Source: an uncultured virus (IMG/VR IMGVR_UViG_3300035187_001477) (Duplodnaviria > Heunggongvirae > Uroviricota > Caudoviricetes > Crassvirales). From it: 64,000 bases of DNA. Shown here in pieces: positions 1-64,000 of this stretch (position 1 is its first letter; every line of letters begins with the position of its first letter). The stretch is from IMG/VR virus record IMGVR_UViG_3300035187_001477; one strand, 5' to 3'. Position numbers and translations under genes: made by a program. The notes beneath the pieces are model-generated. The model was not told the origin of the DNA and searched no databases. It saw nothing but the letters and a program-made list of their open reading frames with translations.

Positions 1-412
1 CTGCAGTGGTGTTCACAGCAGTAACGATACCCTTGTTAGAAAGACCTGTAGCGTTGTCAGAAATAAATACAGTCTGACCGGCACGGATAGCAATACCACT
101 TACGTTAGCATCGCTTACAGTGATGGTTGCAGAATCTGCAGCAGCAGCCGCAGAAGAGTCGCAGTTTACATACTTAGTATGCAAACGTCCTTGTTCAGCC
201 CACTTAATCATATCAGAGTTAGAGGGCATTTCAGCTCCTACCAAACGAAGGAAAGAAGCTACAGTACGATTACCGTAACGCTCAAACTCCTTCTCATAAG
301 TATCAGGAAGATACTGATTCAAGAAGTTGAAGTTGGTAATGTAGTTAGTCGAAAGGGGCACTTGCTCCGCACTTGGCTGAAGCTGATACCCGGGTGATGG
401 TAATACTGCCAT
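1..412 (-). CDS. Major capsid protein, N-terminal part (runs off window start); diverged second copy of 62119..63540
   Basis: ATG at 412; translation MAVLPSPGYQLQPSAEQVPLSTNY... nearly identical to the N-terminus of the 473-aa ORF. Confidence 0.85.
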   Translation of the reverse strand, partial: MAVLPSPGYQLQPSAEQVPLSTNYITNFNFLNQYLPDTYEKEFERYGNRTVASFLRLVGAEMPSNSDMIKWAEQGRLHTKYVNCDSSAAAAADSATITVSDANVSGIAIRAGQTVFISDNATGLSNKGIVTAVNTTA

Positions 413-871
413 TGTTGTAAATTTTTAATTTATATTTTTTTAATGCTGCGGATTTTTAGACTCCTTCCGGAATCCGGTGCAACCGCCTTCACCTGCATCC
501 CCCCTTTATTTACAACTTCAGGCGCTCTACGCTCTGACATATTTATGTTTTTAGTCTTACGCATTACGTCCTCTGTTGCGTCTGCCTGTCCTTGTTCATA
601 GAAGTACTTGGCAAACCTATCAGGGTTCATCGCTATGGCTAAAGCCTTATGGTATCCTGCAGCGTCTTTAATCAGTCCGCTCTCATCCAAATACTTGTTG
701 ATAAAGTTTAGTGGAGTCGATTGAGACTTCTTTAACTCTGCAGCAGACCCGGGAGAAAACACAATCTTCTTGTCGTCAATGGCGAACTCAAAACCTTTGA
801 AGTCTTTACTAAAGACCTCCTCGGACTTTTGGTCAAACCATTTGCGCTTACGCTCGCTTTCCTCCTGCAAG
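1..871. repeat. Diverged direct repeat of 63129..64000 (first 127 bp identical)
   Basis: Direct comparison: 1-127 equals 63129-63255, then frequent, largely synonymous substitutions. Confidence 0.95.
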
Positions 872-1542
872 GTTTTTGCCTGTTGTGTATACTGACGGTA
901 CGCCTCAAACTCTTCATTATCCTCGGGAGATAAGCCATTTGCTCTTGACTCAAGAGGCAGCTTGTATTTCTCCTTCTGATCATTGAAGAAGCTCTTGGCT
1001 TCCGCAATAGCCTTTTTACGTGCAATCTTTACCTTCTTAATCTTGGACTCATCATCAATGTCTTCATCGTATTTGTAGTCCTCCATTAACACATCAATGT
1101 CTTCTTTATCAAGACCCTTCTGTGTGGTGGCAAGATATTCACGAAGAACTTGATCAGGGTCCATTGAATCGTAGTCCTTGTTAACCTTAACAAAGTCATC
1201 GAATCCACGCCCTGTCTCCTTCTTAAATTTCATATAAGCAGCCACATCTTCGGGAAGGGGCTCAGACTCTTGGCGTTCTGATACCAAATCATCGAAGGAG
1301 TTAATCTGCTTATTGTAGCGTTTTCCAATATATGAAAGAACTTGCTCCTCTGTTAGTTCAGGCTCCTGTGCCGGAGGCTCTTCTGTTTTATCAGCAGGAG
1401 GCTCTATGTTTGATGTGTCAATCTTGACATCATCTACAACCTCACCATTCAACTGCTTCTCGTGTTTCTCAAGAAGTTCTTTTTCAACTTCCTGTACACT
1501 TTTGCCCTCTGTCGCATCAAGTGCTCTTACTTTAATTTCCAT
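430..1542 (-). CDS. Putative capsid scaffolding protein
   Basis: 370-aa acidic, helical/coiled-coil ORF between portal and MCP. Confidence 0.65.
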   Translation of the reverse strand: MEIKVRALDATEGKSVQEVEKELLEKHEKQLNGEVVDDVKIDTSNIEPPADKTEEPPAQEPELTEEQVLSYIGKRYNKQINSFDDLVSERQESEPLPEDVAAYMKFKKETGRGFDDFVKVNKDYDSMDPDQVLREYLATTQKGLDKEDIDVLMEDYKYDEDIDDESKIKKVKIARKKAIAEAKSFFNDQKEKYKLPLESRANGLSPEDNEEFEAYRQYTQQAKTLQEESERKRKWFDQKSEEVFSKDFKGFEFAIDDKKIVFSPGSAAELKKSQSTPLNFINKYLDESGLIKDAAGYHKALAIAMNPDRFAKYFYEQGQADATEDVMRKTKNINMSERRAPEVVNKGGMQVKAVAPDSGRSLKIRSIKKI

Positions 1543-1563
1543 TAGATTAGATTTAATTTGTTA

Positions 1564-1571
1564 CAAATTTA
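1564..1571 (-). promoter_or_regulatory. Bacteroidota-type -7 promoter element (TAAATTTG)
   Basis: TAnnTTTG 21 nt upstream of the scaffold ATG. Confidence 0.55.
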
Positions 1572-1590
1572 TACAAAAATTGCGAAAGTT

Positions 1591-4026
1591 TTAGCGAGGT
1601 TCAAACTCCGCTAAGTCAAACCCATCAAGGCTGTCCTCATTGGACTCAAAGTCCATAGGGGGCAGATTGTTCTTCCTTTGGTTTATGAGCTTAGACTGTT
1701 CGCTATTCTGTTGACTTATACGTCTTGCCTTCTCCTTTTCCTTCATATCCTCCCTGCTCATTAAAGCGGACTCCTTAAGACCACCTAACTGCATTTGGTA
1801 TTGGAACTCCTCATTCATCAGCATCCGCTTCATATCAGCCTCAGCTTTAAGTCTCTCAATGTCAAATGCCACCTCAGCCTGCTTGATCTGCATCTTAGAC
1901 TGAGCCTCAAGCTGTATCTTTTGCATAGCTGTTTGAGCTGCAATCTGTTGAGCTTGAAGCTGTTGTTGAGCCATCATTGCCTGCTTCTGCATTTCCATCT
2001 TTTCCTCACGCTCCTGCTTCTTCATTCTCTTGACCTTTAGGAGTTGGTTTGCAAGCTTGATATTCTTAAGCTCACGTATGTCGATGGCATCCTCAAGATT
2101 GATGTCTCCCTTAGAAAGAGCCATTTGAATGTTAGCCTCGAGCTGAGCTTTCTGCTCTTCATCAGGAGACACTTCAATAAATACACCAAAGTCGTATATA
2201 TACAGGTCACTGATTTCGTGGAGTATAGATACGTTGTACTTTCCAATCTTGTTGGCAAAGTCATCTTTGAAGTCAGCATATTGTAAGATGTCTGCAACAC
2301 GGTAGGTAAGGGCTTCAGCAAGCGACCTATAGATGAATAAACCTCCTTCAAGAATGTGGCGTGTAGCCGTATTGGAGTTAAGTGCAGCGAGCTTTTGGAC
2401 CCCTACCAATGCGTTAGGGTCAGGCGTAGAGCCATCCCTCGCTTCATTCAGACCGGTTACCGATCTGATCATATCAAGGTAGTGATTGTAGTTTGCTATC
2501 AGCATCTGTGTCTTAGCAGCTCCTGAGTTGGAGGTAAGTTGCTGAATAGGAACCCGAGCGTTATTAAAGTCACCTTCTTGGGTATAGCTACGTCCAATGA
2601 CGCTACCCGTTTGGAAGTATAACCTTAAAGCATCCTCCGGGTTGTAAGCCTGTCCTGTTCCAAGGTCAACCTCATTGAGACCATCGGCATCAATGAATAC
2701 ACCATCGGGGACAGTACGAGCAATAACTTGTTGCAGCTTAAGGTGAGTAAGCTGAATCAGGTCAGCGAATGGTATCATTCTGCGGACGAGTGATTCAATC
2801 ACACCCTTATACATACGAGGTGCTACTGCTACATAATTAGGTAGTGCGTGTTGAGAAGTTGATTTAGGACGAACCATATTTTCAGCCATCTGCCACTTGA
2901 GCAAGATGTTGGTTCCCATCACCATCACACCCTCATACCACACATCAATAGTCTTTTCAATTTTTTCAAACTTTCCTTCCTCCATCATTTCAACAGGAGG
3001 ATTAAACTGATCATCCTTCTCAATTACACGAGAGCCACCTGTCTCAAGAATCTTTTTCTTGTAGACCATTTTCTTTGTGGTCTTGTAATTGAAGTAAAGG
3101 ATAGTTGCAGTATCACGATAGAACAAACTGTTCTCATAGAAACGTGCTACGTTGTAGTAGTCATACCAACTCTGAGAATACATTGAGATTTCTTGCAACT
3201 GCTCACGTGTGAGTGTTGGGTCAATCTTTACAAGCTCAGTAATTGGAAGCGTTTTAATTTCTCCCCAATAAAAACAATCTTGGAAGAATGGGTCTTCGGT
3301 ATAGCTGTATACTATATTCGCAGGGTCAACGTATGAAACTTGCACTCCTGCACCGGGAAGAAACTCGTGCTTAGCAACACCAATACCAAGAACAGCCAAG
3401 TCATAATCTATGCGCTTGCGTGTATCTTGATAGTGGTTTTCGTCAAATATTGTATTGATAGCTTCTTCTTCAGCAATCTCAATTGCAGGTTTGTAATTGA
3501 GTTGCATATAAAGTGAAAGCTCTTCGTCAGTTTCGGGGAGCTCATCAGGGTCCATTGTAAATGGGTCGACACCTGTTGACTCTTGTATTTGCATTAGCAC
3601 ATCTTTGGCAGCCATCTGCCCCTCAATCATATCTTGATACTTGCTGCGCTTTGCTTGAGACATTGCGTCTTGTGCGTATGCCTTTACTTTGAAAAGTCTG
3701 TCAGACATTCCGTTCACAACAATGTCTACAAACTTTGGAAGAATAGGTACGGGGGTCCAATCTAAATTCAAATAAGACAAGTCACCATCTATAGCAAGTT
3801 CATTCTTATACTTCTGAACAGACTGCTCTCCACGAGCGTATAATCTTAATCTATGAAAATCACGCCATTGACTGTAATACCTGCATTGATTGCCATCTTT
3901 GCGGAACCACTCGTATTGGATGGCTTGACCTACCTGTAGACCAAACGCATCAGAAGCTTTCTCTGCGTCAGAAACAAACTGACCCGGAAAGCCTGTTGCG
4001 GATATATTAACTTTTACATCTTTCAT
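1591..4026 (-). CDS. Portal protein
   Basis: 811 aa, follows the terminase, Q/M-rich C-terminal coiled coil typical of podovirus portals. Confidence 0.8.
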   Translation of the reverse strand: MKDVKVNISATGFPGQFVSDAEKASDAFGLQVGQAIQYEWFRKDGNQCRYYSQWRDFHRLRLYARGEQSVQKYKNELAIDGDLSYLNLDWTPVPILPKFVDIVVNGMSDRLFKVKAYAQDAMSQAKRSKYQDMIEGQMAAKDVLMQIQESTGVDPFTMDPDELPETDEELSLYMQLNYKPAIEIAEEEAINTIFDENHYQDTRKRIDYDLAVLGIGVAKHEFLPGAGVQVSYVDPANIVYSYTEDPFFQDCFYWGEIKTLPITELVKIDPTLTREQLQEISMYSQSWYDYYNVARFYENSLFYRDTATILYFNYKTTKKMVYKKKILETGGSRVIEKDDQFNPPVEMMEEGKFEKIEKTIDVWYEGVMVMGTNILLKWQMAENMVRPKSTSQHALPNYVAVAPRMYKGVIESLVRRMIPFADLIQLTHLKLQQVIARTVPDGVFIDADGLNEVDLGTGQAYNPEDALRLYFQTGSVIGRSYTQEGDFNNARVPIQQLTSNSGAAKTQMLIANYNHYLDMIRSVTGLNEARDGSTPDPNALVGVQKLAALNSNTATRHILEGGLFIYRSLAEALTYRVADILQYADFKDDFANKIGKYNVSILHEISDLYIYDFGVFIEVSPDEEQKAQLEANIQMALSKGDINLEDAIDIRELKNIKLANQLLKVKRMKKQEREEKMEMQKQAMMAQQQLQAQQIAAQTAMQKIQLEAQSKMQIKQAEVAFDIERLKAEADMKRMLMNEEFQYQMQLGGLKESALMSREDMKEKEKARRISQQNSEQSKLINQRKNNLPPMDFESNEDSLDGFDLAEFEPR

Positions 4027-6260
4027 TTAATAAGTTCACTTAGTGTTCCACTATTAGTGTACCTTGCGAAATTAATACTAATTTTCGACTCTTTTTTGTC
4101 AGGTAAATATACATTTTTTTGGTTTGCCATTATCGCTAAACCTGAACTAATTGTTGCGTCAAACTTAGTTCTGTCACTTATATCAAATCTCGCCCAATCT
4201 TCAAGCGTTCTTGTGAATGGCATTGTCCCTATCTCATCAGCCGGTCTATAGGTACTCGTTAGGTCAAAACCTATAAACTTCTCAATATATGTCTCAATAG
4301 CTGAAGCGTGTGCCTGCTTAACCTCTTCGGATGAGTTTGGTATACCACCAAGCTCTCTTTCGGTTTTGCTCAGCTTGTTGAGTGTACGATCAGGGCGGTT
4401 CATACAGAAGTGTCTATACCCCCTGTTCTTGAAATGGTATAGAAGTCTTGGCTTATTGTTCTCCGCAAGCATAGGCATACCATAAAACACGCAAGCCATT
4501 AGCACCTCCTCAAAGAATATCTCAGCCGTCTGAGGACGAGCTATGTATTCCAAGAAGAACTGATTGGTAGGAGCATCGTCCAAATGATACTTGGTCATAC
4601 CGTGCAAGGAACCGTTTGACCCCCTCCCACCAACTACCGCTGAGATGTCATACGGGTCACAGCCAAAGGATCCGAGGTGTTCATTGCCGGGGTACTTGGC
4701 TCCGCTCCTATTGATGACATTATTCTGCATATTAGTAGGTGGAACCCAACTGATTAAGAACCTTCCCCTTGGGTCAGGACTCCATATCACTCGGCTATCT
4801 TTCTCGCCATCCTTCCAATGGAATGTTCCACGTGAAACATTATGCGCCTGAATCTGTGAATCATTGTAGTCAATCTGATGATATATCTTGGTCAGGTTAA
4901 ATAGCGCCTGCTTACTCTCATCCCTGAAGGCGTGACTTTCGGTACGAGGGAATTGCCGGTAGAACTCATTGAGCGCATCAGCATCGTTTTTAAGCGACTC
5001 AACCTCAGCCTCCCAATAGTCAATGGCTCCGTTACGAATAGTCCCTCCATCTACTCCTCTTATAGGATCAGTAGGCTTACGTAGCACAGGCATCCCATAG
5101 ATGTCGATGAACCCTTCCATATTCCATTCCATAGGAATAAACAAAGAATAGAGTCCGCTTTTGGTTTGCCCGTTAGCGTTTCGACTATCCAATGCCGAAT
5201 CTTCGTACAATTTCTTATAGTTATCGCCACCCTTGCTTAGTGCATTGGAGGTGGACCCCATCATACACTTGCCAATAATCTTGCTACCCACCCTAAGACA
5301 GGTTTTGGTTACCCTCCAATTGTTCAGGATATTATTCGGCTTTACCCACTTTGCGCTCTCATCGTGCGCAAGAAACAGCAGCTTTTCACCGTCATAAGAG
5401 TTCTCCTCAGTGTTCTTCCAATCTATCGTGGTGTCAAGACCATCTACAGTCTGAGCATCAGACTGCGACATATTCTTCTTTGTAATCTTAGAAGCCGGTA
5501 CACGGTAGGCAAGCTCAGTCTTTGGCTTGTCCATCCCATCCATTACCGGACGGAAGAAGAATGGCAGCCTGCTGTTAATGGGTACAACCTTATCGGTAAA
5601 CATCTTCTTGGCATCAGCACCCGTCTTAGACAGGATACCAACCCTTGAATCCCTTGCAAGCGTGGCTATGTTTACGCACTCTGAGGATGCCATAAATGAG
5701 AATCCTGAACGCCTGATCTTGAGGTATATCATCCCAAAGCACCGGTGGTCAGCCTTACAAGCCTCCCAAAATATAAAGAAGATACGGTTGGCTTCCCTGA
5801 AGTCAGGATAGCCTACGTCAATACTTGACCATTGTAAGTACATATAGTGAGCCCCCGTGATGTAGGTAGGTGTGCCGTTATTCATAAACCACATACCCCC
5901 TTCCCGGTAATCAAACTCCTGTTCAATGTAATCTACCCACCGGTTCTTAAACTCGGTAGGCATATCGTTCCATTGGAATATAGACTGAATCTTGGCGAGC
6001 TCCTTGGGTAAATCTCTGCGCTCCCAATACTGCTCAGCCTTAGAGTTGTGTCTTTGAAGACACTCTTTAGGCGTTGCCGGTAGGGCAATAACTAACCCTG
6101 CGATATTGATAATCTCCCCAATCTGTCCCGTCTTGGAGATGACCACCATATCGTACTGCTCATTGTAACCATACTTCCAAGACCGAACTCCGTTCTTTTT
6201 GGATATGGCGTTCTGAGGCACATAGTCATTAACGACCCGATATAGACCTTCGTTCTGCAA
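4023..6260 (-). CDS. terL: Terminase large subunit
   Basis: Walker A-like LKIRRSGFS, Walker B LLFLAHDE, C-terminal nuclease motifs GCDPYD and KFDATISSG. Confidence 0.9.
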   Translation of the reverse strand: MQNEGLYRVVNDYVPQNAISKKNGVRSWKYGYNEQYDMVVISKTGQIGEIINIAGLVIALPATPKECLQRHNSKAEQYWERRDLPKELAKIQSIFQWNDMPTEFKNRWVDYIEQEFDYREGGMWFMNNGTPTYITGAHYMYLQWSSIDVGYPDFREANRIFFIFWEACKADHRCFGMIYLKIRRSGFSFMASSECVNIATLARDSRVGILSKTGADAKKMFTDKVVPINSRLPFFFRPVMDGMDKPKTELAYRVPASKITKKNMSQSDAQTVDGLDTTIDWKNTEENSYDGEKLLFLAHDESAKWVKPNNILNNWRVTKTCLRVGSKIIGKCMMGSTSNALSKGGDNYKKLYEDSALDSRNANGQTKSGLYSLFIPMEWNMEGFIDIYGMPVLRKPTDPIRGVDGGTIRNGAIDYWEAEVESLKNDADALNEFYRQFPRTESHAFRDESKQALFNLTKIYHQIDYNDSQIQAHNVSRGTFHWKDGEKDSRVIWSPDPRGRFLISWVPPTNMQNNVINRSGAKYPGNEHLGSFGCDPYDISAVVGGRGSNGSLHGMTKYHLDDAPTNQFFLEYIARPQTAEIFFEEVLMACVFYGMPMLAENNKPRLLYHFKNRGYRHFCMNRPDRTLNKLSKTERELGGIPNSSEEVKQAHASAIETYIEKFIGFDLTSTYRPADEIGTMPFTRTLEDWARFDISDRTKFDATISSGLAIMANQKNVYLPDKKESKISINFARYTNSGTLSELIK
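4824..4839. promoter_or_regulatory. parS-consensus site TGTTCCACGTGAAACA inside terL
   Basis: Exact match to the bacterial parS consensus TGTTNCACGTGAAACA; function unproven. Confidence 0.5.
6048..6063 (-). repeat. 16-bp palindrome GTGTCTTCAAAGACAC, copy 1 of 8 (inside terL)
   Basis: + strand reads GTGTCTTTGAAGACAC. Confidence 0.95.
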
Positions 6261-6513
6261 ATCCTTGTTTTGTATCTACTCTATTTGTTCCACTCTCAAG
6301 CATCTCAAGTGCCTCCCTCTCTGCCTCGATTCGGTTAAGAATCTCAAAGGCATCAAAGATGGCAAGCTTCTTGGTAGCGGCTGCGTTCTTTAGCCTGTCT
6401 GCCGCAAGCTCATCATCAGGATCAGGCTTGATAATATCTTCCTTAGCCACTTTGATGAGCTGCTCTACGGCTTGATGACCGGCTTCAATAATTTTTAATT
6501 TAATGTCCTTCAT
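6229..6513 (-). CDS. Conserved hypothetical protein, possibly terminase small subunit
   Basis: 94-aa helical ORF overlapping the terL start. Confidence 0.5.
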   Translation of the reverse strand: MKDIKLKIIEAGHQAVEQLIKVAKEDIIKPDPDDELAADRLKNAAATKKLAIFDAFEILNRIEAEREALEMLESGTNRVDTKQGFAERRSISGR

Positions 6514-6989
6514 TACTTCTCTCTTAAAAATGCGACCTGAATTAGACGAGAATTATCGTCTTGCCCAAAGTTCTCAAAAATATTTCTACTATGCGGAACC
6601 TTTGACTCAAATACAACCATACGGTTAAACTTTGAGTACATCACGCAAACCTTACGACCATCATCGTCATAGATGGTAGTGCCATCATCGTCAGGATGCG
6701 TATGGCTCAAATACAGGATAGCTGTAATGTCGCCCATCATCTCATCCGTATGGATGAAGTTTGGCTCCTCCTGACCTTCAGGAGACTTGCGTACAAAGTT
6801 CCAAGCTACTTCATAGGTTGGTCCAACAAAGTCAATTACTGTTTGCGCAAACTCATCATCGTGGTCACGAGGCTGAATATTTTGAAACACATTGACACCA
6901 TCGTATATGTCTACGAAATCGTTATCGAGTATGTCAGACACGTAGCCAATAGGTTCGTGGATAACATTATCCATTATGATCAGGTTCAT
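6513..6989 (-). CDS. 2OG-Fe(II) oxygenase-like protein
   Basis: HxD motif (FIHTD), AILYL, GT, FNRMVVF...HSR pattern of prolyl-4-hydroxylase-like enzymes. Confidence 0.7.
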   Translation of the reverse strand: MNLIIMDNVIHEPIGYVSDILDNDFVDIYDGVNVFQNIQPRDHDDEFAQTVIDFVGPTYEVAWNFVRKSPEGQEEPNFIHTDEMMGDITAILYLSHTHPDDDGTTIYDDDGRKVCVMYSKFNRMVVFESKVPHSRNIFENFGQDDNSRLIQVAFLREK

Positions 6990-7549
6990 AGTACTATGGT
7001 TATTTGGTGGTCATACATTCTATATAGCTTCTCTCCGTCTACCTCAAATTCATATTCGCTATCAGGCTTAAAGCAGACCTTGTCTCCCTGACGCACACCC
7101 TGTTCTATAAGGTAAGCGTTAGGGTAGACCATCTCACCCATAAGGGGCTCGTTGGTAAACGGCTTTTTGATATAAGACTCAGTAGCCGGTATGGGCTTGA
7201 CAAAGCAATACCTGTCGTAAGTATGCCACTTACCATCTTGCTTGTACAGAAAGAACTGATCTTCGTCTATCAAGAATACGTCATCACGAAAAAATGATCG
7301 ACCGCTTTTTTGGCGACCTCTCATATCATTATAGAACTTAAAGACGTTGTGATGCACGAGAAGTGTATCACCTTTTCTGATTGGACCATCGTACTTATAG
7401 GGGACCTCCTCAACAATGGCATACCGGTTAGAGAACTTGTGGTCCTCCTCCGATGTGTTGACGATAAGGTCAATACCACCTACTTGCTTGGTATTAGAAT
7501 ACCTTGTCCCTGCCTGTGGCTTTACAATGAAGTTAAATGGGGATTGCAT
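6986..7549 (-). CDS. Tandem GroES-like (double Cpn10-like) protein
   Basis: Two GroES-like halves: IRKGDTLLV and VRQGDKVCF...EFEVDGEKLYRM. Confidence 0.55.
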   Translation of the reverse strand: MQSPFNFIVKPQAGTRYSNTKQVGGIDLIVNTSEEDHKFSNRYAIVEEVPYKYDGPIRKGDTLLVHHNVFKFYNDMRGRQKSGRSFFRDDVFLIDEDQFFLYKQDGKWHTYDRYCFVKPIPATESYIKKPFTNEPLMGEMVYPNAYLIEQGVRQGDKVCFKPDSEYEFEVDGEKLYRMYDHQITIVL

Positions 7550-7776
7550 TAGTAGTGAATATTGTACTCAATGGATACAGGAATAGTGTGGCTAAACTCT
7601 TTCCACAACATCACCTCACTCTTATCGTTGATGATATATATTTTTATTGAACCTGTTTGAGGCTCAAACTTTATGAGGTGTATCTTATGCGTATTATCAA
7701 GTATGTCTTGTCCTACAAGGTAGTGCATAGCTCCATTCTTGTAGTCGGGACCTATTGATATTTTCCTTATATCCAT
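7549..7776 (-). CDS. Hypothetical protein
   Basis: 75-aa ORF in operon with an A/T-rich initiation region. Confidence 0.7.
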   Translation of the reverse strand: MDIRKISIGPDYKNGAMHYLVGQDILDNTHKIHLIKFEPQTGSIKIYIINDKSEVMLWKEFSHTIPVSIEYNIHY

Positions 7777-7809
7777 ATTTAATTAAATTTAATTTCATTA
7801 GAAGAACTA

Positions 7810-8046
7810 TTAGTACACTACTCCCAACTGCCCCGTGCCGGTAATACGGTACACTCGCCCTACAACCAAGCCACCTGCAATAGCAGCAGCATTGTTTGGA
7901 TATACAGGCACATTAGGAAGAGGAAGGCGCAAGATGTCGCCTACTGTAAAGTTCTTTGTTTTGTTTTGATCTTCAGCGTCAGTGCCAATGAGCTTATCAT
8001 TGTACGTTACGTTGTTGTCTGTTGCGTAGGAATTAATGTTTGGCAT
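7810..8046 (-). CDS. Small virion/tail-associated protein (start revised to 8046)
   Basis: N-terminus MPNINSY...DKLIGTDAEDQNKTKNFTVGDI resembles the N-terminus of the 2013-aa fibre (DLLIGTDVENFNNTKNFTLSEI). Confidence 0.6.
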   Translation of the reverse strand: MPNINSYATDNNVTYNDKLIGTDAEDQNKTKNFTVGDILRLPLPNVPVYPNNAAAIAGGLVVGRVYRITGTGQLGVVY

Positions 8047-8116
8047 ATTACAAATTTGAAATGAATGTGTTAAATGTTGATTCGTCTTAGGCAATAATTT
8101 ATCATTTGATTTAATT

Positions 8117-9367
8117 TTAGCAAGCTAATATATCACCACCTACTACATATTGTGTTATTCCAATATCAGTGTTATTGCTTACAACAGTGCTAAATTTATT
8201 GCCATTACCGCAATAGGCTGCGCTGTTAAAAGGACAATTGCCTCCCATCTGTGCATTATAGTAGTAAGTTGTTGAATTTGGGTCTCCAATACTAACATAG
8301 ACTGTATCTCCACTATTCACCGCAATAACATCAATTACACCGCAGTTATAACTAAAACTTGCTGCAATTGGATTCCAAGTGCTATTGTCTGTTGAGTAAT
8401 AAAGTACTCCAAAACTATTTGATAAGTCACCCATCACGCCATAAAAAGTAACATAAACAGTAAAAGTACAAGTATCAATAGCCACTACATCAAAATCATA
8501 TTCAGGAGCTGCCTGAGTTACAAGTATCCATTTGTTCAAGTAGTTAGAAAACAAATATGGATAGGTTGAACATATTGGAGGAGCAGCCCCACCTGTAGAA
8601 GAGCCATATAATTTTGATCCGGCTACGATAGGATTATCAGACGACCACAAACTCCAAGAAACAGTACCCCAATAAGTACAAGCATCTTGAGAATTTGCCC
8701 AACCTGCATAACTAAAGCACGCCTTGTTGTGAGAAAGGAATCCATTAGCATAATACTGATGAGTTCCTTCTACAGTAATATCAATAACTTCTCCGACAAT
8801 TGGCTCACCTATAGAGGTTATCTCTTCAATACCTTCATCGGTATTAACAAGAGACCCAATGGTCAATTCTGAAGCCAATACGATATTACCTTCTCCATCA
8901 ATAAACTGATGGGTATCAGAAACAAGTGCAATACGATTAGCTGTTGCGACAAAGAACTTAGGCTGCTGTTTGTACTCAATATATGATACAATGCCATATC
9001 CCAAGTCTGACTCAACTTCATCTCCAATCTTTAGGTCGCCTGCTCTTATATATCCATTCTTTCCTTGTAATCTTACTTCAGGATCAATACAACCTGAGCA
9101 ACACCCTTGATACCAAAATGTCCATTCGTACGGAGCACTTATGCCTGACTGCAAATCAGACTTAACCACAAGCTGATTGCTTGCCTTATTTGCATAAGGC
9201 GCATACCCTGTGTTTATATTCACATAGGTATTCGCATCAGCTTTTGTTATCTGTTCATTGCTCTCAGCAGGGATTGATGCTTTTTGTTGAAACACCCCCG
9301 TGTTGATAGCATTTTGCAGATTAGCAAACGATATAGTCTGATTGTTAGCTAATGTACTCCAAGGCAT
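8117..9367 (-). CDS. Probable virion protein with internal Hint (intein-like) domain, aa 93-214
   Basis: Cys1 in CIDPEVRL, LKIGDEV block, SDTHQF (block B), VIDITVEGTHQYYANGFLSHN followed by K. Confidence 0.8.
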   Translation of the reverse strand: MPWSTLANNQTISFANLQNAINTGVFQQKASIPAESNEQITKADANTYVNINTGYAPYANKASNQLVVKSDLQSGISAPYEWTFWYQGCCSGCIDPEVRLQGKNGYIRAGDLKIGDEVESDLGYGIVSYIEYKQQPKFFVATANRIALVSDTHQFIDGEGNIVLASELTIGSLVNTDEGIEEITSIGEPIVGEVIDITVEGTHQYYANGFLSHNKACFSYAGWANSQDACTYWGTVSWSLWSSDNPIVAGSKLYGSSTGGAAPPICSTYPYLFSNYLNKWILVTQAAPEYDFDVVAIDTCTFTVYVTFYGVMGDLSNSFGVLYYSTDNSTWNPIAASFSYNCGVIDVIAVNSGDTVYVSIGDPNSTTYYYNAQMGGNCPFNSAAYCGNGNKFSTVVSNNTDIGITQYVVGGDILAC

Positions 9368-9370
9368 ATA

Positions 9371-9721
9371 TTACACTTCAGGATTTGGTGCTGTTGGTGG
9401 TGTAGGAGGAATAGGGGGGAGTGGTGGTGTAGGAGGAACGTACTCACCTGTAATGGTAAGATTCAATTGCTCAGCAACCCAATCATAGGCGTAGTCATTT
9501 GTGTCCCAAGCCTGATAAGCGTCACCATCCATTATTAAATAATTCGTAACTAAAGTTTGAGTATAAGAATATTCCATACCGGGCATAGTAACTTCTCTCA
9601 ACAACTGATACTGAAAAGTAGCAGAACTTTGCAAGTTGTCATTTTGTGCAATAGCACTAAGTATGGTAGCTTGGACCTCTTGTCCGCTAAACCAAACCGT
9701 TACAGGACTAATTGTTTTCAT
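9371..9721 (-). CDS. Hypothetical tail-associated protein with Pro-rich C-terminus
   Basis: 116 aa, directly follows the fibre gene. Confidence 0.65.
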   Translation of the reverse strand: MKTISPVTVWFSGQEVQATILSAIAQNDNLQSSATFQYQLLREVTMPGMEYSYTQTLVTNYLIMDGDAYQAWDTNDYAYDWVAEQLNLTITGEYVPPTPPLPPIPPTPPTAPNPEV

Positions 9722-12700
9722 TTGTTTTGTTTTTTAATTGTTGTTCTAAATATAAAATTTTTGCTTTGATTTCTTCTATTGAATCCTCAAGATATGCAAT
9801 TTTCATTGTATGCACTTGAGTGTACGAAAGGTTTAAATATCCATTCAATTCTTTTGCTATTGCTGTAGGTAGAATCTCTTCAAAATCTTGGGCATAGTAA
9901 CCAACTTCAGTTACGCCATTCTTTTTGTAAAGCTTAGGCTTAATAAGCTCAATCCCTGAAACACTATAGTCGTCTTCAACAAGTTCCTTTAATCTTTTAT
10001 CTGATGTTTCAAAGAAAGCTGCTGCGTACATATTATTGTATGCTCTCGTATGGTTGTCTCCTTCAGCAATAGAAAAAACTTTTGAACCTGCATAAGGTGC
10101 ATTGTTATAAAACCTTGTTCCTCCATAAGAAGAAGAGGCTCCTATTTTTAATCCGGTATGCCATCCAATAATAAGTTTTGTATAGTTGCCATTAATGTTT
10201 TCAAGCTTGGTATATATTCTATATGCTCCTTCGTTAGCTTCGTTTCCACCAAATGTTAAACCTGAAAGAAACTCTGTTAAATATGGAGTTGCGGTTTCAG
10301 GCCCAAGATTTACCCTTTCTCTCCAATTAAATGTTCCATTTGCATACCATACACCATCTTGATTCCAACTACCACCATTTGAAGCTCTTCTATAAAAGTT
10401 CATATTCTCAGAAGAAGTGTGCATCATGTACCACCAAGTTTGGTTTGATGGTTGCCATCCTACAGTACAAGCAGTTCCTTTTAAGTTTATACCTCCACCC
10501 CAATCAGAAGAACTATTATCGTACCAATTCTGCTGAGTTTGTAATCTCTGAATGTTAGATAAACTATTCAAGTCAGCATAGAAAGAAGTGTTCTTTGAAT
10601 CGTAGAATATTGGAGCACGAACATCACTTTCTGATTCTATAAATCCATCGCATTTAGTTTCACTCCATCCTTTAAACCACTTGCCTAAACTACTCACACT
10701 ATTTGTTGTTGTAGGAGTATAGGTTACGTTTCCACTAAATGTAACATAGTTACCACCTGCAGCGTTATCAAAATTTAATGTCCATCCACCCTCAACATCA
10801 AGCCATCTATATGCTTGACCTCCACGAAGCCATACAATAAGTTGGCTTGTTTGGTTCTGCTGAGTAAATTCAGCAAGCATAGGAATGGTATAAGCATTTT
10901 GTTCCAACTGAACATACGATGCTCCATATCCCCAACCATCAGCTTTTGCTCTAATTCTACAATGGAATGTTCCGAATCCTGTTGAAGAATACCCCGGCTC
11001 ATCATAACCACCTCTTTCAATTTGAAGAACAGATATACCTTGTTCACTTGTAGCACTTGAACCTATTTGAAAAGCAACAGGATAAAAAGTACTTGTATTG
11101 CCTCCAACTACAAAAGTCCCTCTTTGTCTTCCAACAACAGTACCTGCAGAAGAAGCAGAAGAAGCAGAAGAAGCAGAGCCTGTAATACTAATACCCCAAG
11201 TGCCACTTGCTCCCCCACCTGTTAAGGTTGGAGAATAGCTGTTGTAGTTTGAAGAATGCAATAATGTTGCTCTCCAAGATATAATGTTGCCATATCCCCC
11301 ACCTATTTGAGCATTAGCAGTAATATAATCTGTAGCAATAAACCCTTGCGTATCAGAATCTCCTGACCAAGCAATCATTGTACCATACAAATTCATTCCT
11401 GATAAGGCAGAAGGGACATTGTTCCATCTTGCTGCAGACAAAGCAGCACCGTTAGCACTTGTTCCAAAAACAGTAGACCTGAAGTTAGTTGTAGTTAATC
11501 CATCAATAAATGCAGTTGGGGTTAATCTATTAGTCATCAAGCCTGTAATATTCGTAATGCTTGATACTGTAGCAGAATTGCCCGTAATATTAATCCCCCA
11601 TGTGCCACTCGCTCCACCACCGGTTAAAGTAGGAGCGTATGAGTTGTAGTTACCTGCGTGTAACACCTGATTGCCGTCTTGTTGTAAAGCAACTTGAGAG
11701 TTAACTGCAGAACTACTAAACCTAATCCATGTATTATTATAGTCTATTCCTATAAAAGAATAAGACAAAGAGCTACCACCACCACCATAGCCTCCAAAAG
11801 CAGCTAAAGTAGTATTAGCTGAATCTGTTATAACATGAGTGTTTCTTGCCCATCCACCCCATGATGTAGATGTTCTAAATGTAAAACCTTGACCTGCTTG
11901 ATCTATATAAATAGTAGAACCTGTACTATTTCCCCTTCCTGTAACCGTTGACAATGTTTCAGATGCGGCAGTTCCTGTTACATTTATTGACCATGTCCCC
12001 GAAGCGCCTCCTCCTGTTAAAGTTGGAGAATAGGAGTTGTAGTTATTGGTTGTCAATATTGTAACCCAAGAATACGGATTAGCCCCATCCCATCCTCTAA
12101 AGAGTAAATCATTACTTCCAAACCCATTTGCTAATTGAAAACCATATTGGTTAACAGAGTTTCCGTGTCTAAGCGATATATAACTATGCCATCCACCCCC
12201 CGGGGCTCCGGTACCTCCGGGCTGATCATAATATTGAAGTTTACCGGGAGGTCTATCTGTGTTTAAATTAGATACAGATGTAGCATTTAATTCATTAGCA
12301 GATGCAGAACTTCCTGTTATATTAATTGACCATGTTCCTGAAGCACCACCACCTGTCAGTGTTGGAGAATAGTTATTGTAGTTAGATGAAGAAAGCATTG
12401 TTAGCCAAGTTCCCCAACTACCATTATATCCTTGCCTAAAATAAAGCACTCCACTACCCGAAGACCCATAGGTCCCTTGAATCTGCCACATTGTATCACC
12501 ACCACCAAGATGTAATAAAGGGGCATACGCTACTGCAGCACCTAATCCATTTTCGTTTCTGTATACAGCAGTATTTGGGTTATTTACATTTACTGTACCA
12601 TTACCTAATCCTGTAAGAAGAAGTGTGCCTGTCGATCCTGAAGAACCTGTTACGTTGATACCCCAAGTTCCACTTGCACCACCACCGGTCAAAGTTGGTG

Positions 12701-14381
12701 CGTATGAATTATAGTTTCCTGATCCAATAATAGTACCTACTCCTGCCCCAAGAACAGGAGTCCCTGCGTTCATATTAAACTTCAACTCATTGGATGAATC
12801 GTGATATATTCCTACGTGAGAAAATCCATTTCTATGTAATGCTATACCTGCAGTCCCGGAAGTCGCACGAACCTCTAATTGTAGACCCGTGTAGTAATTT
12901 GCAGGAGCAGCTATATTTCTGTCTACTGTAAGGTTTGGCGTAGTACTCGACCCTCCTGTCATATACACAGGTCCCGTTACTGTTCCACCTGACAACGCAA
13001 GATATGGTCCACCTGTAACAAATCCTTGAGAGTTTACCCAAGATTGTGTGGCAACTGCTGCGCTATTTATAGTAAGAGCAGTAAAGTTTGTTTGAGATGT
13101 AGTAGCTGAATTACCTGAAGTATTATCAGATACTCTTGCACTATCTACACGAACCCCATAAGTTTGAGACCCATTCCAACCCATCAATGTTGGATAAGTT
13201 CCTGTCCAAGCATTTTGAGCATTTGTATTACTGATTGAAACTCCGCTTGGAGAAGTACTTGCAGAAGCGTCAAATATAACGTGGTTGCCTCCATAATTTT
13301 TCCAACCCAACATTCCAATGACATAATTCAAAACAGTACCATCATTCCAATTTGTCACTCCTCTTATGGGAACAGCATAAGACCCAAAGTTGCTACTGTC
13401 TAAGATAGTTCTCCAAGTTGACCCTGCGTAAGTACTTCCAACTGATTTCCTCCAATAAAAGTCTCCATTATATGTAGCCCAAAACTGAACAGAAATATCA
13501 CTGTTCCATATTCCAAATAGGGTTCCATATAAATCCCCTGCAGGTCCATTAGTATATCCTGCTCCTATGTTGTATATTCCCGAAGTAGATGCAAGTCCAA
13601 GAGTGTTTAAGTCTGCTTGAAATCTTGAAGTTACTCCATTGAAGTTAAGTCCATTAAACTGAGTGGCACTTCCTGTAATGTTTATTCCCCACGTACCACT
13701 TGCTCCACCGCCTGTTAATGTTGGAGAGTATAAATTGTAGTTGCTTGTAGTTATGATACCTGTTACAGCACCGGTACTCCCATTTATAGAAAGTACCCCT
13801 GTATTTGTAACAGTAACCGCACCGGTAGTTGAGTTAACAGATATGCCTGTCCCGGCATTAACTGAAGTGACAGGAGCTGTATCATAGTCAGTCCAAGATG
13901 CTGTAAGCGTACTTCCATCTTGCTGAGTAAGAGTAAGAGTTTTGGTAGTTGTCCCTGTTACTGAAGCTGCAGTTAAACTTCTACTGTAAGCAATATTCCA
14001 AACACCTTGTGTCGAATTTGACGGAAGTGAATAACCTGCAGCAAAAGTAAGTGCTAACGTACCGCTTGAAGTAATTGGTCTACCTGATATTGCAAAACCG
14101 GTAGGAACAGTCATATCAACAGATGTAACTGTACCTACGCTCCACGATCTATTAGCTGATAAGTCTTGAGCAGTACCATTAATGGTAATTGTTCTAATTG
14201 CAGGCACGGCATCAGTGATGCCATACCCACTAAGAGTGGTCGGTGTACTTGAAATCTTTGACCAAGACAGCCCGGTTATCCACGCAGGATTATTATACGA
14301 ACCGGTTGTGACAACTACGTTAATGTCGTCTATACCACTGTCTGCCAATATGTTGTTTACTATCGTTGCTAAATTCGACAT
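9708..14381 (-). CDS. Tail fibre with C-terminal intramolecular chaperone (peptidase S74-like)
   Basis: Gly/Ser/Thr-rich; six NYNxYxPTLTGGGASGTWxIxxTG repeats; C-terminal TSDKRLKE...GYYAQD...coiled coil. Confidence 0.85.
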   Translation of the reverse strand: MSNLATIVNNILADSGIDDINVVVTTGSYNNPAWITGLSWSKISSTPTTLSGYGITDAVPAIRTITINGTAQDLSANRSWSVGTVTSVDMTVPTGFAISGRPITSSGTLALTFAAGYSLPSNSTQGVWNIAYSRSLTAASVTGTTTKTLTLTQQDGSTLTASWTDYDTAPVTSVNAGTGISVNSTTGAVTVTNTGVLSINGSTGAVTGIITTSNYNLYSPTLTGGGASGTWGINITGSATQFNGLNFNGVTSRFQADLNTLGLASTSGIYNIGAGYTNGPAGDLYGTLFGIWNSDISVQFWATYNGDFYWRKSVGSTYAGSTWRTILDSSNFGSYAVPIRGVTNWNDGTVLNYVIGMLGWKNYGGNHVIFDASASTSPSGVSISNTNAQNAWTGTYPTLMGWNGSQTYGVRVDSARVSDNTSGNSATTSQTNFTALTINSAAVATQSWVNSQGFVTGGPYLALSGGTVTGPVYMTGGSSTTPNLTVDRNIAAPANYYTGLQLEVRATSGTAGIALHRNGFSHVGIYHDSSNELKFNMNAGTPVLGAGVGTIIGSGNYNSYAPTLTGGGASGTWGINVTGSSGSTGTLLLTGLGNGTVNVNNPNTAVYRNENGLGAAVAYAPLLHLGGGDTMWQIQGTYGSSGSGVLYFRQGYNGSWGTWLTMLSSSNYNNYSPTLTGGGASGTWSINITGSSASANELNATSVSNLNTDRPPGKLQYYDQPGGTGAPGGGWHSYISLRHGNSVNQYGFQLANGFGSNDLLFRGWDGANPYSWVTILTTNNYNSYSPTLTGGGASGTWSINVTGTAASETLSTVTGRGNSTGSTIYIDQAGQGFTFRTSTSWGGWARNTHVITDSANTTLAAFGGYGGGGSSLSYSFIGIDYNNTWIRFSSSAVNSQVALQQDGNQVLHAGNYNSYAPTLTGGGASGTWGINITGNSATVSSITNITGLMTNRLTPTAFIDGLTTTNFRSTVFGTSANGAALSAARWNNVPSALSGMNLYGTMIAWSGDSDTQGFIATDYITANAQIGGGYGNIISWRATLLHSSNYNSYSPTLTGGGASGTWGISITGSASSASSASSAGTVVGRQRGTFVVGGNTSTFYPVAFQIGSSATSEQGISVLQIERGGYDEPGYSSTGFGTFHCRIRAKADGWGYGASYVQLEQNAYTIPMLAEFTQQNQTSQLIVWLRGGQAYRWLDVEGGWTLNFDNAAGGNYVTFSGNVTYTPTTTNSVSSLGKWFKGWSETKCDGFIESESDVRAPIFYDSKNTSFYADLNSLSNIQRLQTQQNWYDNSSSDWGGGINLKGTACTVGWQPSNQTWWYMMHTSSENMNFYRRASNGGSWNQDGVWYANGTFNWRERVNLGPETATPYLTEFLSGLTFGGNEANEGAYRIYTKLENINGNYTKLIIGWHTGLKIGASSSYGGTRFYNNAPYAGSKVFSIAEGDNHTRAYNNMYAAAFFETSDKRLKELVEDDYSVSGIELIKPKLYKKNGVTEVGYYAQDFEEILPTAIAKELNGYLNLSYTQVHTMKIAYLEDSIEEIKAKILYLEQQLKNKTNENN

Positions 14382-14384
14382 ATC

Positions 14385-17300
14385 TTATACCATTGTTAGT
14401 GACCGCCAAGTTCCGTTAGCGTAAATATACAAACCAATTACCGCATCTGTTTGGAAAACTACTAAGCCTTCAGCAGGAGTAGAGATAGCTGTACGCTGTG
14501 CTGATGTCATCCGTGGAGGCAAGAAGCCCTTAGTCGTACTATCCAATTGGAACAACGCTGAAGCATTAATGCTTGTTGTTCCCATTGCCAAAGCCGACCC
14601 GTTGTCATAAAGCAAGCTATTGCCTATCGCACTTGTACCTGTAAACTTTGACAAGTATCCTGCTGTTCCGGTTCCGGTTACAGGGTTTGTAAGTACTGAC
14701 TGATAAACAGGAATATTAAGAGTAGCTCCCACCAAGGTAGCAGCACCTGAAGTACCTGAAGTAGTCAATGTAAGTGCGTTCTGCTTATTATTGAAAGTAG
14801 TCCAATCGGTAGAACTCAAGTATCCGCTTGCGGAACCGCTTGCCTGAGTAATACCCACTGTACCTGATCCTGTAATTGTGCCACCCGTAAGAGGACCCGT
14901 AAATGTTATTGAAGTAACAGTACCTACTGACCAAGTCCTGTTTACAGACAAGTCATAGCTTGTGCCGTTAATAGTCAGCGTTCTTGAGTCGGGTACACCG
15001 CCAAGCCCCGATAAAGTATAGCTTGGTATATTAAGTGTAGCACCAACTAAAGTCGCTGAGCCATTATTACCTGTAGTAGTAAGGGTAATGGCATTTTGCT
15101 TATTATTAAATGTATTCCAATCGGTTGAACTAAGGTATCCATTTGTAGAAATTGTAGCTTGAGTAATTCCAATTGTGCCGCTACCTGTAATGGTTCCACC
15201 TGTGATAGGACCTGATGTCGCAATGCTTGTTACAGTACCTACAGACCACGTGCGATTCGCACTTAGATCATAAGCCGTACCGTTTATAGTAAGCAAACGA
15301 GTGTCAGGGACACCGCCAAGTCCTGCAATACTATACTGAGGAATATTAAGAACTCCTGTAAGATTGCTATAAGTAGCTGCTCCACTATTTCCTGTTGTTG
15401 TCAAACTAATAGCAGCACGAGCTCTTGAATCCAAGTAGTACAAGTTTGTACCCTCAGAAATATTTGTGGTTGTTAAAGTAACAGCACCGGTAAATCCGTT
15501 TACCGAAGTAACAGAGTCGGTGTTATCCACTTTCTGCCAAGCAGTACCATCAAACACAATCCAATCCCCTACTTGCCATCCTGATACACCATCAATTGTA
15601 GTATTACCGGCTACGTTTACAATGTAGAAGTACCCTTCAGTACCAACGCCTGATGTGATGGTTGGACTATTTGTATTAGCGTTCCAAGTACCTTGATACT
15701 GAAGACCGCCAACTAATGAGTTGATTTGCCCTTGCAACTTACCGAAAGCGGTAAGGATGCTATCTGTTGCAGCTATTGTAGTTCCTGTAACAGTAAGACC
15801 TGTAAGAACCTTACCTATAACAGCAGAGTTACTGAGCGTGACACTTGCTGCGCCCGGACCACTTGCTGTAGCTTCACCTGTAAGTGAAGTAATATAACTA
15901 CCCTGAGCCTGATATATTGGTATGTTCAGCACATTTGAAGTCAGCGTAGCTGCTCCACTTGTACCGGTTGTTGTAAGAGATGTAATTCTATTATCGTATG
16001 CAGTATCCCAATTTGCTTGCTTAGCATTTGTTGGAAGGCTGTACCCTGATGCAAATGTGAGAGCAAGTGTTCCATTGGTAGTAATCGGATTACCTCCAAT
16101 TGCAAAACCTGTAGGCACACTCATATTAACAGAGGTAACTGTACCAACACTCCAAGTGCGATCAGCACTCAAGTCGTAAGCAGTACCGTTAATAGTAAGT
16201 GTTCTGCTCTGAGGAGTATATGCTGTAGTATCTACTACAAGTGTACCATTTGAAGATGATGTCCTTAAAATGCCATTGGTAGTATAACCAATAAACTGAA
16301 TACTTAGATCAGAATTAAACGAAGCAGTATAGTTACCACCATTAACCTCAATCATTACCTTACCACCTACGTTGTAGTTAGCAAGAGTAAGTCTGCTCTC
16401 TCCTGTATTATAGTATAACGCTCCACTTCCTGCACCCATTGCGGTCAGATAAACAGATGGCGTTGTTATACTGCTTGTAAATGTTTTTGCTCCTCCAATG
16501 GTCTGAGCTCCTGTAGACAAAAATCCACGAGCAGAGCCTGACGCATCAGGGATATTGAATGTATGTACAGTTCCTGCACTTACAATATTGAAGTCTGTAC
16601 CGGTTGTGCCGGTAGCAAAAGTTTGGTTTGAAGAAAGCGCAAGACCATTCAGTGTTCTTGTAAGGGGTACGTATCGTCCATCAAGGTCGATGCTTGCAAG
16701 ACCGGTAACGTGACCAAATGTATCAAGCGTTACGTCTTGAATAACTATACCTCCGCTATTGTCAACACTTGCTTGAGAAGACGTATCAGCGTGGCTTATT
16801 GTACCCGATACAGTAATTGTGCCACCATCAAGACCTGCTCCTGCAGTTATTGAAGTGACAGTACCAACTGACCAAGTGCGGTTTGCACTCAGGTCATACG
16901 TAGTACCATTAATGGTAAGAGTTGTAGCCTGATTAGCCGGAGTATATCCAAGAAGTGTAGCAATAGTAGCACTCTTCCAAAGATTTGTAGTTGTATCACG
17001 GTAAAGCACTCCGTTGTTTATGTATGGAGTTGGAGCTACATCGTGGAGCTCCTCGAGCTCATAACCATTATCAATCTTAACATATATCTTACCATTATTA
17101 GCGTGAGCATACTCTACGTACCCAACAATTACAGTATGCTGAGGTGCTGTTGGTTTAATATTAGTAATAGCACCTGCAGTAGTTGGACTTAAATAAAGTA
17201 CATCACCATCACTCCAAGTTTCACCTTGAAGATTACCCGTTGTATTTACATTGATAATCTGACCAATGTTTACAATAAACCCTTCCTGATTGGTTGATAT

Positions 17301-20300
17301 GTCTTCACATACTAATCCAAGTGTAGATGCACTATTAGGGTCATTGTTAGCCTGAGCTAATGCAACAGCAAGTCTTTGCCCCTGCGCACCTGCAACCCTT
17401 ACAGCTTGATAAGCTGTTCTTGATAGATTACCTCCTGTGCTATTACGGACTCTTGCCACAATAGTCTCTCCAATTGGAAGATTGTAGGTGTTGCCCTTAA
17501 GAGAAAGACGAATAGTTCCTTCGGTATTATCCCACCACATAACTCCTTCAGCAGAAGGAATATTACTGCTCGATGGATTGAATCTAACAAAGTCAGTAAT
17601 CAATCCATACGTTCCGAGGTTAACATCTTGCGTTGCGCCTGTGTACGGAACATATCCCGTAAGTACAGAACCGTAGTCAGGAATGTTCAATACCCCCGTT
17701 AAGGTGGTATATGTTGCAGGTCCTGATGTTCCTATAGTAGTAAGACTGATAGCTGCACGAGCTCTCGAATCTAAGTAGTATAAATTAGTGCCCTCAGTAA
17801 CAAGGGTCGTTGAATAATCACCTGACTGAGCTATAACAGCCCCTGTTCTTCCGAACACACTTGTCACCGGGGCGGTATCGTAATCACTCCAAGTAGCAGT
17901 GATGGTTCCACCATCCTGCTGATTAAGTGTCAATGTCTTTGTTTGTACCCCTGTAACTGCAGCGGATACAATCATATTGTTGTAAGCAGAGTCCCAAGTC
18001 AACTGACTTGCATCTGTCGGAATAGAATAACCTGAAGTCAAACTAAATACACCTGTTAGAGTAGTATAAGTTAAACCTGTTGCAGATGAACTTATAGCAG
18101 CCCTTGCTCTTGAATCTAAATAATAAAGATTGGTCCCTTCTGTTACAAGAGTTGTACTATAGTCTCCGCTTTGAGCAATAATAGCCCCTGTTCTACCGAA
18201 TACGGAAGTAACAGGTGCTGTATCAAAGTCGCTCCAAGATGCAGTAATAGTACCGCCATCCTGCTGAGTAAGTGTTAAAGTCTTTGTTTGTACACCGGTT
18301 ACGGCAGCAGATACAATTGAATCATTATATGCCGTAGTCCAAGTAGCCTGAGTTGCGTTTGTAGGTAACGAATAGCCTGCAGCAAATGTCAAAGCAAGCG
18401 TGCCTGTTGTAGTTATGGGATTGCCTCCTATTGCAAAACCTGCAGGCACACTCATATCTACTGAAGTTACTGTACCTACTGACCAAGTACGGTTAGCGGA
18501 CAAATCGTAGGAGGTTCCGTTGATAGTTAATTCGCGTGTTATAGGAACGCCATCAATATCATCGAGCACCTCACTACCTGTCCTGTACTCAATAACCCCA
18601 TTATTTGAAACGATGAATTTATCTGTGTCGACTGTTGCATTACCAATTGCATCTACAAATAAATCTCCATAAACCTGAAGCTTTATGCCATTACTTACAG
18701 TACTTAACCCTATTACAGTTGATCCATCAGAGAATATTCTTGATACTTGTACACCTGATATATATTGAGCTACCTCACCATCACTATAGTCGTGAACAGT
18801 AGACCTTGGAGACCCAAAGTTGTTCATCTGTATGGTGTAGCCATAAGGAGTAAGCCCCGTATTTATGAAAGCTACAGTAGCTCCTGAGTTTGAATTGTAG
18901 TTTACAGATAGTACATCTCCTTGGTACGAGATAGGACTGTCAATAAGAGTGGTAAGCCCACTCCACATTGGTATATTATACGCTGTACCTGTGCCTGTAA
19001 CAGGGTTAGTAAGCGCATCTTGCTTGTCATTAAAGGTATTCCAATCGGTACTCGACAAATAGCCATCTGTTGAGACCCCTGATTGTGTAATACCAATGAC
19101 ATCATTTGAATAAGTTATAGGAGCAGTTGCGCTAAGGTCTGCAAGCTTGGTATTAAACTCGTTCCAATCAGCAGCACTTAGGTAACCATCAGAAGTTGGA
19201 CCTGATTGTGTGATACCGATCGTACCTGAAGTGGTAATTGTGCCTCCTGTAAGTGGTCCTGTGGTAGCAATGCTTGTAATTGTACCTACATTCCACGCTC
19301 TATTCGCAGAAAGGTCATAGGCAATTCCATTAATCGTCAGTGTTGTGCTATCCTCTACCGCATCTGTAATACCATACCCTGATAAAGTAGTAGGAGTATT
19401 GATAATCTTAGACCAATCAAGTGATTCAATCCACGAAGGATTAGAATAAATCTGATCTGTACGCACATCACCTACTGTCCAAGACCTATCTGCACTCAAA
19501 TCATACCCAACACCGTTAATTGTAAGAGTTCTTGTAGCCGGAGGCGCACCAACATCGCTATAAGTAAGCACAACCGCACCTGTATAGCCATTAACACTTA
19601 CAACTGCGTCAGTATTGTCAACCTTACTCCACTCAGCACCATCAAATATTGCCCAATCACCAAGGTTCCACGAGGTGATTCCGTTCAAATTGGTATTACC
19701 CGGTACATTTACCACATAGTATTCGCCCTTTACACCAACAGAACTCTGCAAAAAGGGTGTGTTAGTAGCTGCGTTCCACGTACCCTTGTACATTACGCCA
19801 CCAACTAACGCATTTATTTGGTTTTGAACCTTACCAAAGGCAGTAACGATACTATCAGTTGACACTACAGTACCACCTGTGATGTTCAAACCGTTCAAAA
19901 CCTTAGCAATAACAGCGTCATTGGTAAGTGTAACGGTAGCATTGCCCGGTCCCGAAGCAGTTGCCTCGCCTGAAAGCTGTGTTATGTAGTCTCCCTGTGA
20001 TTGATACACAGGAATATTGAGCACTTTTGCTGAATAGGTAGCCGGACCACCGGTCCCATCAGTAGTAAATGAGTTTATTGTAGGCAAATCCCAAGACCTA
20101 TCAGCAGATAGATCATAGGTTACAGTGTTGATAGTGATGGTTCGTGCAAATGGAACGTAAGATGTACCATCTAAAGAGCCATCAGCCTTCACAAATTCTG
20201 ATGCAAGACCGCCCGGAACAATAAATGCAGCAGCCTCAATGCTATGTGTACCTAAGTTTACATTACCCGTAGCGCCAACATAAGGCACATAGAACTGCCC

Positions 20301-20426
20301 GATGACGTTACCAATCTCACTTAAGGTAAAATTCTTGGTATTATTAAAATTCTCTACGTCTGTACCGATCAATAAATCGTTCAGCGTAGGAGTAGATATT
20401 ATCGGGTATGTACTTATCCGTGCCAT
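14385..20426 (-). CDS. Long repetitive tail fibre protein
   Basis: 2013 aa; eight TINGTxYDLSAxRxW-type repeats and large internal duplications. Confidence 0.8.
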   Translation of the reverse strand: MARISTYPIISTPTLNDLLIGTDVENFNNTKNFTLSEIGNVIGQFYVPYVGATGNVNLGTHSIEAAAFIVPGGLASEFVKADGSLDGTSYVPFARTITINTVTYDLSADRSWDLPTINSFTTDGTGGPATYSAKVLNIPVYQSQGDYITQLSGEATASGPGNATVTLTNDAVIAKVLNGLNITGGTVVSTDSIVTAFGKVQNQINALVGGVMYKGTWNAATNTPFLQSSVGVKGEYYVVNVPGNTNLNGITSWNLGDWAIFDGAEWSKVDNTDAVVSVNGYTGAVVLTYSDVGAPPATRTLTINGVGYDLSADRSWTVGDVRTDQIYSNPSWIESLDWSKIINTPTTLSGYGITDAVEDSTTLTINGIAYDLSANRAWNVGTITSIATTGPLTGGTITTSGTIGITQSGPTSDGYLSAADWNEFNTKLADLSATAPITYSNDVIGITQSGVSTDGYLSSTDWNTFNDKQDALTNPVTGTGTAYNIPMWSGLTTLIDSPISYQGDVLSVNYNSNSGATVAFINTGLTPYGYTIQMNNFGSPRSTVHDYSDGEVAQYISGVQVSRIFSDGSTVIGLSTVSNGIKLQVYGDLFVDAIGNATVDTDKFIVSNNGVIEYRTGSEVLDDIDGVPITRELTINGTSYDLSANRTWSVGTVTSVDMSVPAGFAIGGNPITTTGTLALTFAAGYSLPTNATQATWTTAYNDSIVSAAVTGVQTKTLTLTQQDGGTITASWSDFDTAPVTSVFGRTGAIIAQSGDYSTTLVTEGTNLYYLDSRARAAISSSATGLTYTTLTGVFSLTSGYSIPTDASQLTWDSAYNNMIVSAAVTGVQTKTLTLNQQDGGTITATWSDYDTAPVTSVFGRTGAVIAQSGDYSTTLVTEGTNLYYLDSRARAAISLTTIGTSGPATYTTLTGVLNIPDYGSVLTGYVPYTGATQDVNLGTYGLITDFVRFNPSSSNIPSAEGVMWWDNTEGTIRLSLKGNTYNLPIGETIVARVRNSTGGNLSRTAYQAVRVAGAQGQRLAVALAQANNDPNSASTLGLVCEDISTNQEGFIVNIGQIINVNTTGNLQGETWSDGDVLYLSPTTAGAITNIKPTAPQHTVIVGYVEYAHANNGKIYVKIDNGYELEELHDVAPTPYINNGVLYRDTTTNLWKSATIATLLGYTPANQATTLTINGTTYDLSANRTWSVGTVTSITAGAGLDGGTITVSGTISHADTSSQASVDNSGGIVIQDVTLDTFGHVTGLASIDLDGRYVPLTRTLNGLALSSNQTFATGTTGTDFNIVSAGTVHTFNIPDASGSARGFLSTGAQTIGGAKTFTSSITTPSVYLTAMGAGSGALYYNTGESRLTLANYNVGGKVMIEVNGGNYTASFNSDLSIQFIGYTTNGILRTSSSNGTLVVDTTAYTPQSRTLTINGTAYDLSADRTWSVGTVTSVNMSVPTGFAIGGNPITTNGTLALTFASGYSLPTNAKQANWDTAYDNRITSLTTTGTSGAATLTSNVLNIPIYQAQGSYITSLTGEATASGPGAASVTLSNSAVIGKVLTGLTVTGTTIAATDSILTAFGKLQGQINSLVGGLQYQGTWNANTNSPTITSGVGTEGYFYIVNVAGNTTIDGVSGWQVGDWIVFDGTAWQKVDNTDSVTSVNGFTGAVTLTTTNISEGTNLYYLDSRARAAISLTTTGNSGAATYSNLTGVLNIPQYSIAGLGGVPDTRLLTINGTAYDLSANRTWSVGTVTSIATSGPITGGTITGSGTIGITQATISTNGYLSSTDWNTFNNKQNAITLTTTGNNGSATLVGATLNIPSYTLSGLGGVPDSRTLTINGTSYDLSVNRTWSVGTVTSITFTGPLTGGTITGSGTVGITQASGSASGYLSSTDWTTFNNKQNALTLTTSGTSGAATLVGATLNIPVYQSVLTNPVTGTGTAGYLSKFTGTSAIGNSLLYDNGSALAMGTTSINASALFQLDSTTKGFLPPRMTSAQRTAISTPAEGLVVFQTDAVIGLYIYANGTWRSLTMV

Positions 20427-20884
20427 TAATTAAGATTTTTCTTCACTGCACTACCGAAATAATAACCAAAGATGGAAAGTACAACACCCTCTGCTATCCC
20501 TATCAGATGTATGAATAGCTCTTTATTTTCTTTTGGCACTTCAAGATAGACAATGACGTATACAATGAAAACAAAAACGCCTAACCCAATAAGCCCCGTC
20601 AGGTTAAACATAAAGTCAAACTTACCGGTCTTTGCTACCTCTACCTCACGTAGACGTGCTGACTCACGGTCCTTCACCTCCAATTCATACAACTCCTTCA
20701 TTTGACTGTGAGCCATATCTTTGTCCGCAGGACTCAGCTCAGGAGATTTGTCTATTAGATTCTTTACAACCCCAAGAACACCTGAGTCAGGAAGTAAGTC
20801 ACCAACCTTATCCAAAATATTGGGGGCTTTGGTCTTGAGAAACTGACCAACCTTGGTGTCCTTAAACTTCTTTTTTTCAGGCAT
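20426..20884 (-). CDS. Putative holin
   Basis: Two C-terminal TM segments ending FGYYFGS, adjacent to the endolysin. Confidence 0.6.
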   Translation of the reverse strand: MPEKKKFKDTKVGQFLKTKAPNILDKVGDLLPDSGVLGVVKNLIDKSPELSPADKDMAHSQMKELYELEVKDRESARLREVEVAKTGKFDFMFNLTGLIGLGVFVFIVYVIVYLEVPKENKELFIHLIGIAEGVVLSIFGYYFGSAVKKNLN

Positions 20885-20888
20885 CTCA

Positions 20889-21398
20889 TTAAATTAATAC
20901 ATAGTTATTCTCATCAACTTTCTTTTTCTCATATAGATCAAGAAGTTGTCTTACCGAATTGCCCATTGGCTTCTCGAAGTGTGGAGCATCATAAAATTTC
21001 CAATCGCCACCCCACGTCCAACCATATTGCTTGAAAATGGTTACCACTTCCTGCCAATCAGATTTGCCATCACCATCAAAGTCGGCTTTTACGTCCCAAG
21101 ATGCAGACTCAAATTTACCATCTCCATCTTTGTCAACAATAAGTACGATGTCAATAGCCAACCCATAGTTGTGCATTGATAGACCCGCTTTTGCTTTAGT
21201 CACAACAGGACCGGGAGCCGTTCTTCCTTTTGCAAAAAGAGCATCTTGCTCTTTGAATGTTCTTAACGTATAAGAAAAGCGACACATTGCCTTGCCGGTT
21301 AATGCTTCGCATATCTCAGTATAAATCTGATCAGCCTCCTCACGCAACTTTGGGTGGAGTAGCTTAATTCTTTCTAAAGTAACTGCGTCTTTTCTCAT
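20889..21398 (-). CDS. Endolysin, M15 family (L-Ala-D-Glu peptidase-like)
   Basis: LRTFKEQDALFAKGRT, SMHNYGLAID and WGGDW...DAPHFE motifs. Confidence 0.9.
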   Translation of the reverse strand: MRKDAVTLERIKLLHPKLREEADQIYTEICEALTGKAMCRFSYTLRTFKEQDALFAKGRTAPGPVVTKAKAGLSMHNYGLAIDIVLIVDKDGDGKFESASWDVKADFDGDGKSDWQEVVTIFKQYGWTWGGDWKFYDAPHFEKPMGNSVRQLLDLYEKKKVDENNYVLI

Positions 21399-21685
21399 AA
21401 CATTTTTAATAATTCAATAATAAACTTAAGCGCTCCGAGACCGAGTAAAGTAACAAGAGCATAGAAATATGTCTTATACTTTTTGATGTCAGCCTTGAGT
21501 GCGTAAAACTCTTTCTTTACTTGTCTAAAGTCGCCAATTAGTCCGCTCGCATCTTTGTCAATTGGATTGCCGGTAAGAAGCGTGTGCATATCTTTTACCA
21601 ATTGCTTTACCTCAGCCACGTCATTCTTGAGCGTGTCTAATTCTGCCGCCATAATATCTAATCTATGGTTTTCTTGGATATTCAT
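21395..21685 (-). CDS. Coiled-coil protein with C-terminal TM helix (lysis-associated?)
   Basis: 96 aa, upstream of the endolysin. Confidence 0.5.
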   Translation of the reverse strand: MNIQENHRLDIMAAELDTLKNDVAEVKQLVKDMHTLLTGNPIDKDASGLIGDFRQVKKEFYALKADIKKYKTYFYALVTLLGLGALKFIIELLKML

Positions 21686-21707
21686 TTAACTTGTATTGTG
21701 ATTGCGA

Positions 21708-21965
21708 TTACCATAATGCAATAATATTATTTGCGTTTGTGGTTGAGGCAAACACACGAATTACCTGTACAGGCAAGAAGGTTCCGTTTGGTACGTTTGT
21801 GAAAGTGATGTCATCACCTCCGGCAGTAAGTACACGAAGTGTGCCACCTGTGCCAACATACAATACGCATCCCTCAACCTCACCGTTACCGGGATTTGGA
21901 ATGTCTACTGTGTCACTCTTAGTAACCACAGAAGCACGAGCAGGTTGGAGTTTTTGATATGCCAT
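21708..21965 (-). CDS. Capsid spike-base-like protein (start revised to 21965)
   Basis: VTKSDTVD...LYVGTGGTLRVLTAGGDDITFTNVPNGTFLPVQVIRVFAS resembles the RcGTA Rcc01079-type head spike base. Confidence 0.65.
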   Translation of the reverse strand: MAYQKLQPARASVVTKSDTVDIPNPGNGEVEGCVLYVGTGGTLRVLTAGGDDITFTNVPNGTFLPVQVIRVFASTTNANNIIALW

Positions 21966-21966
21966 T

Positions 21967-22155
21967 TTAATTTGTTTTTTGTTGTTGTTCGTTGTTATTG
22001 TTCTGATAAGGGAATACACGATTAAGTGTATCACGTCTTTTTGCGCAGCCACAGTCTTTACCTGTAGCCTTTGCAACAGTCTCTACTACCTTCTTAATGC
22101 CGGTAGCAGTTGTGATCTTCTCGATAGTGTCCCCAAGTCCTTTACTTTTTTCCAT
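21967..22155 (-). CDS. Conserved small phage protein
   Basis: KSKGLGDTIEKIT...DCGCxxRR pattern. Confidence 0.65.
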   Translation of the reverse strand: MEKSKGLGDTIEKITTATGIKKVVETVAKATGKDCGCAKRRDTLNRVFPYQNNNNEQQQKTN

Positions 22156-22158
22156 ATT

Positions 22159-22242
22159 CTAAAATTTGCCCCAACCCGATTTCTCCATACACTTCAACCG
22201 ATACTCTTCAATCAGCCTGAGAAGTTCAATTATCTTTTTCAT
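22159..22242 (-). CDS. Possible 27-aa peptide (not in ORF track)
   Basis: MKKIIELLRLIEEYRLKCMEKSGWGKF; ATGA coupling to the upstream ORF, fills the gap. Confidence 0.45.
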   Translation of the reverse strand: MKKIIELLRLIEEYRLKCMEKSGWGKF

Positions 22243-22391
22243 TTCTTTTTCTTACCGGCTACTGCCATCTGCTGAAACTTCTTTTTGCCGTATTTATTAC
22301 GACCTATAGAAGCAACAATGGCATCAGCCCTTTTGGGACTGATGCCTTGCTTCTTCTGAATCTTATTTGACAGCGTACTAAACTTGCTCAT
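22239..22391 (-). CDS. 50-aa basic protein (not in ORF track)
   Basis: MSKFSTLSNKIQKKQGISPKRADAIVASIGRNKYGKKKFQQMAVAGKKKK. Confidence 0.65.
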   Translation of the reverse strand: MSKFSTLSNKIQKKQGISPKRADAIVASIGRNKYGKKKFQQMAVAGKKKK

Positions 22392-22785
22392 CTTCCTCGG
22401 ACGGTTTTTCAGGCTCTATGCCTTCAACCCATCCTGCGAGGAATTTGAAGTCTTCGATGCCTTCAGTTGAAAAAGTAAATTGATAAAAGTCAAACGCTTC
22501 ATCGAGTAGCTTCTTCATATCCTTCGCCATTGCCTTGATGCCATCCTTAGTGAATTTGTATTCACCTTTGTCATTCAATTCCAATACACCATTTGATGTA
22601 GTGAAAGCGTGGTCAAGACGAATGTCCTCTCTCTTTTCGTTGTAACTCTCAAAAAGAGGTTTGATTTTCTCAGCGATCTTTTTAAGCTTCGCTTCTGCTT
22701 TGCTACCTTTTTCAGCAGGAGTCATATTTAGTGCACGCACTAAGTCTAATAACTCCGCATTTGATTTGCTAACTTTTGTTGCCAT
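22378..22785 (-). CDS. Hypothetical protein (start revised to 22785)
   Basis: ATG preceded by AATCAAATCAA and a TATATTTG element. Confidence 0.65.
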   Translation of the reverse strand: MATKVSKSNAELLDLVRALNMTPAEKGSKAEAKLKKIAEKIKPLFESYNEKREDIRLDHAFTTSNGVLELNDKGEYKFTKDGIKAMAKDMKKLLDEAFDFYQFTFSTEGIEDFKFLAGWVEGIEPEKPSEEDEQV

Positions 22786-22806
22786 TTGATTTGATTTTAA
22801 TTTGAA

Positions 22807-22814
22807 CAAATATA
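22807..22814 (-). promoter_or_regulatory. -7 promoter element TATATTTG
   Basis: TAnnTTTG in the intergenic gap, 21 nt before the ATG. Confidence 0.55.
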
Positions 22815-23150
22815 CTAAACTTTAGAAACTCTTTTACCCATTCCAACCCTGCTCTTCTCAGCTTTTTTTGCAGCAAGTTTGGAAGGTGATATTTCACTCT
22901 TTGTTTTCGGTGTCTTTGAAGACACTCGCTTGGTTGGTCGGCAGTATTCATTACCACCTCCTGCACCACAGGCTTTGCCTGTTCGGGTATCCACCCACTT
23001 CTCGCTTTGCCATCTTTTCAAGCTCGTACCTGTCTCTGTCCTTCGGACAGTTCCGGATGCCTTCCTGCATTTTGCAATAGCTTGTGAAGCTCTTGCAGAT
23101 GGAAAGACATCATACGATGCTTTGACTTTTCTATAACAAGCGTCTTTCAT
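22815..23150 (-). CDS. Basic conserved phage protein
   Basis: SLKRWQSEKWVD...CG...YCRPTKRVSSKTPKT pattern; very K/R-rich. Confidence 0.65.
   Translation of the reverse strand: MKDACYRKVKASYDVFPSARASQAIAKCRKASGTVRRTETGTSLKRWQSEKWVDTRTGKACGAGGGNEYCRPTKRVSSKTPKTKSEISPSKLAAKKAEKSRVGMGKRVSKV
22910..22925 (-). repeat. 16-bp palindrome, copy 2 of 8 (coding)
   Basis: GTGTCTTTGAAGACAC on +. Confidence 0.95.
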
Positions 23151-23332
23151 TACTTCTTTTCAGACATTCTGATTTTACGGTCTTCAACTCGTGCAGCTCT
23201 TCCAAGAATCCTGTCGGCTTTTTTCTCACGACCCTCATCTACAGCTTTGTTGCCTTTAGCCACAAGCTTGTCTTCTCTTTTCTGCAAACGATCAATTACG
23301 TTATTCCTAAATGGTATGCTATTGTAATCCAT
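23150..23332 (-). CDS. Small basic hypothetical protein
   Basis: 60 aa, stop/start coupled to neighbours. Confidence 0.6.
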   Translation of the reverse strand: MDYNSIPFRNNVIDRLQKREDKLVAKGNKAVDEGREKKADRILGRAARVEDRKIRMSEKK

Positions 23333-23622
23333 TAGTATTTCCCTTTACGTGATTTAGGAGATGATTGCGTTGAGCCACCGGGACCTGCCCATAAGTTTTT
23401 ACACGCCCAATACTTTGCGCTTAACTTGTTGTTGGCTTCACTGCAACCGTGTCTTGCTCGAAATGAAGACCGTGCCGCTGCTGAATAGTTATGACCATAA
23501 CCCTTTGCACCGAAGTGAATAAGCTTCTCTTGCCCATTTGCACAGGCTTTCACCATTCGCTTCTTGCCGGGTCGATCTGAAGCAACGACACGGTTACATT
23601 TCATTTTCGATTTAGTTGCCAT
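23332..23622 (-). CDS. Basic conserved phage protein
   Basis: KLIHFGAKGY...ARSSFRARHGC...SAKYWACKNLW pattern. Confidence 0.65.
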   Translation of the reverse strand: MATKSKMKCNRVVASDRPGKKRMVKACANGQEKLIHFGAKGYGHNYSAAARSSFRARHGCSEANNKLSAKYWACKNLWAGPGGSTQSSPKSRKGKY

Positions 23623-24197
23623 TACTTCTTTTTCTTTGCAGCTTTCTTAACGAGAGCTTTAGCAACTTTCTTAGCAGCAGCTTTCTTTACCATTCCTTTA
23701 CCGGAAGATACAGGAGCTTGAAGCATAGAAGAAGCAGGCAAGTTTGGTTTTGCTTTTTTCATCGCTTTTGTTTTTGTGGGGTTAGTAATTATTTTTTGGG
23801 CTTTTTTGGTTTTGGCATTGTCGCTGCCTTCACCTTTTGTGTGCAAGGAGTCATCTTCTTTTATTTTATTAGTGATAATATCTTTACCTTTTGTAACGGT
23901 AACCTTTCCGTCTGACACATCAACCTTCATTGATTCTGTTTTATCTTTCGATACTTCAGTGATCAACTCTTTGATGATGGTTATCTCAGGCTTATCTTCT
24001 TTTTCTTTTGCTCCAACAATGTGTTGCAGTATTCCAATCAGCGCCATTGAACTCGTAGCAACAAGTCCAATTACTGCCGGCAGTACACTACTATCTAAGA
24101 ACATAGAGCTCCCTACACCAATCAACACAAGAAGTGTGATATAGTTGATGGCGTTTTTACCCAAATGCTTAGAAGCTATTTCTCTTGCCGATTCCAT
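23622..24197 (-). CDS. Membrane protein with histone-H1-like K/A-rich tail (possible internal start at 23762)
   Basis: Two N-terminal TM helices; C-terminus KKAAAKKVAKALVKKAAKKKK. Confidence 0.6.
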   Translation of the reverse strand: MESAREIASKHLGKNAINYITLLVLIGVGSSMFLDSSVLPAVIGLVATSSMALIGILQHIVGAKEKEDKPEITIIKELITEVSKDKTESMKVDVSDGKVTVTKGKDIITNKIKEDDSLHTKGEGSDNAKTKKAQKIITNPTKTKAMKKAKPNLPASSMLQAPVSSGKGMVKKAAAKKVAKALVKKAAKKKK

Positions 24198-24201
24198 TAT
24201 C

Positions 24202-24221
24202 TATCTTTGTTCACAAATATA
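24202..24221. promoter_or_regulatory. Face-to-face -7 elements (TATCTTTG + at 24202; TATATTTG - at 24214) for divergent genes
   Basis: Both TAnnTTTG motifs lie in a 29-bp gap between divergent ATGs. Confidence 0.6.
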
Positions 24222-24226
24222 ATAAA

Positions 24227-24688
24227 ATGAAATCAAATTTTGACGATTACTTAAAATATTGGAGGGTCATTCGCCAATACATAAAGGCGAGGTACGAGCT
24301 CTCTCAGGCAGACCTTGATATGCTGCTGTTTCTCTACTCGGAAGGATACTTCGGAAAGGATAAGTTTAGGGAGTTCGCCCAACTCGTTTCGTGGGACGTG
24401 AACAGGTTTGACCGGCTACTCACTCAGGGATGGATAGAAAACTTCAGAGCCGGCAGGCGTGGGGTGAAAGGGTTATACTGTTTGTCTTACAAAGCCAAGC
24501 GGATGATCGGCTCCATCTACAAGAAGCTGTCGGGTCAGGAGATACCGATGAACGATGTCAACAACCCTATGTTTGCCCGGAATGTAAAGTTCACCGACAA
24601 GGTGTACCGCAACTTCATCATACAGATGAACGAGGACACCCGTAAGGCTAAGGCTACAGGACAACTACCACATCACGTTCCTGAATGA
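24227..24688 (+). CDS. Putative winged-helix DNA-binding protein (start revised to 24227)
   Basis: MarR-like pattern YELSQADLDMLLFLY...FDRLLTQGWIE...LYCLSYKAK. Confidence 0.55.
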   Translation: MKSNFDDYLKYWRVIRQYIKARYELSQADLDMLLFLYSEGYFGKDKFREFAQLVSWDVNRFDRLLTQGWIENFRAGRRGVKGLYCLSYKAKRMIGSIYKKLSGQEIPMNDVNNPMFARNVKFTDKVYRNFIIQMNEDTRKAKATGQLPHHVPE

Positions 24689-24911
24689 TCGTGAAGGGCT
24701 CGTCCCCGATAATCATCGTATAGCTCTGCGCCTTGTCGTAGTAGATCTCATCTCCTTCGGAGATAGAGTGGACCTCAGTGCCGGGGGTTACCACCTTGCC
24801 ACGCTTGTAGCGTAGCTGATTGGTATCCTCACCCGACAGGACAAGTCCTGACGAGGTCTTTACCTCTTCGTCTACTTGTCTGATTACTATGTTCTTACCT
24901 ATAGCTTTCAT
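24654..24911 (-). CDS. groES: Co-chaperonin GroES-like
   Basis: EEVKTSSGLVL mobile loop, GKVVTPG, EGDEIYY, IIQERDVVVVL. Confidence 0.85.
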   Translation of the reverse strand: MKAIGKNIVIRQVDEEVKTSSGLVLSGEDTNQLRYKRGKVVTPGTEVHSISEGDEIYYDKAQSYTMIIGDEPFTIIQERDVVVVL

Positions 24912-25089
24912 CGTCTCGTTTTATTTCAGTCCAATGTCCACACTTAGGACACTCTAATAAATCACCGTGGTGTAGTTCCACGTGGAACTCTGACCACTCA
25001 ATCTTGCTTGCCTCCACAAGGGCAAGCCATTTGAAGTTGCATTGGTCGCACTCCATCGGGTATGCTACGTTCTCTTGCCCTACGTTCAT
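24895..25089 (-). CDS. Zinc-ribbon protein
   Basis: CDQC...CPKC. Confidence 0.6.
   Translation of the reverse strand: MNVGQENVAYPMECDQCNFKWLALVEASKIEWSEFHVELHHGDLLECPKCGHWTEIKRDDESYR
24974..24989. promoter_or_regulatory. parS-like perfect palindrome AGTTCCACGTGGAACT
   Basis: 14-bp core GTTCCACGTGGAAC matches the parS core; outer bases differ. Confidence 0.35.
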
Positions 25090-25538
25090 ATACCCAAAAG
25101 ATCTATTCGTTCATCCAAACAGGTCAGGTAGGTCTTCATGGCCATAAGCTGAATGCTCAAGAGCGCACGGTTGTTCTTGTCCAACTCATAAAACTTAGAG
25201 GACTCAACAAAGGATTTGAGCTTATTAAACTTCTCCTCTAACTGATCGTGCTCGTCTTTCAGACGTGTTTTGAAATCCCCCTCCTCAGCTTTATCGTAGG
25301 TTACATCAAAGATGTAAGGCTTGCATGGATAGTATTCACCTTTTACCCCACGAATGATATAATCTCCGGTAGAGGCAGTCATATTACCCTCAAGAGTTGG
25401 AACAGATAGTTTAATCTCATCTCCGATTAGGTCAATCTTTACTTTATGACTTGACCATTTATTTATTAGTTCTGCATTGTCAAGGCTACCGTTAAACTGA
25501 ATAGCTTCGATGATTACGGGTTTCTTTTTGTATCTCAT
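25086..25538 (-). CDS. Two-domain phage protein (KKPV...GDYIIRGVKGEYYPCKP domain plus crAss001_48-like helical hairpin)
   Basis: Motif recognition of both halves. Confidence 0.55.
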   Translation of the reverse strand: MRYKKKPVIIEAIQFNGSLDNAELINKWSSHKVKIDLIGDEIKLSVPTLEGNMTASTGDYIIRGVKGEYYPCKPYIFDVTYDKAEEGDFKTRLKDEHDQLEEKFNKLKSFVESSKFYELDKNNRALLSIQLMAMKTYLTCLDERIDLLGI

Positions 25539-27133
25539 TTGGTTTCGTATGAGCGTGCCATTGTTATGATGGCATTGGTGGATAATATGGTGGTCGCTAC
25601 GCTGATGGCGTTCTGTAGTGCTGAGCGTGTCACCTTCAGTGGGTCAATCACACCCATCTTGATTAGATCGCCCATCTGCTTGGTCTTTACATTGAGACCC
25701 ACTCCCTCTTGAATGTCATGGGTATAATGGTCTTCAGCCTTCAGTCCTGCGTTCTCAAGGATCTGCTCAAGGGGCGCTTTAAGTGCTGTCTGCAGTATCT
25801 GTGCTGCTATGTCCTGCTCCTCTTGGGTGATCTCACCCAAAAGGTCGAAGACCTCAACTTCGTACAAGGCCTTACCACCACCGGGCAGGATACCCTCCTC
25901 AAGTGCGGAACGCACAGCATGCACCGCATCGTCAACCCTGTCGTACAACTCTTTCTGCTCAAGGTCAGTGTTTCCACCTACGTAGATCACTCCAATGCCT
26001 CCCGTCAGGGAGGCAATGCGAGACAATATGTGATCCTTGTCAGCCTTCTTCTTAGCCACAGCATGCGCCTCCCAAAGCTGAGCCACACGCTCGTCAACCT
26101 TTTCAGGTTGGAGCTTGAGGTCAGATTTGATGATGATCGTGCTGTCTCTACCAACTATCACCTTGGCGGCATGGCCCAAGTCAGCGTAGCTGATTTGACT
26201 CAGGTCATCACCCGTTTTCTCGCTGAAGTATGTCGCCCCTACTGACACCGCTAAGTCCTGCATCAGCTCATGCTGCTTGTACCCAAAGCTCGGAGGCTGT
26301 ATCGCACAAAGCTTAAGGTTGTTCTTCATTACGTTAGCCGCAAGGGTGTTCACCACGTTTACGTGGCAGTTCGATACTATCAACAACTTCTTACCCTCTT
26401 GGATAATTGGTTTCAATACCCCCTCGATCTGAAGAATGTTCCCAATCTCAATGTCAGCCACGAGCACCATCACGTCCTCAAACACACACTCGTCCCGACT
26501 CTGATCGTTAATGAACAGTGGGCTCATATACCCCCTGTCAATCTTTAGACCCTTGGTGGTCTCGGCATACGTCTCAGCCGTCTGACTCCGCTCCACGGTA
26601 ACAATCCCACTACGCCCCACGTCCTTATACACCTCGGCAATAATCCTACCTATCTCACGGTCATTGTTCGCAGAGATGGAGGCAATGTCCACAAGCATTG
26701 AGCTCGAGACTTTCTTGGCACGCCTGCGCAGCTTGTCCACCACCTTGCCACTTATGTCCACCATATTGCGTAGCACCTCGGTGCGGTTATGGTGTGGTTT
26801 AATGTGGCTGATGCCACCCTCCACAAGCGCCTCAGTCAAGACAATGGCTGTAGTCGTACCATCACCGGCAAGTGTTGCCGTACGATCCGCTGCCTCCTTC
26901 ATCATCTTAACCGCAAGGTTCTCGACAGGGTCAATTAAGTCGACTGCTTTAGCCACGGTCACACCGTCTTTAGTGACGGTGATTCCGTGGGTATGTTGGG
27001 GGGATTCTATAAGTACTGTATTACCGGAAGGTCCTAACGTGCTTTTTACCGCACCTGAAATCTTTTTGATACCGGAAACCAATTTAGCCTGCCCTTCTTC
27101 TGAAAAGAACAGTTCTTTAGGAGAGTATTCCAT
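25535..27133 (-). CDS. groEL: Chaperonin GroEL
   Basis: STLGPSG, VTKDGVTVA, AGDGTTTA, ALEEGILPGGG, GVIDPLKVTRSALQNA; lacks the GGM tail. Confidence 0.97.
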   Translation of the reverse strand: MEYSPKELFFSEEGQAKLVSGIKKISGAVKSTLGPSGNTVLIESPQHTHGITVTKDGVTVAKAVDLIDPVENLAVKMMKEAADRTATLAGDGTTTAIVLTEALVEGGISHIKPHHNRTEVLRNMVDISGKVVDKLRRRAKKVSSSMLVDIASISANNDREIGRIIAEVYKDVGRSGIVTVERSQTAETYAETTKGLKIDRGYMSPLFINDQSRDECVFEDVMVLVADIEIGNILQIEGVLKPIIQEGKKLLIVSNCHVNVVNTLAANVMKNNLKLCAIQPPSFGYKQHELMQDLAVSVGATYFSEKTGDDLSQISYADLGHAAKVIVGRDSTIIIKSDLKLQPEKVDERVAQLWEAHAVAKKKADKDHILSRIASLTGGIGVIYVGGNTDLEQKELYDRVDDAVHAVRSALEEGILPGGGKALYEVEVFDLLGEITQEEQDIAAQILQTALKAPLEQILENAGLKAEDHYTHDIQEGVGLNVKTKQMGDLIKMGVIDPLKVTRSALQNAISVATTILSTNAIITMARSYETK

Positions 27134-27154
27134 TTGATTTGATTTGAATGTTCA

Positions 27155-27162
27155 CAAAAATA
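27155..27162 (-). promoter_or_regulatory. -7 promoter element TATTTTTG for groEL
   Basis: TAnnTTTG 21 nt upstream of the ATG, followed by TTCAAATCAAATCAA. Confidence 0.5.
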
Positions 27163-27404
27163 ATAATCTCGGTTCATTTGACAAAGCTTATAGCAATAAA
27201 TATTCAGAGAATAAAACTATTGCTATAAGTATGTCACAATCTTCCTCCCCTATTATATATATATATTTACCTCCTTTTATTAAGAAATTTATGATTAGAG
27301 TTCATTTTCAAAATCGACATAATTGACAGTATATTAATAATCAATTAGTTAGACGACATAAAAACAACATAGTATTGATAGATAATCAGGTAATATATAA
27401 AAAC

Positions 27405-27435
27405 AAAAAGAGGGACCATAGAAATAGCCCCTCTT
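27405..27435 (-). terminator. Intrinsic terminator
   Basis: AGAGGG stem plus T-tract on the minus strand after ORF 27457..27666. Confidence 0.6.
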
Positions 27436-27456
27436 CAAATCAACGATTGCTTGCCA

Positions 27457-27666
27457 TTAGTCATCGTCTTTCATACGAGACTCTCTTAAAGACTCTACCA
27501 AATCAGCTTTCATCTCAGCCTGAAACATTGCCTCACTCATAGTGGCAATCTTCTCAGCACGCTTCAACTCCTTCTTAATTTGTACAGCCTGTTGGATACC
27601 GGTAACATCGTTAGGACGGGTGTTAATCAACCTCCCGTTCTTAACTGTAAGATCATTGTATTTCAT
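27457..27666 (-). CDS. Hypothetical protein
   Basis: 69 aa with its own promoter element (TATATTTG at 27683-27690) and terminator. Confidence 0.65.
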   Translation of the reverse strand: MKYNDLTVKNGRLINTRPNDVTGIQQAVQIKKELKRAEKIATMSEAMFQAEMKADLVESLRESRMKDDD

Positions 27667-27950
27667 AACTACGTAGTTTCCTCAAATATAAAAAAAATTT
27701 AGATACCCGTAGTGCGGAGGTAATATACCGGTTTTGCGCAGATGGACCCGATCCGAAAACGACTTTGTTTTGAAGGGGTGGGGGTCTGAAATGGTCGGGC
27801 TCTTGCGGATTTTTTGCCTTTTTCCCTCCTGCTCCTGCGCCCTGCTCCTGCTCCCTGTCTTGCGTCCGCTCCTCCTCCCCTCCGGTCCTCCGGTTACCGG
27901 TCACCGGCTGCCGGTCCTCCTCCGGTTGCGCCCCTCCTCCCCTCCGCCCT

Positions 27951-27966
27951 GTGTCTTCAAAGACAC
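27951..27966 (+). repeat. 16-bp palindrome, copy 3 of 8 (intergenic)
   Basis: GTGTCTTCAAAGACAC. Confidence 0.95.
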
Positions 27967-28121
27967 TAAAAAGAATTAAGAGAAGACGAGAGGAGCGAGG
28001 CTACCTCCCCTCCCCTGTCTGAATGTGCAAACAATTGACAGGGATTGAACACAGGTTAAACATCTGAAAAACAGAACGTGGAAAACGTGTGAAAAATAAT
28101 TTTGAAAAAAAGTAAATAAAA

Positions 28122-28152
28122 TTTGGAATGAACGAGAATTGAACTATATTTG
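28122..28152 (+). promoter_or_regulatory. Consensus Bacteroidota primary-sigma promoter (early)
   Basis: TTTG-N19-TATATTTG. Confidence 0.8.
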
Positions 28153-28171
28153 ATAAAATTTTATACACACT

Positions 28172-28759
28172 ATGAGCAATCTACTACGAATCGAGGCTGA
28201 CTTTCTCCGCAGGTCGGAGGTCGCTTCAGCCCTGCGCTTGCAGGAGGTGCGCACGATACAGCGCACCATCACCAACGCAAAGAAGAAAAAATTTGAGCAA
28301 TCTCTCGCCCTGTCTCAGCACGTAAGCGCAGCGTTCACGTGGTTCAAGTCTGACGAGGGTCAGGCAAAGTTCAGGGAGGAGGGCATCTCGTGGACGGCTG
28401 AAGACTTTGGGCTCAAGGTCTTCGGATGGCAAAAGTCATTTTTTTACAAGATGGTCAAGGTCGCTGCTGTACCTGCTGAGGTAGTCGAGCGCTACAGCGC
28501 ACAGGCTGACGAGAGTGGCGAAGATGCTCAGCGCTCAGTCGAGGAGCTCCTCAGTTTTGCAAGGGCTGCGGAAAGTGGCACAGATGGCGGTGGAGAAGAT
28601 GCTCAGCCACGTGCTGAGGTAGTGCTCAGCCTGTCGTTCAATCATCCTGACGGAAAGGTCACCCTGAAAATTGATGATGCAGGGCAGGTGAAAATCAAAG
28701 GGGCTGAGAGTCTCGAGCAGGTGCGCAACGTATTAAACCAATTTCTAAACCAATTCTAA
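28172..28759 (+). CDS. First early gene; possible HTH DNA-binding protein
   Basis: AEDFGLKVFGWQKSFFYKMVKVAAVPAEVV resembles HTH segments of ParB/KorB- or DUF3102-like proteins. Confidence 0.5.
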   Translation: MSNLLRIEADFLRRSEVASALRLQEVRTIQRTITNAKKKKFEQSLALSQHVSAAFTWFKSDEGQAKFREEGISWTAEDFGLKVFGWQKSFFYKMVKVAAVPAEVVERYSAQADESGEDAQRSVEELLSFARAAESGTDGGGEDAQPRAEVVLSLSFNHPDGKVTLKIDDAGQVKIKGAESLEQVRNVLNQFLNQF

Positions 28760-28771
28760 ACCATACACACT

Positions 28772-29653
28772 ATGCAAACAGGTATCATCTACAGAAACAC
28801 AGGAGAGCGTTCACGTGGTCAGATAGCGCACTATCACGGAAAGCCATCACCCCTGCATCACGGCAAGACTCCGCACAGGGCTGACATCGCAGGGCTCAAG
28901 AAAGCCGAACAGCGCAACGTGCTGCATTTTGACGGCAGCGAGTACAGCAGCAGGTTCACCATCGGCTTCGAGATTGAGAAAAACAGCCTACACAGGGCAG
29001 CGGTGAAAGAGTATCCGCTCCTGTGCGGTTTCGAGCGTGACGGCTCGTGCGGTTACGAGGCGGTGACCCACATTTTGCCCCTCCTCCCTGCAGGTCAGTG
29101 GCGCAACAAGGTCTTCGACCTGTTCGTACAGGCTGAGAAGATTATTGATGACAGGTACAGCCCCTCAGACAAAAAATGTGGCGGTCACATCACAGTGGCT
29201 GTGCAAGGGCTGACAGGTGACGAGCTCAGGGAGAAAATCCGCAAGAACTGCGGTATCATCCTCGCCCTGTTCCGTAAGCGGCTCGATAACAGCTACTGCA
29301 ATCACAACAGGAGGCTGCAGGGTAACAATGAGAGCAGCCACGCAGGTGGGTGGCATCACAAGTATCAGACAGCCCTCGTAAAGGGCAACACGCTTGAGTT
29401 TCGCCTCCCCTCACGTGTCGAGAGTGTCAAGCAAATGATTCGCAGGTACGAGCTGTTTTACGAGGTGGTGAACTTTTCAATCAACAGCCCGAGCGGTAGC
29501 CACGATGCACTGCTCAAGCGCATCGACCCCATCATCCTGTCAATGTACAACGGAGACAGGGCTAAGGCTGACGAGGTGCTGCGCCTATCAAAGCATTTCC
29601 GCAAGTACATCATCACAGGGGAGAGACATCAGGACATCATCCCCTTTGTCTGA
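28772..29653 (+). CDS. Putative amidoligase (COOH-NH2 ligase, Amidoligase_2-like)
   Basis: IGFEIE, DGS...E, CGGHI and TLEFR motifs. Confidence 0.8.
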   Translation: MQTGIIYRNTGERSRGQIAHYHGKPSPLHHGKTPHRADIAGLKKAEQRNVLHFDGSEYSSRFTIGFEIEKNSLHRAAVKEYPLLCGFERDGSCGYEAVTHILPLLPAGQWRNKVFDLFVQAEKIIDDRYSPSDKKCGGHITVAVQGLTGDELREKIRKNCGIILALFRKRLDNSYCNHNRRLQGNNESSHAGGWHHKYQTALVKGNTLEFRLPSRVESVKQMIRRYELFYEVVNFSINSPSGSHDALLKRIDPIILSMYNGDRAKADEVLRLSKHFRKYIITGERHQDIIPFV

Positions 29654-29666
29654 GGGGAGAGGGGCG

Positions 29667-29682
29667 GTGTCTTCAAAGACAC
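29667..29682 (+). repeat. 16-bp palindrome, copy 4 of 8 (intergenic, hairpin next to ribozyme 1)
   Basis: GTGTCTTCAAAGACAC; stem extends over 29661-29688 with GU pairs. Confidence 0.95.
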
Positions 29683-29688
29683 TGCTCC

Positions 29689-29741
29689 TGCTGTCTCAGC
29701 GTGTGTGCGCTGACTGACGAGCTCCAAAGAGCGAAACAGCA
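29689..29741 (+). ncRNA. Hammerhead ribozyme, type III; predicted cleavage after C29695 (GUC)
   Basis: TGCTG-TC / stem I TCAGCG-TGTGTG-CGCTGA / CTGACGA / stem II GCTC-CAAA-GAGC / GAAA / CAGCA; all core nucleotides and three stems present. Confidence 0.93.
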
Positions 29742-29762
29742 AACCATAAAAATCTAAACACA

Positions 29763-29996
29763 ATGACAAAGCAAACCATCCTCACCATCATCCTTGCCAT
29801 CATCCCATCTTATCTGTCGCTGTTCTGTTCAGCGCAGGGGGCAACCATCCTGCTGTGCGCAACCACAATGATCGGGATTATCATCACAGGTGCGCTCAGT
29901 GACGAGCACAAACTGACGGACAAACTTCGCTTAGCGTGGATACTGCACTTGCTTAGTGTGTGCGGTGCGGTAGCCTTTCACAATATCGCAGGTTAA
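29763..29996 (+). CDS. Small hydrophobic membrane protein flanked by two ribozymes
   Basis: 77 aa with 2-3 hydrophobic segments; early-type initiation region. Confidence 0.7.
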   Translation: MTKQTILTIILAIIPSYLSLFCSAQGATILLCATTMIGIIITGALSDEHKLTDKLRLAWILHLLSVCGAVAFHNIAG

Positions 29997-30044
29997 CTGA
30001 CGAGCTGTGAATCAGCGAAACGGGAGCTCGCTCCCGTCTTAACC
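29991..30044 (+). ncRNA. Hammerhead ribozyme, type I; predicted cleavage after C30038 (GUC)
   Basis: GGTTAA / CTGACGA / GCTG-TGAAT-CAGC / GAAA / CGGGAG-CTCG-CTCCCG / TC / TTAACC. Confidence 0.93.
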
Positions 30045-30058
30045 AAATTGTAAGCACT

Positions 30059-30604
30059 ATGCGCAAAATCACAGAGCAAATCGTGCGCTCTTTCCTGAGA
30101 GGAGAGAATCGCACCATCGGCAACAGCCGGAGCGAGAACGGGTCGCTGTTCCTGTTCGACAATCGTATCGCTGAGTACAGAGGCAGCGAGTTATGGATAA
30201 CCAACGCAGGGTGGACAAGCAATACCACAAAGGAGCGGCTCAACGCCCTTCCCGGGGTTCGCATCCATCAGCGCAGAGGCGAGTGGTATCTGAACGACAT
30301 TGCGTGGGATGGTGGATGGGTTCACGTGGGGTCGTACACAGGCAGCGTGGATGAGGAGGTGGAATTTGATATGACAAGCAGGTGGATGGACGCAGGGTAC
30401 AGCAGACCAAATTATGCGGTGTTCCATACCCATAACGAAGCGGAGCTGAGCCAAATCGAGTTCATCCTGAACGAGGCAGGGATACCAAATCGCAGACACG
30501 AGACAGACACAGATGGTCGGTGGCTGCCCAACCACTTCATCGTGGTGCTGCCTCAAGATATTGACAATTCAGTCGCATTAATCACTAAAAATCTATACCA
30601 ATGA
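30059..30604 (+). CDS. Early hypothetical protein
   Basis: 181 aa; AGWTSNTTKERLNAL motif. Confidence 0.7.
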   Translation: MRKITEQIVRSFLRGENRTIGNSRSENGSLFLFDNRIAEYRGSELWITNAGWTSNTTKERLNALPGVRIHQRRGEWYLNDIAWDGGWVHVGSYTGSVDEEVEFDMTSRWMDAGYSRPNYAVFHTHNEAELSQIEFILNEAGIPNRRHETDTDGRWLPNHFIVVLPQDIDNSVALITKNLYQ

Positions 30605-30978
30605 TTAGAATCATCCGAGAGGCACGTATTGAGCATTGCACTGAGTACTCTCTCAACTTCGACACAGACAGAAACGGAGGCTATGCCTTCGACTGCAATC
30701 ACAAAGGCGAGGTGTTTGATATATCACCCGAGGGTCAGCGCAACTATGAGCGCTGCCTGAGCGGTGAGGTCAAGACTATTCGCCCCCCATACATCAGAGA
30801 GCGCAACTACACAAAGCATACCTATGCGGTAGGTGAGTGCTACTGCGGTGCGCCTGTAGAGCTACAGCCCGACAGCGAAGGGCTGTGCTATTGTCACTGC
30901 GGACAGGGCTATAACACAGCAGGACAGAGCATACGCCCACGCTCAGAGTGGGAGGAGAGATATGAGGATGACTATTAA
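30601..30978 (+). CDS. Cys-rich (zinc-binding) early protein
   Basis: CYCG...CYCHCG. Confidence 0.65.
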   Translation: MIRIIREARIEHCTEYSLNFDTDRNGGYAFDCNHKGEVFDISPEGQRNYERCLSGEVKTIRPPYIRERNYTKHTYAVGECYCGAPVELQPDSEGLCYCHCGQGYNTAGQSIRPRSEWEERYEDDY

Positions 30979-30997
30979 TAAACCAAACCAAAGCAAT

Positions 30998-31156
30998 ATG
31001 GAGCGTGAGTTTTTATACAAAGTTTTCTATGGTAAGGTGCTCGTCAAAACTATAGTCGCCCACACAAGGTGGGAGGCAATTGAGTTAGTCTATAGCAGAC
31101 TGATTGGCGAGTATCCTCACCTCATTCGGAGTCAGTTTAAGGCAAAAAGAATTTGA
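30998..31156 (+). CDS. Small hypothetical protein (start revised to 30998)
   Basis: ATG after an A/C-rich leader. Confidence 0.55.
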   Translation: MEREFLYKVFYGKVLVKTIVAHTRWEAIELVYSRLIGEYPHLIRSQFKAKRI

Positions 31157-31182
31157 TATGTTCAGAAATTGTCGTATCTTTG
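31152..31182 (+). promoter_or_regulatory. Consensus Bacteroidota promoter
   Basis: TTTG-N19-TATCTTTG. Confidence 0.8.
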
Positions 31183-31210
31183 TCTATCTTTAGTTCATTA
31201 ATCGGGTTCT

Positions 31211-31226
31211 GTGTCTTCAAAGACAC
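31211..31226 (+). repeat. 16-bp palindrome, copy 5 of 8 (between promoter and start codon)
   Basis: GTGTCTTCAAAGACAC. Confidence 0.95.
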
Positions 31227-31246
31227 TGCCCACAAACCTAAACACT

Positions 31247-32347
31247 ATGTGCGTAATCATTATCAAGCAACAGGGTCAGCGCCTACCCAAAGAGGTCGCA
31301 AAGACATCAGGCAGGGTCAATCCTCACGGACTCGGGGTCATTTGGATGGACACGTTTGAGATAACTTATCACAAGTCGAAAGACTACAAGGTGCTCGACA
31401 CAGAGCGCCCTTTCATTGCCCACTTCAGGTACGCCACAGTGGGTGCAATCGGCATCGAGAACACGCACCCATTCCCCTGCGGTGCAAACAAAAATGAGTG
31501 GCTGATGATGAACGGCACAATCTATGGTAAGGGCAACAAGACTGAGTGTGACACGAAGGTGCTCGCTCGGGAGCTCGGCAACAAGCCACGCCACACGTGG
31601 AAGAAAGAGCTCGAGCAATACCCCTGCAGGTTCGTATCAGTCAACGTGCGTAATCGCAGCTACCAAATCTATAACAAAGAGCTGTGGGTTCAGAGGGATG
31701 GTATATGGTACAGCAAAGCCAACGTGCTCGAGGAGCATCTCGTGGCTGTCTATGGGACGCTCAAGAAGGGTCACGGCAACTACTATCATCACCTGACTGA
31801 GAGCAAGTTCATCGGCAAGGGTGTAACCAAAGACAAGTATCCGCTCATCGTAGAGGGGCTGCCATATTTAATCGAGGAGAAGGGCAAGGGCTACAATGTA
31901 GAGGTCGAGGTGTTCAAGGTTGACGATGACACGTTCAAAGACCTTGATGCGCTTGAGGGGCATCCAAATTGGTATCAGCGTAAGCAGATACCTGTCAAGC
32001 TAAAGGATGGCAAGGTTCTCACCTGTTGGGTGTACTTCAATCCGACCAAGACAAGCAAAGGTCGCAAGATGCACAAGTCGTACACAGGTCAGAGCTACCG
32101 GCAAGAGCCTGCGAAATCGTGGCAGCCTGCGTTCACATTTTGGGAGCCACAGCGCACAATTGACGAGCCGATAGTTGACGAGCTGCAGCTACCTGACGAC
32201 CAAGAGTTCACCGTAGCTGAGGAGTGCCCTGTCTGTATCAATTGTTTCAACGACCTTGAGCACGACTTCTATGGCAACTACTACTGCAAAGCCTGTGGTG
32301 AGTGGTTCAGTGAGAATGAAATCATTAAATTCGGATGCGCAAACTAA
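31247..32347 (+). CDS. Class II glutamine amidotransferase fused to gamma-glutamylcyclotransferase and a C-terminal Zn ribbon (start revised to 31247)
   Basis: N-terminal MC nucleophile, NPHGLG, HFRYATVG, HPF, NG; VYGTLKKG, LDALEGHP, CWVYF; CINC...CKAC. Confidence 0.85.
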   Translation: MCVIIIKQQGQRLPKEVAKTSGRVNPHGLGVIWMDTFEITYHKSKDYKVLDTERPFIAHFRYATVGAIGIENTHPFPCGANKNEWLMMNGTIYGKGNKTECDTKVLARELGNKPRHTWKKELEQYPCRFVSVNVRNRSYQIYNKELWVQRDGIWYSKANVLEEHLVAVYGTLKKGHGNYYHHLTESKFIGKGVTKDKYPLIVEGLPYLIEEKGKGYNVEVEVFKVDDDTFKDLDALEGHPNWYQRKQIPVKLKDGKVLTCWVYFNPTKTSKGRKMHKSYTGQSYRQEPAKSWQPAFTFWEPQRTIDEPIVDELQLPDDQEFTVAEECPVCINCFNDLEHDFYGNYYCKACGEWFSENEIIKFGCAN

Positions 32348-32352
32348 ATACT

Positions 32353-32544
32353 ATGGCACACATAATAATCCAAGAACAAGAAAACAGAATGGTGAGAATC
32401 GACATCGAAGGAGAAGAGAAAGTACTTGCGTCTATCATAGCTTCGGCTATAATGAAAGACCCACACTTCGGTATCCTCGTGCTGTCGGCACTTGCTGTAA
32501 TCGCTGAAGAGCAAACTAAATTCCCTGACATAAACCCAAATTAA
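32353..32544 (+). CDS. Hypothetical protein
   Basis: ATG in ACTATG context. Confidence 0.6.
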   Translation: MAHIIIQEQENRMVRIDIEGEEKVLASIIASAIMKDPHFGILVLSALAVIAEEQTKFPDINPN

Positions 32545-32549
32545 AAGCT

Positions 32550-32750
32550 ATGACACAGCCAATGGACGAACAAGAAAGACTGATGCTAATTCAGCATCTT
32601 ATTGACAGACTTCTTTACCTTGAGGAAGAAAAGCGAAAGGAGTTCTTATCTTATCTCGATGCACTATACTGCGTGTATCCTATACCAAGAGAAATCAAAT
32701 ATGGTAAGGACGCTTTCATCGGTGCTGATAATTGTGACGAAAATTTTTAA
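32550..32750 (+). CDS. Hypothetical protein
   Basis: 66 aa, in operon. Confidence 0.6.
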   Translation: MTQPMDEQERLMLIQHLIDRLLYLEEEKRKEFLSYLDALYCVYPIPREIKYGKDAFIGADNCDENF

Positions 32751-32753
32751 GCT

Positions 32754-33128
32754 ATGGAAAGACAATTACTTGAAGACATCTTTGTTACTGCCCTCGAAGG
32801 GGGCAGTAACTATTGGTATCACATCACCGCTGAGACCAATCAGAAAATCAGAAAGGCTGTGCCACGTAGTGAAGACCCTTACTTAGCAACAGCTATGCTC
32901 ACCGCAATTCTTGATCACGGAGTGAGCGTAGAGATACACGATGCTGAGAATCCCGACGAGGTTCTCGGGGTGCTGAGCTACGAGAGAATCAAAGAGCAGC
33001 TCGAAGACATCGACAGACACCTTGACTACAGATGGGCGCTTGAGGCGCACCAAGATGAGGTCGGAGATGCAGAGAGCGCAGACATCGTATTCCAATACCT
33101 TGTAATGGGAGACGTATGGTTCTCGTAA
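32754..33128 (+). CDS. Conserved phage protein
   Basis: DIFVTALEGGSNYW...DAESADIVFQYLVMGDVWF pattern. Confidence 0.65.
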   Translation: MERQLLEDIFVTALEGGSNYWYHITAETNQKIRKAVPRSEDPYLATAMLTAILDHGVSVEIHDAENPDEVLGVLSYERIKEQLEDIDRHLDYRWALEAHQDEVGDAESADIVFQYLVMGDVWFS

Positions 33129-33274
33129 CAGCCAAGTGGATACGCTGCATAGCGTGCAGACGTATGTTCACACAGACAATCTACAAGAGAAAGAAAAGTA
33201 AACCTGAGTGTCCACATTGTAAAAAGATTAATGATGATAGTTCAAACCATACACGAAATCCTAAATCCGTTTGA
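33116..33274 (+). CDS. 52-aa zinc-ribbon protein (not in ORF track)
   Basis: MVLVTAKWIRCIACRRMF...PECPHCKK. Confidence 0.55.
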   Translation: MVLVTAKWIRCIACRRMFTQTIYKRKKSKPECPHCKKINDDSSNHTRNPKSV

Positions 33275-33461
33275 CGTGGAGACACCGCTCGGTACGGGCA
33301 CAGCTCTGTTTCTGATAGCAGGTTCTATTCATTCCAATCCTCAGTTCATCGTACGACTTTACAATAGTGGAGCTGTACGGACTATTGACCAAACCGAAAT
33401 CACTATCTACGGTAATCCAATGGACGGGCGTGGATGGGATATTAAATCAACCAATATATGA
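33231..33461 (+). CDS. Hypothetical protein
   Basis: 76 aa; VETPLGTG motif. Confidence 0.6.
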   Translation: MMIVQTIHEILNPFDVETPLGTGTALFLIAGSIHSNPQFIVRLYNSGAVRTIDQTEITIYGNPMDGRGWDIKSTNI

Positions 33462-33601
33462 AACAGAGAATCAAACTACTCGGGGAGCTTCTTTACTTCT
33501 TCTTTATCGCAACACCGGTATTCCTGCTGACCATAACAGCAATATACGTGGGGTTCTTTTTCTACGATACCTATAACCTGATAAAAAAAATTAGGAAATA
33601 G
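33458..33601 (+). CDS. 47-aa single-pass membrane protein (not in ORF track)
   Basis: MKQRIKLLGELLYFFFIATPVFLLTITAIYVGFFFYDTYNLIKKIRK; ATGA-coupled. Confidence 0.55.
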   Translation: MKQRIKLLGELLYFFFIATPVFLLTITAIYVGFFFYDTYNLIKKIRK

Positions 33602-33645
33602 AAAAGTTTTATACTAATTTTGTACCAAATCTAATCAAATTAACA

Positions 33646-33873
33646 ATGAAAAAAGAAACATTTATCAACAGCGGTCGCATCACAGACCTCAAGACATTCC
33701 TCAATTTAAGACCCAATGAAGCCCTGCAATTTGACTGCACAGATGTTGTGCTGTACGAGGATGGGCACTACATTCAGGTACTCAAGACCGGTCACTTCTT
33801 CTATGACGGTTTTGCTGACAAGAAATTGGATAATGTAGAAGAATTTATGTGGAAAAAAATTGACATTAATTAA
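33646..33873 (+). CDS. Hypothetical protein
   Basis: Preceded by TAATTTTG (33615-33622). Confidence 0.6.
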   Translation: MKKETFINSGRITDLKTFLNLRPNEALQFDCTDVVLYEDGHYIQVLKTGHFFYDGFADKKLDNVEEFMWKKIDIN

Positions 33874-33911
33874 ACAAATTAACTTATCTTAGCAGACCTA
33901 AATCAAATCAA

Positions 33912-34214
33912 ATGAAAAGTGACATCTTCTATCAGTACGTGGAGAGAATCACAGAGCTGTTCAGAATACAAAAAGAAGAGCTGTTCTCCAAATCAAAACG
34001 CAGAGACCTTGTCGATGCGAGATACTTGCTTTACTACCTATGCTACAAACGCCCGATGAGCCTGAGCTATATCCAAAAGTATATGAGCGAGAACGGCTAC
34101 TTCATCCGGCACTCTTCAGTTATCTACGGTATCAACACCGTAATCGAAAGAGTGAAAGAGGACAGCGACTATATGCAAGTCGTTAAGGACATCGAGAAGG
34201 CTGTATTCATTTAA
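33912..34214 (+). CDS. DnaA C-terminal (domain IV)-like HTH protein
   Basis: LFSKSKRRDLVDARYLLYYL...HSSVIYGI. Confidence 0.7.
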   Translation: MKSDIFYQYVERITELFRIQKEELFSKSKRRDLVDARYLLYYLCYKRPMSLSYIQKYMSENGYFIRHSSVIYGINTVIERVKEDSDYMQVVKDIEKAVFI

Positions 34215-34235
34215 CCAACACACATACCTAAAACT

Positions 34236-34856
34236 ATGGCAAACGAAAACAAATCCGTTTACGGTACGCTGTCGTCCATAAGCGTCAAGGACAAGATCGA
34301 AAGGAAAGGCAACCTCGACTACCTGTCGTGGGCAAATGCTTGGTCAATGCTCAAGTCAAACTATCCTGATGCGCAGCGCATCGTGTACGAGAACTCAGAT
34401 GGGATGAACTACTTTACAGATGGCACGAGCTGTTGGGTAAAGGTCGGCATCGTAGTGGGAGGCATCGAGCACATCGACTACCTGCCCATTATGGACTTCA
34501 AGAACAATTCAATTCCTCTCGCAAAGCTCACGTCAACTGACGTAACCAAAGCAATTCAGCGAAGCACAGCCAAAGCAATCGCAATGCACGGACTCGGACT
34601 TTCTTTGTGGACGGGTGAAGACCTGCCTGAGATGGTGACTGAGTCTCCAAAGAAAGCTGCTGCTGAGAAATCCTCAGCTCCTGCTGTAGGCGCTGAGTTA
34701 ATCGAACTCAAGAAGGGCACAGCCAATTGGGATGCGGTGGTGAAATATGTTGAGGCGAACAAGAAGCTCGGCATCGAGGCAATTGGGAAGCAGCTCATCC
34801 GCAAGTACAAAATTTCTCCTGCACTTAAAAAAGAAATCGCTGAACTATGCAAGTAA
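34236..34856 (+). CDS. Sak/Rad52-like single-strand annealing protein (DUF1071-like)
   Basis: ERKGNLDYLSWANAW, LPIMDFKN, IQRSTAKAIAMHGLGL. Confidence 0.85.
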   Translation: MANENKSVYGTLSSISVKDKIERKGNLDYLSWANAWSMLKSNYPDAQRIVYENSDGMNYFTDGTSCWVKVGIVVGGIEHIDYLPIMDFKNNSIPLAKLTSTDVTKAIQRSTAKAIAMHGLGLSLWTGEDLPEMVTESPKKAAAEKSSAPAVGAELIELKKGTANWDAVVKYVEANKKLGIEAIGKQLIRKYKISPALKKEIAELCK

Positions 34857-35578
34857 TCAACCAACTAAGAGACGACCACGAGTACTATCGTGGCGTGGGT
34901 AAAAACTACTTATCCAACTCAGACATCGGGGCGCTACTCACCAACCCTAAAGCGTTTCGTCAAGACAGAGAAGACAACAAGAGCTTTGCCGAAGGCAGGC
35001 TCTTTCATCAGCTCCTTCTTGAGCCTGAGAAGGTGGACAAGGTGACGAGCGTTGACGTGAGCAGTCGCAACACCAAAGAGTATAAGAAATTCGTTGAAGA
35101 GAATGGGCTTGACTTTGCACTACTGACCAAGGAGGTGGAGGAAGTCCACAACCTTGTGGCTGTAATCAAATCGAACATTGCTTTCTACGATGACATCTAT
35201 GCTGATGGTAACGTGTACGAGGAGCCGGCAATCGGTACAATCAAAGGCGTGGAATGGAAGGGAAAGGCTGACATCGTAACGGCTGACTGCATCATCGACC
35301 TGAAGACTACGAGCGACATCAATAAGTTTAAGTGGAGCGCCAAGGCGTATCACTACGACTCTCAGTGCTACATCTATCAGCAGTTATTCGGTAAGCCTCT
35401 TGTCTTCTACGCAATCGACAAGGAGACAGCGCAGCTCGGAATCTTTAGACCCACTGAGAACTTCATCAGAGGTGGCGAACTCAAAGTTGATCGGGCTATC
35501 GAGGTCTATCACAAGTACTTCGGACCGAACGCAACCGAGGATATTGACAACCATTATATTGACGAAACATTAGATTAA
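34847..35578 (+). CDS. PD-(D/E)XK exonuclease (RecE/DUF3799-like)
   Basis: LSNSDI, GRLFHQLLLEP, KGKAD, IIDLKTT, YDSQCYIY. Confidence 0.85.
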   Translation: MQVINQLRDDHEYYRGVGKNYLSNSDIGALLTNPKAFRQDREDNKSFAEGRLFHQLLLEPEKVDKVTSVDVSSRNTKEYKKFVEENGLDFALLTKEVEEVHNLVAVIKSNIAFYDDIYADGNVYEEPAIGTIKGVEWKGKADIVTADCIIDLKTTSDINKFKWSAKAYHYDSQCYIYQQLFGKPLVFYAIDKETAQLGIFRPTENFIRGGELKVDRAIEVYHKYFGPNATEDIDNHYIDETLD

Positions 35579-35589
35579 ACCCTACAATT

Positions 35590-35886
35590 ATGTCTGAACA
35601 GCAACAAGAAAGAATCTTTGCCGATGGTTTTATCATCAAGCGCAGAGACAATGCACCTGAATTTGTAATCGCAAACATCAGTGTAAAAGTGGACGAGGCT
35701 ATTGCCTTTCTCCGCAAGTACGAGAAGAACGGATGGGTAAACCTAAACGCTAAGACCGGAAGGTCAGGTAATCCCTACATCGAGCTCGACACCTTCGAGC
35801 CAAAGGGTAAGGGTAGTGCTAAGCCAAAAGCAGCAGCACCTGAGCCTGCCTCTGAGCCGGAGGAAGATGGAGACCTACCCTTCTAA
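35590..35886 (+). CDS. Putative single-stranded DNA-binding protein
   Basis: Acidic EEDGDLPF C-terminus; located next to Sak and the exonuclease. Confidence 0.65.
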   Translation: MSEQQQERIFADGFIIKRRDNAPEFVIANISVKVDEAIAFLRKYEKNGWVNLNAKTGRSGNPYIELDTFEPKGKGSAKPKAAAPEPASEPEEDGDLPF

Positions 35887-35894
35887 ACCAAACT

Positions 35895-35924
35895 AAAGAG
35901 GGGGTATCAGCCCCCTCTTTTTTT
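35895..35924 (+). terminator. Intrinsic terminator
   Basis: AAAGAGGGGG-TATCAG-CCCCCTCTTT plus T-run. Confidence 0.8.
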
Positions 35925-36086
35925 CTCTAAGCTGTGTCAATTTAAGTCTCCCTCTATTCTCTATATATATCTCTATATATATATATTATTCTATAGAATA
36001 CAGGTCAAAAAAAATATTAACATAATCGACATCGGCTTCAGAGTCAGCAAGTTACACGACATTTTTTCGACACAACCTTAACATTT

Positions 36087-38492
36087 ATGACATCACAAGT
36101 AACCATATTCCAAAACATCAAAGAGACAAGCACTCCCTTTCACAGGGAGGTGGGTGTAATCCTTGAGCGTATCAAGGATGGCGCAACCAAGGAGCTCGTC
36201 AAGAAGATACGTGCAGAGAAGCGCAAGGCTGAGCGTAATGAGCTGAAGAAGCAACTGCCTGCCATCTGTTTCAGTGGTACGTTTAACAAGCGTGCAGACA
36301 CAGCCCTGATTGAACATAGCGGTCTCATCTGTCTTGACTTCGATGGGTACGACAAGCAGAAGGTATTACTCAACGACAAGGAGACCCTGAGCAAGAACAA
36401 GTATGTCTATTCTGTGTTCATTTCTCCGTCCGGCAATGGGCTGAAGGTACTCGTTAAGATACCTGCCGATGCAGAGAACCATCAGAATTACTTTAATAGC
36501 TTAGAAAAGTACTTTAATTCCCCTTATTTCGACAAGACGAGTAAGAACATCAGCCGAGTGTGTTACGAGTCCTATGACCCTCTAATCCACGTAAACGAGA
36601 ACTCATCGGTATGGGATACCATCGAAGAGCCTGAGTACACGGAGGTGAACAAGCTACGGGACACGGCAACCATCCCGATCACGGACGAGAATAAGATAGT
36701 GGAGATACTCGTCAAGTGGTGGCAGAAGAAGTACCCGATGACCGAGGGACAGCGTAATCAGAACTGCTACGTCCTTGCGATGGCGTTCAATGACTTCGGT
36801 ATCAACAAGAGTCTTGCCGGATACGTACTAAACCAATACTCAACGGCTGACTTCCCACTCAAAGAGATTCAACGAACGATAGATTCGGCTTATCAGAATA
36901 CAGCCAACTTCGGGACCAAGTACTACGAGGATGAGGAGAGAGTAAACCAAATCAAAGCAAAGCTAAGGCGTGGTGTCTCAAAAAAAGAGGTGCGCCTCCA
37001 ACTGCAGGACTCCAATTTGGATGGCGACACGATCGAAGCGGTGCTTGCAAAGGTCGAGGAGGAGAACGCCAAGCAGACCTTTTGGACAAAGAACGACAAG
37101 GGGGTCATTAAGATAGTACATATTCTCTTTAAGCAATTCCTCGAGGACTCAGGCTTCTACAAGTACTGCCCCGAGGGTGGGAAGAACTACGTGTTCGTGA
37201 AGGTGACCAATAACCTAATCGACCACACATCAGAGAAGGAGATAAAAGACTTTATACTTAACCACTTGCTTGAGCTTGACGACATAATGGTGTATAACTA
37301 TTTCGCTGATAACACACGCTTCTTTAAGGAAGAGTTCTTGTCAATGCTATCTACTATTGACATCTACTTTATTGAGGATACCAAGGAGGCAGCGTATTTA
37401 TACTACAAGAACTGTGCAGTGAAGATAACAAGCGAAGGCATCACATCAATTGACTACCTTGACTTAGGCGGTTACGTTTGGAAAGACCACGTCATTGATC
37501 GGAACTTCAGTATGTGTAAGGTCACATCAAGGTGTGACTACCGGCAGTTCATCCGCAACATCTGCGGTAATGATGACAGCAGGGTGTCATCAATGGAGAG
37601 TACAATTGGATTCCTGCTGCACGGATACAAGAACCTCAGCTTCTGCCCTGCGGTCATCCTGAATGATGAGGTCATCAGCGACAACCCCGAGGGTGGAACA
37701 GGGAAGGGATTATTTATGAACGCCCTCAGCAATATGAAGAAGGTGGTAACGATAGATGGTAAGAGCTTCACCTTTGAGCGGAGCTTCGCCTATCAATTGG
37801 TGTCTGCCGACACACAGATACTCGTGTTCGATGACGTGAAGAAACACTTTGACTTCGAGCGTCTGTTCAGTGTGGTAACAGAAGGACTAACGCTTGAGAA
37901 GAAGAACAAGGATGCGATTAAGATTCCGTTCAGTAAGTCACCAAAGATTGCCATCACTACCAACTACGCCATCAAGGGTAGCGGTAATTCATTTGCTCGT
38001 AGGAAGTGGGAGCTTGAGCTGCACCAATACTACTCCAAGGCGTACACGCCACTCGATGAGTTTGGTAAGCTGATGTTCGGGGATTGGAACGATGATGATT
38101 GGTGTGAGTTTGACAACTATATGATCGGGTGCTTGAAGAGCTATCTTGATACAGGACTTGTGAAGAGTAAGTTCGTCAACCTTAAGATTCGTCAGCTATC
38201 AGCAGAGACAGCACACGACTTCATCGAATGGTGCGGTCTTGTCGATGGGCAGCAGCGTAACACTGCGCTTGAGGTAGGTGTAAGACTATACAAGAATGAC
38301 CTGTACCACGACTTCATTAACGAGTATCCTGACTACGGACCGAAGGCTAAGATGACCATCAGCAGAACCAAGTTCTATAAGTGGCTCGTGTCTTATGCTT
38401 TGTACAAGGAAGGTGTTACTCCGGAGGAAGGTCGTGACCTGAATGGCAGATGGATTATCATCAACAGAAAAAAGGAGGGAACAAATGAATGA
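36087..38492 (+). CDS. Primase-helicase (VirE-N/BT4734-like primase, PriCT, P-loop helicase)
   Basis: KKQLP...HSGLICLDFD, FISPSGNGLK, EGQRN, GGTGKG, VFDD. Confidence 0.85.
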   Translation: MTSQVTIFQNIKETSTPFHREVGVILERIKDGATKELVKKIRAEKRKAERNELKKQLPAICFSGTFNKRADTALIEHSGLICLDFDGYDKQKVLLNDKETLSKNKYVYSVFISPSGNGLKVLVKIPADAENHQNYFNSLEKYFNSPYFDKTSKNISRVCYESYDPLIHVNENSSVWDTIEEPEYTEVNKLRDTATIPITDENKIVEILVKWWQKKYPMTEGQRNQNCYVLAMAFNDFGINKSLAGYVLNQYSTADFPLKEIQRTIDSAYQNTANFGTKYYEDEERVNQIKAKLRRGVSKKEVRLQLQDSNLDGDTIEAVLAKVEEENAKQTFWTKNDKGVIKIVHILFKQFLEDSGFYKYCPEGGKNYVFVKVTNNLIDHTSEKEIKDFILNHLLELDDIMVYNYFADNTRFFKEEFLSMLSTIDIYFIEDTKEAAYLYYKNCAVKITSEGITSIDYLDLGGYVWKDHVIDRNFSMCKVTSRCDYRQFIRNICGNDDSRVSSMESTIGFLLHGYKNLSFCPAVILNDEVISDNPEGGTGKGLFMNALSNMKKVVTIDGKSFTFERSFAYQLVSADTQILVFDDVKKHFDFERLFSVVTEGLTLEKKNKDAIKIPFSKSPKIAITTNYAIKGSGNSFARRKWELELHQYYSKAYTPLDEFGKLMFGDWNDDDWCEFDNYMIGCLKSYLDTGLVKSKFVNLKIRQLSAETAHDFIEWCGLVDGQQRNTALEVGVRLYKNDLYHDFINEYPDYGPKAKMTISRTKFYKWLVSYALYKEGVTPEEGRDLNGRWIIINRKKEGTNE

Positions 38493-39969
38493 GATAGTTG
38501 AGCGCACGCCCGGAGCTTCTGACTACAATATGTTCAAGTACTGCGAAATACTTTGTAAGGTGATGAGTCAGACTAAGGAAGTGAAGATTGGAAGAGGGAA
38601 GACTATCGAAGTTCATCAAACGTACAAGTATAAAGACGCTCCGCAAATATTGCCACGGCTTGAGCGCAGCCGTGATTATTACAAGGAGCTTCACGAAAAA
38701 GGAGGTAGCCAAGTGCAATTCAGACAATACCAAAAAGACATCATCGCTTCAGGATTCACCATACTGCAGGAGCACCGCTTCTTATACCTTGCTATGGAGG
38801 TGAGAACAGGCAAGACATTAACGAGTCTCGGCATTGCCAATGAGATGAGAGTTAAACACGTGCTGTTCGTCACCAAGAAGAAAGCAATGGGTAGTATCGA
38901 GGAAGACTATGCAATGTTCAACCCATCATTTAAGATGACGGTCATCAACTACGAGAGCTTGCATCACGTAATGGATGACGAGATGTGGGACTTGATTATC
39001 CTTGATGAGGCGCACAGCTTAGGAGCATTTGCTAAACCAAGCGAGAGAGCAATAATGGTAAGAGACTTGATCGAAAAGTGTAGACCAATGGTGATACTGC
39101 TGAGCGGTACGCCAACACCGGAGAGTTACTCTCAGATGTATCATCAGGTCTATGGCATACCGAACAATCCGTTCAGGCATTACAAAAACTTTTACCGGTT
39201 TGCTGATGAGCATATCAAGATTAAGCAAAAGAAAATCAACGGGCTCTTTGTTAAAGACTACAGCCACGGGAAGGACAGCATTATCGAGGCAATGAAACCA
39301 TACACCATCAACTACTCTCAGGAGGAGGCAGGCTTTGTTACGCAGGTAACCGAGGAGATACTTGAGGTGGAGCTAAAGGATAGCACCAAGACTTTGATCA
39401 AGAAACTGCAGAAGGATAAGGTGATTGAGGGTAAGAGCGAGGTAATACTTGCAGACACACCCGTGAAATTAATGATGAAGATACACCAACTTTGCAGTGG
39501 AACGATTAAGTTTGAGAGTGGCAACAGTATGGTGCTCGATACTACCAAAGCTGAATACATCAAGGATTACTTTGCCGGCTGCAAGATTGGAATCTTCTAC
39601 AAGTTTAAGGAAGAATTGTCTGCGCTAAAGCAAGTGTTCAAGGATGACTTGACAACTGAGCTCAGTGTCTTTGAAGACACTGATAAGAACATCGCACTAC
39701 AGATTGTTAGTGGACGTGAGGGAATCAGCTTGAAAAAGGCTGACTACTTAGTGTACTACAACATTGACTTTAGTGCGACAAGCTATTGGCAAAGCAAAGA
39801 CAGGATGACAACCAAGGAGCGTGCGTTCAACCACGTGTATTGGATATTTAGTAAGGATGGAATCGAGCACGACATTTACAAAGCTGTAACCAAGAAGAAG
39901 GACTATACCGTAAATCATTTTAGGAAAGACTTTTATGACGGAGCAACAGGTACAATCGAAGCTGATTAA
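38485..39969 (+). CDS. SNF2-like SF2 helicase
   Basis: MEVRTGKT, NYESL, ILDEAH, LSGTP, GREGISL, QSKDR. Confidence 0.85.
   Translation: MNEIVERTPGASDYNMFKYCEILCKVMSQTKEVKIGRGKTIEVHQTYKYKDAPQILPRLERSRDYYKELHEKGGSQVQFRQYQKDIIASGFTILQEHRFLYLAMEVRTGKTLTSLGIANEMRVKHVLFVTKKKAMGSIEEDYAMFNPSFKMTVINYESLHHVMDDEMWDLIILDEAHSLGAFAKPSERAIMVRDLIEKCRPMVILLSGTPTPESYSQMYHQVYGIPNNPFRHYKNFYRFADEHIKIKQKKINGLFVKDYSHGKDSIIEAMKPYTINYSQEEAGFVTQVTEEILEVELKDSTKTLIKKLQKDKVIEGKSEVILADTPVKLMMKIHQLCSGTIKFESGNSMVLDTTKAEYIKDYFAGCKIGIFYKFKEELSALKQVFKDDLTTELSVFEDTDKNIALQIVSGREGISLKKADYLVYYNIDFSATSYWQSKDRMTTKERAFNHVYWIFSKDGIEHDIYKAVTKKKDYTVNHFRKDFYDGATGTIEAD
39665..39680 (-). repeat. 16-bp palindrome, copy 6 of 8 (inside helicase; extends to 22 bp)
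   Basis: TCA-GTGTCTTTGAAGACAC-TGA. Confidence 0.95.
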
Positions 39970-40189
39970 AGAGCTTGAAGACAAGGGATACTACGTGATC
40001 AAGTTGGTGAAGACCAACAAGAATGGCATCCCTGACCTTATTGCTATCCCTAAAAATTCTGACGTGGAGTTCTTCGAGGTGAAGCGTGCAGATGGTAAAG
40101 TATCTAAACTACAAGAGTATCGAATTAAAGAACTAAAAAAATATGGAATTAAAGCAACAGTTTATTACGGTCCCAAGAAACCTGAGTGA
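39935..40189 (+). CDS. VRR-NUC nuclease
   Basis: EQQVQ...GIPDL...FFEVK...SKLQ. Confidence 0.85.
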   Translation: MTEQQVQSKLIKELEDKGYYVIKLVKTNKNGIPDLIAIPKNSDVEFFEVKRADGKVSKLQEYRIKELKKYGIKATVYYGPKKPE

Positions 40190-40679
40190 GCAAGACCACG
40201 CACAACGGGTGGTTGAGATGGTGATGGGAGTGAGAGTTGGCGACAAGAACCGGAAGCGGCAGGTCGTGGAGGCGAGGATGATGTTCTCGTCTATGCTTAG
40301 AGATATGGGGTATTCTCTGAAGGAGATTGGTTCGGTGTTGAAGAAAGACCACACCACAATTATACACTACCTACGAAAGCTCAGAGAACTAACTGAAGTG
40401 GATAGGTCTCTGTTCAAAAAGTATATAAAGTGTAGAGAGTTGTTGATGTTAAATGAAGAGCCCGTAAATTTAGAAGAAGAATTGGAACGCTTACGCAAAC
40501 AGGTTGAGCTACTGAAGATGGAGAACTATATTCTTTCTGAAGAGAAGACTGAGTTGACAAAGCAATTGTCGAGCGATGAGAAGCGCCTACAAAAAATTTT
40601 CAAACTAATTGAAGAAAACACACAGCACGGATATGAGGGAATTGTTGAACGCAAAATAAGAAAGATGTTCGATGAATGA
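40143..40679 (+). CDS. Second DnaA C-terminal-like HTH protein with coiled coil
   Basis: RKRQVVEARMM...SLKEIGSVLKKDHTTIIH. Confidence 0.7.
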   Translation: MELKQQFITVPRNLSEQDHAQRVVEMVMGVRVGDKNRKRQVVEARMMFSSMLRDMGYSLKEIGSVLKKDHTTIIHYLRKLRELTEVDRSLFKKYIKCRELLMLNEEPVNLEEELERLRKQVELLKMENYILSEEKTELTKQLSSDEKRLQKIFKLIEENTQHGYEGIVERKIRKMFDE

Positions 40680-40857
40680 GCAGGAAAACAATCGTGCCCA
40701 ACGCATAGCGTATATGACTGAGGGCTTTCACGAAATCGTGACTTCCATCTACGAGAAATTGGTGGACAGGGAATACGACTCCGCTACTCAAGACATTAAA
40801 GAACTAATGCGTGACCTTCGTGCGACATTAAAACTTATAGAAGATGAAGACTTTTGA
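40672..40857 (+). CDS. Hypothetical protein
   Basis: 61 aa, coupled to neighbours. Confidence 0.6.
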   Translation: MNEQENNRAQRIAYMTEGFHEIVTSIYEKLVDREYDSATQDIKELMRDLRATLKLIEDEDF

Positions 40858-41260
40858 AACAGAACAAGACAGGAAAAGAGAGCAGAAAGCCATCGAGACA
40901 TTCGTCAAGATGTTCGGTGGCTCATTTCAAAAGCTCGGTCAACAAGATGTTGACTACAGAATATTTGACAAAGACAAGAACCTGATAGCTTATGCTGAGG
41001 TGAAGGGTAGGATACGACCGCTGAGGGATGCCTACCCTTTGCCGGTGGCACTTGCCAAGCTGAATAAACTGATCGAGAAAAGACACAACCCTGTATTGAT
41101 ATGGGCTTGCGAGGATGGCATCATCTATGGCAAAGTATTCTCCCTTGTAGGCGAAGTAAAGTTAGGCGGTCGCCCTCCACGTGAGGAAGCCGTTAATGAC
41201 ATCGAGATGATGGTCTACTTTGAAAGACAGAAAGGTCTTAAGTACGTAAGGTTTAGTTAA
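40844..41260 (+). CDS. Putative PD-(D/E)XK nuclease-fold protein
   Basis: VDY...AEVKGR. Confidence 0.6.
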   Translation: MKTFETEQDRKREQKAIETFVKMFGGSFQKLGQQDVDYRIFDKDKNLIAYAEVKGRIRPLRDAYPLPVALAKLNKLIEKRHNPVLIWACEDGIIYGKVFSLVGEVKLGGRPPREEAVNDIEMMVYFERQKGLKYVRFS

Positions 41261-41519
41261 CCTCTTCTTCTTTCTTATCCTTGAAAGACTTTAGGATATG
41301 AGCCACTGACTCGATGGTGGTAAGACCAAGTGATACTGCAACAAGTACAGTTACGCTATACACCAATGAATCTGCAGGAGCAAAGTGAGATTCACTATGT
41401 GAGTTGTCCCACATCGTCCAAAATAAAAACATTGCTCCGATTATTCCCACGAGCCTCTTGCTTGAGTTGTTACTCTCAGAGGAGAAGAATCCTCCCATCC
41501 ATTTGAATAGTTGTTTCAT
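41253..41519 (-). CDS. Small two-TM membrane protein
   Basis: SSKRLVG followed by two hydrophobic helices. Confidence 0.6.
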   Translation of the reverse strand: MKQLFKWMGGFFSSESNNSSKRLVGIIGAMFLFWTMWDNSHSESHFAPADSLVYSVTVLVAVSLGLTTIESVAHILKSFKDKKEEEVN

Positions 41520-44500
41520 TTTTTTTGTTTTTCTTTTCCGTAAATAGTGTTTCCTCCTGATTGCTTAGGCACGTATTCATACATCTCATCTTTTATCTCA
41601 CGCCTAATTCTTTCTTTTTCTTTTCTCATCTCGCTTTTCATCTTCTCAATATCATAAAGAACTCCACCCTCACCATACAAATCCTCATACATCTCAGGGT
41701 AGTAACGCTTCATATCTTCCTTGCCAATCTTATTCATCGGCTTGGTCACTTCTGCTTTCTCTAAATCCTTATAGAGTTCTTTGTTTACAATCTTACGGAC
41801 ATCTTTGTAAAGAGGAATGAGCCCAAGGTTACCCATTATCTCAAGAGGAATACGAATACCTACCTCTTTTTCACTACGCTGTATAGCATCAGCCTGTTTC
41901 TTAGGTTCCTCTGTAGCCTTACGAATCATCAAATCTAATGTCTTAGCTGATGGACCAAACGGACCAAGCATATTCATAAGCAAGTCTCCCATATCCGTCT
42001 TCTTACCTTTCTTCTCAGCAGGGATAACGGTATACTGAAGAGCATCTTTGTATGGGTCATACTCTCCTTCACGAAGGAAGTCGAGATAGTTTTCATTTAC
42101 TCTTTCTACCCCATATCCAATCAGATTCTTGGTTGCGTTACCAAAGTCACGACCTAATAGTAATGATGTAGCAGAAGACAACATACCCTGACCAATCTTT
42201 TGCTCGATTGACTTCTCGTCATCCTCATCTTCATCAGGCACAAACAGACCAACTAAAGCTGAAGACAAAGCCTGAGTAATCAAAGTATAGGCTGTCATCC
42301 TTGTGGCAACCGCAGCGAGCAAAGCAACGCCTGTCTTTCTTGACAATGTTCCATTACCCATAGCCGCATTGATGCCGGTACGAGCAGTGATATATTCATA
42401 GATCAAGAAGCGAGTCATAAAGTTATTGAAGATGTTGAACCCTCTGATGAGTGCGCTTTGATTCTGCTTAGGCGTACCCTTTAGGATGCCCATAAAAGCA
42501 TTGTCAGTTGCACCGGTAAGTACAGTCTTCTCATCAGCATAGTTCTTAGCTGCGTCAAGAGCTTCTTTGTTTGAAGCCATATACCGCTCGTCATTCTCAG
42601 CTATCTTATCAAAGTCAGGCTCGGCTCCGGTAATCTTTTTGAACTCATTAGCAAAGGCTCCGAACCACATTGGACGCATCACCATCTTATCAGGAGTAGC
42701 AATCAACGCATCAGCCATTGTCTCTACAGCGTTCTGATACTTCTTCAAAGAGATATTATATATCTGCTGTATTTTATTTCTGACATCATTTTGAGCCCTA
42801 CCACCTTTTACGCCACTTGCTTGGTTCATTATCGAAGCATCAATAAGTCTTCCACTAAGAGTATCGTGAGGGAATAAACGGTTAGTTTGTTTACTTCCTA
42901 CGTTGCTCATAATAGTAGCAGCAGTTGGCGACAATACAACACCCCTATTTTTAAGACCGGCTTTGAAATCTTTTGGAGCAGCTATCATAGCAAACGCTAT
43001 GTTAGATGATAACTCCCCAACAAACCTTGGCGCACTTGCAAGTACAGCACGGTAGCCTTGCTTAGACATAAAGTTTACAGCATCATCAAGTAAAGATGTA
43101 GATGTAAAGTTATCTGTCAGCAGGTTGTCAACAGCTTCCTCATAAACTCTTTCAATAGCATTGAAAATGTTTTGCTGTTGTTTGGTTGCGCCTTCCTGCT
43201 CCATCAGCTTTGACGTTTCATTAATGGTCTTACGCCCTGTGCGTATGGGTTCAGTAAGATAGTAATCCATTAATACAAACTTAGCACCACGATTTGCTGA
43301 AGCAAACACGTCAAAGTTCAATGGAGCAACCTTACCTGTACGTGCAATCAAAGACTTTGCTTTGGTAGAGGGACGCATTGATTCGTTGTAGCTATCAATG
43401 AAAGCCACACCGGATATAGCTTCGTCAGGTCTATGCTCGTGAAGTGTATTCAAGTGTACGTAATTATTCAATGGAGTAATCTTGTCTCCACGGACAATAG
43501 CTGCAGTGTATACAGCTTTCTCACGTAAGTCCTCATTTACTTTTTGAATAGTCTTGATCGCATTTCTTTCAGCCTCATTGAATGAATCATACAACTTTTG
43601 GTTATCTATATTACCATTTGCATCTGTGTACTCATCGTAAATTTCCTGAAGCATATCAGCATCACGCTCGCCAAAACTTGACTTACCCTTTCTAATGTGG
43701 TCAATTGTTTTCTTCAAGTACTCTGCTGCCGGATTAACCTGTTTGCTATCAGGGTTTGAATCGTGCTCAAGCTGTACCATATAGGTCATCATCTTGAACT
43801 TAGACATCAATGTTTTATTAGCGTCATTCTTGAATGATTTAGCTACAGCTTCTTGAGCTCTATCTAATTTATTATTTAACTCAGTGACTGCCTTTTGGAA
43901 TTTAGCCTGCGCATCAGCAGCTTGAGCAAACAGTGAATTGAATATCTCCTTCGTGTTATAGTTGCCAAACACTTGGTCAATGTAGTACAACGGGTTTCTT
44001 CTTATCAACTCAACAAGACCATCCTTCTTTGTCAGCCATCCTTTTATCTTGGAATATATTGAACTAAGCTTCAGAGGCTTTGCTTTTTGAACTGCATCAT
44101 TAAGTGTCTTTGATTTATTGATGGCGTTCATACGCTCAACAATAAGCTGAGTATAATGTGGAAGGTATCCGTTGTTTATGTTGTCAATCAAACGCAGCAG
44201 GTTCTTTAACTGTGCGTTGTCAAGACCATATACTGCATCTGTCTTGAGAAGTTTCTTTAACTCACGAGCAAGGTTACGCTCGTCTGCAGTTGGCAATCCT
44301 TCAGGATTTAGATCAGCAAGCTGTGCTGCATCTGCCATCACTTGATTCTCTGCCTCAATCTCAGCCTCACTACGTGGGTCCTTCTGTGTCATTGGAAGAA
44401 TGGATGACTTATACTTACGCATAATCTCAGCCTCCTCTTCAGTAATCACTTCGTCCTTCACCATATCTCGTATGGTTCCGGCATAGTCAACCTTGCCCTC

Positions 44501-47500
44501 ATCATCAACAAGCTTACCATCATAAGAATTGAATCGCTCAGCAAGCTCAGCAGCAAGTGACACATCTGCATCTACTGCATTAAGAATGTCATTAACATCT
44601 TTGGTGACAGCATTAATCTCTTCAAGTTGCAACACAGCCCTACGCTCACCCATCATTGTGACAAGCTTTGTGTATTTTTCAAACACAGCGTCAGGGATTA
44701 GGGTTGGCTTGATGGCAAGAAGGCGTTGCATCAGTGGGCTCAAGCTCTCTGCTATACCTATCTTAGTCTGTGCGTTTCTGCGTGCAGTTGGTAAAGCTTT
44801 GTTGATGGTACCAATCTGATCGGCATAGTTGGCGTTCTTAAACACCTTAGCCATATAGTCTACGAACCTACCTATTGAGTTGGGGTCAAACATATTGACA
44901 CCACTAAACTTGCTAATGATAGCTGCCGTTTGCTTGGCTGTAATGAATCCCTTGTCTGTCATAGTACGCAAATACTTAACAAGCTCTCCGCTTGTGCGCA
45001 CCCATAGCTTAATAGCATCCTTGGCTCCCTTTGCTTGGTCAGCAAGCTGCTTTTTCAACAGCTCGTACTCTGACATTGTAATCTCATTCACGTCTTTAGT
45101 CTCGCCAAAAAGTTTCTGAGGCTTAGGAGCTGCCTTCTCACGCTTACCAAATCGTTTGCGTATATCACGCACCATCTTCTCACGCTGCGTATCTGAGGCT
45201 GTCTCATATACTCGTGAGCCTTGCAGGTAAGCAATGGCGTTTTGCATTGCTTCCTCATTTGTATTGCCACGCTGCAGAGATTTTCTTACCACACCCTCAA
45301 GCTCGGTCATCATCCTGTTGAATCCGGGTAGCTCCATCTCCGTAGTATCCTCCGGTTGCGCTTGCGCATCACGTTGTTGAGCAAGGGCGCTGATGGAATC
45401 AATTACATCTTGCTCGCTCACATTGTTCTGTGCGGCAGCTCTTGTGATAGCTTCTTGCAGTGTGATACCTGTAGCGACAAGAGCCTTCACTGTTTTGATA
45501 ATGGCTTTCATAACCGGTATAGCTATGTTGATACCGGCAGTTTCTCTACCAAACTTGGTAAGGTCACCATCTACCTTATCCAAAAATTCTTTTACTCTTT
45601 CAAGAGTAGTAGCATCTTTAGTGTCTGCTGTCATCAGCTCCTCCGTTGTTGGAGCAGCACGTTCTATATCACCTGTATCTGTCTCGTTAATCTCGTAGAA
45701 CTCTGCAGGTAGAAGACCAATCTTCTGATCAGCGAACTTAAACTTCTCATATATCTGCTCCTCAATCTTACGAGCCTGTGAGTTAAGTCCTTCTTCACGA
45801 AGGGCACGTGCTTGCTGACGCAGTTCTTTAAGCGCCTCATTCTCTCCTGAGAAGTTAACGTATGAGTTCTGACCACGTGTCTCTGTGGTCATAGCCGCAC
45901 GTGCAAGTGGTGAGTACATACGTGCGTGTACGTTCCAAGCGTTCTCCTCGCCTTTAGGACCAAATGAATTGCCGAGCTCAGCGTGTCCAAAGAAATCGTG
46001 GATGGCACGGAACACGTCATTCACGAGCATAGTCTGCCCGTTCACATCTTTGAATCCTGAATCTCTTAGTAATGGGTTCTCTGCACGCTGCTCTTCTGTA
46101 ATGGCAGCATCACCAAATCCTGACTCGGTAGAAAAGATTTTCATACGCTGATTGTTTCTCAGGTCGTCAATCATCTCCTGAGAATTGGCGTATGGTTCTT
46201 CGTTATTTATCTCAACAACATAACCGGCATCGAGGAAATCTTGATACTGATCAAGGGTTTCCTTAGCCATCGCTTCGTATGCAGCTCTGACTTGGGGGTC
46301 AGTTGGGTTGTGCTGCATAGCAGCAAACGCATTAGCTATGCGTCTTGCTCTTGCTTCGTCTAACCTTTGCGATCCGTTGTACCTCGGTCTTTTCTTGCCG
46401 AAAACTCTTTGATAATATCTATCCGCAATTTGCGCAACTCTCTCGAGGGGCTTATTGAAAAGTCTGTTGCCGGGGCTTGGCTTGAAATACTCTCCGCTAT
46501 CAACGCCTTGGAACTCGGCATCCCTCCTGACTGCTTCTTCGACTGCTTGAAGAATGTTTTGCCCACTCGGTCCAAGTTCGGACCCTTTAGCTTTAATTCT
46601 TCCAAGAATTTTTTTCCTGCTTGCAACGCCAACTCTTCGGGAATCGACCGGACGGAAGTCTTGTTGTTCATAATTTATTCCTTTTGATTTAAGTAGTTCT
46701 ACAAATGTACCAATGTTTTTCTGTAACTGTGGGTCAGCAAAGTCTAATACGTCAATGAATGATACCTCACCTGTCTTCTCGTTGATACTAAAGTCAGTGA
46801 TACCTGCTTCCTTTAACGCATCTATTGCACCATCTACATCAGATACTTTAACGCTATACTCATTGGCGTTGTGCGTCTTACCACCCTGTTCGGTATACTG
46901 TGCAGCAATGGCTGCCTCCTGCACCTGTGGAGCAAATGCACTTACGAGTGCAGCATATTCTTCAGCCTGCTCGATGGTAGCACCCTCAAGGTCTACAGCG
47001 TTTGATATTTCTACAATCCTTTCACCTTTATTATTCTCATACCCACCAATAAACTCAAGGACGTTGGTCTTGATACCAAGTAAACTGCCAATATCTGCAA
47101 GTGTTTGCAGGTATCCCTTATACGCAGGAGACTCTCTTAATGCTGCAGCTTCTGAGGTAGACCCAACTTGTGTGTTAAAGAATGGAGCTACATTTACCCG
47201 TGTCTTTGAAGACACTTTTTGAAGAGCATCTAATTCGTTAAGAGCTTCATCCACTGCTATGGTTTGATCTCCAATAGTGATGGTCTCTTGATCATCTTCT
47301 ACAGCAGCGAGCGCTTTGATTAGCGCATCTTTCCTTTCTTGTTGTTCGGGGCTGAGGACTTTTTCACCCTCTTGGGTAATGACTTCAAGTCCTGTTTTGG
47401 GTTCTCCTTGCGCCAACGCTTCGCTATCTCCGGGTGTTGGCTGAACAGATACTTGACCTGCTGCTTGCTTTTGAATGGCATCTTGTGATATTTTAGTTAG

Positions 47501-49774
47501 TTGTTCATTAATAGCTTTTACTCTTTCTCTTTGTGGTACGGTAAGCGCTTCGTCTTTCCCATCAATCTGACGCTCCAAGTCACGCTTCTCTTTAAGTAAG
47601 TTCATAGCCTCCTTCTTTCCCTGCAAATCAAGGTTGGGAGGAAGTGAATTGAATAAACCAACAGCATTGCGGTAATCGTTGAGTGTCTCTTTGGCTTCAG
47701 CCATAGTAAGCTCACCTGTATTCACCTTGTTCTGAAGGCTTATGATAAATGCTTTTTCAATCTTTGTATCGTTGGCTGCTGCTTCAAACAACTCAAACTG
47801 TGTGTCGCTCATACCCAAAAATCCCTGCTTACGATAAGCAGCAGAAAATCCCGGCAGCGTTCCAATAATAGCACCACCTACTGCTTCCTGTGCACCGGCA
47901 TACGCAGCGTTTCTAACGTAATCCATAACACTCTCAGGGGTCTCAAACATCTGCTTACCCTTGACAGCATTGTATACATCTTTAAGTCCTGACTCAGCAA
48001 GTTCTTGTGCAGCACCGGTCTCTGCCTCAGCAAGAGCACCTCCTACAACAACAAGAGTTCCACGAGCAAGACCACTCTTTACTTCATTCTTTATTAGTTC
48101 ATTAAAAGTTCTTGCAGATGTTGTACCACCTGCTTTACCTAATGCTTTTACAACAAGACCATTAAGTAAGCCTTTGTTTGCTAACACGTTTCTAAAACCT
48201 ATAGCCTCGAGCGTACCAACAGCCGCACCAATTGGAAGAGTAACAGCAAGCTTTTCATTTTCAGATATGTTATCGAACTCAGGGTTGTTTGCCATCTCTT
48301 CGTTTAGATTGTCACTTACCTGAGCATACATCTGAGCCGTGCGTTGCGCCCATCCAACAGGACCTGAACCACCCATCATTGCAGGGACAGACTTAGCAAG
48401 ACCCAATACTGCGCCTCCCCAAAATCCCTCATTCTTTAAGTCTTCCCACTGAGTAGTAGTGCTTGAGTCTCCATATACAATTCTGTTTCCTTTTCTTATT
48501 GGTTCAAGCCATCCACCTTCACGCTTACCTGTTTTGGGGTTTACTTCTCCATACAGTACTGCTTTCTTCGCTTCATCCTCAACCTCGTCATCTATATCAT
48601 CCATTACTCCGCTTGGTAATTTATTTTTCCAAGCTTCAAATTCTTCTTGACTTTTTAATTCACCAAGAGAAAATCTTGGTGGCTGATACCCCATCCTCTT
48701 GGCTTTCTCAATAACAGCAGCCCGATACTCATCACGCCCCATCAACATTTCTTTTGGAAGCAACTCTGCTTCCAAATTTGTAATAAGCGAAAAGGCTGTA
48801 GATGATATTGATGCTGCCCCATCTAAGAAGGCATTTGCTATACCACCATACCAAGTCCCCTGTTGAGCTTTTTGCTCTGTGTATTTGCCGACAGCTTGAT
48901 TAAGCACTCCCATCCGATTCTTAATATCGGTTTCGGTAGCCATAGCACCGGTTACTTCTTTATTAAAATTTAGTTTGTTTTCATTAAGTTTTTGAAAACG
49001 CTCTTGAAAGGCAGGATTATTTCGCTGTGCTGATGGTGTAGAATTGATTGCGTTTTCTTCTGCCTCTATTTCTTTCTTTCTCTTTAATAACTCTTGCGTT
49101 CTTAATCTGAAAGCATACTCTTCCTCTTGCATCTTCTTGGTGACATCTTCAACCTCTTTCTCTGTAGTGTATTTTTTATTGGCAGTAGTATACTCTTTTT
49201 CAAGAGTCTGTAAGTTATTTATGGTAGCAGAGTTCTCTCTTAAAAACTTTCTAAGAGCCTCAGACTCTTCCTTGTCTCCTGCTGTAGTCCAATTATCTAA
49301 TGAGATTCTTGCTTTCTTTCCATTGGGAGCAGTAACATCTACAAAATCTCTTCCGGGTACAGCTTCATCAAACTTGAAACCCATAGGTCCAAATTGATAG
49401 CGCAGTTGAGGGACGACATATTCCTCTCCCTTGTCAATTAAGTCAGGGCTGATAGCAGCGAGTTGCTCTTCGACAAAATTAGGAAGCTTCGTAGGTGATA
49501 CCAATGAACCACCTGCCGAAGGTAATGCCGTAGTGACTTTTTTTTTAGAAGGGTCCTCTGCTGTTGCAGCTACTTGAGGAGTAGCCGGCATAGCAGATAA
49601 GTACTGCTTAGTAAAATCAGTCTTAGGTTTTGTGTATAAACCATCCCTATTAAGAACACCGTACACTTTCTCTTGATATGCAGCATCCTTGAACTTTGTC
49701 TTGAAAGCATCATAGTCCTGAGTAAAGTATCCTTTCTCTACAAGTAAGTCGTATAGTTTTTGTAACTCGTCCAT
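41516..49774 (-). CDS. Giant internal virion/ejection (polyvalent-like) protein
   Basis: 2752 aa, helical, last of the internal-protein genes; embedded FRAIHDFFGH...GEENAW...ETRGQNS domain. Confidence 0.65.
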   Translation of the reverse strand: MDELQKLYDLLVEKGYFTQDYDAFKTKFKDAAYQEKVYGVLNRDGLYTKPKTDFTKQYLSAMPATPQVAATAEDPSKKKVTTALPSAGGSLVSPTKLPNFVEEQLAAISPDLIDKGEEYVVPQLRYQFGPMGFKFDEAVPGRDFVDVTAPNGKKARISLDNWTTAGDKEESEALRKFLRENSATINNLQTLEKEYTTANKKYTTEKEVEDVTKKMQEEEYAFRLRTQELLKRKKEIEAEENAINSTPSAQRNNPAFQERFQKLNENKLNFNKEVTGAMATETDIKNRMGVLNQAVGKYTEQKAQQGTWYGGIANAFLDGAASISSTAFSLITNLEAELLPKEMLMGRDEYRAAVIEKAKRMGYQPPRFSLGELKSQEEFEAWKNKLPSGVMDDIDDEVEDEAKKAVLYGEVNPKTGKREGGWLEPIRKGNRIVYGDSSTTTQWEDLKNEGFWGGAVLGLAKSVPAMMGGSGPVGWAQRTAQMYAQVSDNLNEEMANNPEFDNISENEKLAVTLPIGAAVGTLEAIGFRNVLANKGLLNGLVVKALGKAGGTTSARTFNELIKNEVKSGLARGTLVVVGGALAEAETGAAQELAESGLKDVYNAVKGKQMFETPESVMDYVRNAAYAGAQEAVGGAIIGTLPGFSAAYRKQGFLGMSDTQFELFEAAANDTKIEKAFIISLQNKVNTGELTMAEAKETLNDYRNAVGLFNSLPPNLDLQGKKEAMNLLKEKRDLERQIDGKDEALTVPQRERVKAINEQLTKISQDAIQKQAAGQVSVQPTPGDSEALAQGEPKTGLEVITQEGEKVLSPEQQERKDALIKALAAVEDDQETITIGDQTIAVDEALNELDALQKVSSKTRVNVAPFFNTQVGSTSEAAALRESPAYKGYLQTLADIGSLLGIKTNVLEFIGGYENNKGERIVEISNAVDLEGATIEQAEEYAALVSAFAPQVQEAAIAAQYTEQGGKTHNANEYSVKVSDVDGAIDALKEAGITDFSINEKTGEVSFIDVLDFADPQLQKNIGTFVELLKSKGINYEQQDFRPVDSRRVGVASRKKILGRIKAKGSELGPSGQNILQAVEEAVRRDAEFQGVDSGEYFKPSPGNRLFNKPLERVAQIADRYYQRVFGKKRPRYNGSQRLDEARARRIANAFAAMQHNPTDPQVRAAYEAMAKETLDQYQDFLDAGYVVEINNEEPYANSQEMIDDLRNNQRMKIFSTESGFGDAAITEEQRAENPLLRDSGFKDVNGQTMLVNDVFRAIHDFFGHAELGNSFGPKGEENAWNVHARMYSPLARAAMTTETRGQNSYVNFSGENEALKELRQQARALREEGLNSQARKIEEQIYEKFKFADQKIGLLPAEFYEINETDTGDIERAAPTTEELMTADTKDATTLERVKEFLDKVDGDLTKFGRETAGINIAIPVMKAIIKTVKALVATGITLQEAITRAAAQNNVSEQDVIDSISALAQQRDAQAQPEDTTEMELPGFNRMMTELEGVVRKSLQRGNTNEEAMQNAIAYLQGSRVYETASDTQREKMVRDIRKRFGKREKAAPKPQKLFGETKDVNEITMSEYELLKKQLADQAKGAKDAIKLWVRTSGELVKYLRTMTDKGFITAKQTAAIISKFSGVNMFDPNSIGRFVDYMAKVFKNANYADQIGTINKALPTARRNAQTKIGIAESLSPLMQRLLAIKPTLIPDAVFEKYTKLVTMMGERRAVLQLEEINAVTKDVNDILNAVDADVSLAAELAERFNSYDGKLVDDEGKVDYAGTIRDMVKDEVITEEEAEIMRKYKSSILPMTQKDPRSEAEIEAENQVMADAAQLADLNPEGLPTADERNLARELKKLLKTDAVYGLDNAQLKNLLRLIDNINNGYLPHYTQLIVERMNAINKSKTLNDAVQKAKPLKLSSIYSKIKGWLTKKDGLVELIRRNPLYYIDQVFGNYNTKEIFNSLFAQAADAQAKFQKAVTELNNKLDRAQEAVAKSFKNDANKTLMSKFKMMTYMVQLEHDSNPDSKQVNPAAEYLKKTIDHIRKGKSSFGERDADMLQEIYDEYTDANGNIDNQKLYDSFNEAERNAIKTIQKVNEDLREKAVYTAAIVRGDKITPLNNYVHLNTLHEHRPDEAISGVAFIDSYNESMRPSTKAKSLIARTGKVAPLNFDVFASANRGAKFVLMDYYLTEPIRTGRKTINETSKLMEQEGATKQQQNIFNAIERVYEEAVDNLLTDNFTSTSLLDDAVNFMSKQGYRAVLASAPRFVGELSSNIAFAMIAAPKDFKAGLKNRGVVLSPTAATIMSNVGSKQTNRLFPHDTLSGRLIDASIMNQASGVKGGRAQNDVRNKIQQIYNISLKKYQNAVETMADALIATPDKMVMRPMWFGAFANEFKKITGAEPDFDKIAENDERYMASNKEALDAAKNYADEKTVLTGATDNAFMGILKGTPKQNQSALIRGFNIFNNFMTRFLIYEYITARTGINAAMGNGTLSRKTGVALLAAVATRMTAYTLITQALSSALVGLFVPDEDEDDEKSIEQKIGQGMLSSATSLLLGRDFGNATKNLIGYGVERVNENYLDFLREGEYDPYKDALQYTVIPAEKKGKKTDMGDLLMNMLGPFGPSAKTLDLMIRKATEEPKKQADAIQRSEKEVGIRIPLEIMGNLGLIPLYKDVRKIVNKELYKDLEKAEVTKPMNKIGKEDMKRYYPEMYEDLYGEGGVLYDIEKMKSEMRKEKERIRREIKDEMYEYVPKQSGGNTIYGKEKQKK
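47200..47215 (-). repeat. 16-bp palindrome, copy 7 of 8 (coding)
   Basis: GTGTCTTTGAAGACAC on +. Confidence 0.95.
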
Positions 49775-49792
49775 TAGATTTTTTTTGTTCTG

Positions 49793-51622
49793 TTAATCCA
49801 ATTCACCTTTTAAGATTCCCTTACCCTCAAGACCTTTTAAGAATATAACTTGATCTTCTGCAGATGCGCCCGGAACATTTGAAAGCATAAATGCTCTTAT
49901 TTTTTCGGCTGCCTTTGCAGGATCACTTAAGTATATTGCAGAAGATGATTTGCCATCAGAATTTGTTAATACAATTGCATCAGACCCAATAACAGCTTCT
50001 CTAACGCTAAACCCAAGCTCATTAAACTTCGCTTCGTTTGCAGAAATAAAATCAGTTTCATCTGTTGGTTGATTAGCACCTGAGAATACCGTTTTAAGGT
50101 GGTCTGCATACATCTTGTTAGGGTCACCTGTTTTCTTAGGACCTGTAGAAGTAGCCTTAGCTTCCCCTGCTTGGAATGTTGTAGTCTTAGTTTGAAGTGC
50201 ACCCTTTACAACTTCGTTAACATCAACTGTTCCTCCAAGAAGTAGAGGAGCTGCTGAACGAACAAAGTCTTGTTGAGTCATCATCTCTCCCGTGTTAGCG
50301 TTCTTGAATGGAATAGCTTTAGTCGAACCATCATTAAAGGTAATGCTAACTCCATCATTAGTTCTACTTACATCTTTTACATTTGGCATACCATAGAAGT
50401 GGTTGATAGCAGCTTGTTGTTCTGCAGGAGTACCACTATATAGTTTAGCCAACATATTACCTGATGTCTGAGCGCTTTTCTTTTGATCACCTCTTTCATA
50501 AACGTATTGAGGAGGATAGTAAGTAGGCTCTTTTCGTGGCTGACTGAACGGTTGCACTTCAGTTTTCTGCTCAAGCATACTACGAAACTTATTTTTAGTA
50601 TACTCTTCAGCAGTCTTTAACTGATCCTTGCCATTCTGTGTGCTCTCAAAGTCAGGTTGAAATACACCATCCTTATGAGACCACAATATATAATGAGAGC
50701 TTGAATTTGCTACGTTAGGGTCCGTTGTAACCTGATAAGCTTTGCCTGATTTAGGGTCAATGCCTCCGGTCCAATCAAACAATATGGAAGATACGTGCGC
50801 AGGGTTAGATAGTTGCGCCTGTACAATAAGTTTTTCGCTTTCAATATATTTGTCGACAGCTTGCTGTCCTTCTTGACTAAGACCAACACGTTTAGTTGGG
50901 TCTGTAACCTTGGTAAGGAAGCCTGTCTGAGTTGCACTACCTGTAGAAGTAACAACCTCCTTTACCACATCGCCTAATAATTTTGCCTCTTGACTTAGGT
51001 TTTCATTCAGAGCGTACTTGTCAATCTTTTCTTTGATACGGTTACGCAGTTGGTTTACCGTCATATAATTGTCGGGACCTTCAGCAAGAGTCTTAACACC
51101 ATTTTTATCTACCATCTTACCAATGCTGATAGCACCGGTAGTTGGATTAATCAAAGCTTTGGTTTGACCAAGGTTTGCAAATCCTTCAACCATTGCCATA
51201 AACTGAGTCTCAGCTTCTGAGCTTTCACCCTTCTGCCTACGCTCTGTCTTTACAGAAAACTCATCTTGATATTCTTTCGCAAGGTCAAACATTCTTTTAG
51301 TTCCATCCTTGCTATTCTGACGAATGAGCGCATAGTCTTTAGGTTTCATTTGACCCGACTTAAGAAGTCTGTCTGTAAGAAGTCTATACTGCTGCATATC
51401 ACCGGCATAGTCTGTAATGTACTTATTTACATCATCAGACAATCCTTGTGGTGCGTTCTCAAGTTCTTCACCAAACTGACGAGACGCATCATCAAGAGCC
51501 TTCTTTTTTGCTTCACGAAGTGATGCCTCTTGCTTTAGAGTATTGGTTAATTGACTACCAACCTCCGACCAATCTATCTGATTCTTGGCTTCCCGTTCAG
51601 CGTATTTGTAATATGTTGCCAT
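49793..51622 (-). CDS. Putative internal virion protein
   Basis: 609 aa; position in the ejection module. Confidence 0.55.
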   Translation of the reverse strand: MATYYKYAEREAKNQIDWSEVGSQLTNTLKQEASLREAKKKALDDASRQFGEELENAPQGLSDDVNKYITDYAGDMQQYRLLTDRLLKSGQMKPKDYALIRQNSKDGTKRMFDLAKEYQDEFSVKTERRQKGESSEAETQFMAMVEGFANLGQTKALINPTTGAISIGKMVDKNGVKTLAEGPDNYMTVNQLRNRIKEKIDKYALNENLSQEAKLLGDVVKEVVTSTGSATQTGFLTKVTDPTKRVGLSQEGQQAVDKYIESEKLIVQAQLSNPAHVSSILFDWTGGIDPKSGKAYQVTTDPNVANSSSHYILWSHKDGVFQPDFESTQNGKDQLKTAEEYTKNKFRSMLEQKTEVQPFSQPRKEPTYYPPQYVYERGDQKKSAQTSGNMLAKLYSGTPAEQQAAINHFYGMPNVKDVSRTNDGVSITFNDGSTKAIPFKNANTGEMMTQQDFVRSAAPLLLGGTVDVNEVVKGALQTKTTTFQAGEAKATSTGPKKTGDPNKMYADHLKTVFSGANQPTDETDFISANEAKFNELGFSVREAVIGSDAIVLTNSDGKSSSAIYLSDPAKAAEKIRAFMLSNVPGASAEDQVIFLKGLEGKGILKGELD

Positions 51623-51625
51623 TTA

Positions 51626-52402
51626 TTAAAACTTGAATGATTTTCTTAAATCCTTTAAGTAATCGGGACTTAAGCCTCCCATAAAAGCTTGGAACTCGAG
51701 TGGGTTCATACCACCAACACCGGCTAAGTTCCCAAACGTAGGCGATGCTGCACCAAATTCAGCAAGCTTTTGTTGAAATTGATCTTGAGTAAGCCCTGCT
51801 TTTTCTGCACCTCCTGCTAATTTACCAAATTGTTTTGCACCTGCTGATTTAGAGTACAATGGAGCCATACTTGCTACCTGACCTGCCATACTTACTACAC
51901 CTTCCAATGCTTGTTTGGTTGCTGCTTGAGACCTTGTCTCAGCTTCTCTCGCTTTTAACTGAGCACCCTCAACTTCTGCAAGATCAAGACCCATACCTAC
52001 ATCACGAAGTCTGCTATCTTCAGCGGCTTCAAGTTTATCAAGCGCCTGCATCTCACCACCCATTTGTGTAGCAATATCACGCTGTGCTTTTTCAGCACCC
52101 AAGAATACACGTCCTGCAGTAGCTGCTGAACCACGCTCGCTTTCTTGACCTGCCTCAATAGCTTGAGCTGCAGTAGAAGTAACGGCTTCACGAGCAAGCT
52201 CGTATGGTTCTTTTTGAATACCCAACTGCTCGTAGAAGTTTACGTCAAGTTTTTTACGAGCGTCAGCCATAAACTTAGCTGCATCTGCTTCAGCTTTTTT
52301 CTGAATTTTACGTTGCTTTGATGCTTGCGAAAATGATGCCGCAGTAGTTCCTGCAGTAGCTGCTAAGCCTATACCTGCTGCAATGGTTGTGAAAGCTGCC
52401 AT
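51626..52402 (-). CDS. Putative internal virion (pilot/ejection) protein
   Basis: Ala/Gly-rich hydrophobic N-terminus followed by an A/Q/E-rich helix. Confidence 0.6.
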   Translation of the reverse strand: MAAFTTIAAGIGLAATAGTTAASFSQASKQRKIQKKAEADAAKFMADARKKLDVNFYEQLGIQKEPYELAREAVTSTAAQAIEAGQESERGSAATAGRVFLGAEKAQRDIATQMGGEMQALDKLEAAEDSRLRDVGMGLDLAEVEGAQLKAREAETRSQAATKQALEGVVSMAGQVASMAPLYSKSAGAKQFGKLAGGAEKAGLTQDQFQQKLAEFGAASPTFGNLAGVGGMNPLEFQAFMGGLSPDYLKDLRKSFKF

Positions 52403-52403
52403 A

Positions 52404-52814
52404 TTACAATACTTTTATTAGTTCACCTATATACCCATCGCCTAAGATATACCCTAATTCTTTATAGGTATCCTTTAGCCCCGGGTGTTTTATCAAAGCA
52501 TAAGAATATTTATGCCCTGTATTTCTACAAATATTAGTCAATGTTTCGACCAATAGTTTTATTGCCTCACTTCTCTCCGGTTTCTTTCTATACTCCTTGT
52601 TGGATATTATCCAATCAACCCACGCAACCTTTGAGTTCGTGGTGTATATAAATCCTGCACACACCGGCTCATCTTCATCAAGCACCATTATGCCACCCTT
52701 ACCATCATCAGGTAAGAAATCTCGTTGAGCAGGCTCCCATCCCCATTCCTTCCACCACCCTACTAACGTAGAATCATAATCATTTTCGTTCAATGGTCGT
52801 ACAATAAATGCCAT
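52404..52814 (-). CDS. GNAT-fold protein
   Basis: PVCAGF...YKELGY pattern; usual podovirus position between tail and ejection genes; TATCTTTG at 52820-52827. Confidence 0.55.
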   Translation of the reverse strand: MAFIVRPLNENDYDSTLVGWWKEWGWEPAQRDFLPDDGKGGIMVLDEDEPVCAGFIYTTNSKVAWVDWIISNKEYRKKPERSEAIKLLVETLTNICRNTGHKYSYALIKHPGLKDTYKELGYILGDGYIGELIKVL

Positions 52815-52835
52815 CTATACAAAGATATTGAAAAA

Positions 52836-53642
52836 TTAAGGATAACTTTTCATCACTTCTGACTCTACGGCAAAGAGTTCTACCTGACTAACACTATTGT
52901 TTTCAAGGTTGAAAACGCAGTAGTGTCCGAGGACACCGTGCGATTCTGCCACAGCGTTTTTGATAAACATTATGTACGGGTTCTGTATAGCCGGGATGGT
53001 AGCTCCGGGTATGGTCGTATCCACCGTAATCCTGTTAAGGTTGGATGGATAGTTCTGCTGAATATTGGTCACCCTCCCGAACAGCAAAGGCGTATTGTAA
53101 GTTGGGGGCAGGCTATAGTATAGCATATCCCCGATGCTTATGATACTACCTATTGATATAGGGCTTGCTCCGATCGCAAAATTGACCTGAACGGCTGACC
53201 CTGTACCGGTAATGGTAGTGCTCCTACCTATACCATTGGTAAGCCTAAGAGCGTACTCAGAAGGCTGTGCCGGTGTAGTACCTGCGTTACGGACAAAGGC
53301 AAAGAAAGAGGCTTCCTTCTTTTCAAAGTAGCTGCCTTGAATAAAGCCATCGTCCATTAAGTCGGTCACCATTGTTACGGACCAAGGAGCATCACCTTCT
53401 AAGTTGATGGTTTTGAATAGCTTATTCTCAAGCGGAGACTCATTGAATACGCTTTGTATACGTGATGGGTACTGCACTCCGTAAAAGTTATTACGGGTGT
53501 TGTTTACGTTGTGCCTATACAGGTTTCCACCCTTAAACGTATAGAAGTAGTTATTCATCCCGATCATCCAATCAGGCAAAAAGGAATAGAAGGATGCCCA
53601 TCCTTCTACCCCTTCACTATATGTTAGTGTATATGCTGCCAT
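52836..53642 (-). CDS. Tail nozzle/stabilisation protein, C-terminal part
   Basis: TLTYSEGVEGWASFYSF...NKLFKTINLEG...FEKKE. Confidence 0.6.
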   Translation of the reverse strand: MAAYTLTYSEGVEGWASFYSFLPDWMIGMNNYFYTFKGGNLYRHNVNNTRNNFYGVQYPSRIQSVFNESPLENKLFKTINLEGDAPWSVTMVTDLMDDGFIQGSYFEKKEASFFAFVRNAGTTPAQPSEYALRLTNGIGRSTTITGTGSAVQVNFAIGASPISIGSIISIGDMLYYSLPPTYNTPLLFGRVTNIQQNYPSNLNRITVDTTIPGATIPAIQNPYIMFIKNAVAESHGVLGHYCVFNLENNSVSQVELFAVESEVMKSYP

Positions 53643-53645
53643 AGT

Positions 53646-54806
53646 TTAACATTGTACTGATGAATAAGCTGTTATCTCTCCCCCTCCGCTCATATCCCAA
53701 TTTGCAGAAGCAAACACAAATAGCTCGAGAACAGGACTTGTCATTGCCGCATCCCAAAATAAGTTGCATCCTACATTAGGTGTTGGACAATCGCAGTATA
53801 GAATCTTAGGGTTTGTGCCTGCATCAGAACAAGCTGCAGCGGCACTTACATTGCTTACTCCGCATCCTCCAATAGAATAAGACCCTCCACCTGAGCAAGG
53901 TCCAATTGCCACAATAACACCATTGGCATCTACCTGAAACCAATCGTTAGTTGTTCCTGCAACAGCGGTATGATAGTATCCGGCAGTAAGCTTAAACTCA
54001 CCGTTAGGGTCACTGAATACTAAATCGTATAGCCCAAGTGTCCCTGCACCGCCTGTAACATAAGCTACATAATATCCTACAGTAATTCCTAATGCACAAG
54101 CAGCGGTATTAGTTGCAGCCATTGGAGATGCCTCAAAAACAGGTAAAGCTGCAGGGCAAGCAACTGACAAATCAAATGCTGTTCCTGAGCAGGGACCAAT
54201 GAATGTCAAGTCAAGTATAGATGGTGCAGCGGTTGTTTTTGGTATTACCATTACGCAATTACCGGGACCTCCTACTGTTAAATCCATTTGCCCTGACAAA
54301 ACACTAACTGTTGTAGTCGTACCTAATGAAGAAAAAGTTGTTCCGTTATACTCATATTCGTCAAGAGTATGAGGAGAACCTGAAACAATATTACAATCTG
54401 CAGATGTAGCTCCAATATACGTAGGAAGACCTGCGCTACCTTGTAACCATCCGTATGATGGAGAAGATAGACCATTGTAAGATATACTATTAAACACAGC
54501 TAATACGCCATCCGGCACGCTGTATGGATCAAACGTAACTACAACAGCGCCTGTGTCAGTTCCTAAGTCTATTCCTACATAGTATATACCCTGTTGTCCC
54601 GATGCTGCTATTGATCCCCCACAAGGAGTAGCACAAGATGGGCAAGAGGTCTGAGGCAGTAATACACCCGACACTTGCTCACGCACAATTGTACCATCTG
54701 AGTAAAACCCATCAGGCGCAACCGTGGTCAGATTAACATCGGTATAAATAATTGTAGCTGACGCAAGAGATGGCGCATCTACGTAAAAAGTTCCTTGTGT
54801 TGCCAT
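53646..54806 (-). CDS. Cys-rich virion protein
   Basis: N-terminus paralogous to the 81-aa ORF; many Cys pairs. Confidence 0.6.
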   Translation of the reverse strand: MATQGTFYVDAPSLASATIIYTDVNLTTVAPDGFYSDGTIVREQVSGVLLPQTSCPSCATPCGGSIAASGQQGIYYVGIDLGTDTGAVVVTFDPYSVPDGVLAVFNSISYNGLSSPSYGWLQGSAGLPTYIGATSADCNIVSGSPHTLDEYEYNGTTFSSLGTTTTVSVLSGQMDLTVGGPGNCVMVIPKTTAAPSILDLTFIGPCSGTAFDLSVACPAALPVFEASPMAATNTAACALGITVGYYVAYVTGGAGTLGLYDLVFSDPNGEFKLTAGYYHTAVAGTTNDWFQVDANGVIVAIGPCSGGGSYSIGGCGVSNVSAAAACSDAGTNPKILYCDCPTPNVGCNLFWDAAMTSPVLELFVFASANWDMSGGGEITAYSSVQC

Positions 54807-54817
54807 TTAATTTAAGT

Positions 54818-55063
54818 TTATGGTGCGATACAGTTACAACATACATCAAGTGCGCTTACAGTTGAATAACAAAGAGTAACCTCTGTACCACAACCGGGGC
54901 AAGCTGATTGAGCTTGTAGCACCCCACTAACCTGTTGCCTAACAATACTATTATCTGAATAGTACCCATCAGGCGCAAGAGTTGTGAGTCCAACATTAGT
55001 GTAAACTGCAGTTGCCGTAGCAAGTGACGCAGCGTTTAAGTAATAAGTTCCTTGTGTTGCCAT
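54818..55063 (-). CDS. Small Cys-rich virion protein
   Basis: MATQGTYY...APDGYYSD...LCYS...DVCCNC. Confidence 0.6.
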   Translation of the reverse strand: MATQGTYYLNAASLATATAVYTNVGLTTLAPDGYYSDNSIVRQQVSGVLQAQSACPGCGTEVTLCYSTVSALDVCCNCIAP

Positions 55064-55074
55064 TTTATTTTATT

Positions 55075-58000
55075 TTAATCATTACAACCGCAGCAAGCAT
55101 CCAACAAACTTACGTTTGAGTAGCATAAATCAAATGCCGGTGGAGGTACATCGCATCCGCAACAAGCGTTGTTTGTGTCTGCATCAGAGTAACACAACTC
55201 AAGTGGCAGAGAGCTTCTGTAATCCCATATCAAATATAAATATTGTCCGCTGCTTGGGACGGTAAAAGTTCCTGTATAATATCCTGCTGCTCCTGTTGGT
55301 GCAACTGTTGTAGCTGCTGCAAGTAAATTTGCAATGCCAACCTGAGTGTTAGGGTATAGTGTATTGCTTCTTAAATATCTAAACTTATTGTAAGAAGGAT
55401 TGAAATCAAAAGTATCAAATCCTTGCTTGTTTGAAATCAACTCCATTGCTGCTCCTGAAGGAGGGAATCCACCTGTGCCTTGAGGACCAATGATAATATT
55501 GTACTCAGATACCACAGGACTTTGAGCAGATGAATCAAATGTTACAAGTGTAGACTGAAGAGGTGAAATAAATCCTGCATCCGTATACCTGTACTCATTA
55601 TGGATAAACTTACCGGCATCGGCATTGCTTGTTAAGCAGATGTTGACAATACCTATCTCGTTTGCTTCTACGCAGTTTACAAGTACGCTTACATTGACGT
55701 TGTCAGTAGCAATAACATTAACAATAAGTTCGTTAATAGCGTTACTGTTTTTGGCTATTGTAAGAGACCCTGATGTAGTTACTACCCCTGAAGAAACAGT
55801 AGTTAACCCATAAGTTACTACCACTTCAAATTCAGCAGTTGATGATGGGTCTACCGTATAGTCAACGATACAGTCTCCAACAGAGGTGTCTTCAAATATC
55901 ACCCCATACTGCCTGTTTGATCCTGCTTCAATAGTGAAGTCTTGCTCGATACCGCAACTATAAATAATAGGAGGAATAGGCACAGAGCTGTCGTTAGTGG
56001 TGAGCACATACTCATTCATATATGGGTCAAACCCACCAAGCTTTTGAGTATTGAAGGATTGGATAAAGTTATCTCTAAACCAAGTCCGCATACCTTGCTC
56101 AGACACCACTCTTAATTGGTCTGTGCTATAAGAGTTTCCAATAAGTTGCAGTACAGCCCCACGCTTTACGTCTGTAAAGTATCTATAGTAACCCCATTGT
56201 ACATAGCTTTCAGGATGGAAGCTGATACCATACTTCTCAACACGAGCAATTTGAGTACCCAATACTTCAGGCACGGAGGTAATAGCACCACCGGCTGCAG
56301 CATCTGAGAGTAAGTTCTTGCCTGCAAGTACGTATGAAATCTTATCTTCTTGTAGCGTAAGTACGTCAGTCTCTCGTCCATCTAACTTATAGATAGGACC
56401 GAATGATACCTCTAAATATTTGTAGTTAAGCAGTCCTAAATTGAACTCATTTAATTTATTAACATTTGACTCAAAGTTATACACACCACTGTATGTGATG
56501 TCAGCAAAGCGCCTTGTTCTCTTGTATTGCTGTACCGATATGGACGTTACACGGTTGCCAAGATTAAAGGTCTTGCCAATAATTGAGTCACGAATCTTAT
56601 AGCTTTCAGCACCATTACCAAAACAGAAACAGTTAAAGAACTCTGTGTCTATTATTGCCGGCAAAGATGCAGTTTGGTTCTGTATGTTACCCAAGTGTCT
56701 TCCGTTGGCATCAATACCAAAAGACAAATGATTCTCAAAGAATACATCAGGTAATGAGTCAACGGGTTGTGTCTCGAATATCAGGGTAGTCTCAGCTCTA
56801 AACACTTCAATGTTTACAATAACAGTAGACCTACGCTTCTCTCTCGAAGCTACACCACCACATCTAAGAGTACCACTGACAATAAGAGTTAGCTGATTAT
56901 TGGCAGGATTGCGATAGAACCTATAATAGTTTTTACACAAATCAGTTGAAATGTCTGTGTTGTTTGATGCAAGTGTAGGTATAAATTCATTTTCAACAGG
57001 ACATTCATTACCCCCAACCTCTTGATCTCCATCATCAAGTATCTGTTCTACGTTGTCTCCAATCCACCACTCCATCATATTATCATAATTGGCAGAAGAA
57101 ACAAGCGTTTTCTCTAAAGTATAAATACGCCTCTCACAAGCTCCATTACCTTGACCAACACCAAGACGCTGAAACTTAAAATATAATTTAATTCTACTAC
57201 CGGCAGGTACAGTATAATCAACCCAAGCACTTGTTGCGGTATCAAATCTGTTCATTGGGTAGTTCAAAATAGGATACTCTCCTGCATCGTTTTGATCTAC
57301 CTGTTCGTTGCCCGGTGCAATAATTGAAAGTTCATCCTGAACAACAGCAAAGCTGTTTGGATTAATCTTCATATATACCCCCGATGGAACAGGAATATTT
57401 ACGGTAGGGTCAAGTTCACTTGGTATCTCAATGAATCCTGCTTGCTTAGCTTCTTTCTCAAGCACTGTTGCGTATACGCAATTATTTGTAGGTCCACTTG
57501 TGTCAGCCTTTACGATAAGCCTATCACCCTGCTGTACCTTACGTGCGTTTTCTCCTTCAAGTAAAAAGTATGCGTTATTACTTAGAGGGTCGTCAAAGAA
57601 GATGCTACTATATATGGTATCGTAACTTTCTTCGTCAGGCTTAATAACAAACTTATATCTCTTAGCCCAAGCCGGAGCTATCTGAGTTGTAGGAATAGTT
57701 ACCCTAATAGAGTTCTTGGTATCAGATGCAGAGCAAGGAATGTGTACTGTATTTCTTGGACTAACCAAGGCTGTAGTAGAACGACCAAAGTCATCCATAT
57801 ACACGATACCAATCTCATACCCACGATTGCTATGCAAGCTGCGTGGTGAATTTATTTTTTGATAGAAAGCTTCTGCAAAGTTTACTGAGTAATACTCATA
57901 CACACTAATTGTTGGTGTAGTAGTATTGTCAACATATCTCATTGCAGGAAACTGTAGACCAATTATTTGACTTGCAGGTGTAGTAATAATGCTTATTGGC

Positions 58001-59547
58001 TGACCTGCAGCAGAAATACCACTCTGAAACTTTATTAGTGCGTCTAAGTTGTTTGGTAGTGCACAGTTAAGCTGATCAGTAAATGTTGTCCCATTACAAG
58101 AGTTTGCTATAGGCTGAATATTTGCAATCGTTCCAATAACATCTTGAAACGCTACACTTGTAGCCATCTGATAAACAGAAGTATATGTAGTTGGAAGTGT
58201 AAACGTAAGCGTCAAATTAATGTTTTCGCTTGTCTCTGTAGGGAATGGGGTGCTCCCTGCAAACATATTGTGCGTAAGCCTTACATCTAATGTAATTGAA
58301 GAACCGGCAATAAGTTGTATACCTGTTAGGTTAATATTTACAGTCGCATTTGGAATAGTTTGATTGCTACCAAAACTATATATACCAACAGATGTAGTGT
58401 CAGGTACACTTGTAGTACCAACCAATTCAGAAACTGCAGAAGCAACGTACTCAAGTTTGGTTACGTTTCCATTCTTGTCAACTAAGTCGTATCCCTCAAC
58501 ATAGTTGCCATACATTAAACGATTGCCCATAATAGTTTGGGCTCTTGCAAGAAGTGGTACGTTATCATACAACCTAAGTAACTCTGACTCAGGAAGTACT
58601 GTAAATATCTTACTATTTGTAAACGTATATGTATAGTTGGTGTTGTTTGCAAGACCAAGCTCAGCCTTATCAAGATTCTCTATAACCTTTACAATACTTG
58701 TTCCTGCTTCTTTGAATAACAGGTCAACACCAACAACAAGCGGACCACCTGAGTTATATGTAATGATAGCAGTGTTGTTCAAGTTTACCATCCCCTCATT
58801 GAGGTAGCTATTAATACTGAACTCAAATGGGTTGGGAGAAAACGCAGGGGCAGACCATTGAGATGTCGCAGAATATTCTCCATCTTGATAACGATAACGA
58901 TATGCGAAACAGATAAACCTGTCTTCCATAAAGTTGTCTTGCTGACCTGTTCTTATCTCACGAATAGCAGGAGCTGCAATTGGTGGTTTCTTAATTACAA
59001 GTAGCGACTCTGCACTAAATTGATCTATGTTACCAATAGGGTTGGCATAGTTTCTTGTTATATTAAATACCCTTGGAGGGTTGTAATTATCAGTAAAAAA
59101 TATCAACTGATCAATAAGGTCAACACCTGTAATTAAAAATTGAGGATTAAAGTTTAGCGTAGTGTTTACACCACCACCATCATTGATGCTAATTACGTGG
59201 TAGGTAAGAGCGTTTTGAATTGTGTTATACGACACAATCATATCAAGTTTCCCGGTAGCTCCAATAGGGAAGGTGGGGTCGTGTACAAACCAAAATATTC
59301 TTTCGTTTGCACTATCATCAATTGCACCAATACATTTTGCGTTTGCGCTAAGTGGTGTATTATTAACATACCTAAGCTGAGTAAGAGCTACGTTACCTTT
59401 TGTATTTTCTATTACACCAATCTCAGCTTGCTCAGTAGAACCCATACGGACGTTGAGCGCATCAATATACTCTCCGTTTGGAACAAGTCGCTCGTCTACG
59501 ACCTTGTTCATCCTACCTGCTATGAAGTTCCTTGTTATGTTTGGCAT
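55075..59547 (-). CDS. Tail nozzle/stabilisation protein
   Basis: FIAGRMNKVVDERLVPNGEYIDALN N-terminus; YGISFHPES...YFTD...GGFDPYMNEY. Confidence 0.7.
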   Translation of the reverse strand: MPNITRNFIAGRMNKVVDERLVPNGEYIDALNVRMGSTEQAEIGVIENTKGNVALTQLRYVNNTPLSANAKCIGAIDDSANERIFWFVHDPTFPIGATGKLDMIVSYNTIQNALTYHVISINDGGGVNTTLNFNPQFLITGVDLIDQLIFFTDNYNPPRVFNITRNYANPIGNIDQFSAESLLVIKKPPIAAPAIREIRTGQQDNFMEDRFICFAYRYRYQDGEYSATSQWSAPAFSPNPFEFSINSYLNEGMVNLNNTAIITYNSGGPLVVGVDLLFKEAGTSIVKVIENLDKAELGLANNTNYTYTFTNSKIFTVLPESELLRLYDNVPLLARAQTIMGNRLMYGNYVEGYDLVDKNGNVTKLEYVASAVSELVGTTSVPDTTSVGIYSFGSNQTIPNATVNINLTGIQLIAGSSITLDVRLTHNMFAGSTPFPTETSENINLTLTFTLPTTYTSVYQMATSVAFQDVIGTIANIQPIANSCNGTTFTDQLNCALPNNLDALIKFQSGISAAGQPISIITTPASQIIGLQFPAMRYVDNTTTPTISVYEYYSVNFAEAFYQKINSPRSLHSNRGYEIGIVYMDDFGRSTTALVSPRNTVHIPCSASDTKNSIRVTIPTTQIAPAWAKRYKFVIKPDEESYDTIYSSIFFDDPLSNNAYFLLEGENARKVQQGDRLIVKADTSGPTNNCVYATVLEKEAKQAGFIEIPSELDPTVNIPVPSGVYMKINPNSFAVVQDELSIIAPGNEQVDQNDAGEYPILNYPMNRFDTATSAWVDYTVPAGSRIKLYFKFQRLGVGQGNGACERRIYTLEKTLVSSANYDNMMEWWIGDNVEQILDDGDQEVGGNECPVENEFIPTLASNNTDISTDLCKNYYRFYRNPANNQLTLIVSGTLRCGGVASREKRRSTVIVNIEVFRAETTLIFETQPVDSLPDVFFENHLSFGIDANGRHLGNIQNQTASLPAIIDTEFFNCFCFGNGAESYKIRDSIIGKTFNLGNRVTSISVQQYKRTRRFADITYSGVYNFESNVNKLNEFNLGLLNYKYLEVSFGPIYKLDGRETDVLTLQEDKISYVLAGKNLLSDAAAGGAITSVPEVLGTQIARVEKYGISFHPESYVQWGYYRYFTDVKRGAVLQLIGNSYSTDQLRVVSEQGMRTWFRDNFIQSFNTQKLGGFDPYMNEYVLTTNDSSVPIPPIIYSCGIEQDFTIEAGSNRQYGVIFEDTSVGDCIVDYTVDPSSTAEFEVVVTYGLTTVSSGVVTTSGSLTIAKNSNAINELIVNVIATDNVNVSVLVNCVEANEIGIVNICLTSNADAGKFIHNEYRYTDAGFISPLQSTLVTFDSSAQSPVVSEYNIIIGPQGTGGFPPSGAAMELISNKQGFDTFDFNPSYNKFRYLRSNTLYPNTQVGIANLLAAATTVAPTGAAGYYTGTFTVPSSGQYLYLIWDYRSSLPLELCYSDADTNNACCGCDVPPPAFDLCYSNVSLLDACCGCND

Positions 59548-59548
59548 A

Positions 59549-60472
59549 TTATTTCAACCACTTGTCCATACCACGCAGATTCATAAGAAGTCTGCCCGGA
59601 TGAATGTTACTCATTCTAATTTTTGCGTTGCGAAGTAAAGCCGCTTTTTCTTTACGAGCACGAGCAATAATGTACTCTTGTACACCAAGCTTAGCGTTCA
59701 GTATCTCGTATTGAATATATGCGTAAATATACTTCTCAAATAATTTATTAACGCTGACAATTGAATCATCACCATTCTCCATACCATCAGAGATGTATTC
59801 GAGAATGACAGACTGATTATACATATCAGAGTTAAAGTTGATAACCCCCATTCTCTGATCAATAGCAAATGTTGGGTTGAAGTTTGCAGTCTCTGTATTA
59901 AGACCGTAGCGCTCTCCAAGGCTATAATCAAAATACCAAACGCCATCAATATTCCATCCAAGTTGCCCATTGTAGGTGCTCTGTGGATTCAAATAAATAC
60001 TCTTTTTTATGCCTGCCAAACGCTGTAAGTCTATCTCAGAAAATTGAGGAGATAGCGCATTGCCAAATTGGTCAAACAATATCTTTCCGGTTTGGTCTTG
60101 CAAGTATGCAAGAGATGAAAGAATTTGAATATTCTCTGTGAGTGGTCTTAGGTATCCATCTTTGTAAAGATTTACTCTTACCCAATTCACATAGTCCGAT
60201 GGAAGTATATATCGAAGCGTATCATCAACTGTAAGCTGTAAAACTTTTAGCTGTTTGAACGCATCGTAGTTTAGTTCCTGTATGGCACGCTTTGCGTGGA
60301 ACAATATTTTGTAACGCTCTTCATTGTTTACAAGAGAATGGTTACCTGCATACATCAACATAAAGTTGTTGACAATATCGAACAGGCTTACGTATTGGTA
60401 CGAACCCCAATTGACATCTGTTGGTGGTACACCATTATTCTCGTAATATTTATATTGAGTAATGTATGCCAT
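59549..60472 (-). CDS. Putative tail ring/adaptor protein
   Basis: AKRAIQELNYD, LPSDYVNWVRV, ILEYISDG; position upstream of the nozzle. Confidence 0.6.
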   Translation of the reverse strand: MAYITQYKYYENNGVPPTDVNWGSYQYVSLFDIVNNFMLMYAGNHSLVNNEERYKILFHAKRAIQELNYDAFKQLKVLQLTVDDTLRYILPSDYVNWVRVNLYKDGYLRPLTENIQILSSLAYLQDQTGKILFDQFGNALSPQFSEIDLQRLAGIKKSIYLNPQSTYNGQLGWNIDGVWYFDYSLGERYGLNTETANFNPTFAIDQRMGVINFNSDMYNQSVILEYISDGMENGDDSIVSVNKLFEKYIYAYIQYEILNAKLGVQEYIIARARKEKAALLRNAKIRMSNIHPGRLLMNLRGMDKWLK

Positions 60473-60474
60473 AA

Positions 60475-61215
60475 TTATTGCGATTGTTTTTGTTCTTCAG
60501 CAGCACCGAATTGAACAGCCATTATCTCACGAATAGACATACCTGCGTATTGAAGAATCTTTGTTACAAGCTTGAACTCATCTTCTGCAGGAACCTCAAA
60601 GTCTTGATAGTCGGGCTGCGATTGGTCAAATACCGGCTCGCCACCTGTTAAAGAAACGAATGTCCATTTAGGGTCTTTCGGATACCTAAAATAATTTGCA
60701 TCAACTTCATTCGGAAGGTTGATGGTAGATGGATATACTGTAAGTACGCCACCCTCCTGCGTATATGCAGGATACTGTTCTGTTGGAGCCGTAAGATTTG
60801 ACGTAGTAAGCATTGTGATTTTATTATGCGTTACCTTCTCTGCCTCTCCCTTGAATACACGTGGAGATACAGATGCGTCATAGCACATAATCTTATTAAT
60901 CATAAAATAGTCAAATCCTGTAGTAGTAATAGACGGAAGAAAAAATCTGTTTGTTGCAGGCGCAACTTGCGTAAGCGTTGAGGTTAAAGCAAAAACTTCC
61001 ATCGCCTCTTCTATAGGCTTTCTTTGATCAGCGTAATCTATACCGGACTTTCTTAGGTTCTCTAAATTAACTACGTTGTTGTATTCAGAAAAGTATTCTT
61101 CAAATACTTCAAGCTGAGACTGCTTGGCAAACAGGTTAAAGTCTGCCGGTGATATATAGCCGTAGTTATTTTTATTGAGAATGGAAAGTACCGTATTTCT
61201 GACGGAATTTATCAT
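60475..61215 (-). CDS. Putative head-tail ring/adaptor protein
   Basis: LNKNNYGYISPADFNLFAKQSQ, YFRYPKDPKW; TATATTTG at 61229-61236. Confidence 0.6.
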   Translation of the reverse strand: MINSVRNTVLSILNKNNYGYISPADFNLFAKQSQLEVFEEYFSEYNNVVNLENLRKSGIDYADQRKPIEEAMEVFALTSTLTQVAPATNRFFLPSITTTGFDYFMINKIMCYDASVSPRVFKGEAEKVTHNKITMLTTSNLTAPTEQYPAYTQEGGVLTVYPSTINLPNEVDANYFRYPKDPKWTFVSLTGGEPVFDQSQPDYQDFEVPAEDEFKLVTKILQYAGMSIREIMAVQFGAAEEQKQSQ

Positions 61216-61239
61216 TATAGTCTTTTTACAAATATAAAC

Positions 61240-61267
61240 AAAAAAAGAGGGTATAGAAATACCCTCT
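61240..61267 (-). terminator. Intrinsic terminator
   Basis: AGAGGGTA-TTTCTA-TACCCTCT plus T-tract on the minus strand. Confidence 0.75.
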
Positions 61268-61294
61268 CTACCTAAACACTATGAAACCATTAAC

Positions 61295-62041
61295 CTATGC
61301 TAAGTTACTTTCAAGCATCTTAAGGGCATCAATTCCTTCATCGGTCTTCAGAAACTCCGCAACGGTAAAGTAGGGGTCTTGAGCATACGGAACGGTCAAC
61401 ATCTTCTTCTTATTGGACCCCGTATTAAACCATACTTCCTTCTGTCCGTTCCTGAATGTCAATAATTTATTCTCAAAGAACACGTGTACGTTTGACTGTA
61501 GCTTCAGCATTGGGTCCCCAAGTACATTTAAGAATCCTTTGGGGTCTCGCTTGGCATAAATCAGTACATCTCTTTTAAGCTCAGAACTTGTAAATCTCGA
61601 TGGGTCTTTGCCAAAGAGAACTCTTGACACACTCTCGAGCTGCTCCAAAGAGAGCTGACGAGCTTGAATCAAGGCATCCACCTCCACAGTTAAACTCTCT
61701 ACCTCTTTTGCAGCATCTTTTTCATTGTCTACCTCAATAAAAGTCCTACCATTTAGGGGGTGGTAGTACAAGAACTCTTGTAAAACAGGGTTATTTTTAG
61801 GAACGCTAAGAAACCCGTTCTCGAATATAACAGGTTCGACAATGGCATTACCGTCTTGCTCGTCCTCAAAAGGAGTCTTTTGGTTGACAGCGTATCGCAA
61901 GGGTCGGTTAATATTGTTTTCTTCATCGAACCAAAGTAATGGATAACGTCTTGTATTTCTTGAAGGTAGCGTATATGAAAGGGGGGCTACGTCCCCTTTA
62001 AGCTTGTAAATCCTGTCAGCAGGAACCAATTTCTTTTTCAT
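61295..62041 (-). CDS. Conserved hypothetical protein downstream of MCP
   Basis: 248-aa ORF. Confidence 0.65.
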   Translation of the reverse strand: MKKKLVPADRIYKLKGDVAPLSYTLPSRNTRRYPLLWFDEENNINRPLRYAVNQKTPFEDEQDGNAIVEPVIFENGFLSVPKNNPVLQEFLYYHPLNGRTFIEVDNEKDAAKEVESLTVEVDALIQARQLSLEQLESVSRVLFGKDPSRFTSSELKRDVLIYAKRDPKGFLNVLGDPMLKLQSNVHVFFENKLLTFRNGQKEVWFNTGSNKKKMLTVPYAQDPYFTVAEFLKTDEGIDALKMLESNLA

Positions 62042-62064
62042 TAGATTTTAATTTGATTAGATTA

Positions 62065-62100
62065 AAAATAAGGGGGAGTGTCTTTGAAGACACCCCACCC
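62065..62100 (-). terminator. Probable terminator after MCP whose stem contains palindrome copy 8 (62078-62093)
   Basis: GGGTGGG-GTGTCTTCAAAGACAC-TCCCCC-TTATTTT on the minus strand. Confidence 0.65.
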
Positions 62101-62118
62101 TTTATGGTTTTTCTTCGA

Positions 62119-63540
62119 TTAAGAACCGTAACGGAACAATACGAAGTTGTTAGCACCCAAGGTACAAACGCAACGCTCAGAGAGGAAGTTTACCTCCATT
62201 GCATCGAGGTCGCTTGTTTGAGCACCACCGGCAGAACCTGTGATCCAAGTCTTGTATCTACGGTCTTCTGTTTCAGAAGCACGGTAGCGTACGTGTAAGA
62301 ATGGACGCTTAGCGTTCTTGCCAAGGATTTGGTCGTACACGGTAGTAGAACCGGCAGGAACCAATAGACCTGTTACAGTGCCTGCTGCTTGAGCACCTGT
62401 AGGAAGACCACCACGCATAGTAGGATCGTTCAGGTACTTCCAATCAGACTTGTAGAAGTCATAACCTCTGCGGAAACCGCTGAAGCCAAGGTTCAAAGCC
62501 ATATCCTTGTCGTTGTCAAACAAACCGTAAGATGTACCGTTTGCTCCGTAGCTGTTCTGAGCAGCGAGCATATCGTCAATGTCAAAGCTGAAGGCACGGT
62601 TAACGAAGATTACGTTCTCTTCGATAGAACCTTGCTTGTCAAGACGAGAGATGATGCTGTCGAAATCAGCAAGTGTGGTTGGGTTTCCACCGCCCCATAC
62701 GTTACCACGGCTGTTTACTACGTAGAAGATTCCCTCAGAACCTTTGTTACCGTAGATTGGGTTCAAAGAAGCGTTAGCAACACCTGAACCTGTCTCAGCA
62801 GGAACAGCCTCAATCATTGCAGTCTCAAGGTAGTCCTCAAAACGCAGACGAGTTTCGTGCTCGCTCTTCAAATACCAAAGGTATCCGGTAGCACCGTTCT
62901 CAGTGGTTACTTCAACCCATCCAATCTGAGCCATATCAGAACCGCTTACAGCGTATTTGTCCTTGATGATGATTGGAGAGTTATCGAAGATTTCATCTTC
63001 AGCTTCCAAAGAACCGATCATTCCAACAGTTCCTTTCTTGAACTCAGAACCGTAAATCCATACAGAAAGAACGGCTGTGCCTGAGAAAGTTTGACCACCG
63101 GCTTCGTAGTAAGCAACATCGAAAGTACCTGCAGTGGTGTTCACAGCAGTAACGATACCCTTGTTAGAAAGACCTGTAGCGTTGTCAGAAATAAATACAG
63201 TCTGACCGGCACGGATAGCAATACCACTTACGTTAGCATCGCTTACAGTGATGGTAGCAGAATCTGCAGCAGCAGCCGCAGAAGAGTCGCAGTTCACATA
63301 TTTAGTGTGAAGACGTCCTTGTTCAGCCCACTTAATCATGTCTGAGTTAGAAGGCATTTCAGCACCTACCATACGAAGGAAAGATGCGATAGTGCGATTA
63401 CCATAACGCTCGAACTCCTTCTCGTAAGTATCAGGAAGATACTGATTCAAGAAGTTAAAGTTGGTAATATAGTTTGTCGAAAGGGGCACCTGCTCCGCAC
63501 TTGGCTGAAGCTGATAACCCGGTGAAGGTAAAACTGCCAT
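62119..63540 (-). CDS. Major capsid protein
   Basis: 473 aa after the scaffold, followed by a terminator; IKWAEQGRLH, SPIIIKDKYAVSGSD, GSEGIF motifs. Confidence 0.8.
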   Translation of the reverse strand: MAVLPSPGYQLQPSAEQVPLSTNYITNFNFLNQYLPDTYEKEFERYGNRTIASFLRMVGAEMPSNSDMIKWAEQGRLHTKYVNCDSSAAAAADSATITVSDANVSGIAIRAGQTVFISDNATGLSNKGIVTAVNTTAGTFDVAYYEAGGQTFSGTAVLSVWIYGSEFKKGTVGMIGSLEAEDEIFDNSPIIIKDKYAVSGSDMAQIGWVEVTTENGATGYLWYLKSEHETRLRFEDYLETAMIEAVPAETGSGVANASLNPIYGNKGSEGIFYVVNSRGNVWGGGNPTTLADFDSIISRLDKQGSIEENVIFVNRAFSFDIDDMLAAQNSYGANGTSYGLFDNDKDMALNLGFSGFRRGYDFYKSDWKYLNDPTMRGGLPTGAQAAGTVTGLLVPAGSTTVYDQILGKNAKRPFLHVRYRASETEDRRYKTWITGSAGGAQTSDLDAMEVNFLSERCVCTLGANNFVLFRYGS

Positions 63541-63558
63541 TTTTGTAAATTTTAAATT

Positions 63559-64000
63559 TTAGATTTTTTTAATGCTGCGGATTTTGAGACTCCTGCCGGA
63601 ATCCGGTGCGACCGCTTTCACCTGCACTCCCCCCTTATTTACAACTTCAGGTGCTCTACGCTCTGACATATTTATATTTTTAGTCTTGCGCATTACATCA
63701 TCTGTCGCATCAGCTTGTCCTTGTTCGTAAAAGAACTTGGCAAACCTATCGGGGTTCATTGCAATTGACAAAGCCCTATGGTATCCTGCTGCATCCTTAA
63801 TCAAGCCCTGATCATCCAAAAACTTATTAATAAAGTTTGTTGGTGTTGATTGAACCTTTTTTAATTCTGACGCAGAACCGGGAGAAAACAAAATCTTCTT
63901 GTCGTCAATGTTGAACTCAAAACCTTTGAACTCTTTACTAAAGACTTCGTCAGACTTTTGGTCAAACCACTTACGCTTCCGGTTGTTTTCTTCATTCAGG
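63559..64000 (-). CDS. Scaffolding protein, C-terminal part (diverged second copy; runs off window end)
   Basis: Close paralog or allele of the C-terminus of 430..1542. Confidence 0.85.
   Translation of the reverse strand, partial: LNEENNRKRKWFDQKSDEVFSKEFKGFEFNIDDKKILFSPGSASELKKVQSTPTNFINKFLDDQGLIKDAAGYHRALSIAMNPDRFAKFFYEQGQADATDDVMRKTKNINMSERRAPEVVNKGGVQVKAVAPDSGRSLKIRSIKKI

Follow-up and report, generated by a model that had tools for sequence, protein, structure and literature searches.

A 16-bp palindrome, GTGTCTTCAAAGACAC, recurs in the 64,000-nt stretch of viral DNA analysed here (the window), a phage genome of Bacteroidota type, and is a conserved feature of the phage family. With slightly better than even confidence we take it for a double-stranded DNA operator whose regulator, a 195-aa protein, is encoded by the phage's own first early gene (28172-28759). 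This reading is carried by the observed conservation of the sites, their concerted type switching, their decay on loss and the co-occurrence of gene and motif. We infer the role of the 195-aa protein as reader, DNA as its target and the consequences of its binding. On the best reading the operator network belongs to a new phage regulator whose sites are often found at the apex of RNA hairpins.

Copies of the palindrome in the window

An exact search of the window yielded exactly eight exact copies, at the coordinates of the original prediction; 100 dinucleotide shuffles gave a mean of 0.06 and a maximum of 2. Apart from opposite-strand readings, the same window contains no near-copies with one or two mismatches. 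Four of the eight copies lie in genes and four are intergenic, so that many copies of a short palindrome are spread over one replicon and part of them are intragenic (relatives carry 8-19). The copies and the features around them are as follows.

6048..6063, CA on the minus strand: copy inside the TerL gene (4023-6260, minus strand), codons ECLQRH
22910..22925, CA on the minus strand: copy inside the DUF5872 gene (22815-23150, minus strand), codons VSSKT
27683, minus strand: promoter-like box CAAATATA, near the 27951 copy
27951..27966, CA on the plus strand: copy 221 nt upstream of the ATG of the 28172-28759 gene, amid divergent promoter-like boxes
28097, plus strand: promoter-like box TAATTTTG, near the 27951 copy
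28145, plus strand: promoter-like box TATATTTG, about 180 bp downstream of the 27951 copy
28172..28759, plus strand: candidate reader gene, 195 aa, first early gene; its presence tracks the motif, predicted dimer
29667..29682, CA on the plus strand: copy that caps a 13-bp RNA hairpin (about 29660-29689) abutting hammerhead 1
29688-29742, plus strand: type III hammerhead ribozyme (hammerhead 1), Rfam RF00008 match and core
29991..30044, plus strand: second hammerhead-like element with stem I open, recognised by eye only
31211..31226, CA on the plus strand: copy within hairpin 31204-31231 of the GATase/GGACT 5' leader
39665..39680, CA on the minus strand: copy inside the helicase gene (38443-39969, plus strand), codons SVFEDT
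47200..47215, CA on the minus strand: copy inside the 2752-aa virion-protein gene (41516-49774, minus strand), codons VSSKT
62070-62102, minus strand: intrinsic terminator, hairpin of -24.5 kcal/mol (z -5.07) followed by the U-run UUAUUUUU
62078..62093, CA on the minus strand: copy forming the tip of the terminator hairpin that follows the capsid gene (62119-63540)

The ORF coordinates bear out the reading registers claimed earlier for the four coding copies, and the intergenic copies have the contexts described for them: a promoter-like box, a hammerhead, a 5' leader and the capsid-gene terminator. By their consensus the boxes are presumably Bacteroidota-type promoters. On this assignment, the copy at 27951 between divergent boxes is probably untranscribed. 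The 31211 copy is located 29 nt past the TATCTTTG box and 20 nt ahead of the ATG at 31247. The terminator is a G+C-rich hairpin with a U-run, 25 nt past the end of the capsid ORF. The window end (~870 nt) repeats the window start (~870 nt) with differences, and this overlap holds no copy of the 16-mer.

Only 5 nt separate the 29667 copy from the type III hammerhead. The latter scores 44.4 bits against RF00008, which is under the gathering threshold of 48.5, but covers the full model (1-54), with an E-value of 1.9e-6 for the whole window and 1.5e-8 when 501 nt are searched. The core CUGAnGA..GAAA, the GUC cleavage triplet and three stems are all present, and the equivalent element in relatives reaches 40.5-45.3 bits. 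The second hammerhead-like element (GGTTAA-CTGACGAG-..-CGAAAC-..-GTC-TTAACC) gave no Rfam match at E<=1.

In the window CA is found on the transcribed strand in seven of eight copies, as had been noted. This does not hold as a rule, since the centre flips at homologous sites in relatives; the capsid-terminator copy of relative G003, for example, has TG in sense. Among 152 distinct sense-strand sites of relatives the centres are CA (70), TG (44), TA (18) and CG (17). A meaningful strand signal in the CA/TG orientation is not supported.

Conservation and concerted change among relatives

Counting the motif in related phages, a check asked for with the original prediction, returned 8-19 copies of GTSTC-N6-GASAC per genome at conserved, homologous places: in TerL, the DUF5872 gene and the helicase, at the capsid-gene terminator, in early 5'UTRs and beside hammerheads. 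Three specificity types occur, GTGTCT..AGACAC, GTGTCG..CGACAC and GTCTCT..AGAGAC (type 3). All 14 copies of W01 read GTGTCGTTAACGACAC, and G008 and G009 carry type 3 at the TerL, helicase, 5'UTR and terminator sites. The change of type is genome-wide. As all sites of a genome switch together, a trans-acting reader is implied.

The individual sites behave in this manner as well. The TerL site is present in G003 and G004, of type 3 in G008 and decayed in G005, G006, G007 and W01; sites of this class make up 42 of 168 exact IMG/VR sites. The DUF5872 site (class share 18 of 168) is kept in G003 and G004, hybrid in G008 and decayed in G005 and G006. Every motif-bearing relative examined but W01 keeps the helicase site, which has decayed in G005 and G006 and is switched to GTCTCT..AGAGAC with codons SLFEET in L249/G008 and L272/G009. 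The giant virion-protein gene of G002, G003 and G004 also contains motif copies, at offsets other than that of 47200. Homologous copies of the GATase-leader site exist in G003, G004 and G008 (type 3 in G008), and its outer stem covaries among homologues (GGG/CCC, GGA/TCC, GAGG/CCTC). Terminator-like sites account for 30 of the 168. The apex of the capsid-gene terminator is a type 3 motif in G008; in G005 the outer stem is retained and the apex exchanged for GTGCCGTTTGGCAC.

Presence of the motif is all-or-none even among very close relatives (primase at least 79% identical). Of 32 primase-anchored loci of at least 20 kb, 18 carry 5-9 copies and 14 none, and nine whole records have 0-1 copies. 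The motif-less G005 is 79-85% identical around four of five aligned homologous sites (68%, with partial alignment, at 47200), and its coding sites are decayed. G007 has sites with one or two changes, and G008 retains hybrid half-sites that contain a C·C clash. Coding copies change type along with the intergenic ones and have decayed where relatives lack the system, which supports the earlier claim of selection at the nucleic-acid level.

The candidate reader

Among 67 window ORFs tested, gene 28172 is the sole tracker of motif presence. In six-frame and whole-record searches a homologue was found in 11 of the 12 records that bear the motif and in none of the nine that lack it, a raw count from related records and for a gene in an exchangeable early module. 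The single motif-bearing record without it, G017, is a 69%-complete fragment. This gene is one of the four binders proposed originally; the other three, 24227, 33912 and 40143, occur in motif-less relatives too. In 12 of 14 records with the full-length gene a motif copy precedes it by at most 600 nt, and another copy often follows directly past its stop codon.

The 195-aa protein begins with a helical HTH-like domain (1-135), which an acidic linker joins to a small beta/alpha C-domain. The AF2 models have a pLDDT of 80.8 overall and of 91.5 in the N-domain. Structural comparison of the N-domain (VIA) returned KorB (8qa8, Z 5.5, rmsd 2.9, 74 aa; KorB-operator 1r71, Z 4.9-5.8), the ParB-type DNA-binding domains of VirB (3vwb, 4.6), SopB (3mkw, 4.6), P1 ParB (1zx4, 4.5) and Spo0J (1vz0, 4.1-5.3) and, as further top rows, DeoR and sigma region 4; all these Z-scores are below 6, and a Z under 8 may reflect a common helical arrangement. 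The modelled domain thus weakly resembles KorB/ParB-type HTH DNA-binding domains. Foldseek gave no match at E<=0.001, Pfam no family for the window protein at E<=0.01 and no ParB-type family among 11 members of the reader family at E<=5, and a PDB sequence search no match. A ParB/Srx-type N-terminal CTPase domain is not found in the 195 residues, which are filled by the helical domain, linker and C-domain. A PHROGs scan of 56 window ORFs revealed no ParA/IncC-type ATPase partner.

The protein is predicted to form a symmetric homodimer. The prediction scored 0.70 versus 0.00 for the best control, a mark reached by 20 of 30 proteins solved as one-chain pairs and by 1 of 23 solved as single chains. 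Contacts agree by at least 91% between runs, with a partner pLDDT of at least 79, and the putative recognition helix (88-98) is located outside the predicted interface. A simple residue-to-base code between this helix and the three motif types was not found.

DNA operator, RNA hairpin or other element

The copies could act as an RNA hairpin, GUGUCU-UYRA-AGACAC, bound in transcripts by an RNase or by a phage protein, be it 28172 or another. Binding would then mark or protect 3' ends from hammerhead, RNase P or terminator, or control translation 16-23 nt downstream. We regard this as possible, albeit rather unlikely. Hairpin folding places the motif at the apex of longer RNA hairpins at several sites, including terminator tips. 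The flanking stems covary and show the strand-specific pairing expected of RNA, with 37 G·T versus 6 A·C on the sense strand. Moreover, type III hammerheads directly adjoin the motif in the window as well as in L232 and L252; in the latter two the motif stands 2-7 nt ahead of Rfam hammerhead matches in the arrangement seen at 29667, and in L232 it precedes a tRNA by 5 nt. W01 and G002 place it regularly, 3-4 nt past the stop codon and 16-23 nt ahead of an ATG. U6·G11 variants exist. In L256, where the stem sequence is kept and the centre is free, four of seven sites read in sense as GNRA-type loops (GTGA, GTAA). Inside the motif, however, variation is strand-symmetric. At position 6/11 the 152 sense-strand sites include 10 T·G and 9 C·A variants, and a small sample of 19 one-mismatch variants comprises 8 of A·C type, 6 of G·U type and 5 others; 10 of the 19 fall in the 5' arm and 9 in the 3' arm. 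Pairing as expected of RNA operator hairpins such as boxB/N, coat-protein operators or the Cas6/Csy4 type, G·U kept and A·C not, is hence not seen within the motif. One asymmetric variant of L252 is found in both orientations, and homologous sites show both loop orientations as well as two palindromic centres. The hybrid half-sites of G008 are retained despite their C·C clash, and the copy upstream of the candidate reader gene is probably not transcribed. It is the stem sequence that is conserved and not the loop, which is unusual for RNA-binding proteins; outside L256 the centre is always a Y-R step. Judged by sequence, an invariant stem with a free or Y-R centre is the pattern of an HTH-dimer site, and the best-tracking gene is predicted to encode an HTH-like DNA-binding dimer.

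That the phage exploits a host factor (regulator, nucleoid protein or RNase) binding at these sites appears very improbable. ORF scans found no recognisable phage RNA polymerase and the boxes are of the Bacteroidota type, so that host factors seemingly are at work on the phage DNA. Yet the motif is all-or-none among close relatives and tracks a phage gene, and the three types replace one another within the phage family. In a scan of 185,579 bacterial and archaeal species genomes the matches listed are scattered single copies in all phyla; several copies occur, among these matches, only in two phage-like contigs, of 56 kb (Cytophagales MAG) and 32 kb (Flavobacteriaceae MAG). A host motif is therefore unlikely, and of the alternatives offered originally the evidence favours the first, a binding site for a dimeric phage protein within an operator network. 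Equally little credence goes to a selfish palindromic repeat of REP/MITE type or to a hairpin signal in single-stranded DNA, for example an N4-type promoter or a site of priming or nicking. In its favour, the motif is a short palindrome in many copies which, as with REP elements, are often extragenic and at the ends of genes, and hairpin promoters are known from phage N4. Against this, the same homologous in-frame positions are occupied across divergent genomes with the type changed in place, which indicates point evolution under a reader and not insertion. A HUH/RAYT-type gene is absent from the window ORF scans and, in place of extragenic insertion copies, four of eight copies are intragenic and in frame. 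In addition, half of the copies lie mid-way in long genes far from any start, and the G·T pairs of the flanking stems are on the sense and not the template strand.

Proposed mode of action

As a DNA operator, the palindrome would be bound by a symmetric dimer of the regulator, with one HTH-like domain per 6-bp half-site (GTGTCT / AGACAC). The half-site centres would be 10 bp apart and the 4-bp centre (T-Y-R-A) little read. Sites flank the regulator's own gene and autoregulation is presumed. Bound closely past early-gene promoters or in the gap between these and the start codons, the regulator may act as a roadblock or repressor. A few fixed late-gene sites would also be occupied, in the manner of KorB on plasmid RK2. 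As a transcribed palindrome folds on itself, sites may be placed where the cost is least, i.e. in tolerant protein stretches or at the apex of hairpins that exist for RNA reasons (terminator, pre-hammerhead, 5' leader).

Comparison with known systems

T7 RNase III sites, REP elements and Csy4/Cas6 hairpins likewise consist of hairpins between cistrons or at 3' ends, here accompanied by hammerheads and a terminator. They conserve structure or loop on one strand, whereas the phage motif keeps 12 stem bases invariant, is found in both orientations, varies symmetrically between the strands and persists in coding regions.

In T7/T3/SP6 promoters and in lambdoid operators and immunity types, many near-identical sites co-vary with a phage-encoded reader in discrete types. 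The present sites also change together in discrete types (types 1, 2 and 3). In contrast to T7/T3/SP6 promoters they are palindromic and read by a candidate that is not a polymerase, and they are not placed as promoters, because there is no room for one before the ATG and some are mid-gene.

ParB-parS and the dispersed SopB sites of the plasmid-prophage N15 share several 16-bp palindromes, some of them intragenic, and an HTH-dimer reader, and the SopB, P1 ParB, VirB and Spo0J domains appear in the structural rows (Z 4.1-4.6). The dispersed centromere sites of N15 also affect phage gene expression. Here, partition ATPase and CTPase domain are missing, the sequence is not parS and nothing points to a lysogenic or plasmid state as in N15.

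A further counterpart is KorB, the ParB-family global repressor of IncP plasmid RK2, with its 12 OB sites. The candidate reader differs by its mere 195 aa without the ParB N-terminal CTPase domain, by undetectable sequence similarity, and by the lack of a ParA/IncC or KorA-like partner among the window ORFs scanned. The 16-bp site has another sequence than OB and is also found within coding sequence and at RNA-hairpin tips beside ribozymes, and nothing in this replicon, a phage, points to plasmid maintenance. Shared features are a short palindrome in about a dozen copies on a ~60-kb replicon, some beside promoters and some far away, a (here predicted) dimeric HTH reader encoded by the same replicon, and KorB DNA-binding domains (8qa8, 1r71) as the best structural rows of the reader N-domain. 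For KorB itself, operator-dependent long-range repression has been described (PMC11790492).

Copies of the palindrome in the window

The 16-bp palindrome GTGTCTTCAAAGACAC is found in exactly eight copies in the window by exact-match DNA search (6048, 22910, 27951, 29667, 31211, 39665, 47200 and 62078). This agrees with the original prediction and exceeds the chance expectation of 0.06, which was obtained from the shuffled window even with two mismatches allowed. The reading frames quoted there for the four coding copies are correct by ORF coordinates as well.

Window genes containing a motif copy, with the encoded residues (gene names from PHROGs and Pfam)
4023-6260, TerL, ECLQRH
22815-23150, DUF5872 gene, VSSKT
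38443-39969, helicase, SVFEDT
41516-49774, 2752-aa virion-protein gene, VSSKT

The window represents one phage genome of ~63.1 kb with overlapping ends. Its tail (63129-64000) repeats the head (1-872) imperfectly with the first difference at offset 128, which reflects terminal redundancy or a population variant. The record G001 has 63,364 nt compared to the 63,128-nt period of the window. TerL places the phage near Elemovirus, Cellulophaga and Tenacibaculum phages, the nearest named record by this protein being MW202828.1 (77%, here W01). The giant 2752-aa gene has no megablast match among named phages. A role of its product as virion RNA polymerase with hairpin promoters is not supported, with no PDB sequence match and no relevant Pfam match. 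A search of main texts found no paper with the 16-mer on either strand or spelled as RNA. Among the papers listed on intergenic hammerheads in polycistronic phage RNA and on palindromes in Elemovirus and Cellulophaga phages none was relevant.

Within 27820-28015 a C/T-rich tract of ~130 nt with CCTCC-type repeats reaches the copy at 27951, followed by a purine-rich stretch and a further CCTCCCC run. This part of the divergent promoter region, with the groEL block on one side and the early block on the other, may be an origin or prone to form structures. Phage-encoded GroEL (532 aa) and GroES-like proteins are found at 24654-24911, 25535-27133 and 6986-7549 and are kept even in Elemovirus. Four public runs were compared with the window; these are contigs of wastewater 'RNA-Seq' libraries, probably derived from DNA, and show no ends or strands. 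In contigs of two runs 25085 is joined to 25535, omitting the 150-aa gene 25086-25538 (nucleotide pyrophosphohydrolase-like by PHROG match); this junction is a natural deletion variant.

The motif is a feature of the phage family

An exact-match scan of IMG/VR retrieved at least 168 sites on at least 163 stretches.

Site classes, assigned from the flanks, among the 168 IMG/VR sites listed
TerL: 42
terminator-like: 30
DUF5872: 18
ATG 12-27 nt downstream: 18
hammerhead core 3' of the motif: 15
helicase: 6
other: 39

Whole relatives contain 13 (G003), 13 (G004) and 19 (G002, partial) copies of GTGTC-N6-GACAC. The motif is a family feature and occurs at homologous places. More than 600 primase-related contigs exist in IMG/VR, and 80 loci were fetched via the primase (at least 79% identical) so that the sample was not chosen by the motif. 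Motif copies number 5-9 in 18 of the 32 loci that span at least 20 kb and zero in the other 14.

In W01 all 14 sites are located in an 11-kb early region (43745-55154) with none in late genes; nine of them lie in intercistronic gaps at near-fixed spacing. At least five exact copies are present on the 56-kb contig WTJX01000555.1, binned in a Cytophagales MAG, and two on the 32-kb contig JBMZDR010000022.1 of a Flavobacteriaceae MAG. Both are probably phage contigs of the same family, and their bins give a hint on host range.

Concerted change and loss of the sites

In W01 all 14 copies read GTGTCGTTAACGACAC, pair 6/11 of the palindrome being changed from T-A to G-C. Two further relatives carry GTCTCT-TCRA-AGAGAC at 10 (G008) and 11 (G009) places, with pair 3/14 changed from G-C to C-G. 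The latter sites include homologues of the TerL, GATase-leader, helicase and capsid-terminator copies of the window, and the helicase peptide is altered from SVFEDT to SLFEET. Such a concerted change of type, coding copies included, argues for a trans-acting reader with altered specificity.

G005 has many accessory genes in common with the window and lacks the motif. Its DNA around the sites is 79-85% identical at four of the five aligned sites and 68% identical, partly aligned, at 47200. Its sites in TerL, the DUF5872 gene and the helicase have decayed; at the capsid terminator the outer stem is retained and the apex is swapped for an unrelated small hairpin. In G007 the sites carry one or two changes each, and G006 and W01 show no motif at the late sites. 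Taken together this decay and absence suggests that the motif is kept only where the system is present.

These data bear on two explanations that do without a phage reader. A motif of the host chromosome is unlikely, as presence is all-or-none among the primase-anchored loci; in bacterial and archaeal genomes only scattered single copies appear among the matches listed, apart from the two phage-like contigs above, and this candidate was dropped. A selfish repeat or a signal acting as single-strand hairpin fits poorly, since the types switch in place, the coding copies are in frame and homologous, and no transposase was found in the gene annotation of the window.

A candidate reader gene tracks the motif

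All 67 window ORFs were tested by iterated profile searches against 10 relatives. Only one tracks the presence of the motif:

28172-28759, + strand, candidate reader, 195 aa, first gene of the rightward early block

G009 is an apparent exception with the gene split across contig ends, and in G004 it is present with a divergent start. Six-frame searches found no reader gene in motif-less genomes. Among 10 further records it is present in four of five with 8-15 motif copies and in none of five without, the single miss being a 69%-complete fragment. Overall 11 of 12 records with the motif have the gene, against 0 of 9 without it, a count that ignores kinship. In 12 of the 14 records where the gene is full-length, a motif copy is located at most 600 nt upstream; often a second one follows directly 3' of its stop.

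The original prediction had proposed 28172, 24227, 33912 and 40143 as binders. Of these only the first tracks the motif; 24227 and the two proteins with a DnaA-C-type HTH (33912 and 40143) are present in both groups, and 33912 and 40143 were rejected as readers on this ground. Also rejected were 30059, which is missing from motif-bearing W01, G003, G008 and G009, and 28772 and 31247, which G009 lacks and motif-less G006 has.

The reader family comprises 324 cluster representatives at E<=1e-3. No sequence relative was found in Pfam or PDB (phmmer/hmmsearch), and Foldseek returned nothing. The only lead from the ESM Atlas is DUF3102 (0.93, 150 shared features). The AlphaFold model (pLDDT 80.8; N-domain alone 91.5) consists of nine helices, an acidic linker and a small C-domain of three strands plus helix. 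Among the best rows of an exhaustive structural aligner are the DNA-binding domains of KorB, KorB-operator, Spo0J, VirB, SopB and P1 ParB, together with DeoR, sigma region 4, Fis and Mu Mor; all Z values range from 4.1 to 5.8, under the caution line of the aligner. As a lead from the model, the reader may be an HTH protein of the ParB/KorB kind. Modelled in two copies it scores 0.70 versus 0.00 for three controls (contact agreement at least 91%, pLDDT at least 79); 20 of 30 solved homo-pairs attain this mark, against 1 of 23 single chains. The predicted dimer interface is built from residues 7-84 and 149-195, and the putative recognition helix (88-98) is not part of it. Six readers compared show no evident residue-to-base code that would link the recognition helix to the motif type.

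RNA elements next to the motif

The early operon contains two hammerhead ribozymes, each ~20 nt before the next ATG:

29688-29742, first hammerhead
29991-30044, second, hammerhead-like element, stem I open, found by eye only and without an Rfam match

Motif-less G005 and the Elemovirus W02, itself without the system, are among the relatives with similar elements. At L232:9270-9382, a locus of a relative, a motif copy is located 5 nt upstream of a tRNA (Rfam 43.6 bits; tRNA-Val of 93 nt by ARAGORN). In other relatives a T-arm-like GGTTCGAGTCC hairpin follows 8-25 nt 3' of the motif; it belongs to a multi-branched fold with a long closing stem.

T-arm-like elements in relatives' loci
L272: 1192-1290, 2089-2190, 3633-3730
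L252: 4985-5090
L249: 1624-1720
L225: 2513-2610

They are tRNA-like, yet neither ARAGORN nor Rfam calls a tRNA. The window has one such match only, with one mismatch, which is chance level. Anticodon-loop mimicry, considered because GGTTCGAGTCC follows some copies, was rejected since a 5-bp stem leaves a loop of 6 instead of 7 nt and ARAGORN finds no tRNA.

DNA or RNA as the form that is read

The data give genuine backing to DNA as well as to RNA, and we lean slightly towards the motif being a duplex DNA operator of the phage reader. Variation within the 16-mer is strand-symmetric, which counts for DNA: at position 6/11 T·G is found 10 times and C·A 9 times (152 sites), and the one-mismatch variants comprise 6 of G·U type, 8 of A·C type and 5 others, 10 of them in the 5' arm and 9 in the 3' arm. 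In L252 one asymmetric variant is seen both ways round, G008 retains hybrid half-sites, and the conserved part is two 6-bp blocks 10 bp apart, not the loop. Copy 27951, upstream of the reader gene, lies between two divergent boxes that resemble the promoter consensus. The product of the motif-tracking gene looks like a dimeric HTH in the model. A Y-R step always forms the centre, and its orientation flips between homologous sites, again in favour of DNA. With this flipping the proposed rule that CA marks the strand of the transcribed or nearest downstream gene does not hold, and orientation as a polarity signal for replication or transcription is discarded; the predicted site for a phage dimer stands as candidate.

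A primarily RNA-level reading of the motif hairpin is rather unlikely in our view. It draws on the intergenic copies, where a longer hairpin with covarying outer pairs carries the motif at its top; read in sense, the outer pairs show G·T 37 versus A·C 6 (49 sites) against a background of 82 versus 67 (171 sites). The hairpins of the window fold well. The motif hairpin directly abuts a type III hammerhead in the window, L232 and L252 and a tRNA in L232, and placement is regular (3-4 nt after the stop, 16-23 nt before the ATG); L256 has GNRA-type loops. Hammerheads and hairpins are also present in motif-less relatives. In the favoured DNA reading the hairpins would exist for RNA reasons, with the operator lodged in their sequence-free apex and, likewise, in tolerant stretches of proteins.

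True dual use, as a part of the DNA- and RNA-level readings, seems improbable. Here the same small phage protein would read the duplex form as a genome-wide operator and the RNA form as an apical hairpin directly against hammerheads, tRNA-like elements and the capsid terminator. If so, one early protein would link the shut-off of transcription to control over how phage messages cleave themselves, terminate or keep their 3' ends stable. Polycistronic phage RNA would then carry a 'punctuation' system gated by a protein.

Significance and comparison with known systems

An uncharacterised protein family gains a concrete candidate partner site. Three specificity types together with close relatives lacking gene and sites represent a natural experiment by evolution. 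In a compact phage genome putative operators are hidden within protein-coding stretches and in the apices of functional RNA hairpins. Attention is also drawn to a hammerhead-punctuated early operon in a widespread family, phages of Flavobacteriia-type hosts. For work in Bacteroidota the orthogonal protein-site pairs are potential regulatory parts.

Unlike KorB, the reader has no CTPase domain, and no ParA or KorA partner as in RK2 appears among the window ORFs scanned. Since sequence kinship with KorB is missing too, the reader is not a demonstrated member of that family. KorB and its OB operators on RK2 (PMC11790492) are the closest working likeness of the proposed system. From the phages one could learn by what means a minimal KorB-like reader recognises DNA, and how a complete set of operators is re-tuned.

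Follow-up and report, generated by a model that had tools for sequence, protein, structure and literature searches.

Two hammerhead ribozymes flank a small gene in an operon of an uncultured tailed phage and probably process its polycistronic mRNA

The window, by which we mean the whole 64,000-nucleotide stretch of DNA analysed here, comes, by its gene content, from a tailed phage with crAss-like features. Alongside the large terminase and portal genes it encodes very large virion proteins and GroEL/GroES-like genes, and its crAss-like marks are a crAss001_48-related protein, a crAss muzzle C-terminal domain and a BT4734-like primase domain. Window positions 1 to about 400 recur at 63129 to about 63530 (127 identical bases, then shorter identical runs with mismatches between them), so that the window would span a whole genome of about 63.1 kb and wrap onto its own start; the recurrence could alternatively be a terminal repeat, with copies that are not fully identical. 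A distant blastn search of 28000-32000 against the GenBank phage collection returned a single weak record, with 14% covered.

The ribozymes described here, HH1 and HH2, lie within a rightward block of genes (Table 1), and we compared this region with related loci from other viral contigs. A search with the 293-aa gene upstream of HH1 gave 28 loci, one of them identical to the window, and a search with the 181-aa gene downstream of HH2 gave the identical contig again and one further relative, L002. Excluding the two copies of the window-identical contig, the set of related loci has 28 members (L002 and L004 to L030). The first gene of the unit, orf195, belongs to no family that we could find, and 21 of the 28 related loci have a homolog of it on the 5' side of the 293-aa gene. 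The 293-aa ORF matched nothing in Pfam or PHROG, and the one lead on its nature, from a protein atlas in which Amidoligase_2 is assigned to 12% of the members of one cluster, is that it is possibly amidoligase-like.

Between the two ribozymes lies orf77, whose product is hydrophobic (GRAVY 1.07) with two or three likely membrane helices predicted. It has no Pfam or PHROG family, its best protein atlas scores are 0.87 and thus below the useful range (<0.9), and a homolog is recognisable in one related locus (L002, 35% identity). A true metatranscriptome run contains one 254-nt contig of a close relative, corresponding to window positions 29711-29964 and lying wholly between both cut sites, and 9 of the 10 listed differences between this contig and the window fall on third codon positions of orf77. 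This bias suggests that orf77 is a real, conserved coding gene, and is silent on the RNA ends.

The unit is likely to begin at a promoter-like TATATTTG, which we place at the head of the transcription unit holding both ribozymes. It is of the TAnnTTTG type, which we take to be the Bacteroidota-type promoter consensus, and in the extended form GAATTRAAC-TATATTTG it is found before the homolog of orf195 in 9 of 14 loci. The next motif of this type on the plus strand after 28145 is at 31175, and none occurs between 28145 and HH2; in the window as a whole, the count of TAnnTTTG-type motifs shows no excess over expectation. The stretch from 31175 to 31248 (plus strand) holds a second promoter-like TATCTTTG, followed by a conserved TTCATTAATCGGGTTCT stretch, the 16-nt hairpin GTGTCTTCAAAGACAC, a 22-nt leader and a gene, seemingly of the same operon, for a class II glutamine amidotransferase-like N-terminus fused to a gamma-glutamyl cyclotransferase domain (GATase-GGACT; 31249-32347, plus strand). 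This layout is kept in the related locus L007 and is less exact in L002, and the fusion protein probably starts at the ATG at about 31249 (Met-Cys) and not at the GTG at 31211, which is internal to the hairpin.

Table 1. Coordinates of the genes, ribozyme parts and repeated elements in the window
Feature	Position	Strand	Remarks
Portal gene	1591-4026	-	
Large terminase gene	4023-6260	-	
Promoter-like TATATTTG	28145-28152	+	19 nt before start codon 28172
Rightward block	28172-41260	+	Sak-type annealing protein, exonuclease, primase-helicase, SNF2 helicase, small unknown genes
orf195 (195 aa)	28172-28759	+	first gene of the unit
293-aa ORF	28772-29653	+	conserved anchor gene, directly upstream of HH1
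12-bp hairpin	29661-29688	+	core GTGTCTTCAAAGACAC at 29667-29682; adjoins 5' side of HH1
HH1, type III hammerhead	29689-29741	+	predicted cut 29695/29696
HH1 stem III	29689-29694 with 29736-29741	+	
HH1 C17	29695	+	end of GUC triplet
HH1 stem I hairpin	29696-29713	+	
HH1 core CUGACGA	29714-29720	+	
HH1 stem II hairpin	29721-29732	+	
HH1 GAAA	29733-29736	+	
orf77 (77 aa)	29763-29996	+	TAA stop 29994-29996, within 5' strand of HH2 stem I
HH2, type I hammerhead	29991-30044	+	GGUUAA/UUAACC stem-I subfamily; predicted cut 30038/30039
HH2 stem I	29991-29996 with 30039-30044	+	
HH2 core	29997-30003	+	
HH2 stem II	30004-30016	+	
HH2 GAAA	30017-30020	+	
HH2 stem III hairpin	30020-30037	+	
HH2 C17	30038	+	
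181-aa ORF	30059-30604	+	Kyano_Gp96-like; PF23790, 40 bits (cut-off 27); phrog_554
GTGTCTTCAAAGACAC, exact copies	27951-27966, 29667-29682, 31211-31226	+	16-nt near-palindrome
GTGTCTTCAAAGACAC, exact copies	6048-6063, 22910-22925, 39665-39680, 47200-47215, 62078-62093	-	16-nt near-palindrome

HH1 has the organisation of a type III hammerhead (RF00008), with the catalytic core C3-U4-G5-A6-N7-G8-A9 and G12-A13-A14, an A15.1-U16.1 pair, an NUH triplet, loop-closed stems I and II and an open stem III (7, 4 and 6 bp for stems I, II and III), and HH2 that of a type I hammerhead (RF00163), with a full core, an open stem I and closed stems II and III (6, 4 and 7 bp). A base-for-base reading of 29500-30250 confirms what the original prediction had said of them, namely that there are two ribozymes with these topologies and cut sites and that the TAA with which orf77 ends falls within HH2 stem I; the distances derived from the cut sites, a 343-nt piece between them and 67 and 20 nt from the cuts to the next start codons, are likewise correct. 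When each motif is folded alone (HH1 over 29689-29741), the minimum-energy structure is the hammerhead. In the minimum-energy fold of 29654-29742, which includes the upstream hairpin, stem III of HH1 is absent, and the full HH1 does not form in a 441-nt fold, so folding in the cell may be partial or may depend on the order of transcription. Fast hammerhead cleavage at cellular Mg2+ requires loop-loop contacts.

Motifs of this completeness are not expected by chance in sequences of this composition. CTGANGA-hairpin-GAAA cores occur three times on both strands of the 64 kb, and the two that belong to HH1 and HH2 are alone in having all three stems, so the window contains no other complete hammerhead. 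The remaining core, near 25288 on the minus strand, lacks both stem I and stem III, and we rejected it as a hammerhead. Applied to 188,475 bases of the window and its relatives, a strict three-stem scanner returned 37 matches on the gene strand and 0 on the opposite strand, and it returned 0 in each of 20 dinucleotide shuffles.

The Rfam hammerhead models, proposed earlier as a check, give a divided answer: HH1 is matched by RF00008 (44.4 bits against a gathering score of 48.5, E = 2.2 × 10-8 in a search of 751 nt), and HH2 by RF00163 at 17.8 bits against a gathering score of 34 (E = 0.032 in a search of 86 nt; unreported in the 751-nt search), so that both motifs fall below the gathering scores, and at gathering score no Rfam family matched anywhere in the window. 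A gathering score is a threshold for annotation and not a property of the RNA, and it is reached by only 1 of 29 strong model matches from 10 related loci; these thresholds thus miss nearly all elements of this kind, which are invisible to standard annotation. A type I covariance model built from 10 relatives, with the window left out, finds HH2 as its sole match in the 64 kb (60 bits, E = 4.2 × 10-12).

Covariance models applied to 210,851 bases gave strong matches to type III (33) and to type I (14), all on the gene strand. At least one ribozyme is present in 19 of the 28 related loci (four of the 19 are near-duplicates of one another), and in the other 9 neither model found one within the stretch fetched, which implies that the function can be dispensed with or taken over by something else. 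Ribozymes number 2-5 in each of five complete related genomes (60.6-62.8 kb), all of them inside 1.1-3.8 kb of the same operon. Among 21 type III sequences, 92.7% of the cells are paired and both sides have changed in 13 of 17 pairs [covariation score 0.681, against 0.208 for shuffled alignments, with 0 of 500 reaching the observed value, and at most 0.124 for slid partners]. Among 10 type I sequences, 100% are paired and both sides have changed in 7 of 21 pairs [covariation score 0.351, against 0.126 shuffled]. The sequences were picked beforehand by the stem-demanding scanner, which inflates the percentages paired and leaves the shuffle, strand and model results unaffected.

The type I subfamily of HH2 extends well beyond these loci, and an exact-pattern scan of viral contigs for the GGUUAA stem I together with the core found it in at least 131 stretches, on contigs of many sizes, with up to 5 copies in 1.7 kb on one contig among the matches listed. 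Stem II covaries freely in this subfamily, and loop II mostly has five bases with U at its start and end. A type I variant in L002 (1592-1649; 46.7 bits with the model) carries one additional U after A9, before stem II, and its cleavage triplet is CUC and not the usual GUC.

The placement of the ribozymes relative to genes is regular. In the relatives they occupy the gaps between ORFs, on the gene strand, with 12-22 nt separating the end of the ribozyme from the start codon that follows. Among the matches listed for other phage contigs, the next start codon follows the ribozyme by 12-21 nt in 94 of 134 unique type I contexts, and in 82 of the 134 the upstream stop codon is contained in the ribozyme's first 10 nt, while in 25 more it lies no more than 6 nt before the ribozyme. 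The leaders after type I ribozymes are A-rich, without a Shine-Dalgarno-like sequence. A type III ribozyme stands directly after the 293-aa homolog in 15 of the 28 loci, at protein identities of 42-68% for the 293-aa gene, and a second ribozyme follows within about 450 nt in 6 of these 15.

The second ribozyme differs in topology from locus to locus. In L004, L006 and L007 the second ribozyme, behind the small ORF, is of type III, at the site that type I occupies in the window, and in L014, L015 and L002 it is of type I; before the gp96-like gene, L002 has type III and the window type I. The two topologies are thus interchangeable at equivalent sites. The enclosed genes vary as well, since the close pairs surround one to three ORFs that differ in kind, and a hydrophobic first small ORF is seen in 7 of 14 loci. 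In the window the pair is 302 nt apart and encloses one ORF, whereas in L002 the orf77 homolog shares its ribozyme-bounded segment with another gene, after which a type III ribozyme follows. Altogether HH1 and HH2 fit the pattern of clustered phage hammerheads, which lie close together on one strand and flank genes of no constant identity. The original prediction had singled out the sandwich of two topologies around a hydrophobic ORF as unusual, but relatives with III/III and III/I pairs around variable ORFs make that of the window one variant and not a conserved design, and mixed clusters are also described in PMC3088659, as far as its relevant passages go. It had also proposed to test whether related phages keep both ribozymes while the enclosed ORF varies; the ORFs do vary, and the close pair is kept in the 6 loci just mentioned.

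Which genes stand between the 293-aa gene and the gp96-like or GATase-GGACT genes varies greatly. One related locus, L016, has neither the small ORFs nor a hammerhead in the 5.8 kb fetched, and from 88 to 4656 it carries the 16-nt hairpin (or a variant with one base changed in the loop), a leader of about 20 nt and an ATG before nearly every small gene. It looks like a hairpin-only version of the same intergenic layout.

Every type III ribozyme that we examined (28 of 28) has a hairpin adjoining its 5' side, as HH1 has in the window. The fold energies of these hairpins are far below those of 1500 control 40-mers from the same loci [median -17.1 against -4.5 kcal/mol, Mann-Whitney P = 4 × 10-17], and cleavage at type III ribozymes would consequently leave hairpin-capped 3' ends on the upstream RNA. 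Type I ribozymes have no separate hairpin, and in the relatives their long stem III has the same sequence as the hairpins adjoining type III, so both topologies would produce the same kind of 3' end. In the window, no T-run follows the hairpin at 29661-29688, and no terminator-like site was called there on the plus strand.

The core of this hairpin, the near-palindrome GTGTCTTCAAAGACAC, occurs in 8 exact copies in the window, where 0.76 would be expected even with 3 mismatches allowed, and its orientation agrees with the local direction of genes in 7 of the 8. In other phage contigs it is found in at least 163 stretches, with conserved places inside the terminase and DUF5872 genes. Among the matches listed, 22 of 155 contexts have it at the top of a T-tailed terminator-like hairpin and 8 of 155 have it directly before a type III hammerhead; at other sites it lies about 20 nt before start codons, and its outer flanks covary and lengthen the stem. 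It may be a protein-binding hairpin, and no paper in the literature searched contains the 16-nt string or two variants of it.

These observations are best explained, and we consider this reading probable, by host-independent ribozyme processing of a polycistronic mRNA, which the original prediction had named as the simpler alternative and which is the one that the comparative data support. Hammerhead cleavage leaves 5'-OH and 2',3'-cyclic phosphate ends. HH1 and HH2 would cut the mRNA of the rightward (replication and auxiliary) operon during or soon after its synthesis, without a host RNase. Transcription would start near 28145-28160 and read through orf195, the 293-aa gene, the hairpin, HH1, orf77, HH2 and the 181-aa gene. 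Cleavage by HH1 after 29695 would release an upstream two-gene RNA ending in the 12-bp hairpin and a 7-nt tail with a 2',3'-cyclic phosphate, and a downstream RNA whose 5'-OH is followed by the folded HH1 body and lies 67 nt from the start codon of orf77. Cleavage by HH2 after 30038 would leave its folded body as the 3' end of the orf77 RNA, with stem III as the terminal hairpin, and the RNA of the 181-aa gene would begin with a 5'-OH and an unstructured, A-rich leader of 20 nt up to the start codon. The outcome would be mRNAs of one or a few genes with structure-capped ends, whose stability and translation are uncoupled from those of their neighbours. Contigs from four RNA-labelled runs among 24 listed, two of the four probably DNA, contain no joints and no pile-ups of ends, and one contig, probably also DNA, bridges the HH1 cut site; being contigs, and in part probably DNA, these data have no bearing on cleavage or circles.

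Other readings of the locus can be weighed against the same data. The overlap of stop codons with type I ribozymes, seen in the contexts listed above and in most type I ribozymes of the relatives, would fit a scheme in which a ribosome terminating at the orf77 stop codon blocks the folding of HH2, so that the cut is made mainly when orf77 is untranslated. Such gating would make what happens to the downstream mRNA depend on translation upstream of it, and would refine the processing model without replacing it. We think it unlikely, as two of the three reading frames necessarily meet a stop codon in the conserved TAGGTTAACTGA, with the consequence that the overlap may reflect only the tight packing of genes, and as type III ribozymes at equivalent places have no overlap with a stop codon. 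It is also conceivable, though decidedly improbable, that the ribozymes ride with accessory gene cassettes to little benefit of the phage, or insulate inserted genes. The variable gene content after the 293-aa gene, the ribozyme-less L016 and the wide spread and local multiplicity of the invariant-stem-I type I subfamily would agree with this, but in 15 of the 28 loci the first ribozyme has stayed behind the 293-aa gene with its stems fully compensated, and a fixed place and compensated stems across that degree of protein divergence argue for purifying selection on an active fold.

N4-type virion RNA polymerases use hairpin promoters, and the 16-nt core lies about 20 nt before the start codons of many genes in ribozyme-less relatives; together with the crAss-like features of the phage and a weak match of a window ORF to the N4 RNA-polymerase helical domain (19.9 bits against a cut-off of 27), this brings up the idea that the hairpin or its surroundings are a promoter and that HH1 strips a short triphosphate leader from the 5' end, the polycistron not being cut at all. 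This is scarcely credible, given that the ribozyme-adjoining hairpins come directly after stop codons and lack the AT-rich TTAATC-like stretch of the other sites, that the core is also found inside ORFs and in the T-tailed terminator-like hairpins counted above, and that type I ribozymes have no separate hairpin. There remains the circularising mRNA of the original prediction, in which the piece 29696-30038 would be ligated into a stable circular message for the 77-aa membrane protein, either by an RtcB-type ligase of the host or by the reverse reaction of HH2 on the partly complementary new 5' end. The chemistry of hammerhead cleavage, as is well established, gives the right ends, and in animal retrozymes hammerhead-bounded circular RNAs are reported to be made with RtcB (PMC7229834, in the part considered here). 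We find no support for a circle in the comparative data, since only 6 of the 15 loci with the first ribozyme retain the close pair, the enclosed ORFs vary in number and kind, and the length of the piece differs among phages (311, 314, 343 and 409 nt); nor were circular or spliced products of tandem phage hammerheads detected in the experiments that the consulted parts of PMC3088659 describe. No RtcB or RNA ligase family was found among the window ORFs scanned, and the unit is present as a single copy with two unlike ribozymes and no repeat of it in the window. The claim that neither ribozyme is rebuilt at the junction of the circle holds for HH1, which would keep only two invariant stem III pairs, and only roughly for HH2, in which the new 5' end could pair at 8 of the 10 positions of stem I; the same pairing is 2 of 10 in L014 and L015, and the match in the window is therefore probably due to chance. 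We regard the circle as very improbable, but if it existed, it would be a natural, exonuclease-proof, protein-coding circular RNA of 343 nt from a DNA phage.

Processing of the polycistron by its own ribozymes has parallels in known systems. In phage T7, cuts by RNase III between the early genes leave each upstream message with a 3'-terminal hairpin. The arrangement described here would resemble this in giving separate messages with protected hairpin 3' ends, and would differ from it in that the RNA is predicted to cut itself, with 5'-OH and 2',3'-cyclic phosphate ends, whereas in T7 a host enzyme leaves 5'-phosphate and 3'-OH. RiboJ, a synthetic ribozyme insulator, is an engineered part in which, as here, a self-cleaving ribozyme before a leader gives a defined 5' end independent of the upstream sequence; the elements of the phage are natural, and their purpose is one that we infer. 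Viroids, satellite RNAs and retrozymes (PMC7229834, in the part considered here) share with the window a unit bounded by hammerhead cuts with ligatable ends, but the window has one DNA-encoded copy in an operon, with two unlike topologies, no repeats and no rolling-circle template, in an arrangement that is not conserved.

The closest likeness is to the arrays of Perreault et al. (2011; PMC3088659), in which, according to the passages drawn on here, clustered hammerheads of mixed type flank single genes in prophages, and in vitro transcripts of about 2 kb from three arrays were cleaved at all sites. Those authors proposed that long phage transcripts are processed into single-gene mRNAs and had already raised circular or spliced products as an alternative; Weinberg (2019; PMC6765202), in the portion consulted, repeats the processing model as still unproven and the purpose as undefined. 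What phage hammerheads are for has been a question since 2011, and the present phage group offers a clean comparative set for the processing model, with a conserved site after the 293-aa gene, interchangeable topologies, relatives with and without ribozymes and a conserved 3'-end hairpin, from which specific predictions on RNA ends and half-lives follow. Like the arrays of PMC3088659, so far as the passages used here describe them, HH1 and HH2 are of mixed types, lie on one strand of a phage genome and flank single genes or short blocks of varying identity, and they are in this sense one more example of a kind known in phages since 2011. Unlike those arrays, as described in the same passages, they belong to a different host group, the window being from an uncultured crAss-like lake phage with a Bacteroidota-like look to its promoter and leaders, and no paper in the literature searched brings hammerheads and crAss-like phages together. 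Nor do those passages mention a sequence-conserved hairpin such as regularly stands beside each type III ribozyme here. What is new here is the picture across a whole family of related loci and the hairpin partner found at every type III ribozyme examined.
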